The position numbers and the translations under genes are program-made. Positions 1-44,935 of a stretch of 44,935 bases of DNA are shown piece by piece. How positions within the stretch are numbered: position 1 is the first letter of the stretch; each line of letters starts with the position of its first letter. The DNA comes from a bacterium (lineage in GTDB: Bacteria > JACRDZ01 > JAQUKH01), in contig JAQUKH010000023.1 of the NCBI GenBank assembly GCA_028719205.1, forward strand, positions 1-44,935, in the 5' to 3' direction. The notes beneath the pieces were generated by a model. That model worked only from the letters and a program-made list of their open reading frames with translations, searched no databases and was not told the origin of the DNA.

Positions 1-1
1 C

Positions 2-127
2 CAGTGTTATGAACAGTTAGGCCAGAAAGACGAGGCTATTAACGCTTACCAGAGAGTCTTAGGGGCTTTTGATGATTTGATTTATAAGTTAACTCAGGAG
101 GCTTTAAAGAGGCTAAGAGGATATTAA
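2..127 (+). CDS. 3' end of a TPR-containing protein (partial, runs off window start)
   Basis: Frame 2 reads QCYEQLGQKDEAINAYQRVLGAFDDLIYKLTQEALKRLRGY* (TAA 125-127); CYxxLGxxDEAxxAYxRVL fits the TPR consensus. Not in the ORF track. Confidence 0.7.
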   Translation, partial: QCYEQLGQKDEAINAYQRVLGAFDDLIYKLTQEALKRLRGY

Positions 128-129
128 CA

Positions 130-178
130 GGGGCGGTTTTAAGCCCCATTATTTGGGCTCCGATGAATATCGGAGCCC
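130..178. repeat. Two tandem GC-rich hairpins, REP-like or terminator for the TPR gene
   Basis: GGGGC-GGTTTTAA-GCCCC (130-147) and a perfect 10-bp stem GGGCTCCGAT-GAAT-ATCGGAGCCC (155-178) just after the stop codon. Confidence 0.6.
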
Positions 179-182
179 CTGT

Positions 183-218
183 TAGCAGGTTGCCTAAAAA
201 ATGGTAACCTGCTATACT
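183..218 (+). promoter_or_regulatory. Sigma70-type promoter of resB overlapped by an inverted repeat
   Basis: TTGCCT (190-195), 17 nt, TGC-TATACT (213-218); inverted repeat TAGCAGGTTGCC-N8-GGTAACCTGCTA (183-214); ATG at 226 with no Shine-Dalgarno. Confidence 0.6.
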
Positions 219-225
219 TATTTAT

Positions 226-1521
226 ATGGGAAAAATTTATCAAATTTTTAAGTCTAGAAAATTAGCTATTGGTTTATTATTTTTGCTGTCAGGCATTTCA
301 ATTTTAAGCACAATATTTAACCGTGATGAAGTTGGTTCTAAAATGCTTTCTTTAGATCCTTCTACCTGGTTGTCGTATTTTGAAACAGGTGCGTTCTCTC
401 ACTCCCCTGTATTTATTTCAGTAATGGGTCTTTTATTTATCAATTTGACAATATGTACTTATGACCGTTTAAAATCAAATTGGGGGAAATTATTAAAAAC
501 ATTTTATTCGTTTGATGACGGCCACATATTAAATTTACCTTTTAATATTTTATTAAAAAAAGAAATAAACAGAGATCTCACAGAAAAAAATCTTTTCGCG
601 TCAGGATATAAAATATATAAAAATGAAGGGATATTTTATGGAGAAAAGGGAAAAATTCATTTATGGGGAACATATATTACCCATATTTGTATTATCCTGG
701 TTATTATAGCCGGAACGTTCAGCGCGTTATTCAGTTATGTCGGAACTGTCGGTATATTTGAAAAACAAGAGACAGATACTTATTATAATTGGATGGAAAA
801 GAAATATAAGGCTCTTCCATTTAAAATCAGGGTTGAAAAGCTGGATATAATTTATTATAATCCGTCTATCGAATTGGAAATAAGAGACAAAAAAGATATA
901 AAAAAATATTCATTACAAAAAGGTGAAGGAATATTCTATCAAAATGATAAAATTGTTTTTAAAGATTTTCTGCCGGACAGTATGGTGGAAAATAATGAAG
1001 TATTTTCTATTTCTGAATTTTTACGTGATCCGGGAGTGCTATTTAAAATTTATCAGGATGGGAAGGATGTTTATAATTATTGGATCTTTAAGGATATTGG
1101 ATATAAAAACAAAATTGAGCCGGCATATACTATTAATATATTGTCCAGCCAGTACTTGGTAAAAAGCAGCGAGAGTATTTTAAATATAATTGAAAATGGA
1201 GAAGTAAAATTCAGGGATTCTGTCCGGCCAAACAAATCAATATATTATAAAGGATTGCATATTTATTTTTGGGGGTTTAATCAGGATGAATATAGAAATT
1301 ATTTTACAGGCCTTCAAATTAGTTATGATCCAAGCCTATGGCTTACATGGATCGCTTTAGCAGGTATTTTGTGCGGACTTTGTATTACTTTTCTTGTTTC
1401 TTATGACAGGGTTTGGATTAAATATTCTTCCGGCCAGATTTTGATCGGAGGAAAAACCGGCGGGGATAAGGACAAATTTGTTAAAAAAATGCAGAAATTA
1501 GTTAATGAACTGGAAGGGTAA
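226..1521 (+). CDS. resB: Cytochrome c biogenesis protein ResB/CcsB (System II)
   Basis: N-terminal TMs, F..P.F..L..LL.INL..CT..R, conserved TM His in WGTYITHICIILV, large soluble domain, C-terminal TGLQISYDP followed by a TM and R.W. Confidence 0.85.
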   Translation: MGKIYQIFKSRKLAIGLLFLLSGISILSTIFNRDEVGSKMLSLDPSTWLSYFETGAFSHSPVFISVMGLLFINLTICTYDRLKSNWGKLLKTFYSFDDGHILNLPFNILLKKEINRDLTEKNLFASGYKIYKNEGIFYGEKGKIHLWGTYITHICIILVIIAGTFSALFSYVGTVGIFEKQETDTYYNWMEKKYKALPFKIRVEKLDIIYYNPSIELEIRDKKDIKKYSLQKGEGIFYQNDKIVFKDFLPDSMVENNEVFSISEFLRDPGVLFKIYQDGKDVYNYWIFKDIGYKNKIEPAYTINILSSQYLVKSSESILNIIENGEVKFRDSVRPNKSIYYKGLHIYFWGFNQDEYRNYFTGLQISYDPSLWLTWIALAGILCGLCITFLVSYDRVWIKYSSGQILIGGKTGGDKDKFVKKMQKLVNELEG

Positions 1522-1533
1522 GAGAATTAGTAA

Positions 1534-2325
1534 ATGAAAAAAATAATTTGGATCATAGTAGTTTTTATGGCATTATCATATCCCTGCGAGGCTTCTCTTT
1601 TTGCCAAGGGCAAAAAAACAGAAAAAAATGATATTTCCGGAGATACCGGCCGGATCGAAGCTGTTATTAGAGATTTATCAGGGAATTTAATGCCCGGAAG
1701 CAAATTATACATTTATTTAAATAATAACGCGGATTTTCGCGGGCTTGCTGATTATATTTCAGATAAGGCAGATGGTAATGGTAAGGCGGGTATTGATTTA
1801 AAACCGGGAAAGTATTATGTAATTGCCAGAAAAAGGGCAAAAGAAGAAGATGTAGGGCCTTTAAAAGAAGGGGATTACAATGGCCGTTTTGATAAAAATC
1901 CGGTAGAAGTAAAAGGAAAAAAAATATTAAAAATTGAAGTAGTTATGGAAAAAATTGAAGGGAAGATGCTGCTTTCGCCTTTATCTCCGAATACTTCCAT
2001 ATCCATTGAGGGAGTATTGAAGGATGAAAAAGGCGATCCTGTTAAAAACGGTTATGCCATGGTATATCATTCAAAAGGAATAAACGGCCGTCCGGATTAT
2101 ATGTCGAGGCCGTCAGATAATAAAGGAAGATTCAGAGTATATATTTCTGAAACAGGCAGTTATTTTATTATCGGCAGGATGAAATACGGGGGCCCTCCAA
2201 AACCGGAAGAACTGTACGGGGAATATGACAAAAAGGAAATTGAATTGAAGGCTAATGATAAAATAAAAGATATTGAGATCATTCTAAAACCATTTGGATT
2301 AGATTTGGATACTTTAAATAAATAA
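1534..2325 (+). CDS. Exported protein with two carboxypeptidase-regulatory/prealbumin-like beta-sandwich repeats
   Basis: Signal peptide; repeats G.YY..ARKR..GPL.EGDY..NP and G.L.D..G.P....GRPDY.S...G.F...GR.KYGGPP; paralogous to 8854-9978 and 27354-28460. Confidence 0.65.
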   Translation: MKKIIWIIVVFMALSYPCEASLFAKGKKTEKNDISGDTGRIEAVIRDLSGNLMPGSKLYIYLNNNADFRGLADYISDKADGNGKAGIDLKPGKYYVIARKRAKEEDVGPLKEGDYNGRFDKNPVEVKGKKILKIEVVMEKIEGKMLLSPLSPNTSISIEGVLKDEKGDPVKNGYAMVYHSKGINGRPDYMSRPSDNKGRFRVYISETGSYFIIGRMKYGGPPKPEELYGEYDKKEIELKANDKIKDIEIILKPFGLDLDTLNK

Positions 2326-2331
2326 AAAAAT

Positions 2332-3327
2332 ATGTTAAAAGATAATTTTGGGCGGGAAATTAATTATTTACGCATATCTCTTACGGATCGCTGTAATTTG
2401 CGCTGTATCTATTGCCTTCCCACAGAAGGGGTAGCGCTATTACCTCACGATGATATAATGACTTACGAGGAGATATTGCGGTTTGTCAGGATTATCGCAG
2501 GTTTGGGCGTGGATAAGGTAAGGCTTACAGGAGGAGAACCTTTAGTGCGTTCAGGTATCATTGATTTTATTAAAGAGCTGAAGAAGATTCCCGGTTTGAA
2601 AGATCTAAGCCTGACTACCAATGGTATAATATTTCAGGATAAGCTGGAAGAACTTTATAAAGCAGGGTTGAGAAGAGTTAATATCAGTGTGAATACTTTA
2701 AAAAAGGATAAATATTTAAAGATTACCGGCGCTAAAAATAACCATTTTACTAAAATTATCCGGGGTATTGAAGAAGCACTTGAGATTGGAATGGATCCTA
2801 TCAAGATAAATGTTGTAGCGTTAAAAGGAATAAATGATGATGAAATATTGGATTTTGCCAGATTATCTAAAGACAAAAATTTGCATATAAGGTTCATTGA
2901 ATTTATGCCTATAAAGGAAAGGGGGATTGACTGGCATGGCAGTTTTATTCCGGTAGAAACTATTAAGTTAATAATTGAAAATAAATATGGTAAACTTATC
3001 CCGTTCAAAAAAAAATATGGCGGGCCTGCTGATTCTTTTAAATTAAAAGATTCAAAAGGGACATTGGGATTTATAAGCCCCATATCTTCATGTTTTTGTG
3101 AAGATTGCAATCGTTTAAGGTTAACATCTGACGGTAAATTGCGTTTATGCCTTTTCTCAGACACTGAAGTAGACGTGAAAAATATGATCAGGAATGGCGC
3201 GAATGAAAAAGATTTGATAAATATGATAAAGCAGGCTGTTTCAGAAAAACCTAAACAGCATAATTTAAACATTAAAAATAATTCTTTTTTGGGATGCCGC
3301 AGGACGATGGCGGAAATCGGCGGATAA
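2332..3327 (+). CDS. moaA: GTP 3',8-cyclase MoaA
   Basis: D.FGR.I.YLRISLTDRCNLRCIYC, RLTGGEP, RFIEFMP, FCEDCNRLRLT.DG.LRLCL, C-terminal IGG. Confidence 0.97.
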   Translation: MLKDNFGREINYLRISLTDRCNLRCIYCLPTEGVALLPHDDIMTYEEILRFVRIIAGLGVDKVRLTGGEPLVRSGIIDFIKELKKIPGLKDLSLTTNGIIFQDKLEELYKAGLRRVNISVNTLKKDKYLKITGAKNNHFTKIIRGIEEALEIGMDPIKINVVALKGINDDEILDFARLSKDKNLHIRFIEFMPIKERGIDWHGSFIPVETIKLIIENKYGKLIPFKKKYGGPADSFKLKDSKGTLGFISPISSCFCEDCNRLRLTSDGKLRLCLFSDTEVDVKNMIRNGANEKDLINMIKQAVSEKPKQHNLNIKNNSFLGCRRTMAEIGG

Positions 3328-3347
3328 AAAACTATGGCAGAGGGAAA

Positions 3348-3830
3348 ATGAAAAATAGCAGACTGACTCATTTAGATAAAGATGGAAAGACAAAGATGGT
3401 TGATGTGGGAGATAAAAAAATAACTTCAAGGGAAGCAGTTGCCTCAGGTACTGTAAAAGTAAGTCCTGAAGTTATAAAGTTGATCGTCGAAAATAAGATC
3501 GGGAAAGGGAATGTGCTGGAGATAGCGAAGATCGCGGGGATAATGGCCGCGAAAAAAACAAAAGAGCTGATCCCGTTGTGCCATCAGATCAACCTGACGC
3601 ACATCGGCCTGGAATTAGAAATAGATAAGTTAAATAAAAAAATAAATATACAGTCATTTGTCAAAACAAAAGACAGAACGGGCGTGGAGATGGAGGCGTT
3701 AACCGCGGTTGCCGTAGCGGGGCTTACGATATATGATATGTGTAAGGCTGTAGATAAAAGTATGGAAATTGGAGAGATCAGTTTACTTGTAAAAAAGGGA
3801 GGCAAAAGTGGAACTTATGTCCGAAAATAA
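3348..3830 (+). CDS. moaC: Cyclic pyranopterin monophosphate synthase MoaC
   Basis: LTHLD..G...MVDV..K, LIPLCH, TGVEMEAL, IYDMCKAVD, GGKSG; start moved to ATG 3348. Confidence 0.97.
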   Translation: MKNSRLTHLDKDGKTKMVDVGDKKITSREAVASGTVKVSPEVIKLIVENKIGKGNVLEIAKIAGIMAAKKTKELIPLCHQINLTHIGLELEIDKLNKKINIQSFVKTKDRTGVEMEALTAVAVAGLTIYDMCKAVDKSMEIGEISLLVKKGGKSGTYVRK

Positions 3831-4278
3831 GCATAATATAATTACAGGCGAAGTTGTTTCAGTAAATATAAGCTCGGAAAAAGGTGTAAGTAAAAAAAGA
3901 GCGGCGAAAATATTGTTAATAGAAGATTTTGGAGTTGAAAATGACGCGCACGCGAAAACACCGAACAGAGAAGTAAGTTTTTTAGCTATGGAATCTATTC
4001 TAAAGACAAGAAAAAGAAAACTGGCTGTTAATCCCGGTGATTTTGCCGAGAATATTACTACAAAAGGCATTGATCTGCCTCAGTTACCGATAGGCACCAA
4101 ATTGCAAATAGGTGATGCTTTACTTGAAGTAACGCAGATCGGAAAGGTCTGCCATTCCCGGTGCCAGGTTTTTTATAAAGTGGGGGATTGTGTAATGCCG
4201 AAAGAAGGTATTTTCGCGAAGGTTGTGCATGGCGGGGAAATAAAAGTCGGGGATATGATAATATGCACAATAAACTAG
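3817..4278 (+). CDS. MOSC domain protein (Moco-associated sulfur carrier fold)
   Basis: VNIS.EKG..K, G...DAHA, R.VS.L, PGDFAENITT.G, LEVTQIGK.CH..C......CVMP.EGIFA.V..GG.I..GD. Confidence 0.9.
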   Translation: MSENKHNIITGEVVSVNISSEKGVSKKRAAKILLIEDFGVENDAHAKTPNREVSFLAMESILKTRKRKLAVNPGDFAENITTKGIDLPQLPIGTKLQIGDALLEVTQIGKVCHSRCQVFYKVGDCVMPKEGIFAKVVHGGEIKVGDMIICTIN

Positions 4279-5180
4279 CCCAGGGAGTTTATTATGAGAA
4301 TCGTGAACCGGTCCTTAAGTGGGATGATATTGCCGGTTATCCCGGAATTAAAGAAAAAGTTAAACAGCTGGTTTCTTTGCCTTTAGTTCGCGGAAAAGAA
4401 CTGGAAAAACAGGGGATACAGCTTCCAACAGGAGTAATGCTCTGGGGGCCGCTGGGAGTAGGCATAAAAATGATGGCGGAGGCGGCCGCAAGCGAAGCAA
4501 AAGTAAAGCTGGTTTACGTTTCAGGCCGGGAAATTTTAGGAAAGCCGAAGGAATTGCGGGAGGCGTTTAAAACTGCCCGTCTTAATAATCCCTGTGTACT
4601 TTTTGTTTCGGATACGGAATGGATCGCGCCCCAGCCGCACGCTGATTATTCCTGGCCCCCCATTCCCCCTGAAGGGGGAGGGCAGGGAGGGGGTTTTAGC
4701 CGCGGAAAACCAACGAGTTTAGCGGATAGGGAGATGACAACGATATTTTTGGAGGAGCTTGATAATATTTCGGGTTTGAGAGATATCGCTCTGGTTGGAT
4801 CCTGTTACCGGATTGATACGGTAGACCAATGTCTCTTTAAAGAAAAATCAAGGTTTAACAGGAAAATTTTTGTCCCGCCGCCTTCGTCCATTGAGCGGGA
4901 ATACATGTTAAAATTTTTTATCAATAAAATAAATCTTAGCGGGAAAAAGTATCTTAATATAGAAAATATTATCCCGAAAACGGAAGGTTACACCGGCTGG
5001 GATATGGAAAATTTATGTAAAGACGCGGTTGTTCAGGCTATTCAAAATAAAAGCGGGGAAATAAAACAGGAGTATTTTGATAGTGCTCTTGAAAGAATAA
5101 AACCCTGGCTGACTAAAGAAATGACAAAAAAATATTATGAACTTTACGAACAGGATTGCCCACACTATTACCATTTCTAA
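4263..5180 (+). CDS. Single-domain AAA+ protein (CDC48/FtsH-like fold) with degenerate catalytic motifs
   Basis: WDDIAG....K..V...V.LPL, P.GVMLWGP.G.G, A..NPCVLF, RF.RKIFVPPP...R, TEGYTG.D...LC..A; Walker A GPLGVGIK and Walker B LFVSDTE are non-canonical. Start placed at ATG 4263. Confidence 0.8.
   Translation: MHNKLAQGVYYENREPVLKWDDIAGYPGIKEKVKQLVSLPLVRGKELEKQGIQLPTGVMLWGPLGVGIKMMAEAAASEAKVKLVYVSGREILGKPKELREAFKTARLNNPCVLFVSDTEWIAPQPHADYSWPPIPPEGGGQGGGFSRGKPTSLADREMTTIFLEELDNISGLRDIALVGSCYRIDTVDQCLFKEKSRFNRKIFVPPPSSIEREYMLKFFINKINLSGKKYLNIENIIPKTEGYTGWDMENLCKDAVVQAIQNKSGEIKQEYFDSALERIKPWLTKEMTKKYYELYEQDCPHYYHF
4654..4695. repeat. C-run/G-run palindromic element in frame inside the AAA gene
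   Basis: GGCCCCCCATTCCCCCTGAAGGGGGAGGGCAGGGAGGGGGTT with inner stem TCCCCCT/AGGGGGA; encodes PPIPPEGGGQGGG. Confidence 0.6.
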
Positions 5181-7563
5181 TTGGTTTTCCTCTAAAGATC
5201 GTTATAAACTCGGGATATTTCTTGTTTCACTCACAACCTTATTTTACGAAATCCTTTTGACGCGGGTCTTTGCGGTTATTATTTATTATCATTTCGCGTC
5301 GTTGGCTATCGCCCTGGCGCTTTTAGGCTTAAGTATCGGAGCGGTATTTTATTATTTAACGCAAAAGTATTTCGCGAAGGATCACGATAAAATTATTTAT
5401 TATTCATTTATTTTTTATTGCCTTAGCTATTTACTTGTTTTTTTGCTGCTTATTATTTTTTCCCGGAACGCGGAAAAGGTATCAACGCTTCTCAATTATT
5501 TTCGCAATCCTTTTTACCGTCCAACCCAGTCAATAACCGCGGAATTTAATATTTCTTCTTATCTTATATTATGGTCCGGTTTCTTTTTTGTATTACTTCC
5601 TTTTGTTTTAAGCGGTTTTTTATCAAGTTTATTTTTAACAATATCCATACAGGAGATCGAAAAAATATATTTTTGGAACTTATTCGGAACAAGTTTAGGC
5701 TGTATCTTTATATTTATTTTTCTCCCGCTTTTTGGCGCCTCAAATTCATTTCTGTTTATATGCGTTTTCGGATTGTTCTGCGGGATAATTTTATTATTTT
5801 TCGAGAAAAAGAAGAAAATATTATTGGCGTCAATCCTGTTCCCTGTTTTCGCTTTATTTCTTTTTGCGGTAAAAATTGATCCTGCCAGAATAAATTTTGT
5901 AAGATTAAGATTTACCCGCCCGTTAAAGAATCAATGGAATTCTTATTCTCATGTAGCGGTTTATCCGTTTCAGGGGGATATGGAGGTAAGCGGTTCATGG
6001 GGTTTAAGCCGCGCGTACACAGGATATGTTCCGCCGCATTTAAACATGGTTGTAAATGAGATCGATTACACGCCAATAATAAATTATGACGGCGACCTGT
6101 CGAAGCTGGAGTTCTTGAAATATGATCTCGTATCATTGCCGTATTATTTACTGGAGGCCCCTAAGACATTAATAATCGGGCCCGGCGGCGGGAAAGAGAT
6201 CCTTGCTGCCAGATTATTTAACGCGAGCCATGTCAGCGCGGTGGAGATCAATCCTTTAGTTATCAAATTTGTACAGGATAAATTTAACACATTCAGCGGA
6301 AGGCCGTATAGCCTGGAAAATGTTGAGGCAATTGTAGCTGACGGCAGGAATTATGTTAAAAGAAGCCGGGATACGTTTGACCTGATAACAGCTACACAGG
6401 TTTACGCGTATTTGGACCCGGTCGGTTCAGCCTTTAGTTTTACGGAGAATTATCTTTATACTAAAGAATCGTTCATAGATTATTTAGATCATTTAAGCGG
6501 TAGAGGTATGATAGCTGTAATAAAACCTTTGATACCGGAAGAACGGCTGCGTTTATTTTCTCTGGCAAGGGCATCGTTAGAATCAAAAGGCGAAAAGGAA
6601 TTTTCAAGACATTTAATGCTTATAAAAGAACGCGGAATGAATATATTTATTGTTAAAAAAGAAAGGTTCAGCCAGGGTGAGATCGATAAAGTAAAAGTCC
6701 TTTGCGGCGAAAAACAGTTTGAGCTGGTTTTTTATCCGGGGCTGGACGGCACAGGAGACCTTTTTGATTTTATAAAAGAAAATGACGCGAACCGGTTTTA
6801 TCAGAAATATCCGCTGGATATAAGCCCGTCAACGGATGATAAACCTTTTTTCTCTACCTTTTTAAAAGCAAAAGATTTCTGGTCAGGGACCTGGCCGAAA
6901 GAAAAAAAGGATTTTCCTCTAAGGGTGATCTTTATTTTGCGTAAATTTTTATTTATTTTTCTTTTTACTGATCTTTTGCTGATAGCGGTATTTGTTCTGA
7001 TAAAAAGGAACTTAACTGTTCCTTCATATTTTTCCTTACTTGGAATAGGGTATATGCTTATTGAGATCACCTTGATCCGAAAATTTATATTTTTTTTGGG
7101 GCATCCGGTTTATGCTGTCTCGGTTATTCTTTTTAGTTTGCTTCTTTTTAACGCGATAGGAAGCTTAACAGGCGTAAAAGTAAAATATATTTTGAAAAAT
7201 AAAATAATAATATTTATTTTACTATTATTTTTAGTAATGCTGTACAGCTATCCTTTGGACAGGATATTCACTGATTTTATTTACCTGAATATTATTTATA
7301 AAATTATTTTGACAACGATACTGATCTTCCCGTTAGGATATTTAATGGGAATACCTTTTCCCTTAGGCTTGAGTTCGATAAAAGAAGAGGATCGTGAGGC
7401 TATTCCCTACATTTGGGCGGTCAATGGCGCAAGCTCGGTTTTCGGGTCGCTTTTAGCCCTGGTATTATCTATGAGTTTCGGATATAATCTGACTTTTTTA
7501 CTTGCCGGGTTGATCTACCTTTTGGCGGGAATTTTGCTTAATAAGAAAAATAATATATTGTAA
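5137..7563 (+). CDS. Polytopic membrane protein with central spermidine-synthase-like/class I SAM-binding domain
   Basis: About 7 N-terminal TMs (YEILLTR.F...YHFA; Y..NL.G..LG), central LIIGPGGG..VEINP..DGR..DLI..ENYLYT.E, STDDKPFF, about 6 C-terminal TMs (G.PFP.GL; WAVNG..SV.GS). Start uncertain. Confidence 0.8.
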   Translation: MNFTNRIAHTITISNWFSSKDRYKLGIFLVSLTTLFYEILLTRVFAVIIYYHFASLAIALALLGLSIGAVFYYLTQKYFAKDHDKIIYYSFIFYCLSYLLVFLLLIIFSRNAEKVSTLLNYFRNPFYRPTQSITAEFNISSYLILWSGFFFVLLPFVLSGFLSSLFLTISIQEIEKIYFWNLFGTSLGCIFIFIFLPLFGASNSFLFICVFGLFCGIILLFFEKKKKILLASILFPVFALFLFAVKIDPARINFVRLRFTRPLKNQWNSYSHVAVYPFQGDMEVSGSWGLSRAYTGYVPPHLNMVVNEIDYTPIINYDGDLSKLEFLKYDLVSLPYYLLEAPKTLIIGPGGGKEILAARLFNASHVSAVEINPLVIKFVQDKFNTFSGRPYSLENVEAIVADGRNYVKRSRDTFDLITATQVYAYLDPVGSAFSFTENYLYTKESFIDYLDHLSGRGMIAVIKPLIPEERLRLFSLARASLESKGEKEFSRHLMLIKERGMNIFIVKKERFSQGEIDKVKVLCGEKQFELVFYPGLDGTGDLFDFIKENDANRFYQKYPLDISPSTDDKPFFSTFLKAKDFWSGTWPKEKKDFPLRVIFILRKFLFIFLFTDLLLIAVFVLIKRNLTVPSYFSLLGIGYMLIEITLIRKFIFFLGHPVYAVSVILFSLLLFNAIGSLTGVKVKYILKNKIIIFILLLFLVMLYSYPLDRIFTDFIYLNIIYKIILTTILIFPLGYLMGIPFPLGLSSIKEEDREAIPYIWAVNGASSVFGSLLALVLSMSFGYNLTFLLAGLIYLLAGILLNKKNNIL

Positions 7564-8844
7564 CCCCCATCCCGCGAAAATAGCTAAAAAAGGCAAAAAC
7601 AAAAATCTTTGCCGGGCGTCGCCGAAGGAAATCAGAGTGTTCAGCTGCGAATATATCACTACTAAATGAAGAAGAACGAATGAAGATCTTTCCTTGAAGG
7701 AGAAAATAACTCCAATTCCTGTTAAAATTATAAAAGGTATATAATAAAACAGATCAATTATTTTCAAGCCATCCGGTATATTCGGCCAGCGGGTATGCGG
7801 GCTCCAGTACTGCCAGAAACGGTAAATTTTTTGCGGTAATAATTTAATAAATATTACCGGGTTTTCCCTGATCCAGTTTAATGCCTGCAGGTAATACTTT
7901 CTGTCAGCCTCTTTTTCACCAAGCCCTGAGGAAGAATTTTCCGGATCAAGGTCTGAAAGATACATATTCTGCCATGAATCTCCTTTCCATTTGGTCCAGT
8001 CTCTTTTATCTTCTCCCTGCGGGATCTCTTCTGAGAAGTAAAGGCGGGGTGAACCGCTTACAAGAACGGCATCGCCCACTGCCTGAGGGTTGTTGCTGGC
8101 AAGGAACATTCTTCCTCCGCCGGTGGCGATAGGGATAAAGCCGTGGAAAATATTCCAGTTGCGGATCATCCAGGGCGCGATAACAATTAGTGTTGTAAGC
8201 GTAATTGTTAAAAATATTTTCGAAGCCTTTTTTTCAGGAAATTGTAAAAATGCCCAGACAGGGATAATAAAAAGAAAAGAAATAAAATTCGGACGGGTTA
8301 AATTTGTTAGCCCAAGAAAGATTCCCGAGAGTATTTGGTTGCTGAGAGAAGAATTTGATTCTGTCTTCAAAAGAAAAAAGATAGTTAATAATGAAAAAAG
8401 GACGCATAAATTTTCTGTTAAAAACCAGCCTGAAACATAAATGTATGCAGGAATAGTCGCAATGATTGACAAAGAAAAAAATGGAAATAAAGAAAAATCA
8501 TTGGTTTTAAGGATATTTTGCGATAAGTTTTCGGAAGCGCGGAATGTGACAAGGCATGTTAAAAGCGCCAGAAGGATATGCCCAAGTTTAGCCATAGCAA
8601 AATTATGTCCGAAAAAAAGATAAATTAACGCGAGAAAAGCAGGATATAAAGGAGGTTTTTTAGCTGTTGGAATATTTGGCTGTGATCCAAATCCGCCGCC
8701 CTGGGAAAAATTATAACCTACTTTTTCCAGCCAATAGCCGTGGGATTCAGGCGGCCCGGAAAATCCTATAAAAAAAAATATATAAAAAAACCTGAGCAAA
8801 AATCCAATAACTAAAATTAAAGATAGCCAATATGTTTTTTTCAT
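7498..8844 (-). CDS. ArnT/PMT-like GT-C glycosyltransferase (paralog 1)
   Basis: Polytopic; G.GF..P..PTAKKPPLYP.FLA, LTENL, GL..LTRP, PW.IRN, GDARQR. Confidence 0.8.
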   Translation of the reverse strand: MKKTYWLSLILVIGFLLRFFYIFFFIGFSGPPESHGYWLEKVGYNFSQGGGFGSQPNIPTAKKPPLYPAFLALIYLFFGHNFAMAKLGHILLALLTCLVTFRASENLSQNILKTNDFSLFPFFSLSIIATIPAYIYVSGWFLTENLCVLFSLLTIFFLLKTESNSSLSNQILSGIFLGLTNLTRPNFISFLFIIPVWAFLQFPEKKASKIFLTITLTTLIVIAPWMIRNWNIFHGFIPIATGGGRMFLASNNPQAVGDAVLVSGSPRLYFSEEIPQGEDKRDWTKWKGDSWQNMYLSDLDPENSSSGLGEKEADRKYYLQALNWIRENPVIFIKLLPQKIYRFWQYWSPHTRWPNIPDGLKIIDLFYYIPFIILTGIGVIFSFKERSSFVLLHLVVIYSQLNTLISFGDARQRFLFLPFLAIFAGWGLQYIIFLIKQNSRQKVDQPGK

Positions 8845-8853
8845 TTTTGTAGT

Positions 8854-9978
8854 TTAATAAAATTCCTCAACCGTAATATCAATATTATCTTTTATTTCAG
8901 CATCTTTAATAGTAAGAATGTGTTCAGGCGTGCCGTCGTAGGCCCCTACAAGGTCACCCGGGGCAAGGGGCCCGCCGAAAGTATTTCTGGCACCAACGTA
9001 ATAATTTCCTCCCCGGCTTAAAAATAGCTCATAATTTCCGTTTTTCCCGGTCACGACCGAACGATATAGAGGTTTCCCGATCATTTGACTGTCCTGATAA
9101 ACAAAGGCATAGACACCTTCTTTTGGCTGGCCTGAGCTGTCTTTAATAGTTCCACGGATAATTGTTTGTGTTTTTGCTTTTATTTCACCTGACTCAATGC
9201 TTTTTAATTTTACGGGGTCTATTTTTCCAAGAACTATATCTTCCAGGTTCGTATAATTATTTATTTTTACTTCAACCGGATTATTTTGATAATCAGTATT
9301 CAAGTCTCCTGTTTTTAATCCGCCGAATTTATCCTTGTTTAATCTTTTCCGGACAGTTATATAATATTTTCCTTCCGGTAAATCCAGCGTGAAAATTCCT
9401 GATTTATCCGGTTTGATTAAGGCGTAATAAGACGGGCCCCTAAGGTCAGTATCATTATTTATGTAGGCATAAAGAAATGTACCTTCCATATCGGTATCTT
9501 TAGAAACTATTTTTCCTTTTATTCCCGTGTTTTTTGGGGAATTTACCGAGGATTCACTTTTTATTTCCTCTAAATCCAGGTTTATTTCAAGCCATTTATT
9601 CTCTTCAACGGTAATTGGATTTTGATTATGAAGCACCTGATAGTCACCTACACGCAATGGCCCGGTTGAAGCGTAATTCCAGCGTTTCCTGGCCAGGATA
9701 AAATATTTGCCGGGTTTGGGGGAGATCGTATATTGTCCGTCGCGTCTGGTTGCCTCAGAGATACTCGCGTATTGCTTTTTATAGTTTGTATCCTCATCGG
9801 TATAAAGATAAACAAACGCCCAGTCAGTGGGTTTGCCCTGAAAGGTTACAGTGCCTTTTATTCCATAATTTTTTGTGATTTTGCCTTTAGATGATCTTTG
9901 GCAGTTAATATTAACTACTGATAGAATAATAATATTAATAAATAAAAATATTGTTTTAATAAATTTACTGTTTATCAT
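8854..9978 (-). CDS. Probable lipoprotein with three prealbumin-like beta-sandwich repeats
   Basis: Signal ending VVNINC; repeats G.Y.I..RKR....G.L..GD.....NP; final GARNTFGGPLAPGDLVG.YDG..H, DNIDITVEE. Confidence 0.65.
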   Translation of the reverse strand: MINSKFIKTIFLFINIIILSVVNINCQRSSKGKITKNYGIKGTVTFQGKPTDWAFVYLYTDEDTNYKKQYASISEATRRDGQYTISPKPGKYFILARKRWNYASTGPLRVGDYQVLHNQNPITVEENKWLEINLDLEEIKSESSVNSPKNTGIKGKIVSKDTDMEGTFLYAYINNDTDLRGPSYYALIKPDKSGIFTLDLPEGKYYITVRKRLNKDKFGGLKTGDLNTDYQNNPVEVKINNYTNLEDIVLGKIDPVKLKSIESGEIKAKTQTIIRGTIKDSSGQPKEGVYAFVYQDSQMIGKPLYRSVVTGKNGNYELFLSRGGNYYVGARNTFGGPLAPGDLVGAYDGTPEHILTIKDAEIKDNIDITVEEFY

Positions 9979-11302
9979 GGATTTCCTTTTTTGATTTGTG
10001 AATATAATTATTTAAAGAATACATTCCAAGCGCGGAAAATATTAAAATATAATTGCCTGCTCTTAATCTCTGCTGAAGATCCCCGGAGTGGTAAAGAGCA
10101 ATAACAATTTGATGTATGATCAATAGATACGGAAATAAATAGTTTTTCCAATGTGCCAGGCTGGAAATGATTCCCCAAAAGAAAAATGGCAGAATAAAAA
10201 GTTCAAACAAAAAAGCAATATTCCTGAAGGGCTCAGTTAAAAAAGGGCTTACTGAGTGTCTGGAGAAGGGATGCCATAAAATTAAGAATTTCTTAAAGAG
10301 CAATTTTATATAGTTAGAAGGATTATTTTTGATCCATTGGATGGCATGTGAAAAATAACGGTCATTTATTTCCGGTTCGGTCAATGCGTCTTTTTTATTC
10401 AAGACAAGATCCTGGAACGGGGTTCCCATTTTGTCAGAAAGTTCTATCCAGTTTGAAGCATTTTCCCATCCGGGTTTTATTCCCTTTGAATAAAACCGGG
10501 CGGATCCGATCCATGGGGTCCAATTACCGTCGGCGTTTGGATTATTGCCTCCCCAAAAGCGGACCCCGCTTTCAGTATTATTATAAATAAATCTTTGATA
10601 TACCTTATAATTTCTGGCCATCCAGATTGATACAGGTATTATCATGGCAATAGTAATTATTAAAGCTGTTCTCAGCCATTTTTCCGGATAAACAAAATAT
10701 GACCAGATAAAAGCTAAAGGAAAATAAAACACTGTGCCGTATTGCAGGGAAAGCGTGGTCAATCCCAGAAATAATCCTCCAAACGCGAACGTCAGGATAT
10801 TTGAATCTTTTTTGGGTAAAATAATGAGATATACCCCCAGTGCCAGAAGAAAATACATAAATGTGTTGGATAAAAACCACCAAGAATTATAAATTAACAA
10901 AGGAGAAAAAGCGGTCAATAAGGCCGCAATACGGCTGATTTCTTCAGCCCCCTCTCCTGCACCTCCCCCTGTGTTTCTGGCAATTAAATAAACAAGCGCT
11001 GGAGTAATAGAAGAAAATACAATGAGCAGGATCCTTACTGCTGTATAATTATGCATGCCGAAAATTTTATAGATCAGGCTGATAATGAGTATGAATGCTG
11101 GAGGTTTTTTAGCTGTGGGAATATCGGGAAAATTTGAGTAACCATGCCCTGTCGCGAGATTGTAGGCGATCTTATCCAGCACAATACCATCAATCCCCGG
11201 TGAATCATTAAATCCATAATAAAGATTGAACGCAAAACGAAGGGAAAAGGCAAGAATGATAACAGCGGAAACAAATCTCCAATTTATTTTATCGACTTCC
11301 AT
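9965..11302 (-). CDS. ArnT/PMT-like GT-C glycosyltransferase (paralog 2)
   Basis: DG...D.IA.NL..G.GY..P.IPTAKKPP, W.ARNY, FWGGNNP.ADG, GDLQQR; start placed at ATG 11302 because a promoter covers the upstream in-frame part. Confidence 0.8.
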   Translation of the reverse strand: MEVDKINWRFVSAVIILAFSLRFAFNLYYGFNDSPGIDGIVLDKIAYNLATGHGYSNFPDIPTAKKPPAFILIISLIYKIFGMHNYTAVRILLIVFSSITPALVYLIARNTGGGAGEGAEEISRIAALLTAFSPLLIYNSWWFLSNTFMYFLLALGVYLIILPKKDSNILTFAFGGLFLGLTTLSLQYGTVFYFPLAFIWSYFVYPEKWLRTALIITIAMIIPVSIWMARNYKVYQRFIYNNTESGVRFWGGNNPNADGNWTPWIGSARFYSKGIKPGWENASNWIELSDKMGTPFQDLVLNKKDALTEPEINDRYFSHAIQWIKNNPSNYIKLLFKKFLILWHPFSRHSVSPFLTEPFRNIAFLFELFILPFFFWGIISSLAHWKNYLFPYLLIIHQIVIALYHSGDLQQRLRAGNYILIFSALGMYSLNNYIHKSKKEIHDKQ

Positions 11303-11308
11303 AAAAAA

Positions 11309-11351
11309 ATAGTAACAAATATTGTTTATAAAGTCAATTAAATGATACAAT
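11309..11351. promoter_or_regulatory. Overlapping divergent sigma70-type promoters
   Basis: Minus: TTGACT (11337-11332), 17 nt, TGT-TACTAT (11314-11309). Plus: TTGTTT (11322-11327), 18 nt, TGA-TACAAT (11346-11351). Confidence 0.6.
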
Positions 11352-11426
11352 AAAACCGTCATATTAAACCTGAATTTTGAACTAAAATGTCTTGTGAAAA
11401 TTCTATAAAAATGGGAGATCTATAAA

Positions 11427-12686
11427 TTGAGGTGGAGAAAAATTGCCCGGCATGAACTTTATTTTCCCGGGTCTGCCATTAACGCGGCGTTCAAGGCAAT
11501 ATTTACAGGAAAGATCAATAAAGGCGCCAAGATCGAAGAGTTTGAAAAGAAAATTGCTCAATATACAGGAAGAAAATATGCTCTTTCCGTTGCTTCAGGA
11601 AGAATGGCTCTTTATTTATCCTTGAAAGCCATGGCTTTTAAAAAGGGAGATGAGATCATAATCCCCAGTTTTATTACTCCTGAGGTCATTACAATGGTCC
11701 TTTGCGCGGATATGGTTCCTAAATTCGTTGATATTGAAGAATTTACCTATAATATGTCTCCGCGTTTACTGGAGGAAAAGATATCCGGTAAGACGAAGGC
11801 TATACTTTTAACTCATTTATTTGGCCAGCCCTGTGATATCGGGAAAATTTTAAAAATTGCCGAAAAATATAATCTTCAAATAATAGAAGATTCCGCGCAG
11901 GCTTTTGGCGCGGAGTATAAGGGACAGAAAACCGGGAGTTTTGGAGAAATAAGTTATTTCAGCCTGGGTCTGGTAAAAAATGTAAATTGTTTAGGCGGCG
12001 GAATAATTGTTACCGACAAAAAATATCTTTATGAGAATATAAAAAAAATGACGGAAGAATATGAATTCCCGGGTTTTATTAGAATGATCAGATTATTTTT
12101 TACCGCTCTTTTAGTAAAGATTTGTACCTCTCCCTTTATTTTCAGTTTTTTAATTTATCCGGTATTGTGGTTTTTCAGTAAATTTGGAGGAAATCCCGCG
12201 GATAAAATGTTTGATGAAAATTATGATGAGCTGGCTATGAGAAAAATTCCAGAGCATTACAAACTGAAATTTACCAACCTACAGGCGGCTATAGGGATAG
12301 AACAGATAAAAAATCTGGATATAATGAACGATAAAAGAATAACAAATGCCAATTATTTGGATCAATTTTTAAAAGATGAAAAAGTAATAGGCCTTCCCCA
12401 AATTATTCCAAATTGTAAAAGCATATATCTGAATTATTGTATAAGGATTGAAAACAGAGAAAAGATCATTAGAAAACTTTTTGAATACGGTATAGATGCT
12501 ACCAGAGGATATTTAAATGATTGCTCCGGTGAAGAAATATTTAAAGAATTTAACACTGAAAGCCCTGATTCAAAAAAACTTTACCATACAGGAATGTATT
12601 TACCCGTTTATCCGGCTCTTAAAAAAAAGGATATGGAATTCATAGCGGGAATTTTAAAAAAAGTGGTATATGAAAATAACCGTTAA
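11427..12686 (+). CDS. DegT/DnrJ/EryC1/StrS family PLP-dependent sugar aminotransferase
   Basis: FE...A.Y.G....V.SG..AL, GDEII.P, THLFGQP, IIEDSAQAFGA, PLP Lys in FSLGLVKN, QAAIG..Q, LPVYP; TTG start with GGGAG RBS. Confidence 0.92.
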   Translation: MRWRKIARHELYFPGSAINAAFKAIFTGKINKGAKIEEFEKKIAQYTGRKYALSVASGRMALYLSLKAMAFKKGDEIIIPSFITPEVITMVLCADMVPKFVDIEEFTYNMSPRLLEEKISGKTKAILLTHLFGQPCDIGKILKIAEKYNLQIIEDSAQAFGAEYKGQKTGSFGEISYFSLGLVKNVNCLGGGIIVTDKKYLYENIKKMTEEYEFPGFIRMIRLFFTALLVKICTSPFIFSFLIYPVLWFFSKFGGNPADKMFDENYDELAMRKIPEHYKLKFTNLQAAIGIEQIKNLDIMNDKRITNANYLDQFLKDEKVIGLPQIIPNCKSIYLNYCIRIENREKIIRKLFEYGIDATRGYLNDCSGEEIFKEFNTESPDSKKLYHTGMYLPVYPALKKKDMEFIAGILKKVVYENNR

Positions 12687-13698
12687 AAATAAATTTAAAG
12701 CCGTCCTCTCAGTCGCAAAAGCCTATGTATTAAAAAAGCCAGTTCCTTTGAGTGTTGTGCTGACAACTAACACAAGATGTAATTATAGTTGCGGGTACTG
12801 CAAAATGTGGACGAGAAAAGAAGAATTGAACACTATTCAGATAAAAAACCTGATAGATGAATTAGCGGCAATGGGAACTTGCAGGTTAAGTTTTACCGGA
12901 GGGGAACCGCTTTTAAGGGATGATATCGGCCAGTTGATAGATTATGCCAAATCAAAAGGATTTTATCTGACTCTTAACAGCAACGGGTCGCTGGTGGAAA
13001 GTAAAATTGGTGAGCTTAGAAATCTTGACCTTTTAATTTTATCTTTTGATGGTGAGGAATCTATTCATAACCTTCAAAAAATAGATGGCGCTTACACTAA
13101 AGTGATTGCTGCCATAAAGATCGCGAAGTCGCATGGGGTCAAAGTTTGGACAACCACAACCATTACTAAACATAATCTTCATTCTATTGATTTCATAATA
13201 AAAAAAGCCATAGAAATGCAATTTAATCCGGTTTTCCAGCTGTTGCATCACGCTGAGAGTATTGCCGGCAATACTGACCATCTCCTTGCGTCTAAAGATG
13301 ATTATAAGAAGGTTTTGATGAAACTTATAGAATATAAAAAAAAATATAAAGATCTAATTGTAAACAGCAAAAAATATTTTGAGATTTTACTGAATTGGCC
13401 GGATTATAGTAAACCGGTGCGGGAAGACAATACTTATGCTTTATCAAAAATTAAGTGTTGGGCAGGCAGGCTTTATTGCCACATAGACGCGACTGGCGGG
13501 GTTTATCCCTGTCAACAGCTTATCGGGGTGGTAGATGCCCCGAATTTTCTAAACATAGGATTTAAAAAAGCATTTTACAGTATTTCTAAAACCAAATGTA
13601 AAATGTGCATAGCGGGAGATTACCTGGAAAATAATCTTCTTTTTTCATTGGACATCTGCTCGATTAGAAATGCTCTCAATAAATTTGCTGATACTTAG
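12670..13698 (+). CDS. Radical SAM protein with twitch/SPASM-type C-terminal domain
   Basis: CNYSCGYC, FTGGEPLLR, SNG, C-terminal CWAG......I...G.VYPC and CKMC. Confidence 0.9.
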   Translation: MKITVKNKFKAVLSVAKAYVLKKPVPLSVVLTTNTRCNYSCGYCKMWTRKEELNTIQIKNLIDELAAMGTCRLSFTGGEPLLRDDIGQLIDYAKSKGFYLTLNSNGSLVESKIGELRNLDLLILSFDGEESIHNLQKIDGAYTKVIAAIKIAKSHGVKVWTTTTITKHNLHSIDFIIKKAIEMQFNPVFQLLHHAESIAGNTDHLLASKDDYKKVLMKLIEYKKKYKDLIVNSKKYFEILLNWPDYSKPVREDNTYALSKIKCWAGRLYCHIDATGGVYPCQQLIGVVDAPNFLNIGFKKAFYSISKTKCKMCIAGDYLENNLLFSLDICSIRNALNKFADT

Positions 13699-14988
13699 CG
13701 CCGCGAATATACTTAGAAAAGGGGTTATTATTAACCTTTGCTGAGCATCACCGTAATATATTAAAGATCCGATAATGGAATGTGTAATGGTAAGATACAG
13801 GATCAGATATTTTTTCCAAAAAGTTAACGATAAGTAAATTCCATAAACAAATAACGGGAAAATAAAACTGTAAAAGATTATTGCCGCTGACCGGTAATTA
13901 TTTGCCAGTTTTGGAAACGCGGAATGCGGATTAAGCGGTTCCCAGAAATGGTAAAATTTTTTCGGTAAAAGCTTAAGAAAGTCTTTAGGGTTTTCCCTGA
14001 TCCAGTTTAATCCTGCTTTGTAATTGAGTAAATTAATTTCATAGTCGTTATAATCTTTCTTCTCGCTGAATAAAAGGTCCAGCCAAAGATAATCAGCCTC
14101 GCCTGCCCAGCTTTCCCAATCCGGAGAATCGCCCCACCCGCGGTTGGTATTAGAGAAATAAAAACGGGGAGAGCCGCTTGAAGGTGTCCAGAATCCGTCA
14201 GCCCGCGGATTGTTCGAACCGCGGAACCGGTATCCGCCGTTTGTTACTATCGGAATAAATTTTTTATAGGCAATATAATTGCGTATTGTCCATATTGAAA
14301 TGGTTAAGGTCATGGCCAGCAATACAGTAGACGCGATTTTTACGGTATTTTTCCGGTTTTGCCGGAAAATGATCAATCCCCAGATAAAAATATAGGGATA
14401 AAAAAGAAATGTATTGTAACCCATAGAAAGGCCTACGAGCCCCCAGAATACTCCGGATAGGATTTGATTCCTGAGCGACGGATCTTCGATTGTCTTAAGG
14501 CAGAAAAATACTGCAAGTGAAATAAATAAATAAACCATTATGTGCGCCAGGATCCATGATGAAATGAAGATAAGCAATGGGTCTATGCTTACTAATATGG
14601 AAGAAATTAAAGCGATTTTTCCGTTTGCTAATTTTTTGGTAATAAAATATATCAGGACCGTACATATCCCGCCAATCAGGATTTGAACAACTCTCAAAGC
14701 GAGAAAATTTCCCTTGCCAAAAAAAATAGAAACCAGGGCCATAAAATATGGATAAACAGGAGGTTTTTTGGTCGTAGGGATCCCTTCCTTGATAACAAAA
14801 CCAAAACCATCGACAATATTAGCTGCCACCCTCTGGTAAAATACTTCATCCATTCCGGGCAGGGTATTAAATCCGGACAAAAAATAGGTATAGAAAAATC
14901 TTATGGTAACCGCGAAAAGGAAAATAAAAATTAAAATATTCCTTTCCTTAAAACCTGTGAAATATTTTTCTGAATTCTGTGTGGTCAT
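13645..14988 (-). CDS. ArnT/PMT-like GT-C glycosyltransferase (paralog 3)
   Basis: DE.FY..VA.NI..G.GF...PTTKKPPVYP, WTIRNY, GSNNP.ADG, LNWIRENP, GDAQQR. Confidence 0.82.
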   Translation of the reverse strand: MTTQNSEKYFTGFKERNILIFIFLFAVTIRFFYTYFLSGFNTLPGMDEVFYQRVAANIVDGFGFVIKEGIPTTKKPPVYPYFMALVSIFFGKGNFLALRVVQILIGGICTVLIYFITKKLANGKIALISSILVSIDPLLIFISSWILAHIMVYLFISLAVFFCLKTIEDPSLRNQILSGVFWGLVGLSMGYNTFLFYPYIFIWGLIIFRQNRKNTVKIASTVLLAMTLTISIWTIRNYIAYKKFIPIVTNGGYRFRGSNNPRADGFWTPSSGSPRFYFSNTNRGWGDSPDWESWAGEADYLWLDLLFSEKKDYNDYEINLLNYKAGLNWIRENPKDFLKLLPKKFYHFWEPLNPHSAFPKLANNYRSAAIIFYSFIFPLFVYGIYLSLTFWKKYLILYLTITHSIIGSLIYYGDAQQRLIITPFLSIFAALSISKFIESISNRADVQ

Positions 14989-14990
14989 AA

Positions 14991-16184
14991 TTAGTAATAT
15001 TGCATAATTTTTTTAAAAGTTTCATAAAAAATATCTATTTCTTCTCTGGTATTATAGACCTGAAATGATATCCTGGCCGAAGCAGATTTATGTTCCTGAT
15101 TAAACCATGAATGGACGCAATGGACACCGGCGCGAACCATGATATTATTCGCTTCGTCGATTATCTGAGCTAACTGTATGGAATCGAATTTGGGGCAGAT
15201 AAAGTTAAAAATATTTCCTCTTAACTCTGCATCTTTGGGCCCGATTATTTCAATATTTTCTTGAGACATTTTTTGAGTTAAATATCTATTAAGCCCGGTG
15301 ACATGTTGATGGATTTTTTCAATACCGATATTTTCAATAAAATTGATCGCCTCGGAAAAACCTGTTACACCGGGATAATTTTGGATTCCTGCCTCAAATT
15401 TGTCAGGTAACGGGGAAATAACAAAATCAATATTATTAACATCTTCCGCGGTTTCACCCCCTACGATAAAAGGAGCGAGATTTTCTAAAAGGTGTTTTTT
15501 TCCATAAAGGATTCCGACGCCGGGAGGGCCGAATATTTTATGCGCTGAGAAAACAAAAAAATCCGCGTCCAAATTCTGTATATCTATTTTATGATGTGTG
15601 ACGCTTTGCGCTCCGTCCAAAAGGACCTGTGCCCCGTATCTGTGCGCGAGAGAAATTATTTCTTTCACGGGGAATGTCGCTCCGGTTAAATTTGACGTAT
15701 GAAGAATGCTTATTAGCGTGATTTTATTATTTTTCAGGACATTCTCAAGTATATCGAGATCAAAGGTCAGGTTGTTATTGACCGGAAGAATTTTATGAAT
15801 AATTTCCTTTCCTGAAGCAAGCCTCATCCAGGGTAAAAAATTCGAATTATGCTCAATATTGGTAGTAAGAACGATATCATTTTTTTTAAAAGGGAAGCTA
15901 TAGCTGATAAGATTGATGGCCTCGGTGGTATTTTTAGTAAAAATGATCTCCGCGGGGGATCCCGCGTTAATGAATTTCCGGACCTTATCACGTCCTTTTT
16001 CATAGGCCTCAGTCGTTTTCCTGCTGAAAGAATGACTTCCGCGTTTATGGCAGCCGGAAAAACTATAATATTCATTCATTGCCTCGATAACGCGATAGGG
16101 TTTAAGTGTTGTGCACGCGCTGTCAAAATATATAACTTTTTTATCTTTTAAGGCGGGGAATTCATTACGGATGTTATTATTCAT
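14991..16184 (-). CDS. sufS: Cysteine desulfurase, SufS-like group II
   Basis: IR.EFP.L....YFDSA.T, EHNSN..PW, DGAQ, PLP Lys in FSAHK, FEAG..N, catalytic Cys in VRAGVHC, RISF..YN. Confidence 0.88.
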   Translation of the reverse strand: MNNNIRNEFPALKDKKVIYFDSACTTLKPYRVIEAMNEYYSFSGCHKRGSHSFSRKTTEAYEKGRDKVRKFINAGSPAEIIFTKNTTEAINLISYSFPFKKNDIVLTTNIEHNSNFLPWMRLASGKEIIHKILPVNNNLTFDLDILENVLKNNKITLISILHTSNLTGATFPVKEIISLAHRYGAQVLLDGAQSVTHHKIDIQNLDADFFVFSAHKIFGPPGVGILYGKKHLLENLAPFIVGGETAEDVNNIDFVISPLPDKFEAGIQNYPGVTGFSEAINFIENIGIEKIHQHVTGLNRYLTQKMSQENIEIIGPKDAELRGNIFNFICPKFDSIQLAQIIDEANNIMVRAGVHCVHSWFNQEHKSASARISFQVYNTREEIDIFYETFKKIMQYY

Positions 16185-16192
16185 TTTTATTC

Positions 16193-16558
16193 CTAAATAA
16201 AAGCAATTATAGCATAAATAATAAGGCTTAATGCCGACAAGATTGAGATAATAAGAAATGAATCAAAATATTTAAAAAAATAGCCTGAAACACGGGGAGA
16301 GAAGCGGAATATTTTTCCCGCGAAGCGGGATTTTATTTCAGCCGGGAGCAGAGTCAGCCGGCTGCTTTCCAAAAGAAAAATCAACCAGAAAGAAACCAGT
16401 ATTTTTTTTGTAGTATTCAGGTCACTTTTAAAGAGGCTCCAGATGGCAATAAAAACTGTCACTGTTCCCAAATAACCCATAAAAAGGAATAAATAAACAA
16501 GCGATTTAATTTTTCCAGCCTGCATAGTTTTATCGATTTTCCCGCAGCAAATGGCCAT
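16193..16558 (-). CDS. Small hypothetical membrane protein (about 3 TM) with N-terminal Cys-Cys
   Basis: Fills the gap between co-oriented genes, GGGAG RBS, three hydrophobic stretches. Confidence 0.6.
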   Translation of the reverse strand: MAICCGKIDKTMQAGKIKSLVYLFLFMGYLGTVTVFIAIWSLFKSDLNTTKKILVSFWLIFLLESSRLTLLPAEIKSRFAGKIFRFSPRVSGYFFKYFDSFLIISILSALSLIIYAIIAFI

Positions 16559-16570
16559 AATATAAATCCG

Positions 16571-16619
16571 AACTCCCCCAACCCCCTCTTTAATTAAAGA
16601 GGAGGACTAAGGGGGCGTT
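16571..16619. repeat. C-run/G-run palindromic element at a gene junction
   Basis: Perfect 18-bp palindrome CCTCTTTAATTAAAGAGG (16585-16602) inside outer arms AACTCCCCC...GGGGGCGTT. Confidence 0.65.
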
Positions 16620-17391
16620 TTTCCTTTGATATTTGATTTTTAATAAATTCTCTTGCTACTTCTTTTTTCTTCCTGCAATATTCCACGGCGATCCGGCGTT
16701 CTTTTTCCTCGGTTGTATTTTCAAAAAGATGGTATAAATACCGGCCGTAAGCGCCCATGAAAGGGGAAAAAACACAGGCAGGTTGTGAAGGATGAAAGAT
16801 GATACCGTCGGAAGTTCCGCCTAACATCGCGTATTTAAAATCCCGGTTTTTTGATAATCCCGCCTCAAATATGATTTCCTGCCGTTTATTTTTATCTCCG
16901 GAACAAAAGATAGGATTAGTGTAATTAATCCCGAATTCCTTATCAAACATGGCATATTCCTGCAATAATTCAGGCATTTGCTCAAAGGCCTGTTCCCTGT
17001 TAGACCCGTCAATAATATCAGGTACCTGGTTCTCAAGATTATAAAGAATGGCTTTTGTGTGCATGGCAATACGGCATGCCGGGCAGACCAGGGCCATAAG
17101 ATGTGTTTTATAAAACTTAAGATCTTCAGTAAAATCGTCAAGAAAAAGTTTTTGAAAAATATCACCGGTATAGATGACCTGATGAACAAATTTATCCCCG
17201 CCGTATTTTTGGATCAATTCCATTGCCCGCTTGCGGGTTTTATCAACTTGCCCCATACCGTATTTGATCCCGCGGTCAAAGGTCAAAAGATGAACCTGGT
17301 CGTAACTATTCAGCGCCAAAATGCTTGTCGCCGTAGAATCCGTCCCGCCGGAGAAAAATAAACTTACTTCTTTTTTTGCCTTAGAGTTCAT
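16594..17391 (-). CDS. PP-loop (adenine nucleotide alpha-hydrolase) ATP pyrophosphatase, QueC/TtuA/LarE-like
   Basis: N-terminal LFFSGGTDST, V.LLTFD, CPACR, I.DG, later QPAC. Confidence 0.75.
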   Translation of the reverse strand: MNSKAKKEVSLFFSGGTDSTATSILALNSYDQVHLLTFDRGIKYGMGQVDKTRKRAMELIQKYGGDKFVHQVIYTGDIFQKLFLDDFTEDLKFYKTHLMALVCPACRIAMHTKAILYNLENQVPDIIDGSNREQAFEQMPELLQEYAMFDKEFGINYTNPIFCSGDKNKRQEIIFEAGLSKNRDFKYAMLGGTSDGIIFHPSQPACVFSPFMGAYGRYLYHLFENTTEEKERRIAVEYCRKKKEVAREFIKNQISKEKRPLSPPL

Positions 17392-18788
17392 TAAATGGCC
17401 GTCCTGTTTTGTAAGGGCGATTCATGAATCGCCCCTACATTATTTTTTACCCATCTGAATTTTCCAGACGGTTCAGCAGGGATAGCTTGCGTAAATAGTG
17501 TTTCTATATCAGCTGAGTTGCCCAGAATATTTTTCAGGTCCGTTTTAATCATTTCTATATTTAAATATACCTCATTTTTCTTAATAAGAAACAACTGAAA
17601 TTTCAACAAATCTTTCTGGATGAGCTGAAAAAATTTTATTTCCGGATAATTTCCAAAAAATTTGATAATTGTTCTTGGGCTTATCTTCTGGCTGTTTTGA
17701 TTAATAATAAAATCTTTTGAGCGTCCTTCAATATAATTAATAAGTGGCAATCCCCGTCCGCAGGGGCATTGTTTTTCTGAATAAGAACCGCAATCGCCGA
17801 TTTCGTAGCGTATAAAAGGCTGGGTATAATTATCAAGGTCGGTTAAAATAAATTTTCCGGTTTCATTCGGCAGGCAAGGTTCATTTTCGTTTAAACATTC
17901 AAGATAATAACTGTCGCTTGATAAATGCAAGCCCTGGTGATGAGAACAGTCGTTGGCAATACCTTCCATTTCATGAGGCCCATAAGTGTTAAAAATTTCA
18001 CCCTGAAACCATTTTTGGAATTTATTTCGCATATTTTCCGTAATTATGCCCGAAACAACAACAGTTTTTATTTTTAACGGCTGAAGAGCATTATCTTCCA
18101 TAAAATAACATAAAAATAAAAGATTTTCCGGCGAAGTTTCAAAAACCGAGGGCGGAGAACATTTTAAATTATTGTATATTGTATTTGTTAATGGCTCGTT
18201 AATACCGGTTGAATCTTTTGTAATTGGAGAAAAAAGTTTACGCCGGTGGGCAAAAAAATAGACAAGTTTTTTTATTTCAGTAAAAGATTCGCCATTGTAA
18301 CTGGAATGTCCCGGCCACCATAAACTCGCTGTTTTATTTCCTAATTTCCAATCCGTAAAACTATAATCCCTTAAAAGCAGGGCATATTTTGTGTTGTAAC
18401 TTGCTATATTAAACGGCCAATTTAAAGGGGTTCCGGTGGTTCCTGAAGTTTTTACCCATTCTAAATTATTCGCGGATAATTTCGGATTTAAAGGATGAGT
18501 TTCTTTTAAAAGTTCTTCTTTAGTTGTGATCGGAATATGGAGAAGGTCTTTTGGATTGTTTATGTCATAGGGTATCAGGCTTGCAGAATCAAATTTATTT
18601 TTGTAAAAAGGGATGTTCTCATAAGAATAAGTAAGAATGGCCTTTAATTTTTGCCATTGAAGTTTTTTCAGCTCCTCGCGGGGAAGCCACTGATTTTTCA
18701 TCAGAGCCTGGTATTTTATCCAAGCGTCATATTTAGTGGTTTTTCCGGCAAGATAATAGATTGATTCCAATATTTTATTGTAAAGCAT
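17391..18788 (-). CDS. Phenylacetate-CoA ligase/CapK-like adenylate-forming enzyme
   Basis: Q..KL..IL.Y.Y..IPFY, IP.TTKE, TSGTTG.P, YG..E, P.IRY.IGD, C.CGR, EGR..D, SGKFR. Confidence 0.88.
   Translation of the reverse strand: MLYNKILESIYYLAGKTTKYDAWIKYQALMKNQWLPREELKKLQWQKLKAILTYSYENIPFYKNKFDSASLIPYDINNPKDLLHIPITTKEELLKETHPLNPKLSANNLEWVKTSGTTGTPLNWPFNIASYNTKYALLLRDYSFTDWKLGNKTASLWWPGHSSYNGESFTEIKKLVYFFAHRRKLFSPITKDSTGINEPLTNTIYNNLKCSPPSVFETSPENLLFLCYFMEDNALQPLKIKTVVVSGIITENMRNKFQKWFQGEIFNTYGPHEMEGIANDCSHHQGLHLSSDSYYLECLNENEPCLPNETGKFILTDLDNYTQPFIRYEIGDCGSYSEKQCPCGRGLPLINYIEGRSKDFIINQNSQKISPRTIIKFFGNYPEIKFFQLIQKDLLKFQLFLIKKNEVYLNIEMIKTDLKNILGNSADIETLFTQAIPAEPSGKFRWVKNNVGAIHESPLQNRTAI
17410..17439. 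repeat. REP-like palindrome in the 3' end of the ligase gene
   Basis: TGTAAGGGCGATTCATGAATCGCCCCTACA, 30 bp with one mismatch, GTAG foot on the minus strand; reads VGAIHESPLQ. Confidence 0.8.
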
Positions 18789-18851
18789 ATTATTCCTGTG
18801 ATTTTAAGTATCGATGAATGATTAATAAATTAAAATATTTGGTTTATTAAT

Positions 18852-20273
18852 TTATTTTTTACTTCTGAACAATATTTTAAGAAATGTAAGCCCTTCAGCA
18901 ATAATCTTTTTTAACGGATAGCCTGTAAAAATTTTCTTTAAAAATTTTATAATAGTGTTTGGGCGCAGGTAAAAAGATGAAAAAATATTTTTTTGATAAT
19001 TATTCAAAATATTTTCAGATAATCCTCTCGGAATAAAAACCGGATTGAAGGTAGTGAATCTATTCCAGTCTTTTTCAAGAGCGCCGTGTTTTTCAATCTC
19101 GGTAAAACTTTCTGAATTCGGAAATGGCGTAAAATACAAAGGCAGGATGTAATTTATATTAATTTGTTTTAAAAAAGACAGGGTTTCTTCCATTGTTTCT
19201 TTGGTTTCCAGAGGATGCCCCATGATGATAAACCCGATTGTTTCCAGGCCCGCGCTTTTGCACCAATCCAGGGCTTGCCGCGTTTTTTCCAGGGTAATAC
19301 CTTTTTTGAAATAATCTAAAACCTTTTGGCTGCCGCTTTCAATTCCAAAAGCGACTGACCAGCAGCCCGCTTTTTTCATTAATTGCAGCAGTTCAAGATC
19401 AACCAGGTCAACCCGTGTCTGGCATGACCATGTCAGGCCGATATTTTCTTCGGTCAGGGCGTTACAAAGTTTTATTGTGTTTTTTCTTTGCAATGTGAAA
19501 CAATCATCGTGAAAATTAATATCCTTGATCCCAAAATCATTCTGAAGATATTTTACCAGTTTTAAAATATAGTCCGTTGAATAAGAACGATAACTGTTCT
19601 TTAAACCTATCGAATCGCAGTAAATACACTGGTATGGACAACCCCGGGAGGTTAATAATAGTGTGGAAGGCAATCTTTTGAATTTTTGGAACGAAGGCCG
19701 GTACTTTTTTGGAAATCCCGATAAAAGATTAAATGGAGGCAAAGGGAGCTCGTTTAAGTTTTCAATAAAAGTTCTTTCAGGTGTAGTTTTCAGCCGGCCG
19801 TTTTCGCGGTAAATAATTCCCTTAACCTTTTCAAGCGTAGTTTTTTTCGTCAGGGCATTCAGAAGTTCGATTATTGTTATCTCGCCTTCACCGATTACAC
19901 CGATATCGAAATACTGATAATCAGTCATTGTTTTTTCCGGAAGAGAAGTTAAATGGATCCCGCCGATAATGATAGGGATCTCTTTATTGGCCGCTTTTAC
20001 TTTTTTAGCAATTAAAAAAGCAGTTTCAATGGATAATGTCATAGCGGTAATAGCAAGAAATTTAGGCTCGATCTTTAATATCTCCTGAACCGTCAGGCCT
20101 ATACTGAATTTTATGGCTTCCGCGTCAAGTATTTGAGTTTTAAAGCCGTTTTTTTCGGTAACCGCGGATAGATATAGCAAATTGATCGGAGGATTATGGC
20201 TGCCGATAGAGGCAAAATCTCCTAGCCTTTTTTCGTTATTTAACGGCGGATTAATAAAAAGTATATCTATCAT
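18852..20273 (-). CDS. Cobalamin-binding radical SAM protein (1)
   Basis: ILFINPP, PP..LLYL, I.GG.H, GEGE, TSRGCPYQCIYC, F.DD.F, W.C..RVD, GIESGSQ, FYLRP; start placed at ATG 20273. Confidence 0.92.
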   Translation of the reverse strand: MIDILFINPPLNNEKRLGDFASIGSHNPPINLLYLSAVTEKNGFKTQILDAEAIKFSIGLTVQEILKIEPKFLAITAMTLSIETAFLIAKKVKAANKEIPIIIGGIHLTSLPEKTMTDYQYFDIGVIGEGEITIIELLNALTKKTTLEKVKGIIYRENGRLKTTPERTFIENLNELPLPPFNLLSGFPKKYRPSFQKFKRLPSTLLLTSRGCPYQCIYCDSIGLKNSYRSYSTDYILKLVKYLQNDFGIKDINFHDDCFTLQRKNTIKLCNALTEENIGLTWSCQTRVDLVDLELLQLMKKAGCWSVAFGIESGSQKVLDYFKKGITLEKTRQALDWCKSAGLETIGFIIMGHPLETKETMEETLSFLKQININYILPLYFTPFPNSESFTEIEKHGALEKDWNRFTTFNPVFIPRGLSENILNNYQKNIFSSFYLRPNTIIKFLKKIFTGYPLKKIIAEGLTFLKILFRSKK

Positions 20274-20307
20274 AAATTTCTCTAAATAAAACAACAATTA
20301 TTTAAGT

Positions 20308-20336
20308 ATTATATAGAATATATCTTTAGTTTTCAA
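20308..20336 (-). promoter_or_regulatory. Near-consensus sigma70 promoter for the 20273-13645 operon
   Basis: TTGAAA (20336-20331), 17 nt, TATAAT (20313-20308). Confidence 0.65.
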
Positions 20337-20391
20337 TGTATGTTTTTATTTTGCTTGAGAAACTTTGGATTTGATTTAAGGTATAACTAAC

Positions 20392-21462
20392 ATGAGAAAA
20401 ATTCAAATTTTTAAAAGACATAGATATATTTTCATTTTGATCTTATTGTTTGCTGTTGCTACCGCCAGAGGACAAAAAATATATGCAAAGGATATGATGG
20501 CGGAAGTAGATGATCTTAGAATTCGCAGAGATACTATGTGTTTTGAACGCGTAGGAACAGATAAACTTTTCGAACTGCTGGCAATTGAACCGGGAATGAA
20601 CATTCTGGACATAGGAACCGGAACCGGCCAATTTGCTGTTGCCTTTGCTGAAAAAATGAAAGGAACCGGAAAGGTTTTCGCGACCGATATAGATATTGAT
20701 TGTATTGATTATCTTAAAAAAGAAGCAGAAAAAAAACACCTTACGAATCTTTATCCTGTTCTGGTTAAAGAAGAAGGGATAGATGAATTTTACGGTAAGC
20801 AAAGATATGATTTAATTACAGTCTTCCATGTCAATGGCATAACCGATGAAGCCAATTATTTTAGAGAGTTGAAGAAGTTTTTAAAAGAAAACGGGCGTGT
20901 TATTTTTATGTGCGCGAAAAATGTTCCTGCTTTTTCTCTAAGTGATCTTACCGGAGATTTTAATGGGTTGGCCAGAGAAATATCTCTGGAGCCGGACGGC
21001 AGCCCATTTTATAAAAGTTTAAGCGGGCCGACGCGGGAGTTAATAAAACAAAATCAGGCTAAACCTGATGAAGTCTTAAAAAAAGCTATAGTTGACGATT
21101 TTAACAAGATATTATCTGATAAAAATTTTTCCAAAGATTTCCTTGATGGTCTGGTTTTTAAAAAGGAATTAAAGTTATCTCCGGAAGAAAGGGTTTATAT
21201 TGACTGGCTGCTGATGTATACTAATTGGGGTGAGGGTATTTACTATAAATACAAAGATGAATGGATTAAGAGTGTAAGGAATTTTTATTTAGGGATTAAT
21301 AAACTGCTTATATTCCAGAGATTCCGGCCGTATCTTGATAAAGACAGAATGTTCCAGTCTTTAGATGGCCTTGCAGTCAAAAAGAACCTTGAAAAAGCCG
21401 GATATAAATTAGAAAAAGAGTTTACGGATATACCTTTTGAAGATGTTTTAGTATTCAAATGA
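20392..21462 (+). CDS. Class I SAM-dependent methyltransferase with N-terminal signal/TM segment and a long insertion
   Basis: ILDIGTGTG, GKVFATDID, YDLI, LK.NGRV, C-terminal L.KAGY......P....LVF. Confidence 0.8.
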   Translation: MRKIQIFKRHRYIFILILLFAVATARGQKIYAKDMMAEVDDLRIRRDTMCFERVGTDKLFELLAIEPGMNILDIGTGTGQFAVAFAEKMKGTGKVFATDIDIDCIDYLKKEAEKKHLTNLYPVLVKEEGIDEFYGKQRYDLITVFHVNGITDEANYFRELKKFLKENGRVIFMCAKNVPAFSLSDLTGDFNGLAREISLEPDGSPFYKSLSGPTRELIKQNQAKPDEVLKKAIVDDFNKILSDKNFSKDFLDGLVFKKELKLSPEERVYIDWLLMYTNWGEGIYYKYKDEWIKSVRNFYLGINKLLIFQRFRPYLDKDRMFQSLDGLAVKKNLEKAGYKLEKEFTDIPFEDVLVFK

Positions 21463-22873
21463 AATCCTTTTTGTTATCTTCTAATAAGTTGGATTTTTTG
21501 AAAACAAACCTGCACAACCCCAGAAATCCGCTGATCATTTCCACTGGATGTATAAAAAGGTTTTTTATCTGTTTAACAATATATTTCGGGCGCAAATAAA
21601 ATTCGCGGTAAAATCTTTTTTCGCGTTCAATTGCTTTTTGTTCAAGCAATGGATCCTTGAATCTATTTTCAAAAGGAAAAAGATCAAATTTAATTTCATC
21701 TTTATATTTTTTATAGAGTTCAGTTCCCGGCCATATTTCCAGGGTTTTTACGATAATATAATCCAGATCAGTTTCTTTCGCGAGTTCAATACTTTTGCTT
21801 AAATCATCATCAGTTTCGCCGGGTATTCCTGTAATAAAAAAACTGCTTATTTCCAGCCCGCTTTTTTTTATGTCTTTAATTCTCTCTTTTAATCCTGCTA
21901 TGTTTATGTTTTTATTTAATAGATCAAGCATTTTTTGTGATCCGCTTTCGATGCCAAGATAAACCCTTTTGCATCCGGAAAATTTCATTATTCGCGCAAG
22001 CTCTATATCAAGTGTATCGACACGGCTTAAACAAGTCCAGTTAATTTTATATTTATGAAGCAGACCGCAGATTTGAAGAGTTCTCTCTTTGTTTAGAGTA
22101 AAGGTATCATCCATAAAGCGTATGTTCTTTATGCCAAAATTTGTAAGGTTGAATTTTATCTCTTCTTCGATATTTTTTAAAGAGCGTGAGAAAACTCTAT
22201 TACCGTAGGTATGGATGCAAAAACTGCAGTGGCAAGGACATCCGCGGCTTATAGTCATTGTTGTAAAAGGCCGGTTAAGATATGGTTCCTTATAGCGTTT
22301 TAAATTACTTTCTAAAAGCGAAAGGTCCGGAAAAGGCAAGTCATCCGGGTTTTCAATACGATTAGCCGCAGGAGTGCTGATTATATTTTCGCCATTCTTA
22401 AATGATATGCCATTAATTGTTTTTAACGAACCGTTATTTTCCATTTGGTCATAAAGCTCCGAAAAAATAAGCTCAGGTTCGCCCCGGATAATTATATCAA
22501 TTGAAGAATTTTTTAAGATTTCCTCCGGGAAAATTGTCGGAAAAAAACCTGTGGCTATAATTTTTATTTCAGGAAAAGCTTTTTTAATTTCATTGATTGT
22601 TTTTAGATCTTCGCCGATTGAAAAATGTCCCAATAAAGTTACAAGGATTTTGGGCTGGAATATGGTAATTTTTCCCAAAACCTCATCCAGATTGTTTCCT
22701 TCCGCGATGGCATCAATAAAAAGAACATTGTTGTTTTTTTTCAGCTTTTTAACGATCGTTGCGAGAGACAGAAGTTCGTGAGGAGGTAAAAGAAAGTTAG
22801 GGGCATAATAAGATGATATAAATCTGCGGATAATTTTTTTAGAATGAGGTAAGTTAAGGAATATGCTTGTCAT
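21455..22873 (-). CDS. Cobalamin-binding radical SAM protein (2)
   Basis: PP..LL.LA, RGEPE, SRGCPCHCSFC, FMDDTF, WTCLSRVD, GIESGSQ, FYLRP; ATG 22873 gives an ATGA overlap with the upstream gene. Confidence 0.92.
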   Translation of the reverse strand: MTSIFLNLPHSKKIIRRFISSYYAPNFLLPPHELLSLATIVKKLKKNNNVLFIDAIAEGNNLDEVLGKITIFQPKILVTLLGHFSIGEDLKTINEIKKAFPEIKIIATGFFPTIFPEEILKNSSIDIIIRGEPELIFSELYDQMENNGSLKTINGISFKNGENIISTPAANRIENPDDLPFPDLSLLESNLKRYKEPYLNRPFTTMTISRGCPCHCSFCIHTYGNRVFSRSLKNIEEEIKFNLTNFGIKNIRFMDDTFTLNKERTLQICGLLHKYKINWTCLSRVDTLDIELARIMKFSGCKRVYLGIESGSQKMLDLLNKNINIAGLKERIKDIKKSGLEISSFFITGIPGETDDDLSKSIELAKETDLDYIIVKTLEIWPGTELYKKYKDEIKFDLFPFENRFKDPLLEQKAIEREKRFYREFYLRPKYIVKQIKNLFIHPVEMISGFLGLCRFVFKKSNLLEDNKKDFI

Positions 22874-23940
22874 AAGGTTTCCATTAAATATTTCCATATT
22901 ATTTTGGGCCATACAGCAGGATTATAAAAAATATTAGCCTGAGTACTGCACTCCCAATGGCAATAACAGCCTGATTTTTGAATATGCTTCAGGATCTCCT
23001 TCACCTGAGAGCAGTTAATGATTTTTTTCAGGTCGAAATTTGTTTTTTTAAGGTCTCCAAAAGGTTTATTCAGATATTCGCATGGCATAACTATTCCTTC
23101 CGGATTAACAACGATCAGTTTTTTCCCCGCAAGGCAGGGCAACTGAGCATGGTTAGAAGTAATAGTACGGTAAACTATATCTGTATTTAATTCAGAAATT
23201 ACTTTTAGTATACCTGAAAAAGGTTTATTTGGATTAGATTTATATGTATTATTAATTATTTTAGAACAGCTGAGGTAAGTTTTAGGAGCAATTTCCTTAT
23301 ATTCAGGATTTGGAATATCGCCTCTGACTAATATCAAAGTATGAGTATTTATATCTAAATGGTTCCTGACAAACCCGGCAATTTCAGGTATAAATGAGCA
23401 GTTTATTTTTGTAAGTACCGTGACAACATCAATAGTTATGTTGTTATATTCCTGACGCAAAGATACTAATCCTTTAAAGGTTTTCATGACTTGCTGAAAT
23501 GCGCCGGGAACACCTGACAGATTATCATGCAGGGATTCAGGGCCGTTTATAGTAAGCACTATTCTCAAATGGGTTTTTTCTAAACGCCGGCATATATTTT
23601 TCAGGATTTTAAGTGTACGGCCGGGATTAAGGCCGTTAGTAGGTATAGTTATAATATTTACCTTACTGAAGCGGATAAATAAATAGCATATATCAGGCAG
23701 ATCGTCGCGTAAAGTCGGTTCTCCGCCGCTAAGAGTTAATTGCATCAGATATGGAAAATTCCGCGCAAGTTTTTCAATATCATTCAGGGACATTTCTTTA
23801 TTATGTTCCGGACGATTAAGCAATTTCCAGTTGAAACAGAAAGAACATTTAGAGTTACACCGGTATGTCACATGGAAGATCAGATAAGCCGGAGCTTTAA
23901 AATGCAGCAGTTTTTTGAATAAAGCGGTTTCGTAAGCCAT
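22870..23940 (-). CDS. Radical SAM protein with twitch/SPASM-type domain
   Basis: CNSKCSFC, SGGEP.LR.D, PTNG, CLAG......P.G.V.PCE, CYCHWEC. Confidence 0.9.
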   Translation of the reverse strand: MAYETALFKKLLHFKAPAYLIFHVTYRCNSKCSFCFNWKLLNRPEHNKEMSLNDIEKLARNFPYLMQLTLSGGEPTLRDDLPDICYLFIRFSKVNIITIPTNGLNPGRTLKILKNICRRLEKTHLRIVLTINGPESLHDNLSGVPGAFQQVMKTFKGLVSLRQEYNNITIDVVTVLTKINCSFIPEIAGFVRNHLDINTHTLILVRGDIPNPEYKEIAPKTYLSCSKIINNTYKSNPNKPFSGILKVISELNTDIVYRTITSNHAQLPCLAGKKLIVVNPEGIVMPCEYLNKPFGDLKKTNFDLKKIINCSQVKEILKHIQKSGCYCHWECSTQANIFYNPAVWPKIIWKYLMETL

Positions 23941-24916
23941 ATAATTTTCTTAAAAAAATAGAGAAATAAGATATTATACTTGCCAAGAGTACTGTAAAAG
24001 ACAGTAAAACGGCAGTCATTGCTCCTTTAAGGCAGAAAATAATACCTTTTTGGCTGTGAAAATATATAATAATACTTTTATGCAGATAAGTGTAAACAGC
24101 AAAAAGAAAAACAGATGTAAAAACAAAAGGTTTGTAATACCATGCTGCCAGTATAAGAATAACGCTTAACGGGCCGGATAGAGTAGCCAGAGCCATTTCT
24201 TTAGTTGTTAGAATGCAGTCAAACTCTTTTTTATATTGGAATAGTTCGATCCAATCGATAGTTCTGGTAAAATAAGTTGAGATAAATTTAGACCATGAGG
24301 GGAAATAGTGCTTGCCCTGAATGCGCGGTTCCAGGTGAAAACGGTATTTTTGTGCTAAACGCATTCCAAGTTCTTCCTGCTCTACGCTGGCTGTAGTATA
24401 TTTTGTATTATATCCTCCAAATTCTTCAAAAACACTTTTACGGATTCCGGCGCATCTGCCTAGAAAACCTTTATAGTTTTTGCTTAACGGATGAACCGTA
24501 AACCAGTAATATTCAAGAAGCGCTTTATATTCGGTTAAATAAGAAGGGTTTGCGGGATTTTTATGGTATATGCCGTTGAGTATGTTTATTTCCGGATCAT
24601 TAGCGGCATTCGCGCAAATTCCCAGAGCATCCGGCTGTAATATAACATCGGCATCAAGAAAAAACAGAATTTCTCCCCGGGCTTTTTTTGCTCCCGTGTT
24701 ACGCGCGGTGGCAGGGCCTTTATTGGATTGTGAAATGAGAGTTACAGGAAAGGCCCGGACCAGTTTTAACGTGTTATCGGTACTGCCGTCATCCACTACA
24801 ATAATTTCATATTTATGGAAATCAGACTGCAGTACTGCCTGGATACACGAAGAAATAGTATTTTCCCCATTATATACCGGGATAACTACGCTAATTTTAG
24901 GCATTGAACTATTCAT
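23897..24916 (-). CDS. GT2 glycosyltransferase with C-terminal membrane helices
   Basis: ISVVIPVYN, VVDDGSTD, GPA.ARN.GA, FLDADV, F..FGGY; hydrophobic C-terminus. Confidence 0.92.
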   Translation of the reverse strand: MNSSMPKISVVIPVYNGENTISSCIQAVLQSDFHKYEIIVVDDGSTDNTLKLVRAFPVTLISQSNKGPATARNTGAKKARGEILFFLDADVILQPDALGICANAANDPEINILNGIYHKNPANPSYLTEYKALLEYYWFTVHPLSKNYKGFLGRCAGIRKSVFEEFGGYNTKYTTASVEQEELGMRLAQKYRFHLEPRIQGKHYFPSWSKFISTYFTRTIDWIELFQYKKEFDCILTTKEMALATLSGPLSVILILAAWYYKPFVFTSVFLFAVYTYLHKSIIIYFHSQKGIIFCLKGAMTAVLLSFTVLLASIISYFSIFLRKLYGLRNRFIQKTAAF

Positions 24917-24960
24917 TATAATTATCTTTAAAATATTTTTTTAAGTTTATTAGTTTGGAT

Positions 24961-26100
24961 TTATTGACCTGTAAAGGCATAGAAAAATCCGTCGGAAGAG
25001 CCGAAATATAAAATTCCATCAATTGCGATAGAAGATCCGGACCCGCCGACATGCCCATCAGTTTTATATTCCCATACCTTTTCTCCATTAGATGTTTTGA
25101 CTGCGTAAACCGCATTGTCCAATGAGCCAAAATATATAAACTTTTCGGTTATTGTGGGAGATATCAGTATTCTGTCTTTTACAGGAGTTTTCCAGATAAT
25201 TTCTCCATTCCCGGCATTAATCGCGTATAAATTTTTGTCCCAGCCGCCTATATAAAGTATTCCGTTCATAATGGCGCCCGGTGAGCAGATTTTATTGTCC
25301 AGTTTTGTCTTCCAGATCAATTTCCCTGTGTTTTCATCAAACGCGTACACAAAATGGTCCCATGAAGCAACCATGATCTTATTCTGGTAATAGACAGGAT
25401 AAGATTCAATAACATTTCCTGTTTTGTAATTCCAGTTTAATTTTCCATTTTCTTTATTTATTGCGTATAAGTAATTATCCATTGAACCTATAAAGACCTG
25501 ATCCCGGGTAACAAGGGGGGAGCAAAACCAAATTTTTCCTTCAGTCTTGAATTTCCAGATCAGATCTCCATTGTTGCTGTTAAGGGCATAAAGATTATGG
25601 TCATATGATCCAAAATATACCCGGCCGTTTTCAACAGTCGGAGAAGAATAGATTTTGTCTTCTGCCTTAAATTTCCAGTTAAGTTTACCATCCTTGATAT
25701 CTAAACAATAAAGATAATTATCCAGAGATCCGAAAAATACATTGTTTTTGTATATTGCCGGCGAGGATTGGACCCATGAATCTGTTTTAAATTTCCATTT
25801 CAATTGGCCTGTTTCAACATCCAGACAGTAGAGATTACCGTCATTAGAACCAAAGAATACCTTATTCTGGCTTATTGCGGGGGAAGAAGCAATATCCTTT
25901 TCTGTTTTGAATTTCCATTTTAGCTTTAAAGGTGGTGTTGGGCCTTCTCCAATAGCTCCGGTATGATTCACATTCTGATGGAACATCGGCCAGCCTGCCT
26001 GTCCGGTAGGCTGGTCAGGGTTTTCATTACAGTCAGATTTCGGGGTAGCGCTAAAAAAAAAGAAAAGAAAAAAAATAAAATAAATTAGTTTTTTTTGCAT
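24961..26100 (-). CDS. Exported PQQ-like (BamB-type) beta-propeller protein
   Basis: Signal peptide, WPMFH....HTG, about eight SSP.....V.FGS.D..LY.L...G...W.F repeats. Confidence 0.9.
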   Translation of the reverse strand: MQKKLIYFIFFLFFFFSATPKSDCNENPDQPTGQAGWPMFHQNVNHTGAIGEGPTPPLKLKWKFKTEKDIASSPAISQNKVFFGSNDGNLYCLDVETGQLKWKFKTDSWVQSSPAIYKNNVFFGSLDNYLYCLDIKDGKLNWKFKAEDKIYSSPTVENGRVYFGSYDHNLYALNSNNGDLIWKFKTEGKIWFCSPLVTRDQVFIGSMDNYLYAINKENGKLNWNYKTGNVIESYPVYYQNKIMVASWDHFVYAFDENTGKLIWKTKLDNKICSPGAIMNGILYIGGWDKNLYAINAGNGEIIWKTPVKDRILISPTITEKFIYFGSLDNAVYAVKTSNGEKVWEYKTDGHVGGSGSSIAIDGILYFGSSDGFFYAFTGQ

Positions 26101-26105
26101 TACTT

Positions 26106-27224
26106 TTAGCTAATTACTTTTGTAAAATTATTATTTTCTCCGACCAAATTTAAGGATTCAATAAATACTTTCTTTTTTTTATTTTTAACGGTGTAACCGA
26201 TGATATGTGATTCTACTTTATGTTTATTCAGGATTTCCAGGCATTTTTTCACGTCATTTTTAGATACCGTAATACAGAAGCCTATGCCCATGTTAAACGT
26301 CTGGAACATTTCTTCATCAGATATAGCTCCAAATTTTTGAATTAATTTAAAAATAGGATGAGGTTCAGGCAGGTAATCAATTATAAAACTGATATTTTTC
26401 TTATCAATTCTTGCAAGATTTGTAAGCCCGTCGCCGGTAATATTGGCTAATGCCTTGACATTAATCCCTGACTTTAAAATTTCCATTATTTCCGGCACAT
26501 AGATATGGGTCGGTTCGAGTAATTCCTCGCCTAAAGTCCTTTTTAGTTCAGGAAAATACTTATTTAAGTTAAATCCCATTTTATTTATTAATACGCTCCT
26601 GGCCAATGTTAAACCATTGCTATGGATGCCGCTGGAACGAAGGCCGATAATAACGTCATTTTCTTCCACATTTTGCCCTATTATTATTTTATCCAAAGGG
26701 ACAATTCCTACACAAGTTCCCGCGATGTCAATTCCGGAATCATCTCTATAACCTTTTACCATTTCTTTAATTTGTGCGACTTCACCGCCGGGAATATTAA
26801 TGTTTGAAAGTTTTGCGCCTAAATACAAACCTTTACCGATCTCTTCAAAGATCTTCGGGTCAACCTTTTGAACTGCCAAATAATCAAGCATCGATATTGG
26901 TTCAGAGCCTACGCAGATAATATCATTAACATTCATTGCTATACAATCTATTCCAATAGTGTCATATTTATTCATCATCTCGGCAACGAGAAGTTTTGTG
27001 CCTACACCATCACAGGATATGGCCAGGCCCATATTATTTCCCATATCCAATACATTCGCGAAATATCCTGATTTTAAGACAGGCCTTCCAATACCTTTTC
27101 TAAAACTATCTGCACGGCTTATCCATTTGAGCAGGCCTTTCATTCCTTTTTCTTCCTGAAGTGTGTTTACTCCTGATTTTGAATAACTTAGTTTCTTTTC
27201 TGGTTTTCTTGGGATTTTTTTCAT
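26106..27224 (-). CDS. purM: Phosphoribosylformylglycinamidine cyclo-ligase (AIR synthase)
   Basis: Y..SGV, DGVGTK, GIDCIAMNVND, LDYLA, GGE.A, SSGIHSNG.TL.R, LLEPT.IY, ITG.G, FNMGIG. Confidence 0.9.
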   Translation of the reverse strand: MKKIPRKPEKKLSYSKSGVNTLQEEKGMKGLLKWISRADSFRKGIGRPVLKSGYFANVLDMGNNMGLAISCDGVGTKLLVAEMMNKYDTIGIDCIAMNVNDIICVGSEPISMLDYLAVQKVDPKIFEEIGKGLYLGAKLSNINIPGGEVAQIKEMVKGYRDDSGIDIAGTCVGIVPLDKIIIGQNVEENDVIIGLRSSGIHSNGLTLARSVLINKMGFNLNKYFPELKRTLGEELLEPTHIYVPEIMEILKSGINVKALANITGDGLTNLARIDKKNISFIIDYLPEPHPIFKLIQKFGAISDEEMFQTFNMGIGFCITVSKNDVKKCLEILNKHKVESHIIGYTVKNKKKKVFIESLNLVGENNNFTKVIS

Positions 27225-27234
27225 AATGTTAGAA

Positions 27235-27295
27235 ATAATAACAAATCTTTATTGAAAAGTCAATGCTGTAATTTTGCCTGGTTATCTGTTATAAT
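27235..27295. promoter_or_regulatory. Divergent sigma70-type promoters
   Basis: Minus: TTGACT (27263-27258), 17 nt, TGT-TATTAT (27240-27235). Plus: extended -10 TGT-TATAAT (27287-27295). Confidence 0.6.
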
Positions 27296-27353
27296 AAATT
27301 TAATGTAACATTTAAAAGTTTGTATGGTAAAAAGAGTGGAGGATTGGGTGTTT

Positions 27354-28460
27354 ATGCAGAGAATAAAATGGTTAACAGTGTTTTTATTGTTTTTAAATAT
27401 AAATTGCTACCGTGGATTAGTGAAAAAACAGGAAAATATTTTTCAAATAGAAGGTTCGGTAAGTTATAAGGATGAAGTATTGTCCGGTGCGGTAGTCGGG
27501 GTATATTTAGAGAACAAGGTTCAGGATAGCGGGGTTAGTGAAGAACCTTTTGTGAAACTTGTGACGGATGAAAACGGAAAATTTATAGTCAATTTACCCG
27601 CGGGTAATTATTATTTTAAAGCATGGAAAATAAAAGACGCAACTGGAAAATATTTACAGGAAAACGACCTCTTTTGTTTTTATGGCGGGAATCCCGTAAA
27701 CATCTCCGGATCAAAAGAAGATCTGATCTTGAAATGCGTGAAAATTCATTCCATACAGCGGCAAATTGACGAAAGCCTGGATCGGGCGGAACTAACCGGA
27801 AAGATAATTGACATAAACGGCCGGCCAATGGAGCGCGCCTATGTGTATCTTTTTTCTGTTTCCAATCCGGACCTCAGGAGAATGGCTGATATAGTTTCAG
27901 CGCCTACATTAAATGACGGCAGTTTTTCTGTTACATTTGATTCTGCCGGATATTATTTTTTAATGGTTAGAAAACGCCGGAATACGGAAGAAAGAGGCCC
28001 GTTAAAAACAGGTGATTATTATGGATATTATTATGCTAATCCTTTAGAGATCAAGGATAAAACGAAGAATTACCTGCAAATAGAATGCATAGAGAAGAAA
28101 AAAGACCAGCTGCCGGTTAATTTGATCAGTATACCTGTTGGGAAATCCGCTATCCGCGGGAGAATAATAGATAAAAATGGGAATCCGGTAAGCGGCATGT
28201 TCGCCTTTACATATAAAGATGAATTTAATACCGGTAAAAAACCGGATTACAAATCTATTATAACGGGAGAAGACGGGGGCTATACTATTCTTATTGAAGA
28301 GCCCGGTTTTTATGTTTTAGGGGCAAGAAAGACATATGGCGGGCCGCCGGAACCAGGTGATATTTTTGGATTTTACAATGGAACGGAAAATAATAAAATT
28401 GAAGTTAAAAAAAGGGAAGTTAGAGATAATATAGATATAATAGTTGAGGAGGTTAAATGA
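27354..28460 (+). CDS. Probable lipoprotein with three prealbumin-like beta-sandwich repeats
   Basis: Signal ending FLNINC; GYYFL.VRKR....GPLKTGDY..YY.NP; GARKTYGGPPEPGD.FG.YNG; DNIDIIVEE. Start placed at ATG 27354 after GGAGG. Confidence 0.65.
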   Translation: MQRIKWLTVFLLFLNINCYRGLVKKQENIFQIEGSVSYKDEVLSGAVVGVYLENKVQDSGVSEEPFVKLVTDENGKFIVNLPAGNYYFKAWKIKDATGKYLQENDLFCFYGGNPVNISGSKEDLILKCVKIHSIQRQIDESLDRAELTGKIIDINGRPMERAYVYLFSVSNPDLRRMADIVSAPTLNDGSFSVTFDSAGYYFLMVRKRRNTEERGPLKTGDYYGYYYANPLEIKDKTKNYLQIECIEKKKDQLPVNLISIPVGKSAIRGRIIDKNGNPVSGMFAFTYKDEFNTGKKPDYKSIITGEDGGYTILIEEPGFYVLGARKTYGGPPEPGDIFGFYNGTENNKIEVKKREVRDNIDIIVEEVK

Positions 28461-29857
28461 AAATAAAATCTATGTTATTTGTTATATTTATTCTTTTATT
28501 TGTTAATAGACGTTTGTATACGGCCGTATTAACGAACTTAATAATTACTGAAAATACTGTTTGGGATGGAGAAATAATTGTGCCGGATATTGTTCAGGTT
28601 GAAAGAACCGCGGTTTTGACTATTCAACCCGGAACTGTGATTAAATTCGCATCAAAAGCTGCGGGTTTAAATATAGAAGGTACTTTAATTGCTAACGGAA
28701 ATTATGACCAAAAAATAGTATTCAGGCCCTCGGATGAGAATGATTCAGCTTCCAGCTGGCAGGGGATTGTTTTTTATGGTATAGAGCCGGGCGCGTACAG
28801 CCAATTATCAAATTGTGTAATTAAATCAGCAAATAGCGGTGTTACATATAGCATGGAGGCAAAGGGAAAAATTGAAAATTGCGTTTTTTCTAAAAATGGC
28901 AGGGGGATTTATCTTTTACAGGAAAGCGAGGTAACGATAAAAAACACGGATTTTATGGAAAATTCCGAGGCCGGGATATTTTGTGAACGGTCATACGCAA
29001 AAATAATAAATAGCCGTTTTTTTGACAATAAAAAATGTGGCCTTATTTTTATCAGGGGTGGGAATAATATTGTTTACAGCAACCTTATTGAGAAAAATGG
29101 GAATGGTTTAATTCTTTCGCAGTTTGGTACAAACGCGGAAATAAGAAATAATATTATTCAGGAAAATGAGACCGGAATTTTGATAGAAAGATGGGCAGAT
29201 TCAAAACTCTCGCATAATACGTTAAAGAAAAACGGTACCGGTGTCCATCTCAACAGCGGAGGAAAGGCTCAAATTACTTTTAATGAAATTACCGGAAATA
29301 AAATCGGCATACTTAACGTGGAAAATTTCAGTTTGTCGGCTAATGATAACAATATTTATGAAAATACAGAATATGATATCAGTTTAAAAAACGTTTCCAG
29401 TGCTTATAACAGAAGAGACAAAATCAAAGATAGCCAGGATGTGTCAAAAATACCTTTTTTTGTGCGTGAAAAGCTTATGAAGGTTGCAGAGGAATATCTT
29501 CGGGAATATTTTGATGCCCGTGGAAATTTTTGGGGAGAAGAACTCACAAAAGAAATGAAGATTAAAGGTGAATCGGGGAATATAACTAAATTTTTTGATT
29601 TTTATGATAATCCTTCTGTTGAAATGGAAGGGATCCAATATAAATCAGATTATATACTTTATAAAGAATGGAGAGATAAACCGGTTGAAGGAGCTGGCGC
29701 GGCATTAAGATCTTCTTACGGCCCGGTTAAAGTAGATGATAACACAACTGAAGTGAATGTGGATAACATTCAATTGAAAAAAGGGGTTTTACCAAGGGGG
29801 CTTGGACCAAATACAGACCAGCCAATTGAAAATCAGCAGCAGAATCCAAATAAATAG
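28457..29857 (+). CDS. Exported right-handed parallel beta-helix protein (NosD/pectin-lyase fold)
   Basis: I.ENT.W.G.I.......V...A.LTI.PGT.I.F, W.GI.F, many N...N..GI repeats, DA.GNFWG; ATGA overlap with the upstream gene. Confidence 0.82.
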   Translation: MKIKSMLFVIFILLFVNRRLYTAVLTNLIITENTVWDGEIIVPDIVQVERTAVLTIQPGTVIKFASKAAGLNIEGTLIANGNYDQKIVFRPSDENDSASSWQGIVFYGIEPGAYSQLSNCVIKSANSGVTYSMEAKGKIENCVFSKNGRGIYLLQESEVTIKNTDFMENSEAGIFCERSYAKIINSRFFDNKKCGLIFIRGGNNIVYSNLIEKNGNGLILSQFGTNAEIRNNIIQENETGILIERWADSKLSHNTLKKNGTGVHLNSGGKAQITFNEITGNKIGILNVENFSLSANDNNIYENTEYDISLKNVSSAYNRRDKIKDSQDVSKIPFFVREKLMKVAEEYLREYFDARGNFWGEELTKEMKIKGESGNITKFFDFYDNPSVEMEGIQYKSDYILYKEWRDKPVEGAGAALRSSYGPVKVDDNTTEVNVDNIQLKKGVLPRGLGPNTDQPIENQQQNPNK

Positions 29858-29869
29858 TAACGTATAAAA

Positions 29870-31159
29870 TCAGAGTGTAATTTCTTTAATCCTGTTAGAA
29901 ATATTAATTATAATCCAATTATAAGTTACAGCCGCCAGAATCATAAAATAGGGCATGACTGCTAATCTTAAACGGTAGTCAGCATGAAATATTATACCAG
30001 TTATATTTACGGAAAGTATTAAAAAATAGAAGATGGATACGTCTTTCCACCTTTTTCGGGTAATATATGCCCCGGCTATAGCAAAAGGAACTGCAAGGGC
30101 AAAAGAGATGATAACAAATATCGGTTTTTTAATATTGACTGTATCGCAAACCGCCCAAATATAAAAACCGTCCCAAAAAGCAATTAATTTCAATGAAATA
30201 AGTTTAATAAGAATAGAAGGTTGTTCTTTTATTTTTTTCAAAGACATTCTTAAGAATATATCGTCAGATTCTTTTTCGTCCCTGCCTATCTCAGGTGTTG
30301 AGAAAAGAAGGTCTTCGGATTCAAGGTATGAATTCTCTCCGCTGTTCTCGAATTGTTTTTTGAAAGTAACGCGGCGCGGCATAGCCCATTGTGGCCTGGA
30401 AGCTCCGCGGCTGGAAGGATCATTTGAAAGCCATAATGTTAATCCGACTGTAGTTGTCAAAGGGACAAATTTTTTATATATTTGATAATTTCGCCAGGTC
30501 CAGGGGAGTATTACTATTAATGATGTGGTTACTAAAACCGTTCCAAAGATAATTGATTTTTTGAAATCCTTTATCATCACTATTTTCCAGATAAAAACAA
30601 AAATGAACATAAAAGGGAAAATAGGCCGCGTAAGAAGAGATAAAGCCAGAAAGATCCCGGCTAAAAAAGCGTTCCTTAAATCAGGTTTTTCGCTTTCTTT
30701 TACCATAAAATAAGTAAATATTAAAGTTATAAAAGTCAGTAAAGATTCAGAAAATATCTGGCTGGTGAATATTATCAAAGGAGGGTCAATGGCAGATAAT
30801 ACAGCGGCGATCATTGCTGTTTTATTGTCAAAAATTTCAATGGTTATTAAATAAACAAAAATTGGTATCAAAGCGTCAACGATTGATTGAAAAAATCTTG
30901 CTATGGAATAACTGTGCCCGAATATTTTATAGATTATTGCCAGAAAGAAAGGATAAGCGGGCGTTTTTCTGCTTGTAGGTATATTATTGGGGGGTAGTGT
31001 AAAACCGTGTCCATTCGCAATATTAAGGGCCACCTTATCAAAATATTTACCGTCGCTGGTTGGAGGAGTATCGGGGTCAGCAAGAAAGAAATTATAGGTT
31101 AATCTTAATGCAAGAGAAAATAAAAAAATTAAAATTAAAAATTTATTTTTATTATCCAT
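29870..31159 (-). CDS. ArnT/PMT-like GT-C glycosyltransferase (paralog 4)
   Basis: DG.YFD.VA.NIA.G.GF...PTSRK.P.YP.FLA, FSESL, L..LTRP, PWT.RNY, ADYRLR..V.P. Confidence 0.85.
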   Translation of the reverse strand: MDNKNKFLILIFLFSLALRLTYNFFLADPDTPPTSDGKYFDKVALNIANGHGFTLPPNNIPTSRKTPAYPFFLAIIYKIFGHSYSIARFFQSIVDALIPIFVYLITIEIFDNKTAMIAAVLSAIDPPLIIFTSQIFSESLLTFITLIFTYFMVKESEKPDLRNAFLAGIFLALSLLTRPIFPFMFIFVFIWKIVMIKDFKKSIIFGTVLVTTSLIVILPWTWRNYQIYKKFVPLTTTVGLTLWLSNDPSSRGASRPQWAMPRRVTFKKQFENSGENSYLESEDLLFSTPEIGRDEKESDDIFLRMSLKKIKEQPSILIKLISLKLIAFWDGFYIWAVCDTVNIKKPIFVIISFALAVPFAIAGAYITRKRWKDVSIFYFLILSVNITGIIFHADYRLRLAVMPYFMILAAVTYNWIIINISNRIKEITL

Positions 31160-31167
31160 ATTGATTT

Positions 31168-32463
31168 TTATTGTTTTAAATATTCTATGGCTAATTTAGC
31201 GCATTTTACACCCTGCAGGCAGGCCGCGTTGATAGGCCTTTTAGGATAGCAATTGATCATACCGCCAACAAAAAAACCGCTGATCGGGGTAGTGCATTCC
31301 GGAATAAATTTGAGCAAACCTTTATTGTAAATAAGCCCCGCGGAATCAGTTTTTAATACTTTCACCCATTTTATGTCATTTTGATCAAATCCGGTAAATA
31401 ATTTTTTCAAATCTGTTATATAAAGTTCGATCAGGTTTTTTTCTTCCATCGCCCATAAGGATGAATCATCATCAACATAATTTGCCAGATAAATAATATG
31501 TTCCTTATACATGGAAAGATCCTGGAAATTAGTGTGTTCGATTACGGCTTTAAAACTTATTTCTTTGTTCATAATATTTATCCAGTAAAAATCAGTAAGT
31601 TTTTTATTTAACCCCATAAGCACACAAATGTTTTTCTGATATTTAAGATTGGACAGTTTTAATTTGTAATCAGAGGGGAAATCAACTATTTTAGAAAGGG
31701 CAGCGGGGGGGATTGAGCTTATTACCGCGTTTGATGTAATAACCTGCTGGCTGGTTTTAATATTGAATGATCCGCCGGTTTGTTTTTCAATTTTCTCTAT
31801 GGGGGAATTAAGAAATATTTTACCGTTTTTTGATATTATATAGTCCGCTAAACAGTCTATCATGACTTTGAAACTTCCGTCTACGTATCCTAACATTTCT
31901 CCTTTTGACGAACGGGCAGACCGCATTTTTATTCTGCCCAGAAGCCACGCGGCCGATGTTTTTTCAGCATTTTTGCCGAATTTTGATTGGAGCATCGGTT
32001 CAAAGAAAACTTTATATACATTTTCGCCGGTATGTTTTATGATCCATTCTTTTGCCGTTATCTCATCATAGCTGGCAATATCTTTTATCAAAAGCGTTAT
32101 AGCCAGCAATTTAGCAAGCCGGACGCGTTCAAGAATGGAAAGCCTGTTGAATTTTAAAAGATCAAAGGCATTTGTTAATTTGTAAAATTTGTCTAAAAAA
32201 TGGAAGGCTGTAAGGGTTGGATAAAATTTTATTTTAAAACCTAATTCCTTTGATAAATTGAAAAGGTAATAATTATCCACAAAAACATGATGATAATAAC
32301 CTTCGATATAATAATCCCTTATCTTGATGGGCATAATCGCGCCCCCGAGGAAGCCTTCTTTTTCGATTACCGCGACCTTTAACCCGGCTTTAGATGCCTC
32401 ATAACCGGCAGTAAGCCCCGCTATGCCTCCGCCGATCACAGCTATATCAAAATTTTCTTTCAT
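31168..32463 (-). CDS. FAD-dependent oxidoreductase (amine oxidase/protoporphyrinogen oxidase-like fold)
   Basis: AVIGGGIAGL.A, IEK...LGG, IE.YYHH.F, P.L.SKFG, SAAWL..R, LGY..G.F, YW.NI, IEHTNF. Confidence 0.85.
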   Translation of the reverse strand: MKENFDIAVIGGGIAGLTAGYEASKAGLKVAVIEKEGFLGGAIMPIKIRDYYIEGYYHHVFVDNYYLFNLSKELGFKIKFYPTLTAFHFLDKFYKLTNAFDLLKFNRLSILERVRLAKLLAITLLIKDIASYDEITAKEWIIKHTGENVYKVFFEPMLQSKFGKNAEKTSAAWLLGRIKMRSARSSKGEMLGYVDGSFKVMIDCLADYIISKNGKIFLNSPIEKIEKQTGGSFNIKTSQQVITSNAVISSIPPAALSKIVDFPSDYKLKLSNLKYQKNICVLMGLNKKLTDFYWINIMNKEISFKAVIEHTNFQDLSMYKEHIIYLANYVDDDSSLWAMEEKNLIELYITDLKKLFTGFDQNDIKWVKVLKTDSAGLIYNKGLLKFIPECTTPISGFFVGGMINCYPKRPINAACLQGVKCAKLAIEYLKQ

Positions 32464-33185
32464 TTTAATTCCTTTTTTAGCTTTAAAAGATAATTTATAC
32501 TTTTTATCTGTTTAAAAGGATTTAAATAATGGCCTTTACGATATCTCCATTTTAACGGGAGTTCCTCCGTTCTTAAACCTTCTTTTTTCGCGCGAAGAAG
32601 TAATTCCGTATCCCAGGTCCATCCTCTCTGAAAAGTCGGGTCATACCCCATTTTAGTTACCAAATCCAATAATACATCTTTTTTAAATATTTTTAAACCG
32701 CATTGATGGTCAAGTATATCAGAGGAAAAATAGATTTTTACAAAGAAGTTATAAATTTTGCTGTAAAAAAGACGCAATATTTTCCTTTTAACATCCGCGC
32801 CTTTAACATATCTGCTGCCGATCGCGATATCTGTCCCGTTTTTTATTTTATCGATAAACGCAGGGATTATGTTGATATCGGCAGACAGGTCAGCGTCTGT
32901 AAAAAACACGATATTTCCTTTTGCTTCTTTAAATGACCGCGCCAGATTTTCTCTTTTGGACGGCCCGGTATTATATCTGATATATTTTATTCTTTTATCA
33001 CTGATACTTTTATCAATTATAATTTTGGCGCTATTATCCGTTGACGCGTCGTCTATAACAAACACCTCAAAGGTATAACCTGATTTATTTAAAAATGGAA
33101 CAATTGTATCAAGGCATTTTCCGATTATTTTTTCTTCATTATAACAAGGGATGAAACAGGAAATTTCAGATGTATTTTCCGCCAA
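32460..33185 (-). CDS. GT2, polyprenyl-phosphate sugar synthase (DPM/DPG synthase)-like
   Basis: IPCYNE, IDDASTD, FTDADL, AIGSRY, D.QCG.K.F, WDTELL.RA, E.P..W; TTG start with AGGAG RBS. Confidence 0.9.
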   Translation of the reverse strand: MAENTSEISCFIPCYNEEKIIGKCLDTIVPFLNKSGYTFEVFVIDDASTDNSAKIIIDKSISDKRIKYIRYNTGPSKRENLARSFKEAKGNIVFFTDADLSADINIIPAFIDKIKNGTDIAIGSRYVKGADVKRKILRLFYSKIYNFFVKIYFSSDILDHQCGLKIFKKDVLLDLVTKMGYDPTFQRGWTWDTELLLRAKKEGLRTEELPLKWRYRKGHYLNPFKQIKSINYLLKLKKELK

Positions 33186-33216
33186 AATAAGCTCCTAAGG
33201 CTCTGTATTACAGAGC

Positions 33217-34293
33217 CTATAGTTTTACCAGCCAATAAAACAGTTCCGGGTAAAATTTTAAATTGAATAATATATTTGTGGTTAAGAAACACTCATGCGT
33301 GCAGAAACATTGTGATTTTTTTATATATTCTCTTATTTCATCCGCTTTGGGAGAAAACCATATTTTATTAAAATCATATCCGTTTTCCCTGAGATTTCCG
33401 AACTTTTTGTCCAAAAGTTCACATGGATATACATCGCCGTTCTCAAAAATAACACCGTTCAATAATCCCGCGTAACACGGACAAAAACTTCTTTTTTCTC
33501 TGACCACCCGGGCCGTCAGGTTCCGCCGGACCAGATTTTTCGCGCTGTTGAACCTGGAGAGTATCAGGCGATTCCGGAAATCCTTAAAACTGCCTGTCTT
33601 AACTTCTTTTTCCAATATTTTATTCAGATCTTCATAATATTTAATATCAACATTTTTACACTCAGGATCTCTTGGTTTGCCGCGGACCAGAAATGGCGCC
33701 CATGATTCTATTCCGAGATCCCTGGTCACAAAATCATATATTTCCGGCAGCCTGTGCTGGTTCATTGTGGAAATAGTAGTGATGACGCCGATGTTTAATT
33801 TATTATTTGTATTTCTTAATTCTTTCAACCGCCGGATGTTTTCGACAGCTTTTTCGAACAGGCCGTCCATTCCTCTTATTTCGTCATGATCCTTTCCTAA
33901 TGAATCCAGAGAGAAATTTATGTTTAAAGCAGCCTCAGGGCAATTTTTCAGGATGTTTTTCGCGTTTTTGATAATACTGTCCCCGAGAAAACCGTTTGTG
34001 GGCATGGCAATGATCCGGGCGTCATTATTATGATAAAAGATCTTAGCTATTTCGCCGATATCGTCTCTTAAAAAAGGCTCCCCGCCGGTTAAAAGTAAAA
34101 AAGACAGTTTATTCATTGTTTTAGATATCTTTTCTATCTCCTCAAGGCTCAAGTCAGGCGCGGTGAATTGTCTTTTCCAGTAAAAGCAATGATGGCATTT
34201 CGCTATGCATCTTGAAGTAATAAAAAAGATGAGATAGTTCGGGCCGTCAGCCCTTTTATCAAATATTCGTCTTATCAATCTTAGTTTATTCAT
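33217..34293 (-). CDS. Radical SAM protein with twitch/SPASM-type domain
   Basis: CIAKCHHC, TGGEPFLR.D, PTNG, SLD.....HD.IRG, CYAG......ENGDVYPCE, CFCTHEC; paralog of 22870-23940. Confidence 0.9.
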   Translation of the reverse strand: MNKLRLIRRIFDKRADGPNYLIFFITSRCIAKCHHCFYWKRQFTAPDLSLEEIEKISKTMNKLSFLLLTGGEPFLRDDIGEIAKIFYHNNDARIIAMPTNGFLGDSIIKNAKNILKNCPEAALNINFSLDSLGKDHDEIRGMDGLFEKAVENIRRLKELRNTNNKLNIGVITTISTMNQHRLPEIYDFVTRDLGIESWAPFLVRGKPRDPECKNVDIKYYEDLNKILEKEVKTGSFKDFRNRLILSRFNSAKNLVRRNLTARVVREKRSFCPCYAGLLNGVIFENGDVYPCELLDKKFGNLRENGYDFNKIWFSPKADEIREYIKKSQCFCTHECFLTTNILFNLKFYPELFYWLVKL

Positions 34294-35672
34294 ATAAATC
34301 TTTTCGCGAAGACAGCAATTTTTTTAAGTTCATCAAGTGAATGGATTTTTTTTACCATATTATACAATACCGATGGTTTAAAGTAAAAATTAATATATGC
34401 CTGTTTTATTAATTTAGATACCTGGGCGTTGTTCATGGGATAAGGCTGATAAAAATCATTATAATAATTCCACTTGCTGATATCTTTATTTATCTTTCCC
34501 ATTTTCGAGAGATCTTCAAACATTTTTGTTCCGGGGGCAAGAAGGCATCTTATAAAAGAAGCGTAATCAAGTTTTAACTGCCGGGCGTATTGGATCGTCT
34601 GGCGGCCTTCTTCATATGATTCATTTAATATTCCGAACATAAATCTTCCATAGGTTTCAATGCCGGAATTTTTGATCCGCGCTATCTGGTCTTCAATAAG
34701 CGAAAGTGATATGTGGTTTCCGCGGATATAATCCCGGTTTTTCTGAACGCCGGATTCAATGGCGCAATGTATGCGAAAGCAGCCGGCGGACCTCATTAGC
34801 GCCAGTAATTCGTCATCTAATTGGAAATTTGTAAGATATATGCTCCACTTAAAAGAAATTTTTTGTTTTATGATCTCATTGCATAATTTAACCGCTTCAT
34901 TACGGTTAGTTTCAAAAATAGAACTGTCATCATAAAAATTTATAGTTTTAATATTATATTTATTTATATTGTTTTGTATTTCATTAATGATTTCCGGGGC
35001 GTTTCTTATTTGTAAATTAGCCGTGCTTTTTCCAACGTTGCAAAAAGCGCAATGCCGGCCGCATCCTATGGTAGTGAACATATGGATAAAAGGCAGTTGG
35101 CAAAAAAGGCCGATATTCGGGATATATCTATTGACCGGTCCGTCAAGGAGCTCATAATCAGGTTCGAAATATCGCGGTATTTTTTTAGGATCAGCATAAT
35201 AAATTTTTTCTATTTTCTCTCCGTTTTCCAGTTTTTTTACGATCTCTATCATTGTTTGTTCGCCCTGTCCAATAACAATAGAGGCCGTTTCAGGAATATC
35301 TTCAAGGGATTTTCCTTTGGCATAATTAACATGGTGCCCGCCAAGAATGATTTTTACATCGGGAAGAGCTTCTTTAACCGCTTTACAAAGTTTACGGGTT
35401 TCGTTCCATAAACAGCTTATAGTGCTTATCCCGACCACATCAGGGTTTGTTTTAATTATAATTTTTAATATTTCATCCTGGCCATTAAAATAACCGTCAA
35501 TAACATTAACAAAATGCCCCTGTGCTTTTAAAGCCGAACCGATGCAAAGTATCCCGGTTGGAGGCAATATACCCAATGATGTAACATCTGAGTCAGCGTT
35601 TTTTGCCCGGGATGAGTTATTTCCTTTAAGTATTGAATAATTCCAGGGTGGGATAAGTAATACTATTTTCAT
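34290..35672 (-). CDS. Cobalamin-binding radical SAM protein (3)
   Basis: KIVLLIPP, PP.G...I, ILGG.H, GQGE, GCGRHCAFC, FYDD, IESG.Q, FMFG...E, FYFKP. Confidence 0.9.
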   Translation of the reverse strand: MKIVLLIPPWNYSILKGNNSSRAKNADSDVTSLGILPPTGILCIGSALKAQGHFVNVIDGYFNGQDEILKIIIKTNPDVVGISTISCLWNETRKLCKAVKEALPDVKIILGGHHVNYAKGKSLEDIPETASIVIGQGEQTMIEIVKKLENGEKIEKIYYADPKKIPRYFEPDYELLDGPVNRYIPNIGLFCQLPFIHMFTTIGCGRHCAFCNVGKSTANLQIRNAPEIINEIQNNINKYNIKTINFYDDSSIFETNRNEAVKLCNEIIKQKISFKWSIYLTNFQLDDELLALMRSAGCFRIHCAIESGVQKNRDYIRGNHISLSLIEDQIARIKNSGIETYGRFMFGILNESYEEGRQTIQYARQLKLDYASFIRCLLAPGTKMFEDLSKMGKINKDISKWNYYNDFYQPYPMNNAQVSKLIKQAYINFYFKPSVLYNMVKKIHSLDELKKIAVFAKRFI

Positions 35673-36685
35673 TTGTTACCCAGATGGTTAAAATGCAGGA
35701 ATATTCCGTTAATAACAGCCAAACCGAAGATAAAATTATTCAAGATGACCAATGGTACGCTTTTTAAAGCGAAAAAAACACCTTCTGATACGGCTAAATA
35801 ATATAAAAATTGTGATTGGGATGCTAAAAACGATGCTGTCCCGATTAAATTCAGGATCAGGAAAAAGGTATTTTTTGTATAAAAAAATAAAATAATAAAT
35901 AATACAGATAAGTAAAGCGAAGGGATACTGATAATAAAATTCGTGTTGCTGTTTGGATGTTGTTTTTTGTTAATGATATTAAACCATTTGTAATCAAAAA
36001 ACGCTTTTATATAATCAGAACCTTTATTGAAGTCGTTTGCAATAAGTTTCAGGAGATCATATTTCTTGTTATGGGTTACTTCCAAATTCGGGTCAAAATT
36101 TATTTTAAATCCCATTTTTTTCAGTTTTTTCCCAAAGATGATATCTTCAACACGGGGTTTGGTTATATTTTTGTCAAACCCCCCGCTTTGTTCAAAAACA
36201 TCTTTTTTTATCGCGGAAATAGAGGTATGTAAACAAGATACATCACTGGATAATTTCAGAAAACTATACCGGATGAATAAATTTTTGAATTTACTCATTA
36301 AATCGTTATTAGGGCATTCTTTTGTATATAATCCGATCAGGCAATCAATATCCGGCGAGGTAAAAATATCAGCTATATAAGACAGCGTGTTTGATTTTAT
36401 CAATACATCGGAATCAATAAAAAGAAAGATTTCCCCTGACGCTAAAGATGCCCCTGTATTTCGGGCGCTGGAGGGGCCTTGGTTATAATCAAGTTTAACG
36501 AGGCGGTAATCAAATTTTTTAACTATTTTTGAAATATCTTCTTTTGAAGCGTCATCAACGACTATGACTTCATAATTTTTGTAATCTGAATTGTTAATAC
36601 TTAAAAGTGTTTTCCCGAGTTCTTTCGGTTGGCCGTAAGCGGGTATGATTATTGATATTTTGGGGTACGCAGGATTAGTATGCAT
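35669..36685 (-). CDS. GT2 glycosyltransferase with C-terminal membrane helices
   Basis: ISIIIPAY, VVDDAS, GPS.ARN.GA, FIDSDV, GGFD, VEDI.FG, V.H. Confidence 0.92.
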   Translation of the reverse strand: MHTNPAYPKISIIIPAYGQPKELGKTLLSINNSDYKNYEVIVVDDASKEDISKIVKKFDYRLVKLDYNQGPSSARNTGASLASGEIFLFIDSDVLIKSNTLSYIADIFTSPDIDCLIGLYTKECPNNDLMSKFKNLFIRYSFLKLSSDVSCLHTSISAIKKDVFEQSGGFDKNITKPRVEDIIFGKKLKKMGFKINFDPNLEVTHNKKYDLLKLIANDFNKGSDYIKAFFDYKWFNIINKKQHPNSNTNFIISIPSLYLSVLFIILFFYTKNTFFLILNLIGTASFLASQSQFLYYLAVSEGVFFALKSVPLVILNNFIFGLAVINGIFLHFNHLGNK

Positions 36686-36784
36686 TTTGGTGTTCTTCTC
36701 ATTTTTATTATATATTATATAAGATATTATACTAATAATATACCTATTTGTTCCATAATACCTTCTTAAAGAAAATATATTTTA

Positions 36785-36793
36785 TGGTATAAT
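36785..36793 (+). promoter_or_regulatory. Extended -10 element for the rightward GT2/radical SAM operon
   Basis: TGG-TATAAT in the AT-rich divergent gap 36686-36826. Confidence 0.5.
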
Positions 36794-36826
36794 TTAAATA
36801 TATACAAAAACAAAAGAATAATAAAA

Positions 36827-37825
36827 ATGATTTCCATAATTATACCTGTTTATAATAGCGCAAGCACGCTGGAAGATTGTTTGGATCATATATTCAAACA
36901 GGAATATATCGACTATGAGGTCATTGTTGTCGATGACGGTTCCACTGACCGTTCAGCAGGGATAGCCTCTGAATTTAAACTTAAACTTATACCGATGTGC
37001 CGCAATAAAGGAGCGGGCGCGGCCAGAAATCGCGGCGCGAGAGAAGCAAAAGGTGATATTTTATGTTTCACGGATTCTGATTGTATAGTACCCCCGGATT
37101 GGCTTTTAAAGATAGCCGGGCAGTTTGATGATAAAAATACAGGTGCCGTAGGAGGAGGATACGCGTTTTCGGCCGGGAACAGCGTGCTGGAAATATTTGC
37201 TCATCTTGAACTGGTTTATAGAAGAAGCGGATTCCCGAAATTTGTTTCTGCCGCGGTATCTAATAATCTGGCCTGCCGTAAGGAAATATTCGAAAAACTG
37301 GGAGGGTTTCCTGAATATTTCACGGGGGCGGGCATGGAGGAAATTGTTTTTACCTTCGCGTTAAGCCGAAAGTATAAATTGATATGGGATAGTTCTAACG
37401 GTGTCGGGCATTATTTTTGTGATAAAATAAAAAATTATTTAAAACAGCAATATATCTTCGCGTACAGGGCAGCGTTAGTAACAGTTTTTATTCCCGCTAT
37501 ATCTTCTGTGGAAATATTCCGGCATAAAAATAATATTTTACAGCCGCTTAGTTTCTATCTAAGTCATTTTTTCCTTTTGCTCTCTGTTTTTTCCATAAAA
37601 TACGGAATACTGTTTATTTTGTTTTTATTTTTAATGTTTCTGTCTAATTTAAACTTTCTGTTGTTTATCCGTAAAAAAATATCTTTGTTCTCTTTTTGGA
37701 AAGTATTGGTATATATATATATAAGAAATTTCGCCTGGAGCGCGGGTTTTATTACGGGAATCGCGGCAGGGATTTTGCGCAGGAAAAGAGATCTTTCCCG
37801 TATATGGCTGGAGACTTATAAATGA
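36827..37825 (+). CDS. GT2 glycosyltransferase with C-terminal membrane helices
   Basis: ISIIIPVYN, VVDDGSTD, GAGAARN.GA, FTDSDC.VP.DWL, LGGF.E. Confidence 0.92.
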   Translation: MISIIIPVYNSASTLEDCLDHIFKQEYIDYEVIVVDDGSTDRSAGIASEFKLKLIPMCRNKGAGAARNRGAREAKGDILCFTDSDCIVPPDWLLKIAGQFDDKNTGAVGGGYAFSAGNSVLEIFAHLELVYRRSGFPKFVSAAVSNNLACRKEIFEKLGGFPEYFTGAGMEEIVFTFALSRKYKLIWDSSNGVGHYFCDKIKNYLKQQYIFAYRAALVTVFIPAISSVEIFRHKNNILQPLSFYLSHFFLLLSVFSIKYGILFILFLFLMFLSNLNFLLFIRKKISLFSFWKVLVYIYIRNFAWSAGFITGIAAGILRRKRDLSRIWLETYK

Positions 37826-39261
37826 AAATATTATTGTTAGTTGCTCCTTATAATCCATGTGAGTATTATCCCGGGCATCAGGCCAAACCCTCAAGGCTCG
37901 CGCTTAACAAAAACCTGGGATTTATTCCGGGAGCTACAACGCCGCTTGGCCCGTTATATGTTGCCGCTGTGTTGAAAAAAGCCGGGTACGAGGTAAAATT
38001 CATGGATGGGATCTTCCATAGCTGGGAGGAAGAAGAAAAAATCATAAGAGATGAACTTCCGTCGGTAATAGGGATATCTGTTACGGCCTTTGGATTTGAA
38101 CGGACAAAACGGCTGACCGCGATCATAAAAAAGATCAGCCCTGAAATATTTACGGTTATCGGAGGGCCGTATCCTGATGCAGTACAGGAAAAATGCCTGG
38201 AAGATGATCCCAATCTGGATGTTGTCTCTATTGGCGATGGTGAATATACCATGCGTGATCTATGTTACGCTTTAGAAAACAAAAAGGACCTGTCAGGAGT
38301 AAAAGGTATAGCCTTTCGGAACGGAGCCGGCAGGATCATAAAAAATCCAAGCCGTCCTTTTATCGAAAATTTAGATGAGTTGCCTTTTCCGGCGAGAGAA
38401 TTAGTGGACGTAAAAAAATATTCTCCCGCAATCGGACATTATAAAAAACTACCGAACGCGACTATTATTGGTTCGCGGGGATGCAAAGGCCAGTGTATTT
38501 TCTGCCACACCAAAATATTTCCGGATCTTTATACGCGTTTCAGAAAACCTGAATTTGTGGTTGAAGAAATGGAAAAACTGGTTAAAGACCACGGGATAAA
38601 GGATTTCCTGTTCTGGGACAATAATCTTACGGAAGACAAAGAAAGGATTATTATCCTTTGTGAGGAGATAATAAAGAGAAAATTGAATATAATCTGGTCA
38701 GGAGGCACGCGCGCTGATACGATTGACGAAGAAATTATTACTGTAATGAAACGGTCCGGATGCTGGAAGCTACTGGTAGGCGTGGAATCGGGATCGCAAA
38801 AGAGCCTGGACATTTTAAATAAAGGTGAGACCGTGGAGCAGGTTGAAAAAGCCATAGGCTGGATAAAAAAAGCCGGTATTTCCGTATTTGCCACGTTTAT
38901 ATTCGGTATTCCGGGAGAAACCTATCAGGATGCCTTAAAAACAATAGCTTTTGCTAAAAAGCTCGATCCGGATGTCGCGAAATTTTTCACTTTATCCTGT
39001 AATCCGGGAAGCATTATAAGCAAAAAAGTACATGAATATGGAAATATGCCGCTTGATTCGCACGCGCAGTCTTTTCACGCGGCCGGTTTTGTACCTTATA
39101 CTATGACACACGCCGAGCTTGAAGAGGTATTCAACCGCGCCTATAAGGAATTTTATATAAGGTCTTCATATATTTTGAAAAGAGCATTAAAAATTCGCAG
39201 TATCGAAGATATAAAACAGAATATCCGTGGTTTTTTCGCCTTTAAGCAGGAAAATTATTAA
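37822..39261 (+). CDS. Cobalamin-binding radical SAM protein (4)
   Basis: PLG.LYVAA, IGGP, GDGE, LD.LPFPAR, SRGCKGQCIFC, FWDNN, GVESGSQ, FIFG.PGET, AY.EFY.R. Confidence 0.93.
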   Translation: MKILLLVAPYNPCEYYPGHQAKPSRLALNKNLGFIPGATTPLGPLYVAAVLKKAGYEVKFMDGIFHSWEEEEKIIRDELPSVIGISVTAFGFERTKRLTAIIKKISPEIFTVIGGPYPDAVQEKCLEDDPNLDVVSIGDGEYTMRDLCYALENKKDLSGVKGIAFRNGAGRIIKNPSRPFIENLDELPFPARELVDVKKYSPAIGHYKKLPNATIIGSRGCKGQCIFCHTKIFPDLYTRFRKPEFVVEEMEKLVKDHGIKDFLFWDNNLTEDKERIIILCEEIIKRKLNIIWSGGTRADTIDEEIITVMKRSGCWKLLVGVESGSQKSLDILNKGETVEQVEKAIGWIKKAGISVFATFIFGIPGETYQDALKTIAFAKKLDPDVAKFFTLSCNPGSIISKKVHEYGNMPLDSHAQSFHAAGFVPYTMTHAELEEVFNRAYKEFYIRSSYILKRALKIRSIEDIKQNIRGFFAFKQENY

Positions 39262-39279
39262 TATTATTAAGGGAAAATT

Positions 39280-40836
39280 ATGAAGGTAGTTTTTGTTTAC
39301 ATGGGAACTATAAATCTGGGGATTGAATCTCTCGCCGGTATGCTTGAGGCTCACGGGCATAAAACCGATCTGATATATGACCCCGCTTTATTTGATGACA
39401 AAAGATATATATATTCTCCACGCTTAGCCAGGTTATTCAATCAGGAAAAAATAATAATAGAAAAGATCCTTGAGAGCCGGCCGGATCTGATAGCTTTCTC
39501 GGTTCTTACTTATAATTATCAGTGGGCTTCACGTATGGCTCAGGGCCTAAAGAAAAAATTACCGCAAGTTCCTATAGTATTTGGCGGGCATCATCCTACA
39601 CTTTTACCCGAAAGAGTTATAAAGGATGATTTTGTTGATTTTTTAGTTGTTGGAGAGGGTGAATACGCATTATTGGATCTGGCAAATGCCTTGGAAAAGG
39701 GGGGTGATTGCCATAATATAGAAAATGTATGGAGCAAGAAAGACGGGAAGATAATATCGAATCCCGTCAGGAAGTTAATTGAAGACCTGGATGTTATTCC
39801 TTTGCCTGATAAAGAGTTATTTCAAAAATATATTCCCTCGCAGGATGAATATATTATTATTTCCGGAAGGGGATGTCCTTTCAGATGCACTTTTTGCTGT
39901 AATCCCGTCTGGCATAAAATTTATGAGGGTAAAGGCCGGTTTGTAAGAAAACGAAGTGTTGCGAATGTAATTGAAGAATTAAAAGTTAATAAGAAGAAAT
40001 ATGGTTTTAAAACAATTTATTTTGCCGATGAAGCTTTTACCTGGAACAGTGAATGGATCAGGCAATTCGCGGAATCTTACGGGAAACAAATTCAAGTTCC
40101 GTTTAAATGTGTCTGCCATCCCTTGCAGCTTGATGAAGAGATTGTCGGTTTATTAAAAAAGGCCGGTTGTTACGCGGTTGAGATAGGAATTCAGACGATT
40201 GATGAAGAACTGAAAAGATCTTTATTGCGAAGAACTGAAAGTAACACGGAGGTAAAAGAGGCAATAGAAAGATGTCATAAATACGGGCTGACAATAATCG
40301 CAGACCATATATTCGGGCTCCCGGGGGATAAGGAGGAATTTCTGGAAAAAGCGGCGTGTTTTTATTCTCAGGTCCGGCCTCATAGAATAACCGATTATAC
40401 GCTTTCCTATTCCCCTGAAACCGCATTGCTTGAAACTGCCTGTAAAATGGGAATAGTTGACGCTGAACAATTGGAATGCATTGAAAGCGGGCGTGATAAT
40501 TCCTATATCCACGGCGGATCAACTAAGGATAAGCATCAAAAAAGAATAGCGGAAAATTTTATAGTTTTTTTTAAGTTAATACCTTTTATACCGGATAAAC
40601 TTGTTATTTTAATAATAAAGAAAAAAACTTACCGTTATTTCCACCTTTTCCCAAAACCGTTTTTAGCCATTTTGGACCTTTTGACAGTAATTTTTATATC
40701 CCACGAATATAGGGCTTTAAATTATCTTAAGTATTATTACCGTGAACTAAAGAAATATTTCAAATTAAAATTTCGTTTTAAACGGGGATCAAATGTACAA
40801 AAATCAAAGCTTAAGCCTGGTCATGCCGGCGTATAA
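39280..40836 (+). CDS. Cobalamin-binding radical SAM protein (5)
   Basis: LG.ESL...L...GH, FGG.HPT, GEGE, GRGCPFRCTFCCN, RS..NVI.E, F.DE.F, GIQT, HIFGLPG. Confidence 0.93.
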   Translation: MKVVFVYMGTINLGIESLAGMLEAHGHKTDLIYDPALFDDKRYIYSPRLARLFNQEKIIIEKILESRPDLIAFSVLTYNYQWASRMAQGLKKKLPQVPIVFGGHHPTLLPERVIKDDFVDFLVVGEGEYALLDLANALEKGGDCHNIENVWSKKDGKIISNPVRKLIEDLDVIPLPDKELFQKYIPSQDEYIIISGRGCPFRCTFCCNPVWHKIYEGKGRFVRKRSVANVIEELKVNKKKYGFKTIYFADEAFTWNSEWIRQFAESYGKQIQVPFKCVCHPLQLDEEIVGLLKKAGCYAVEIGIQTIDEELKRSLLRRTESNTEVKEAIERCHKYGLTIIADHIFGLPGDKEEFLEKAACFYSQVRPHRITDYTLSYSPETALLETACKMGIVDAEQLECIESGRDNSYIHGGSTKDKHQKRIAENFIVFFKLIPFIPDKLVILIIKKKTYRYFHLFPKPFLAILDLLTVIFISHEYRALNYLKYYYRELKKYFKLKFRFKRGSNVQKSKLKPGHAGV

Positions 40837-41494
40837 TGAAAAAGAGGCTGTTGCGGAGGTTATTTCAGGTTATAAAAAACTTGGTATAATCGATGAGATT
40901 ATTGTTGTTGATAATAATTCAACCGATGGGACAGGAGAAAAGGCTTTAAACTTGGGGGTAAGGGTAGTAAAAGAACCAAAACAGGGTTACGGTTACGCCT
41001 GTATCCGCGGTTTAAAAGAGGCAACCGGAGATCTGGTAATTATAATTGAATGCGACGGAACTTTCAGGCCGGAAGATGTTGATAAACTTTTAAAATATAT
41101 TGAAGGTTATGATATGGTTATCGGGAGCAGGGTGCACAATGATTTAAATCACGCTAACGCCAATATGGATCGGGTGATCCGGTGGGGAAATTTTGTTCTG
41201 GCAAAGGTTATGGAGGTATTTTACGCGGGCGATTATAAATTAAATGATGTCGGCTGCACCTTTCGCGTTATCAAAAAGGCCTCATTAGAACGGTTTGTTG
41301 ATAAATTAAGGATAGGGGGCGAGGATTTTACCCCGGAGTTAACCTTTGAAGCTTTAAAGGCAAATGCCGCGATAATTCAGATCCCGATAAGTTATCAGCC
41401 AAGGATAGGGGAAAGCAAACTTTCTCCTGACAGGCTGCATTCTATCAGGATAGGATTAAAACATTTTTTCCACATAATTTCCAGAAGATTTTGA
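40793..41494 (+). CDS. GT2, polyprenyl-phosphate sugar synthase (DPM1)-like
   Basis: VMPAYNE, VVDNNSTD, QGYG.A...G, ECDGT, V.GSR, L.DVGCT.R, PI.Y.PR.GESKL. Confidence 0.9.
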   Translation: MYKNQSLSLVMPAYNEKEAVAEVISGYKKLGIIDEIIVVDNNSTDGTGEKALNLGVRVVKEPKQGYGYACIRGLKEATGDLVIIIECDGTFRPEDVDKLLKYIEGYDMVIGSRVHNDLNHANANMDRVIRWGNFVLAKVMEVFYAGDYKLNDVGCTFRVIKKASLERFVDKLRIGGEDFTPELTFEALKANAAIIQIPISYQPRIGESKLSPDRLHSIRIGLKHFFHIISRRF

Positions 41495-41501
41495 GATTAT
41501 T

Positions 41502-41708
41502 ATGGAAGCTAAGCATTCAAATAAAATATTTTTAAGCCTTATATTTGCCAGTTTAGTAATGGTCGTTGGCCTTTTTTTCTACAACGCGTTACATGACCCT
41601 GCCAATGAGCCTGTAATTCCGAATATTGATGTTCCAGCGGTAAAAGCAAAGATAAAAGACGCCGGTTTGGTTCCTGTTGAGGCTAAATATTATAAGGAAT
41701 TAAAATAG
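41502..41708 (+). CDS. Small single-TM protein ending in EAKYYKELK
   Basis: 68 aa with one hydrophobic helix; TAG stop abuts the in-frame ATG of the next gene. Confidence 0.75.
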   Translation: MEAKHSNKIFLSLIFASLVMVVGLFFYNALHDPANEPVIPNIDVPAVKAKIKDAGLVPVEAKYYKELK

Positions 41709-42692
41709 ATGGCAAAACCCAAAATAATCCAATGTTTGCTTTGTCCTAAAGAGTGTAAGCTTTATGATGGGCAAAGAGGTGATTGCAGGGTGCGCATACA
41801 TCTGGACGGAAAGCTGCAGACCCTCGTATATGGCCGTCCATGCGCTGTCCATATTGATCCGGTTGAGAAAAAACCGGTTTATCATCTGTTGCCTGGAAGC
41901 CAGGCATTTTCCATTGCTACGGCCGGATGTAATTTGCATTGCAAGTTTTGCCAGAATTGGGAAATCTCGCAAAAGAACCCGGAGGAAACCGTTAATTATT
42001 TTATGCCCCCTAAAGATGTTGTTAACAATGCGTTGACAAGCGGTTCAAAGTCAATTGCCTATACCTATTCAGACCCGAATATTTATTATGAATATGTTTT
42101 GGATACGGCAAAACTGGCAAAAAAGGCAGGATTGAAAAATATAGTTATTTCAGCGGGATATATTAATCCTGAGCCGCTAAAAGAACTTTCAGAATTTCTT
42201 GATGTTTATAAGGTTGACCTAAAGGCCTTTAATAATAAGTTTTATCAGGAAATATGTTCCGCCACGCTGCAGCCGGTCCTTGAAACTTTGAAAAATTTAA
42301 AAAAATTGGAGGTATGGACCGAGATCGTTAATTTGATTATCCCTACCTTAAATGATGATTTTACTGAAATACGGAAGATGTGCAAATGGATAAAAAGCGA
42401 ATTGGGAAATGATGTTCCGATCCATTTCTTACAATTTTACCCTCAGTATAAATTAAATAATCTTCCGCCTACACCGCTTGAAACTTTAACTGGGGCCAGA
42501 AAAATTGCCATAGAAGAAGGATTGAATTATGTTTATTTGGGAAACATCCCGCAGGGTGAGGGTAATAATACCTATTGCCCAAACTGCAAAAATCTTTTGA
42601 TCGAGCGGATAGGATATTTTGTGAAGGAAATGAGGATCAATAACGGGTTATGTAATTTTTGCAAATTTAAAATTGCCGGAATCTGGGGGTAA
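41709..42692 (+). CDS. amrS: AmmeMemoRadiSam-system radical SAM enzyme (PFL-activase-like), lacking the usual N-terminal motif
   Basis: CLLCP..C....G..G.C.VR, DPVEKKP.YH..PG, GCNLHCKFCQNWEISQ, IAYTY..P, P.HF..FYP.YK, YVYLGN, T.CP.C...LI.R.G, C..C...I.G.W. Confidence 0.88.
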   Translation: MAKPKIIQCLLCPKECKLYDGQRGDCRVRIHLDGKLQTLVYGRPCAVHIDPVEKKPVYHLLPGSQAFSIATAGCNLHCKFCQNWEISQKNPEETVNYFMPPKDVVNNALTSGSKSIAYTYSDPNIYYEYVLDTAKLAKKAGLKNIVISAGYINPEPLKELSEFLDVYKVDLKAFNNKFYQEICSATLQPVLETLKNLKKLEVWTEIVNLIIPTLNDDFTEIRKMCKWIKSELGNDVPIHFLQFYPQYKLNNLPPTPLETLTGARKIAIEEGLNYVYLGNIPQGEGNNTYCPNCKNLLIERIGYFVKEMRINNGLCNFCKFKIAGIWG

Positions 42693-42693
42693 A

Positions 42694-42834
42694 ATGACGC
42701 GTAAAGAATTTCTTAAAAGATCGGTTTTATTTATTACAGGATTATTTTTTATCGGAAAAACAAAATTATTTGTCAAAATTTTAGGTTCATCAAAAAAGGA
42801 TTTAAAAGAAGCAAGATTTTATAAAATATTATAA
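42694..42834 (+). CDS. Uncalled 46-aa peptide with Tat-like N-terminus and C-terminal EARFYKIL
   Basis: MTRKEFLKRSVLFITGLFFIGKTKLFVKILGSSKKDLKEARFYKIL*; ATG 1 nt after the upstream stop, with GGGGG upstream. Confidence 0.7.
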   Translation: MTRKEFLKRSVLFITGLFFIGKTKLFVKILGSSKKDLKEARFYKIL

Positions 42835-42838
42835 TGGC

Positions 42839-42878
42839 AGGGGGGGTCCCGCCTGCGGCAGGCAGGTAAACCCGCCCT
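42839..42878. repeat. Nested palindrome between convergent genes (possible bidirectional terminator)
   Basis: Outer arms AGGGGGGGT / ACCCGCCCT (one mismatch) enclose CCCGCCTGCGGCAGGCAGG. Confidence 0.6.
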
Positions 42879-43706
42879 TTAATATTGCGGCGCTACTTTT
42901 CTCTTTTTTTCTTCGTCCAGCTTATTATATTCAGTTTTTTCCTGGTTGATCAGCCGTTCCAGTTCTTTAATACGTTCAAGTTTTTGCTTTCTTTTATCAT
43001 CCGTATCTTCCTCTTTTTCTGAAAAGATGGATTCATTTATGCTGTTAATTGAGTTCGAGGCTTCTTTTTTAACTGTTTCATCAAAATCATATTTCATTAC
43101 ATACATCAGATAGGGAATGATTTTCTTGTCTTTTGTTGTTCCCAGAACACGTATTACTTCTTTTCTTACCATTGGAGAAGAATCTATTTTAGAAGCGTCA
43201 ATAAGAGGATTTATGATCTTCTGGCCGCCAATAGCCTCCAATGCCTTCACAGCCTGAAACCTTATTTCAGGTTTTATGCTGGATTTTAATATAGAGATCG
43301 CGATATCTAAACCGCGGTTATCGGTAAGCTTACCTAAGGCTTCAGCCGCGCAAACTCTTATCAAAGGGGCTTCATCTTCCAGTAAAGGTATAAGATACTC
43401 TAATGATTGTCTTTCTTTTAAGTTCCCTAACGCGGAAATTACCTCGCATTTTATTCCTAAATCGTCTGATTTTATAAGCCGGATCAACGGATTTACCGCC
43501 CGCCTGTCCTGAGATACGCCCAATTTTTTTATGATCTGCTTTTTTTCGAGTTTATCTTTAGTGTTCAATCGTTCAATTAAATTACTGATCTCATCTTGGG
43601 TTTCGGTATTGTATAGAGAACTATTTTCAGCGAAGGAGAAAAATGGAACTATAAAGATAAAATTTATTAAAACCAGCAGTAATAATTTTAGTCTTATAAT
43701 TTTCAT
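42879..43706 (-). CDS. Exported HEAT-repeat (PBS lyase-like) protein with charged coiled-coil tail
   Basis: Signal peptide; repeats LI.LL.D....IR..AA.ALG.L; E/K-rich C-terminus. Confidence 0.85.
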   Translation of the reverse strand: MKIIRLKLLLLVLINFIFIVPFFSFAENSSLYNTETQDEISNLIERLNTKDKLEKKQIIKKLGVSQDRRAVNPLIRLIKSDDLGIKCEVISALGNLKERQSLEYLIPLLEDEAPLIRVCAAEALGKLTDNRGLDIAISILKSSIKPEIRFQAVKALEAIGGQKIINPLIDASKIDSSPMVRKEVIRVLGTTKDKKIIPYLMYVMKYDFDETVKKEASNSINSINESIFSEKEEDTDDKRKQKLERIKELERLINQEKTEYNKLDEEKKRKVAPQY

Positions 43707-43723
43707 AATTTCCCTGCCTATAT

Positions 43724-43960
43724 TTAATTTTTGGAAGGAGGAAAATCTATTATTAAGGAAAGCGCGACTACAATATAGCCTATAATGATTGAAAAAGGGG
43801 AAAGATAAGATGCCCAGTTATCCCCGCCTTTATTAGTCAATGTCAAAAGGAGGTATCCGATAATGGCAATGAATATGCCGGCAACAAACATAGTAACGTT
43901 TCCTTTGTAATTTTTAGATGTATCATTTGTTATTTTTTTATCTGTATTTTCTTTTGCCAT
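43724..43960 (-). CDS. Small two-TM membrane protein (DUF3098-like)
   Basis: N..MF..GI...IIGY.LL ... LSP..II.GY.....LI pattern; family assignment from memory. Confidence 0.6.
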   Translation of the reverse strand: MAKENTDKKITNDTSKNYKGNVTMFVAGIFIAIIGYLLLTLTNKGGDNWASYLSPFSIIIGYIVVALSLIIDFPPSKN

Positions 43961-44010
43961 AATAACCCCGTGTTTTTAATGGATAAGGATACATTTTTTT
44001 ATCGAATTTG

Positions 44011-44935
44011 TCAAGTTTTTCTTTTAAACTTTTTTGCGGCCGGGAAAAGAATATTATTCAAAATAAGGCGGTATCCCGGCGAATTTTTATGCAGATCAAG
44101 ATTTGTCGGCGGGTCGCCTACTTTATGGCTGTAATCTTCAGGATCATGCCCGCCATAAAAAGTGACGCTCCCGTCCCTGTAATTTGTATGAATATATTTT
44201 GCGCGGTTTCCGCTTACCACGCGGCCCATGATGATCGCGGAGTCTTTTATTACAGCCATGTTAAATGAGGTTGTTTGTCCGAAAAAACCCTTGATCTTGG
44301 TGGTATGGTTTTGCGTGAGCATTGAGGGGACAGGATCGAATTTGGCTGAAAATTCAAAAAGTGTAAAATCTTCAAGCCCGGAATTCTCGGGTATCTCATA
44401 ATTACTTACATCAATATTGGAAAATTCATAGATCATCGGATTAGTATCTATTTTAAAATTTGTAAAGAAAAAAGTCTGGCTAAAATCAAGTTTTTCCTGC
44501 GCGTTAGGGTCGACCGGAGTGCCGTCTATTTCCGGCGGCACAATGTCTATTCCCGTCGCGGCTAAACTGATATCAATACTGTCGCACGCGGCGCACATAG
44601 CGAAAAGAAATCCGCCTTGCGCGACATAGGCCCTGATCGCCCGGGCTACGGCATTTTTATGCTCCGGGACTGTGGAAAAACCGGCTTCTTTCGCGGCCGC
44701 GGTATAATTAAAAACCTGTTGTTTATACCACGGTGCGTTACAAAAAGAGGAATAAAATTTTCCGTATTGTCCGGTAAAATCTTCATGATGAAGATGCAGC
44801 CAGTCGTATTTGATTAATTTCCCGGACAGTACATCTTTGTCCCAAACTTTATCATAAGGGATCTGGGCATAGGTTAAAGCTAATGTAACCGCGTCGTCCC
44901 ATGGCAATTTTTCCGGCGGGGTATAGACCGCGATC
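44011..44935 (-). CDS. Conserved class I glutamine amidotransferase-like protein (partial, N-terminus outside window)
   Basis: Frame is open to the window edge (IAVYTPPEKLPWDDAVT); YDWLHLHHEDFTGQYGKF, GGFLFAMC.A.DS.D, GGHDPEDY, PGYRLILNN. Confidence 0.75.
   Translation of the reverse strand, partial: IAVYTPPEKLPWDDAVTLALTYAQIPYDKVWDKDVLSGKLIKYDWLHLHHEDFTGQYGKFYSSFCNAPWYKQQVFNYTAAAKEAGFSTVPEHKNAVARAIRAYVAQGGFLFAMCAACDSIDISLAATGIDIVPPEIDGTPVDPNAQEKLDFSQTFFFTNFKIDTNPMIYEFSNIDVSNYEIPENSGLEDFTLFEFSAKFDPVPSMLTQNHTTKIKGFFGQTTSFNMAVIKDSAIIMGRVVSGNRAKYIHTNYRDGSVTFYGGHDPEDYSHKVGDPPTNLDLHKNSPGYRLILNNILFPAAKKFKRKT

Follow-up and report, generated by a model that had tools for sequence, protein, structure and literature searches.

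Gene content of the locus

The window, a 44,935-nucleotide stretch of DNA from an uncultured bacterium, was searched with Pfam profiles (PMT_2 cut-off 26.1 bits) and NCBIfam models, and transmembrane helices were predicted with a crude hydropathy script. Between 7498 and 41494 it carries the following genes (rSAM, radical SAM):

7498..8844, minus strand: GT-C 1, PMT_2 type, 448 aa (Pfam PMT_2 32.2 bits)
8854..9978, minus: secreted CarboxypepD_reg protein between GT-C 1 and GT-C 2, with an N-terminal hydrophobic segment (Pfam); paralogous to 27324-28460 and 1534-2325
9965..11362, minus: GT-C 2, PMT_2 type (Pfam 44.2 bits)
11427..12686, plus: DegT/DnrJ/EryC1-type sugar aminotransferase (DegT; Pfam 246.7 bits, under every NCBIfam equivalog cut-off)
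12670..13698, plus: rSAM_a (Radical_SAM), AhbD/NirJ-like scores, six C-terminal Cys, no SPASM match
13645..14988, minus: GT-C 3, end of operon 20297->13645 (Pfam PMT_2 61.5, PMT 35.4 bits)
14991..16184, minus: SufS-type cysteine desulfurase (Aminotran_5 369 bits; TIGR01979 394 bits, cut-off 475)
16193..16558, minus: 121-aa protein with about three transmembrane helices and no family match; its position after the PP-loop gene is kept in G001
16594..17391, minus: QueC-like PP-loop ATP pyrophosphatase of a rare family (Pfam QueC 24.4 bits)
17391..18788, minus: PaaK/FlxY-like adenylate-forming ligase (NCBIfam E 5.5e-35 to 1.6e-27, below cut-offs)
18852..20297, minus: B12-rSAM 1 (B12-binding and Radical_SAM), HpnJ/BchE-like scores
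20392..21462, plus: class-I SAM methyltransferase with hydrophobic N-terminus (Pfam); missing at the corresponding place in G001
21455..22912, minus: B12-rSAM 2 (Radical_SAM; B12 domain 28.4 bits, below the cut-off of 32.1)
22870..23940, minus: twitch/SPASM rSAM 1 (Pfam), overlapping GT2_a by 44 nt
23897..24916, minus: GT2_a, C-terminal transmembrane helices (PF00535)
24961..27224, minus: PQQ/BamB-like propeller and purM (Pfam/NCBIfam), upstream of the GT2_a module on the same strand
27324..29857, plus: secreted CarboxypepD_reg protein and NosD-like beta-helix protein (Pfam, hydropathy)
29870..31159, minus: GT-C 4 (Pfam 54 bits), end of six-gene operon 36685->29870
31168..32463, minus: FAD amine-oxidase-type oxidoreductase (FADox; NF005560/PRK07233, 418.7 bits, cut-off 252)
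32460..33185, minus: GT2_b, short, DPMS-like (PF00535; best PDB matches DPMS 5mlz, then GtrB, ArnC)
33217..34293, minus: twitch rSAM 2, CX3CX2C and four invariant C-terminal Cys
34290..35672, minus: B12-rSAM 3 (B12-binding and Radical_SAM)
35669..36685, minus: GT2_c, C-terminal transmembrane helices (PF00535), opening operon 36685->29870
36827..37825, plus: GT2_d, transmembrane helices (PF00535), opening operon 36827->41494
37822..39261, plus: B12-rSAM 4 (B12-binding and Radical_SAM)
39280..40836, plus: B12-rSAM 5 (B12-binding and Radical_SAM), two predicted C-terminal transmembrane helices (428-474)
40793..41494, plus: GT2_e, short, DPMS/AglJ-like (PF00535), overlapping B12-rSAM 5 by 44 nt

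The five B12-type and three twitch/SPASM-type radical SAM genes, five GT2s and four PMT_2-type GT-Cs of the initial annotation were confirmed by Pfam, and its DegT aminotransferase, FAD oxidoreductase, PaaK-like ligase, PP-loop enzyme and SufS by Pfam or NCBIfam; the ligase was detected by NCBIfam only, Pfam giving no match for it at E 0.001 or better. Nor did Pfam profile search find, in 7498-41494, any of the families said to be absent (PKS/NRPS, terpene cyclase, Wzx/Wzy, ABC, NDP-sugar dehydratase). No nucleotide-sugar genes were found in the window. The four PMT_2 matches range from 32 to 61 bits, and these GT-Cs are short (429-465 aa).

The initial list did not include a true purM, the class-I methyltransferase, the PQQ/BamB-like propeller, the two CarboxypepD_reg proteins, the beta-helix protein or the 121-aa protein with three transmembrane helices. 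The purM gene (26106-27224; 352.6 bits, cut-off 236) and the propeller are probably housekeeping neighbours outside the system, and they adjoin the B12-rSAM pair in G001 as well.

Within 1.3% of the 2.587-Mb genome, the region holds 5 of 23 PF02310 (B12-binding) matches and 4 of 8 PMT_2 matches, a clustering that exceeds chance. Three more GT2/B12-rSAM loci lie elsewhere in this genome, which encodes LpxC, so lipid A is probably made. Run X1, possibly the source sample, has been assembled separately, and one 21,771-nt contig of that assembly spans 24348-41400 with zero differences.

Operon structure

Both strands of the 34-kb stretch carry genes, which group into at least eight transcription units, and the largest intergenic gap inside 7498-41494 is 141 nt. 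Operons combining GT2 and radical SAM genes include the following:

36685->29870, minus strand: six-gene operon of GT2_c, B12-rSAM 3, twitch rSAM 2, GT2_b, FADox and GT-C 4 (junctions -4, -4, +31, -4, +8 nt)
36827->41494, plus strand: operon of GT2_d, B12-rSAM 4, B12-rSAM 5 and GT2_e (junctions -4, +18, -44 nt)

The GT2_a, twitch rSAM 1 and B12-rSAM 2 genes are joined at -44 and -43 nt, and operon 20297->13645, running from B12-rSAM 1 to SufS and GT-C 3, has junctions of +63, -1, +35, +8 and +2 nt. rSAM_a overlaps DegT by 17 nt, a pairing seen in none of 29 related loci. Genes overlap in four operons, and each of the eight radical SAM genes belongs to a tightly packed run that also contains a GT2, a GT-C or DegT.

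Radical SAM enzymes and glycosyltransferases

All eight radical SAMs retain CX3CX2C and lie outside characterised families, since none reaches the NCBIfam score cut-off of any such family; the GT2s, too, all score under the equivalog cut-offs. Of the five B12-rSAMs, four have HpnJ as their first or second NCBIfam match and B12-rSAM 3 has it third, with scores of 107-214 bits where the cut-off is 577.6. The closest solved sequence relative of B12-rSAM 4 is AprD4 (E 1.7e-15). Structural neighbours of the twitch model include DesII and BlsE, a likeness to sugar-tailoring radical SAMs at the level of fold only (TM 0.5-0.64, 15-19% identity), and its nearest solved folds include SkfB, CteB and SuiB. 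These folds, together with B12-rSAM scores of 68-177 bits against the RiPP methylase models ApyD and rSAM_ocin_1, might suggest a cluster for a RiPP or another natural product, whose SPASM and B12 radical SAMs and GT2 mature a peptide. Such a cluster is hardly credible here: gaps of at most 141 nt leave no space for a precursor gene, Pfam detected no protease, ABC exporter or RiPP recognition domain in the window, and it is glycan genes that adjoin the relatives in other genomes.

GT2_e and GT2_b have no predicted transmembrane helices. Their closest solved relatives are DPMS (the best, E 1.8e-15 and 6.7e-18), GtrB and ArnC, and their top NCBIfam matches are AglJ, dolichyl-phosphate hexose transferase, PgfS and ArnC, all below equivalog cut-offs. 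The closest solved relative of GT2_d is chondroitin synthase, not DPMS, and both GT2_c and GT2_d weakly match HpnI in NCBIfam. GT2_e also matches structures of the soluble glucosyl-3-phosphoglycerate synthase (GpgS; E 1e-9), a resemblance that leaves room for a soluble acceptor of this enzyme. The short GT2s might then glycosylate a soluble small molecule, with the radical SAMs tailoring a cytoplasmic glycoside, solute or cofactor; the lack of helices in both short GT2s would fit, as would the B12-rSAM::GT2 fusion proteins described below, in which hydropathy showed no convincing transmembrane helix. We hold this to be very unlikely, given that DPMS is the best solved relative, that the top NCBIfam matches are of the kinds listed, that B12-rSAM 5 is predicted to be membrane-anchored, and that twitch domains are elsewhere fused to membrane domains.

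The predicted structure of GT-C 4 (pLDDT 88.5) has AglB, STT3, ArnT, PglB and PMT as top Foldseek matches, and the modelled fold is that of a GT-C_A enzyme. In GT-C 1, alignment places a His at the position of the first-loop Asp.

Gain and loss of modules in related genomes

G001 and G002 are genomes of the same genus. Four G001 contigs, whose flanks are unrelated, carry separately the block of three GT-Cs, the block of two B12-rSAMs, the ligase/PP-loop block and GT2_e, one module being beside an integrase. With modules so dispersed, and at least eight transcription units here, the proposal of a single line feeding four GT-Cs is not supported. GT-C 1 adjoins GT-C 2 and 3 in both G001 and G002, and the G001 block has no radical SAM or GT2 among its neighbours. 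The richest operon (29870-36685) was found in neither genome. GT2_a and twitch rSAM 1 are jointly missing at the corresponding place in both, as are DegT and rSAM_a. In G003, GT2_a and twitch rSAM 1 form a stand-alone pair (53% and 57% identity), GT2_b and twitch rSAM 2 form another, and GT2_d, B12-rSAM 4 and B12-rSAM 5 are kept together.

Of 201 genomes, 22 (counting G000) have a FADox homologue at E 1e-30 or better, with patchy GT2, B12-rSAM and GT-C neighbours. The PP-loop enzyme occurs in 9 of 201, and the order PP-loop, small ORF, SufS is repeated in L171. The secreted proteins at 27324..29857, possible acceptors or glycan-modifying proteins, have many paralogues in G001:C61.

Dispersal of this kind would also be expected of unrelated accessory envelope genes, whose operons share location and not chemistry and whose radical SAMs act on differing, non-glycan substrates. 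The many transcription units on both strands, the purM gene inside the region, the patchy neighbour links of FADox, rSAM_a and the PP-loop enzyme, and the 23 B12-domain matches, which make such genes common in this genome, point the same way. Even so, we consider it quite unlikely, because every radical SAM gene is tightly packed with a GT2, GT-C or DegT, and because GT2 pairing and fusion with both radical SAM types are repeated in many phyla.

GT2-radical SAM pairing and fusion

Among 69 twitch-family loci analysed with Pfam, a GT2 adjoins 21, a glycosyltransferase of any kind adjoins 31 and a B12-rSAM adjoins 6; within 10 kb, a GT2 is present in 28, a B12-rSAM in 19, a GT-C in 10 and all three in 4. 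A GT2 adjoins 8 of 28 B12-rSAM 4-like loci, and a GT-C lies near 2 of them. B12-rSAMs are fused to DPMS-like GT2s in 83 of the best 120 clusters, with the domain order matching the gene order B12-rSAM 5, GT2_e in the window. GT2::twitch fusions, some with transmembrane-tailed GT2s, account for 12 of 105 clusters and 11 of the best 150 twitch-family representatives, and in L040, L095 and P0230 the twitch enzyme is fused to LPG_synthase_TM, an MprF-type flippase domain of 6-8 transmembrane helices.

The overlapping genes in four operons, the conserved GT2 and twitch pair and the three kinds of fusion bear out the suggested cooperation, and functional coupling of GT2s with radical SAMs is, as judged from sequence, strongly supported. 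Of the neighbourhood originally proposed, this coupling extends across phyla. The GT-C link is weaker: two operons of the window show it, as do a minority of other genomes, with a GT-C linked to the twitch family in 10/69 loci and to the B12-rSAM family in 2/28. The fusions and the predicted membrane anchor of B12-rSAM 5 suggest a lipid-linked sugar as substrate. Taken with the DPMS/GtrB/ArnC-like GT2s, they agree with the earlier view of a substrate that is probably membrane-bound.

Comparison with known systems

We found no described system of this kind in the literature, and we judge the locus to be a genuine and so far uncharacterised variant among systems for extracytoplasmic glycosylation. 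Like the three-component systems (GtrA/GtrB/Gtr*; ArnC/ArnT), operon 36685->29870 encodes a GT2-type lipid-phosphate-sugar synthase together with a GT-C. Further comparators are PPPRS-MATE-GT136 with the ORF13 epimerase in Citrobacter youngae, and mycobacterial DprE1/DprE2 with Emb/Aft. Passages of PMC11127046 name ORF13 as the epimerase of the C. youngae pentofuranose system and describe DprE1/E2 as converting decaprenyl-P-Ribf to decaprenyl-P-Araf, the epimerase deciding which pentofuranose is added. Loci of these systems are strain-variable, as the window is. The window differs in having radical SAMs (B12-domain, twitch) as putative tailoring enzymes where those systems have SDR, FAD or hydrolase enzymes, in its several modules side by side and in its short GT-Cs. 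No flippase (GtrA, MATE, Wzx) was recognised in it; GtrA was not found in the genome (92.7% complete), whose only PF03706 gene sits on another contig.

BtrN, GenK and GenD1 are sugar-tailoring radical SAM enzymes of antibiotic pathways, and others (DesII, AprD4, BlsE) are relatives of the window enzymes by fold (DesII, BlsE) or sequence (AprD4). Antibiotic-pathway radical SAMs oxidise, deoxygenate, decarboxylate or methylate sugars, acting in secondary metabolism on soluble nucleotide sugars or pseudo-oligosaccharides, whereas the substrate here is presumably a lipid-bound sugar.

The hopanoid genes HpnI (GT2), HpnK and HpnJ share with the window a transmembrane-tailed GT2 followed by a B12-domain radical SAM. 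The review PMC13459092, on radical SAMs that modify lipids, gives the proposals that HpnJ contracts a lipid-bound sugar ring and that calditol synthase (Cds), a radical SAM of Sulfolobus acidocaldarius, remodels lipid-bound glucose; GT2-then-radical SAM head-group remodelling is described there for HpnI/K/J and for Cds. The Cds context is archaeal tetraether lipid. By analogy, the GT2-radical SAM modules might make membrane glycolipid head groups, the ring-contracted or methylated sugar staying in place and the GT-Cs being unrelated. The HpnJ and HpnI matches agree with this, 59 of 69 twitch-family loci have no nearby GT-C, and fusions to a lipid-flippase-type domain suit a lipid end product. 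We nevertheless regard it as unlikely, if a serious contender: the HpnJ scores are far under cut-off, no squalene-hopene cyclase was found in the 92.7%-complete genome and no HpnK-type deacetylase was seen in the window by Pfam, polyprenyl-phosphate-sugar synthases are the nearest relatives of the short GT2s, and, unlike the hopanoid pathway, the window has GT-Cs, GT-C 4 lying in the same operon 8 nt past FADox.

Proposed mechanism

We favour, at about an even chance, a strain-variable envelope-glycosylation locus of several parallel modules, not one pathway, working in the order GT2, radical SAM, flipping, GT-C. The observed gene families, operon packing, modular gain and loss, cross-phylum pairing and fusions, and GT-C fold are its starting points; we infer from them the lipid carrier, step order, reaction type, flippase and acceptor. 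A GT2 of the polyprenyl-phosphate-sugar-synthase type (DPMS/GtrB/ArnC-like) would load a sugar onto a lipid carrier at the cytoplasmic face. One or more radical SAMs, four-Cys twitch and/or HpnJ/BchE-like B12-domain enzymes, would then modify the lipid-bound sugar without oxygen, perhaps by C-methylation, epimerisation or oxidation, deoxygenation, or ring rearrangement. The modified lipid-sugar would be flipped across the membrane, and a small PMT_2-type GT-C would, for at least two of the operons here, hand the sugar to a periplasmic acceptor, candidates for which are LPS, another glycan, or the neighbouring secreted beta-helix and CarboxypepD_reg proteins. The GT2-radical SAM pairing, recurrent in many uncultured microbes, points to an unstudied route of cell-surface sugar alteration.

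Results

All 39 long ORFs of the window were scanned with Pfam and NCBIfam, which upheld the gene list of the initial annotation inside 7498–41494. This region holds four PMT_2-type GT-C transferases, five GT2s, five radical SAM enzymes with a B12-binding domain (B12-rSAM 1–5) and three of the SPASM/twitch kind (twitch 1, twitch 2 and rSAM_a), together with a DegT aminotransferase, a SufS-type desulfurase, a QueC-like PP-loop enzyme, a PaaK/FlxY-like ligase recognised by NCBIfam only, and an amine-oxidase-type flavoprotein (FADox; NF005560, 418.7 bits against a cut-off of 252). To these we add a true purM (352.6 bits against a cut-off of 236), a class-I methyltransferase, a BamB/PQQ-like propeller, a 121-aa protein with three TM helices, two secreted CarboxypepD_reg proteins and one NosD-like β-helix protein. 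The parent genome, G000, is metagenome-assembled (2.59 Mb, 68 contigs, 92.7% complete); the window corresponds to its contig C23 over the full 44,935 nt. The region makes up 1.3% of it and carries 5 of its 23 B12-domain matches and 4 of its 8 PMT_2 matches; the local concentration of both is real. A separate assembly of run X1, possibly the source sample, contains 24348–41400 in one contig with zero differences. Three DNA sequencing runs of one study, one of them possibly the source, contain the stretch; no RNA run was listed. Apparent read-mapping repeats at 26049–26097 and 31112–31177 were low-complexity A/T-rich stretches.

Gene spacing divides the region into at least eight transcription units:

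GT-C 2, CarboxypepD_reg protein, GT-C 1
DegT aminotransferase, rSAM_a (12670–13698); 17-nt overlap
B12-rSAM 1, ligase, PP-loop enzyme, 121-aa protein (16193–16558), SufS, GT-C 3
Methyltransferase (20392–21462, + strand), by itself
purM, propeller, GT2_a, twitch 1, B12-rSAM 2
CarboxypepD_reg protein, β-helix protein
36685→29870: GT2_c, B12-rSAM 3, twitch 2, GT2_b (32460–33185), FADox (31168–32463), GT-C 4; junctions −4, −4, +31, −4 and +8 nt
GT2_d, B12-rSAM 4, B12-rSAM 5, GT2_e (40793–41494); junctions −4, +18 and −44 nt

Only the 36685→29870 operon joins a GT2 to a GT-C. In two scans terminators were not in excess of shuffles (17 against 17.7; 18 against 16.6), and promoter-like sites numbered 76 against 70 ± 7 and 91 against 62 ± 10. 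A single good −35/−10 match lies 5′ of each of B12-rSAM 1, purM and GT2_a, which lends weak support.

The region had been read as one pathway line, in which sugars are loaded on a lipid, radically modified and transferred by the four GT-Cs. We compared it at the DNA and protein level with two genomes of the same genus, G001 (98% complete) and G002. In G001 its parts are spread over four contigs with unrelated flanks:

Three GT-Cs and SufS
Ligase, PP-loop enzyme and small protein, with a phage-type integrase alongside
B12-rSAM 1 and 2, propeller and purM
GT2_e by itself

At the corresponding places of G001, DegT with rSAM_a, GT2_a with twitch 1, and the methyltransferase are all absent; the first two pairs are likewise absent from those places in G002, and the six-gene 36685→29870 operon was not found in either genome. 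In G003, which belongs to a different family within the phylum, GT2_b with twitch 2 and GT2_a with twitch 1 occur as stand-alone pairs, and GT2_d, B12-rSAM 4 and B12-rSAM 5 are kept together. This scatter and absence, with the pairs and trio of G003, make small modules the units of inheritance. The region is a mosaic and not a single line.

The G001 ligase, PP-loop and small-membrane-protein trio (contig C64, 1962–5815) immediately follows the integrase gene and precedes pyruvate kinase, a position that suggests the three genes move as a unit. At the place of the six-gene operon G001 has a run of β-helix and CarboxypepD_reg paralogues. An 808-aa protein (5137–7563, + strand) with about 12–16 predicted TM helices around a spermidine-synthase-like domain adjoins the GT-C trio in G001 and G002 also; a soluble TPR-repeat relative of it adjoins a FADox homologue at locus L130. 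Further similar loci occur elsewhere in G000, on contigs C2 (132714–142915: GT2, B12-rSAM, GT2; 151539–166362: DegT, two B12-rSAMs, twitch and GT2, with gaps between), C19 (40409–50731: GT2 and B12-rSAM) and C7 (55648–66140: GT2, GT2, GT-C, GT2).

All eight radical SAM enzymes of the region contain CX3CX2C. Five ORFs match both PF02310, four of them over its cut-off, and PF04055; an N-terminal B12-binding domain with a CX3CX2C core would, judged by sequence, place them in class B. All eight score under the cut-offs of every characterised NCBIfam family; the highest values were for HpnJ (TIGR03471; 107–214 bits, cut-off 577.6) and BchE (120–212 bits, cut-off 481). The paralogues are old (22–35% identity). 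In a 61-sequence alignment of the twitch family C29, C33 and C36 are invariant, as are C273, C291, C329 and C331; this combination of CX3CX2C and a C-terminal cysteine set points to the SPASM/twitch class, and the four C-terminal cysteines would suit a single auxiliary cluster of the twitch type. The model of the twitch enzyme (pLDDT 95) is nearest in fold to SkfB, CteB and anSME, generic SPASM/twitch neighbours that gave no functional lead. A predicted complex of twitch 2 with GT2_b scored 0.00, which gives no verdict either way. The reaction type is a guess, the candidates being methylation, epimerisation or oxidation, deoxygenation and ring contraction. Just beyond the region lies a ninth radical SAM gene of the contig, of the AmmeMemoRadiSam system (41709–42692, + strand; TIGR04337, 390.7 bits against a cut-off of 220), for which no partner genes were seen within the window; MoaA (2332–3327) is the tenth.

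A profile search with the twitch-enzyme alignment, one genome per species, gave 489 relatives. Many bacterial phyla are represented among the 80 best loci, as are DPANN, Bathyarchaeota and other archaea; we kept the 69 in which the ORF caller recovered the anchor gene and left out the other 11. According to Pfam, applied to the 132 immediate neighbours, a GT2 adjoins the twitch gene in 21 of the 69, any glycosyltransferase family in 31, a B12-rSAM in 6, and PMT_2 and GT87 in one each. Within 10 kb, using profiles from the window proteins, GT2s were found at 28 loci, B12-rSAMs at 19 and GT-Cs at 10; all three occurred together at 4/69 (L026, L028, L038 and L081). Relatives of B12-rSAM 4 (E 1e-60 or better) were present in 54 of 201 genomes; a GT2 adjoins in 8 of the 28 best loci and a GT-C-type protein in 2 (TMEM260-like, YfhO), and several have other glycan genes adjoining. 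The relatives sampled (n = 200) belong to the phylum of G000 in five cases only. By neighbours and fusions across phyla, GT2–rSAM coupling is general. GT-C linkage outside G000 (10/69 twitch loci, 2/28 B12-rSAM 4 loci) is close to what chance might give.

A gene of the alkaline-phosphatase superfamily (Sulfatase or type I phosphodiesterase), possibly a further recurring partner, adjoins the twitch gene in four loci and a FADox homologue in one (L013 10591–12270; L031 2671–4167; L069 8211–9929; L087 8217–9902; L118 1420–2886). Geranylgeranyl-reductase-like flavoproteins adjoin the twitch gene in two Caldithrix-type loci (L088 8718–9905; L097 535–1857), a possible link to polyprenyl-carrier saturation. 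Secreted right-handed β-helix proteins, one of 2,838 aa, stand beside GT2, twitch and B12-rSAM or FADox genes in several genomes (L015, G001 contig C83, 7969–16485; L098 10797–20000; L034, L115, L131).

Natural fusion proteins join the same types of domain. The twitch neighbour at L051, from an Elusimicrobiales MAG, is a single 727-aa protein with B12-binding, radical SAM and GT2 domains. In its family 83 of the 120 best clusters are at least 650 aa long with all three Pfam domains, and the hosts are Elusimicrobiota, Omnitrophota, one PVC-group bacterium and one Lokiarchaeia MAG. The GT2 half is nearest the window's short GT2_b and GT2_e, the radical SAM half nearest B12-rSAM 1, and the domain order is the gene order of B12-rSAM 5 and GT2_e, which overlap by 44 nt. 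The second type, a TM-tailed GT2 fused to a twitch enzyme (L047, L051), makes up 12 of 105 clusters. Of 4,583 twitch-family representatives (E 1e-30 or better), the top 150 include 11 proteins of at least 600 aa, and all 11 are of this second type. In the third, a 6–8-TM LPG_synthase_TM domain, the kind of domain present in the lipid flippase MprF, is fused to a twitch enzyme (L040, L095, P0230). Long twitch ORFs at L023 and L080 were not counted; their N-terminal extensions have neither family nor TM helices and may be over-called starts. Two database proteins show other combinations: methyltransferase, GT2, radical SAM and B12 domains in P0080 (959 aa), and methyltransferase with a PMT_2 GT-C in P0137 (634 aa).

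The solved structures closest to GT2_b and GT2_e are Pyrococcus dolichol-phosphate mannose synthase (DPMS, 5mlz), then GtrB and ArnC; their best NCBIfam matches are AglJ, PgfS and ArnC, all under cut-offs, and GT2_e resembles soluble glucosyl-3-phosphoglycerate synthases too. For GT2_d the nearest is chondroitin synthase. A crude hydropathy prediction gives C-terminal TM helices to GT2_a, GT2_c and GT2_d and two to B12-rSAM 5; the B12-rSAM–GT2 fusions show no clear TM helices. GT-C 1, 2, 3 and 4 all exceed the PMT_2 cut-off. A GT-C profile drew no real match among PDB sequences, so a fold search was needed, in which the GT-C 4 model (pLDDT 88.5) matched AglB, STT3, ArnT, PglB and PMT. The first-outer-loop Asp (GT-C 4 position 36) stays unchanged in 32 of 45 aligned sequences; GT-C 2, 3 and 4 have it, and GT-C 1 has His instead; a GT-C fold with an acidic first-loop residue was thus found.

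No GtrA, ArnE/F, MATE or Wzx family was found by Pfam in the window, nor was any nucleotide-sugar gene recognised there. PF04138 was not found in G000 (92.7% complete), which has one PF03706 gene, on contig C9. The 121-aa protein was considered as a GtrA; it has no Pfam support and did not align with the small ORFs that occupy this position in L171 and L166. Since G000 has LpxC, lipid A/LPS is a possible acceptor, and the secreted β-helix and CarboxypepD_reg proteins encoded between modules are other possible candidates. The DPMS, GtrB and ArnC relatives, the TM tails, the membrane fusions, the GT-C 4 fold and these possible acceptors argue for a lipid-linked sugar as substrate, and the flippase-domain and TM-GT2 fusions would put the twitch enzyme at the membrane. 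Against this reading stand the window's lack of recognised flippase and nucleotide-sugar genes, the near-chance GT-C linkage elsewhere, the B12-rSAM–GT2 fusions with no clear TM helix, the likeness of GT2_e to soluble synthases, and the patchy links of the accessory genes.

Among the accessory genes, FADox, rSAM_a and the PP-loop enzyme show a patchy association with glycan genes. DegT and rSAM_a as a BtrS/BtrN-like pair found no backing: DegT is a neighbour in 0/29 loci of rSAM_a relatives (blastp), and no BtrN chain is among PDB matches at E 0.001 or better. FADox, GT2 and GT-C do not form a conserved trio, a GT2 adjoining in 3/24 loci and a GT-C-like gene in 2/24. The order PP-loop, small ORF (about 125 aa), SufS recurs in one distant genome (L171, G122 contig C14, 195–2328), and at L173 (172–2034) a PP-loop gene adjoins a twitch rSAM; both arrangements hint at a sulfur-insertion step tied to these systems. 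The methyltransferase, of the class-I SAM type, has a signal-peptide-like hydrophobic N-terminus, odd for a SAM-dependent enzyme, which may be a membrane anchor.

Discussion

The observation is confirmed, and its interpretation is partly supported. The shared frame is three-component extracytoplasmic glycosylation, built on a GT2 and a GT-C; the window has no recognised dedicated flippase. Such systems include cases with an epimerase acting on a lipid-linked pentose (PMC11127046). What differs would be the proposed radical SAM tailoring with its fusions. The nearest chemical precedent is the lipid-head-group remodelling by HpnJ and Cds (PMC13459092). The window B12-rSAMs lie far under the HpnJ cut-off; Cds (Saci_1489) was compared by description, and no NCBIfam match was to a model named calditol synthase. 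As a search of G000 (92.7% complete) for squalene-hopene cyclase (PF13243) found none, a role in hopanoid synthesis is unlikely. Nor does 7498–41494 look like a RiPP locus: gaps are at most 141 nt, Pfam finds no protease or ABC family, and the set of precursor, leader protease and exporter was not found. A full-text search, with subscription journals outside its coverage, returned no paper that connects radical SAM enzymes to polyprenyl-phosphate sugars or to GT-C systems, and the portion available of a 2026 review of lipid-modifying radical SAM enzymes lists no such system (PMC13459092).

We tentatively propose, as a joint reading that we consider plausible though somewhat short of probable, that radical SAM tailoring of polyprenyl-phosphate-linked sugars is a branch of envelope glycobiology that is widespread among anaerobic bacteria and archaea, most of them uncultured, and has so far gone undescribed. 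It would be defined by the fusions of B12-rSAM to DPMS-like GT2, of GT2 to twitch and of flippase domain to twitch; the window would rank with its richest cases, having four or five parallel modules of which two end in a GT-C; and the branch would supply the cell surface with sugars that are C-methylated, epimerised, deoxygenated or carbocyclic.

Outside the cytoplasm, glycosylation uses lipid-linked sugar donors as its currency. To our knowledge there are few known ways to edit a sugar on its lipid carrier: DprE1/E2, an SDR epimerase and ArnD. The natural fusion proteins are simple targets for expression and assay. If radical SAM enzymes do edit carrier-linked sugars, this would bring new enzymology, some of it B12-dependent and located at the membrane; it would also predict unusual surface sugars and explain part of the large orphan stock of B12-rSAMs in uncultured anaerobes.

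What the first reader, a model, noticed from the sequence alone, without database searches (positions are those of the whole stretch)
41502..42834. Split AmmeMemoRadiSam enzyme: its missing EAxxYxxL motif ends two separate flanking small proteins
Seen: the enzyme starts almost directly at the first CxxC (MAKPKIIQCLLCP). The upstream 68-aa TM protein ends VEAKYYKELK and an uncalled downstream 46-aa ORF ends KEARFYKIL. Known (from memory): family members normally begin with EAx[YF]YxxL just before this CxxC, often after a Tat-like leader. Inference: the strand is supplied in trans by two interchangeable docking peptides, one membrane-anchoring and one with a Tat-like leader (TRKEFL), which could set the enzyme's location. 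The A and B partner genes are absent from the window.
Basis: partly seen in the sequence, partly recalled or inferred. Interest (0 to 1): 0.8.

Follow-up and report, generated by a model that had tools for sequence, protein, structure and literature searches.

The report
Split radical SAM enzyme, detached leaders
A radical SAM iron-sulfur enzyme here lacks its usual first strand, and two small conserved flanking genes each encode that strand, one joined to a membrane anchor and one to an export-type leader, so they probably decide where the enzyme sits.

Summary
A 68-aa membrane peptide (41502-41708, ends VEAKYYKELK), a 327-aa TIGR04337 radical SAM enzyme that starts 8 residues before its first Cys (41709-42692), and a 46-aa peptide (42694-42834, TRKEFLK leader, ends KEARFYKIL) lie head to tail.

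This is not read-through: in 24 of 25 related loci the upstream peptide is in another frame.

Among 171 distinct enzyme loci, 36 of 51 short enzymes have such a flanking peptide, against 0 of 117 enzymes that carry leader and strand in one chain. The short forms make one clade. Both peptides are under purifying selection.

Models place either peptide's strand against the same edge of the enzyme (AF2 pLDDT 93.7; complex score 0.92, best control 0.59).

Partner Memo/AMMECR1 genes carry lipoprotein-type signals, and tatA and tatC are present. The likely function is targeting or tethering of the cofactor-loaded enzyme at or across the membrane. This is inferred, not shown.

The scan found this cassette before on other DNA. 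My literature searches found no description.

The parts
41502..41708 (+). Upstream small gene, 68 aa. It has an N-terminal transmembrane segment (residues 9-27), a short helix (IDVPAVKAKIKDAGL) and a C-terminal strand motif (VEAKYYKELK). It stops at TAG 41706-41708, directly abutting and in frame with the enzyme's ATG.
   Evidence: Searches give the ORF and frame; 19-residue hydropathy 2.55; 55 of 68 residues identical to the same-genus copy, dN/dS 0.04 with dS saturated; a profile of 23 such peptides finds 331 representative clusters at E<=0.001, and nearly all of the best 150 are 48-115 aa; residues 41-60 have pLDDT 95-96 in the read-through model, with helix 44-53 and strands 59-60 and 64-67.
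41709..42692 (+). Short-form AmmeMemoRadiSam-type radical SAM enzyme, 327 aa. It has an N-terminal 4-Cys motif (C9, C12, C16, C26), the radical SAM motif C74-x3-C78-x2-C81, and C-terminal CxxC...CxxC. It lacks the family's leader and first strand.
   Evidence: TIGR04337 390.7 bits against a cut-off of 220, profile positions 11-333 of 349. Pfam Radical_SAM 74 bits; the Cys residues are invariant in 23 short forms; the nearest solved structure is only the PFL-activating enzyme core.
42694..42834 (+). Downstream small gene, 46 aa. It has a Tat-like leader (MTRKEFLK), a moderately hydrophobic segment, a basic linker and a C-terminal strand motif (KEARFYKIL). Its ATG lies 1 nt after the enzyme's TAA.
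   Evidence: Searches give the ORF; conserved in the same genus, 27 of 46 identical, dN/dS 0.26; 21 of 22 distinct downstream peptides carry an R-[RK] leader motif; complex score 0.92 against a best control of 0.59, with residues 37-46 touching enzyme residues 5-11, 29-41, 127-131 and 153-156.
42839..42878 (.). GC-rich hairpin between the downstream peptide gene and the convergent HEAT-repeat gene. It may be a two-way terminator that closes the cassette.
   Evidence: -25.9 kcal/mol, z -1.58, and 12 of 200 shuffles fold as well, so this is weak. The consensus scan did not list it.

Best explanation
This is a naturally split member of the leader-bearing branch of the AmmeMemoRadiSam radical SAM family.

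In most relatives one chain holds three things: a leader (Tat-type or a plain hydrophobic anchor), a short EAxxY strand, and the enzyme.

In one clade, to which this window belongs, the enzyme gene starts just before its first Cys. The leader and strand are encoded by separate small genes. A transmembrane peptide lies upstream and is translationally coupled to the enzyme. A Tat-signal-like peptide lies downstream.

Each peptide is predicted to add its C-terminal strand to the free edge of the enzyme's N-terminal Cys-rich hairpin. Both use the same site, so one enzyme molecule would bind one peptide or the other.

Shown here:
- The split is real.
- It is old and conserved.
- Both peptides are under selection.
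- The leader types are consistently different.
- The partner Memo and AMMECR1 proteins carry secretion or lipoprotein signals.
- The genome has tatA and tatC.

Inferred:
- The downstream peptide acts as a detachable Tat signal that carries the folded iron-sulfur enzyme across the membrane as a hitchhiker.
- The upstream peptide tethers the enzyme to the membrane.
For: The split is real and conserved.
- The same-genus genome G001 has both peptides, but the upstream one ends in TAA plus a 10-nt spacer and is out of frame.
- Only 1 of 25 upstream peptides shares the enzyme's frame. Most overlap the enzyme's start by a few bases, as coupled genes do.
- Of 51 short-enzyme loci, 25 have an upstream peptide, 22 a downstream one, 11 both and 15 neither. 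Of 117 fused or insert loci, 0 have either.
- All 48 short forms in the tree fall in one clade of 49, support 0.86.

Both peptides are under purifying selection. dN/dS is 0.04 upstream, 0.26 downstream and 0.03 for the enzyme. The upstream peptide family has 331 representative clusters.

The strand is part of the fold.
- The genome's own unsplit paralog starts MKEALFYEKL and models with strands at residues 2-3, 7-9 and 15-17 at pLDDT 94-95.
- The window's read-through model has strands 59-60, 64-67 and 75-78, mean pLDDT 93.7.
- In the complex of enzyme and downstream peptide, ipSAE is 0.92 in three runs, best of 3 controls 0.59, runs agree in at least 78% of contacts, and partner pLDDT is 55-56. 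That mark was reached by 58 of 80 solved complexes and 2 of 110 mismatched pairs. The counts hold only roughly because my own alignments were used.
- The contacts are peptide residues 37-46 with enzyme residues 5-11 and 29-41. This is the same hairpin that the upstream strand pairs with in cis.

Leader types differ.
- A Tat-like motif is in 21 of 22 downstream and 3 of 23 upstream peptides.
- Downstream hydrophobic segments are milder (0.9-2.2 against 1.5-3.1) and are followed by basic linkers.

Context points outside the cytoplasm.
- Memo and AMMECR1 motifs lie just downstream in 25 of 51 short-form loci.
- Nearly all of the 31 B or B-A proteins examined begin with a lipobox-like signal.
- In this genome the A protein and one of the two B proteins have such N-termini.
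- tatC is present twice and tatA once.
Against: - Nothing here measures binding, translation or location. No RNA run could be listed.
- The docking evidence is from prediction only. One unrelated 49-residue control scored 0.59, so the open strand edge is somewhat promiscuous in the model.
- The cis model was built with fused homologs in its alignment, so it partly restates them.
- The window's leader is RK, not RR, and matches no Tat-signal model at E<=1. Only 4 of 20 downstream peptides match TIGR01409 or PF10518, all below the cut-off.
- Charge counts leave the upstream peptide's orientation open: 10 N-in, 7 N-out, 6 ties of 23.
- If both tails face outward, why two peptides for one site are kept is unexplained.
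- A radical SAM enzyme outside the cytoplasm would need SAM and a reductant there. I cannot address that.
- 15 of 51 short-form loci showed no peptide under the strict rule. Several of these have variant motifs (L120, L123, L134, L135, L147) or a Tat-like peptide without the motif (L076).
- The loci were chosen by likeness to this enzyme and are related to each other, so the counts are not independent.
Confidence: 0.7

Rival explanations
1. The window holds a broken or read-through gene. The original single gene acquired a TAG, through mutation or sequencing error, or the TAG is suppressed, and the downstream ORF is a remnant without function.
For: The 68-aa ORF and the enzyme are in one frame with only TAG between them. 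The read-through product aligns with fused relatives and folds with mean pLDDT 93.7.
Against: - 24 of 25 related loci have the upstream peptide in a different frame, including the same-genus genome.
- TAG ends 6 of 42 ORFs in the window, so it is an ordinary stop here.
- The five closest database relatives that begin before the first Cys (84-91% identical: P0002, P0003, P0004, P0006 and the 259-aa P0007) all start at the same Met.
- Both peptides are under purifying selection.
- The downstream peptide recurs at 22 of 51 short-form loci.
Confidence: 0.03
2. The two small proteins are substrates or precursor peptides that the radical SAM enzyme modifies at the conserved EAxxY motif, as in peptide-modifying radical SAM systems. 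They are not structural parts of the enzyme.
For: - Small genes with a conserved C-terminal motif beside a radical SAM gene is the usual look of such systems.
- 10 of 22 downstream peptides share a further conserved L[AI]G end of unknown meaning.
- A paper passage says that radical SAM domains related to those of Memo-AMMECR1 systems occur in predicted peptide-processing systems (PMC7159879, passage seen).
Against: - The same motif is the first strand of the enzyme itself in fused relatives and in the genome's own unsplit paralog, 8-14 residues before the first Cys.
- The predicted contacts (enzyme residues 5-11, 17, 29-41, 127-131, 153-156) do not include the C74/C78/C81 cluster loop.
- No RRE or SPASM domain was found. 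Pfam lists only Radical_SAM above its cut-off and Fer4_12 just below its own, 21.8 against 22 bits.
- The peptides carry targeting-type leaders, not typical recognition leaders.
Confidence: 0.1
3. The split is real, but the peptides keep the enzyme on the cytoplasmic face of the membrane, or regulate it by competing for one site. There is no export, and the Tat-like motif is only a look-alike.
For: - Radical SAM chemistry needs SAM and a low-potential reductant, which are known in the cytoplasm.
- The window's leader is RK and misses the Tat-signal models.
- The orientation of the upstream peptides is ambiguous by charge.
- Many fused relatives have plain hydrophobic leaders without RR.
Against: - The partner Memo-AMMECR1 proteins next to the cassette almost always start with a lipobox-type signal, which places them outside the cytoplasmic membrane.
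- 17 of the 21 Tat-like downstream leaders have a true RR pair, mild hydrophobicity and a basic region after it.
- tatA and tatC are present.
Confidence: 0.17

Closest known systems
Canonical cytoplasmic AmmeMemoRadiSam system radical SAM enzyme (NCBIfam TIGR04337), for example this genome's own second copy at G000:C10 (L002 1486-2478)
   Same: The family model is the same: 390.7 bits for the window and 332.5 bits for the paralog. Both have the 4-Cys N-terminal motif, the CxxxCxxC radical SAM motif, a C-terminal pair of CxxC, and a PFL-activase-like core.
   Different: The canonical form starts with the strand itself (MKEALFYEKL) and has no leader. Here the strand is missing from the enzyme chain and sits on two separate small proteins.
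Leader-fused AmmeMemoRadiSam radical SAM enzymes of about 365-415 aa, with a Tat-type or hydrophobic N-terminus (for example P0034, P0067, P0118, L009)
   Same: Enzyme identity is 52-58% over the whole aligned chain and 57-62% over the enzyme part. They have the same order of leader, linker, EAxxY and first Cys, and the same lipoprotein-type Memo-AMMECR1 neighbours.
   Different: In these relatives everything is one polypeptide. Here it is three genes, and both leader types are offered to one enzyme.
Tat hitchhiker co-export, where a signal-less cofactor subunit is exported bound to a signal-bearing partner (hydrogenase and formate dehydrogenase subunits, PaoABC)
   Same: A folded cofactor protein without its own signal lies beside a partner with a twin-arginine-type leader, and Tat genes are present. 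I saw the principle in passages of PMC10924467 and in the search-listing abstract of PMC4273604.
   Different: Known carriers are full-size subunits with their own cofactors. Here the carrier would be little more than a signal peptide with a 10-residue strand as a hook. Export here is inferred, not shown.
Strand supplied in trans: donor-strand complementation in chaperone-usher pili, and engineered split-GFP strand 11 (both recalled, not from a call)
   Same: An incomplete beta-sheet would be completed by a short strand from another polypeptide. The predicted contacts are strand to strand.
   Different: Here the donor strands are attached to membrane-targeting segments and the acceptor is an iron-sulfur enzyme. 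No structure exists.
NCBIfam TIGR02811 'formate dehydrogenase region TAT target' and NF038009 'twin-arginine translocation system-associated protein', both small Tat-leader proteins of 66-70 profile positions
   Same: They are small proteins with a Tat-type leader, encoded beside a redox enzyme. 3 of 20 downstream peptides hit TIGR02811 and 4 of 20 hit NF038009, all in the leader region.
   Different: All hits are far below the cut-offs (12-26 bits against 48 and 100). The window's own peptide hits neither. The C-terminal motifs are unrelated as far as these scores show.

Membership tests
TIGR04337 AmmeMemoRadiSam system radical SAM enzyme | Whole-protein score above the curated cut-off (220 bits) | tested here: met
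   390.7 bits, E 4.9e-117.
TIGR04337 AmmeMemoRadiSam system radical SAM enzyme | Radical SAM CxxxCxxC motif plus the N-terminal Cys-rich motif | tested here: met
   C74, C78 and C81, and C9, C12, C16 and C26, are invariant in 23 short forms. Pfam Radical_SAM scores 74 bits.
TIGR04337 AmmeMemoRadiSam system radical SAM enzyme | N-terminal strand (profile positions 1-10, EAxxY) in the same polypeptide | tested here: not met
   The match starts at profile position 11 and residue 6. The motif lies on the two flanking ORFs.
AmmeMemoRadiSam three-protein system | Co-occurrence with protein A (TIGR04335, AMMECR1-like) and protein B (TIGR04336, Memo-like) | tested here: met
   The genome has A once (199 bits) and B twice (279 and 273 bits), all on other contigs. 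Memo or AMMECR1 motifs lie directly downstream in 25 of 51 short-form loci.
Twin-arginine (Tat) signal peptide (TIGR01409 / PF10518) | S/T-R-R-x-F-L-K motif and a match to the signal models | tested here: inconclusive
   The window's peptide reads T-R-K-E-F-L-K and hits neither model at E<=1. 4 of 20 relatives hit each model, at 13.3-15.8 bits against a cut-off of 16.7. 17 of the 21 Tat-like downstream leaders have RR and 4 have RK. The hydrophobic segment is mild and the following linker is basic.
Tat hitchhiker pair | The signal-less protein binds the signal-bearing partner before export, and export depends on Tat | not testable with these tools
   There is only a predicted complex and the presence of tatC twice and tatA once.
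Peptide-modifying radical SAM system (RiPP-type maturase with precursor) | A peptide-recognition (RRE) or SPASM/twitch domain in the enzyme, and a core peptide in the active site | tested here: not met
   Pfam lists only Radical_SAM above its cut-off and Fer4_12 just below (21.8 against 22 bits). The predicted contacts lie away from the cluster loop. The motif is part of the enzyme in fused relatives.
Programmed stop-codon read-through or recoded TAG | An in-frame stop conserved among relatives, and the stop not used as a normal terminator | tested here: not met
   1 of 25 loci is in frame. TAG ends 6 of 42 ORFs in the window.

The most novel reading that the evidence does not exclude
A radical SAM iron-sulfur enzyme is carried out of the cytoplasm by a separately encoded, detachable Tat signal. 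This is a mini-protein that is little more than a signal peptide with a ten-residue beta-strand hook. Once outside, the enzyme is handed to a second, independently inserted membrane peptide that offers the same strand. Radical SAM chemistry would then run on the outer face of the membrane, together with a lipoprotein Memo-AMMECR1 partner.
Probability: 0.3. Interest if true: 0.9.

Novelty: new variant of a known kind. Interest (0 to 1): 0.7.

Why it matters
If the reading holds, it has three consequences.

- **Portable targeting tags.** A targeting signal can exist as a free-standing gene product that hooks onto its cargo through one beta-strand. This would be a minimal form of Tat hitchhiking and a natural model for small detachable tags.
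- **Two addresses for one enzyme.** One enzyme would have a choice between two addressing peptides, which is a simple way to set or switch its location.
- **Radical SAM outside the cytoplasm.** Together with the lipoprotein-type Memo-AMMECR1 partners, it points to a radical SAM enzyme working outside the cytoplasm. My searches found no such enzyme described.

It also gives the still uncharacterised Memo/AMMECR1/radical SAM system a testable cell-envelope context.

For annotation, hundreds of 45-100-aa "hypothetical proteins" beside these enzymes could be named. The 325-aa enzymes should not be read as complete on their own.

Tried and rejected
- **Read-through, pseudogene or recoding of TAG.** Rejected.
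- **Chance ORFs.** A loose motif rule also hit random ORFs at 22 of 111 fused loci. I therefore tightened it to require a start codon, a hydrophobic segment and the motif in the last 25 residues. That gave 0 of 117 controls. One strict downstream hit, L128, is still a false positive by eye.
- **Family scans of the two peptides.** Pfam and NCBIfam gave nothing for the window's copies.
- **Solved structures.** Only the PFL-activating enzyme core turned up, with no structure holding the N-terminal sub-domain.
- **RNA evidence.** No RNA holder was listed.
- **Literature.**
  - 'AmmeMemoRadiSam' gave 6 papers with one passing mention each. I saw only the listing.
  - 'radical SAM' + 'twin-arginine' + 'periplasmic' + 'AMMECR1', at least 3 of 4, listed 14 papers (15 hold the terms), none on this subject by title or abstract.
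  - 'AMMECR1' + 'Memo' + 'radical SAM' gave 1 paper; I read one passage.
  - The paper that defined Memo-AMMECR1 systems (Burroughs et al. 2019, PMC6664185) is not held. I could not check whether it mentions exported or split forms.
  - Supplements were not consulted.
- **Terminator scan.** It listed nothing at the cassette's end. The hairpin there is not significant.
- **Earlier notes of this scan.** Nothing was found near this place or in look-alike stretches.
- **Model coordinates.** They were not available to scripts. The statement that both peptides use the same site rests on secondary-structure strings and the contact list, not on a superposition.
Full report
**What is there.** Three ORFs lie head to tail on the + strand.
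- A 68-aa ORF at 41502-41708. It has a strongly hydrophobic segment at residues 9-27 and ends VEAKYYKELK.
- A 327-aa ORF at 41709-42692 that begins MAKPKIIQCLLCP.
- A 46-aa ORF at 42694-42834, MTRKEFLK...KEARFYKIL. Its ATG lies one base after the enzyme's TAA.

The 327-aa protein is a clear member of NCBIfam TIGR04337, the AmmeMemoRadiSam system radical SAM enzyme. It scores 390.7 bits against a cut-off of 220. The match begins only at profile position 11 of 349.

**Is it a broken or read-through gene?** No.
- TAG is an ordinary stop in this window, ending 6 of 42 ORFs.
- In a second species of the same genus (G001, enzyme 84% identical) the upstream peptide is kept, 55 of 68 residues identical. 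It ends in TAA, followed by a 10-nt spacer, and is out of frame with the enzyme. The downstream peptide is kept too.
- Across all loci with an upstream peptide, 24 of 25 are in a different frame from the enzyme. Most overlap its start by a few bases, the usual layout of translationally coupled genes.
- Synonymous sites between the two species are saturated (dS about 3). Even so, dN/dS is 0.04 for the upstream peptide, 0.26 for the downstream one and 0.03 for the enzyme.

**How common is it?** Among the 120 best database relatives:
- 80 start within 15 residues of the first Cys, like this one.
- 35 are long forms, and 32 of those carry [AP]x[YFHW][YFW] within 30 residues before that Cys.
- 5 could not be placed by the script: 4 are calls that begin within or after the Cys motif, and one (P0046) is a short form that the script's DP.EKKP anchor missed.

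I then fetched DNA around relatives from 61 related genomes, from the species-level genome collection, and from metagenome contigs. This gave 171 distinct enzyme loci, which I classed as follows:

| Class | Loci | With upstream peptide | With downstream peptide | Both | Neither |
|---|---|---|---|---|---|
| Short enzyme | 51 | 25 | 22 | 11 | 15 |
| Fused (leader and strand in frame) | 110 | 0 | 0 | 0 | 110 |
| Insert-bearing | 7 | 0 | 0 | 0 | 7 |
| Cut by a contig end | 3 | 0 | 0 | 0 | 3 |

A flanking peptide had to have a start codon, a hydrophobic segment and the motif in its last 25 residues.

A looser rule had produced chance hits at 22 of 111 fused loci, which is why I tightened it. Several of the 15 empty short-form loci hold peptides with variant motifs (L120, L123, L134, L135, L147) or a Tat-like peptide without the motif (L076). 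One strict downstream hit, L128, is a false positive by eye.

In a FastTree phylogeny of 168 enzyme cores, rooted on the genome's own cytoplasmic paralog, all 48 short forms in the tree fall in one clade of 49, support 0.86. One fused sequence, L053, sits inside it. Before that count I set aside L025 and L067, which the script had labelled short but which have long in-frame N-termini.

The loci were picked by likeness to this enzyme and are kin, so these counts describe a clade. They are not independent events.

**The two peptides are different kinds of thing.**
- *Upstream peptides.* They have a transmembrane-grade segment (19-residue hydropathy 1.5-3.1). After it comes a conserved short helix-like stretch ([VI]D[VL]xx[IV]...G.L), then the strand.
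  - A profile of 23 of them finds 331 representative clusters at E<=0.001 in 1.84 billion proteins, and 39 at E<=1e-10. Nearly all of the best 150 are 48-115 aa and match end to end.
  - The 17 public copies carry either no name or "hypothetical protein".
- *Downstream peptides.* They start with an R-[RK]-x-[FVA]-[LFGIY] motif in 21 of 22 distinct sequences, 17 with RR and 4 with RK. The motif is in 3 of 23 upstream peptides.
  - Their hydrophobic segment is milder (0.9-2.2) and is followed by a basic linker. As I recall, these are the textbook traits of Tat signal peptides.
  - Model-based support is weak. 4 of 20 hit TIGR01409 or PF10518, all just under the cut-off, and the window's own peptide hits neither.

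**Where would the strand go?**
- *Unsplit paralog.* The genome's own unsplit paralog (L002, starts MKEALFYEKL) models with strands at residues 2-3, 7-9 and 15-17 at pLDDT 94-95. The motif is therefore the first strand of the family's N-terminal Cys-rich sub-domain.
- *Read-through model.* The window read through the TAG, and aligned with fused relatives, models at mean pLDDT 93.7. It has a helix at 44-53 and strands at 59-60, 64-67 and 75-78. The stop codon falls in the loop of a hairpin.
- *Complex prediction.* The enzyme and the downstream peptide as separate chains gave ipSAE 0.92 in three runs. The best of 3 controls scored 0.59, the runs agree in at least 78% of contacts, and partner pLDDT is 55-56. 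This mark was reached by 58 of 80 solved complexes and 2 of 110 mismatched pairs, but the counts hold only roughly because I used my own alignments.
- *Contacts.* They are peptide residues 37-46 with enzyme residues 5-11, 17, 29-41, 127-131 and 153-156. These are the same hairpin and do not include the C74/C78/C81 cluster loop.

No like complex is solved; the nearest structures cover only the PFL-activase core. The pass is therefore not a memory of a solved complex, although it may lean on the fused homologs. I could not superpose the models.

**Context.**
- *A and B genes.* The window holds no A (AMMECR1-like) or B (Memo-like) gene. The genome has A once and B twice, on other contigs. The A protein and one B protein begin with signal or lipobox-like N-termini. 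The other B, and the paralogous radical SAM enzyme, look cytoplasmic.
- *Other carriers of the split.* In five other genomes with the short enzyme, four (G003, G004, G022, G028) have a B-A fusion with a signal-type start, lipobox-like in three of them, and G001 has separate signal-bearing A and B. All five also have cytoplasmic-looking copies of A or B. In G022 the B-A gene follows the downstream peptide directly.
- *Adjacency.* Memo or AMMECR1 motifs lie just downstream on the same strand in 25 of 51 short-form loci. The figures for fused and insert loci are 23 of 110 and 6 of 7. Nearly all of the 31 B starts examined have a lipobox-like signal.
- *Tat genes.* The genome has two tatC genes and one tatA.
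- *Neighbours in the window.* These are two B12-binding radical SAM genes, GT2 glycosyltransferases and a convergent HEAT-repeat gene. They do not recur with the cassette in the loci I looked at.

**Most likely mechanism.** This is a gene-fission variant of the leader-bearing branch of the family. The enzyme folds and takes up its clusters in the cytoplasm with an open strand edge. One of two small proteins then completes that edge, and so gives the enzyme a membrane address.

The downstream peptide looks like a detachable Tat signal, which would make this a minimal form of hitchhiker export. The upstream peptide looks like a tether.

The split, its conservation and the two leader types are shown here. 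Docking is predicted only. Export and any hand-over between the peptides are inference.

My confidence in the split-with-trans-strand reading is about 0.7. For the full export and hand-over model it is about 0.3.

**What weighs against it.**
- There is no evidence of expression or binding.
- One unrelated control scored 0.59.
- The window's leader is RK.
- The orientation of the upstream peptides is ambiguous by charge: 10 N-in, 7 N-out, 6 ties.
- How SAM and electrons would reach an enzyme outside the cytoplasm is an open question.

**Rivals.**
- *Broken or read-through gene:* about 0.03.
- *Substrate or precursor peptides:* about 0.1. The motif is part of the enzyme in fused relatives, there is no RRE or SPASM domain, and the contacts lie away from the active-site loop.
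- *Real split with a cytoplasmic-face tether or a regulatory role:* about 0.17.

**Known or new?** My searches found no description of split or exported forms. The paper that defined Memo-AMMECR1 systems is not held, and supplements were not seen, so a prior mention cannot be excluded.

Earlier notes of this scan describe the same split cassette in other genomes: e1-1561014, e1-1049515, e1-5234567 and e1-4900343. Others describe exported fused forms: e1-966017, e1-1450942, e1-2820203 and e1-2082367. I saw these only after my own analysis, and they agree with it. One of them, e1-1561014, is marked "part of it fell", without saying which part.

I class the finding as a new variant of known kinds: the TIGR04337 family, Tat hitchhiking, and a strand supplied in trans.

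Noticed in passing
L051, L079, L089, L094, L098, L111, L114 (N-terminal extension of the enzyme ORF); also P0061 and P0099: A sub-clade of leader-bearing relatives has an insert with a CxxCH motif between the A-R-[FY]-W strand and the first CxxC. This is the sequence signature of c-type haem attachment, which happens outside the cytoplasm. These loci have no flanking peptides.
   Followed up: no
Downstream peptides in L041, L069, L119, L124, L126, L131, L138, L142, L178, L198; C-termini of P0088, P0098, P0116: 10 of 22 downstream peptides end in L[AI]G right after the strand motif. Three fused enzymes have a C-terminal extension ending in LTG. The window's own peptide lacks this end. Its meaning is unknown.
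   Followed up: partly
L016:170-469 (G022): This upstream peptide carries the helix-plus-strand module twice (…SLHPADHW… and …SLHEADHW…).
   Followed up: no
L018:1314-1523 and L180:1317-1526: In this lineage the upstream peptide has the Tat-like leader (NRKEFL). No downstream peptide is seen in either: in L180 the Memo gene starts right at the enzyme's end, and in L018 the contig ends within the enzyme gene. Position and leader type are therefore not strictly tied.
   Followed up: partly
G000:C21 (L036 1489-2166, - strand) and G000:C1 (L038 1489-2412, - strand): The genome's only AMMECR1-like protein and one of its two Memo-like proteins start with signal or lipobox-like N-termini. The other Memo copy (L037) and the second radical SAM copy (L002) look cytoplasmic. 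That makes two parallel systems that share one A protein.
   Followed up: partly
window 36827-41494: Upstream of the cassette lie a GT2 glycosyltransferase, two B12-binding radical SAM genes (479 and 518 aa) and a second GT2 gene. That second GT2 gene overlaps the preceding gene by 44 nt.
   Followed up: partly
window 42839-42878: A GC-rich hairpin (-25.9 kcal/mol, z -1.58) lies between the downstream peptide gene and the convergent HEAT-repeat gene. It may be a two-way terminator, but it is not significant.
   Followed up: yes
L023, L045, L152-L154, L159, L187: A second, different radical SAM-like ORF lies beside some Tat-leader fused enzymes. It has a long N-terminal region ending …AY..[FL].[NRK]C. 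I did not identify it.
   Followed up: no
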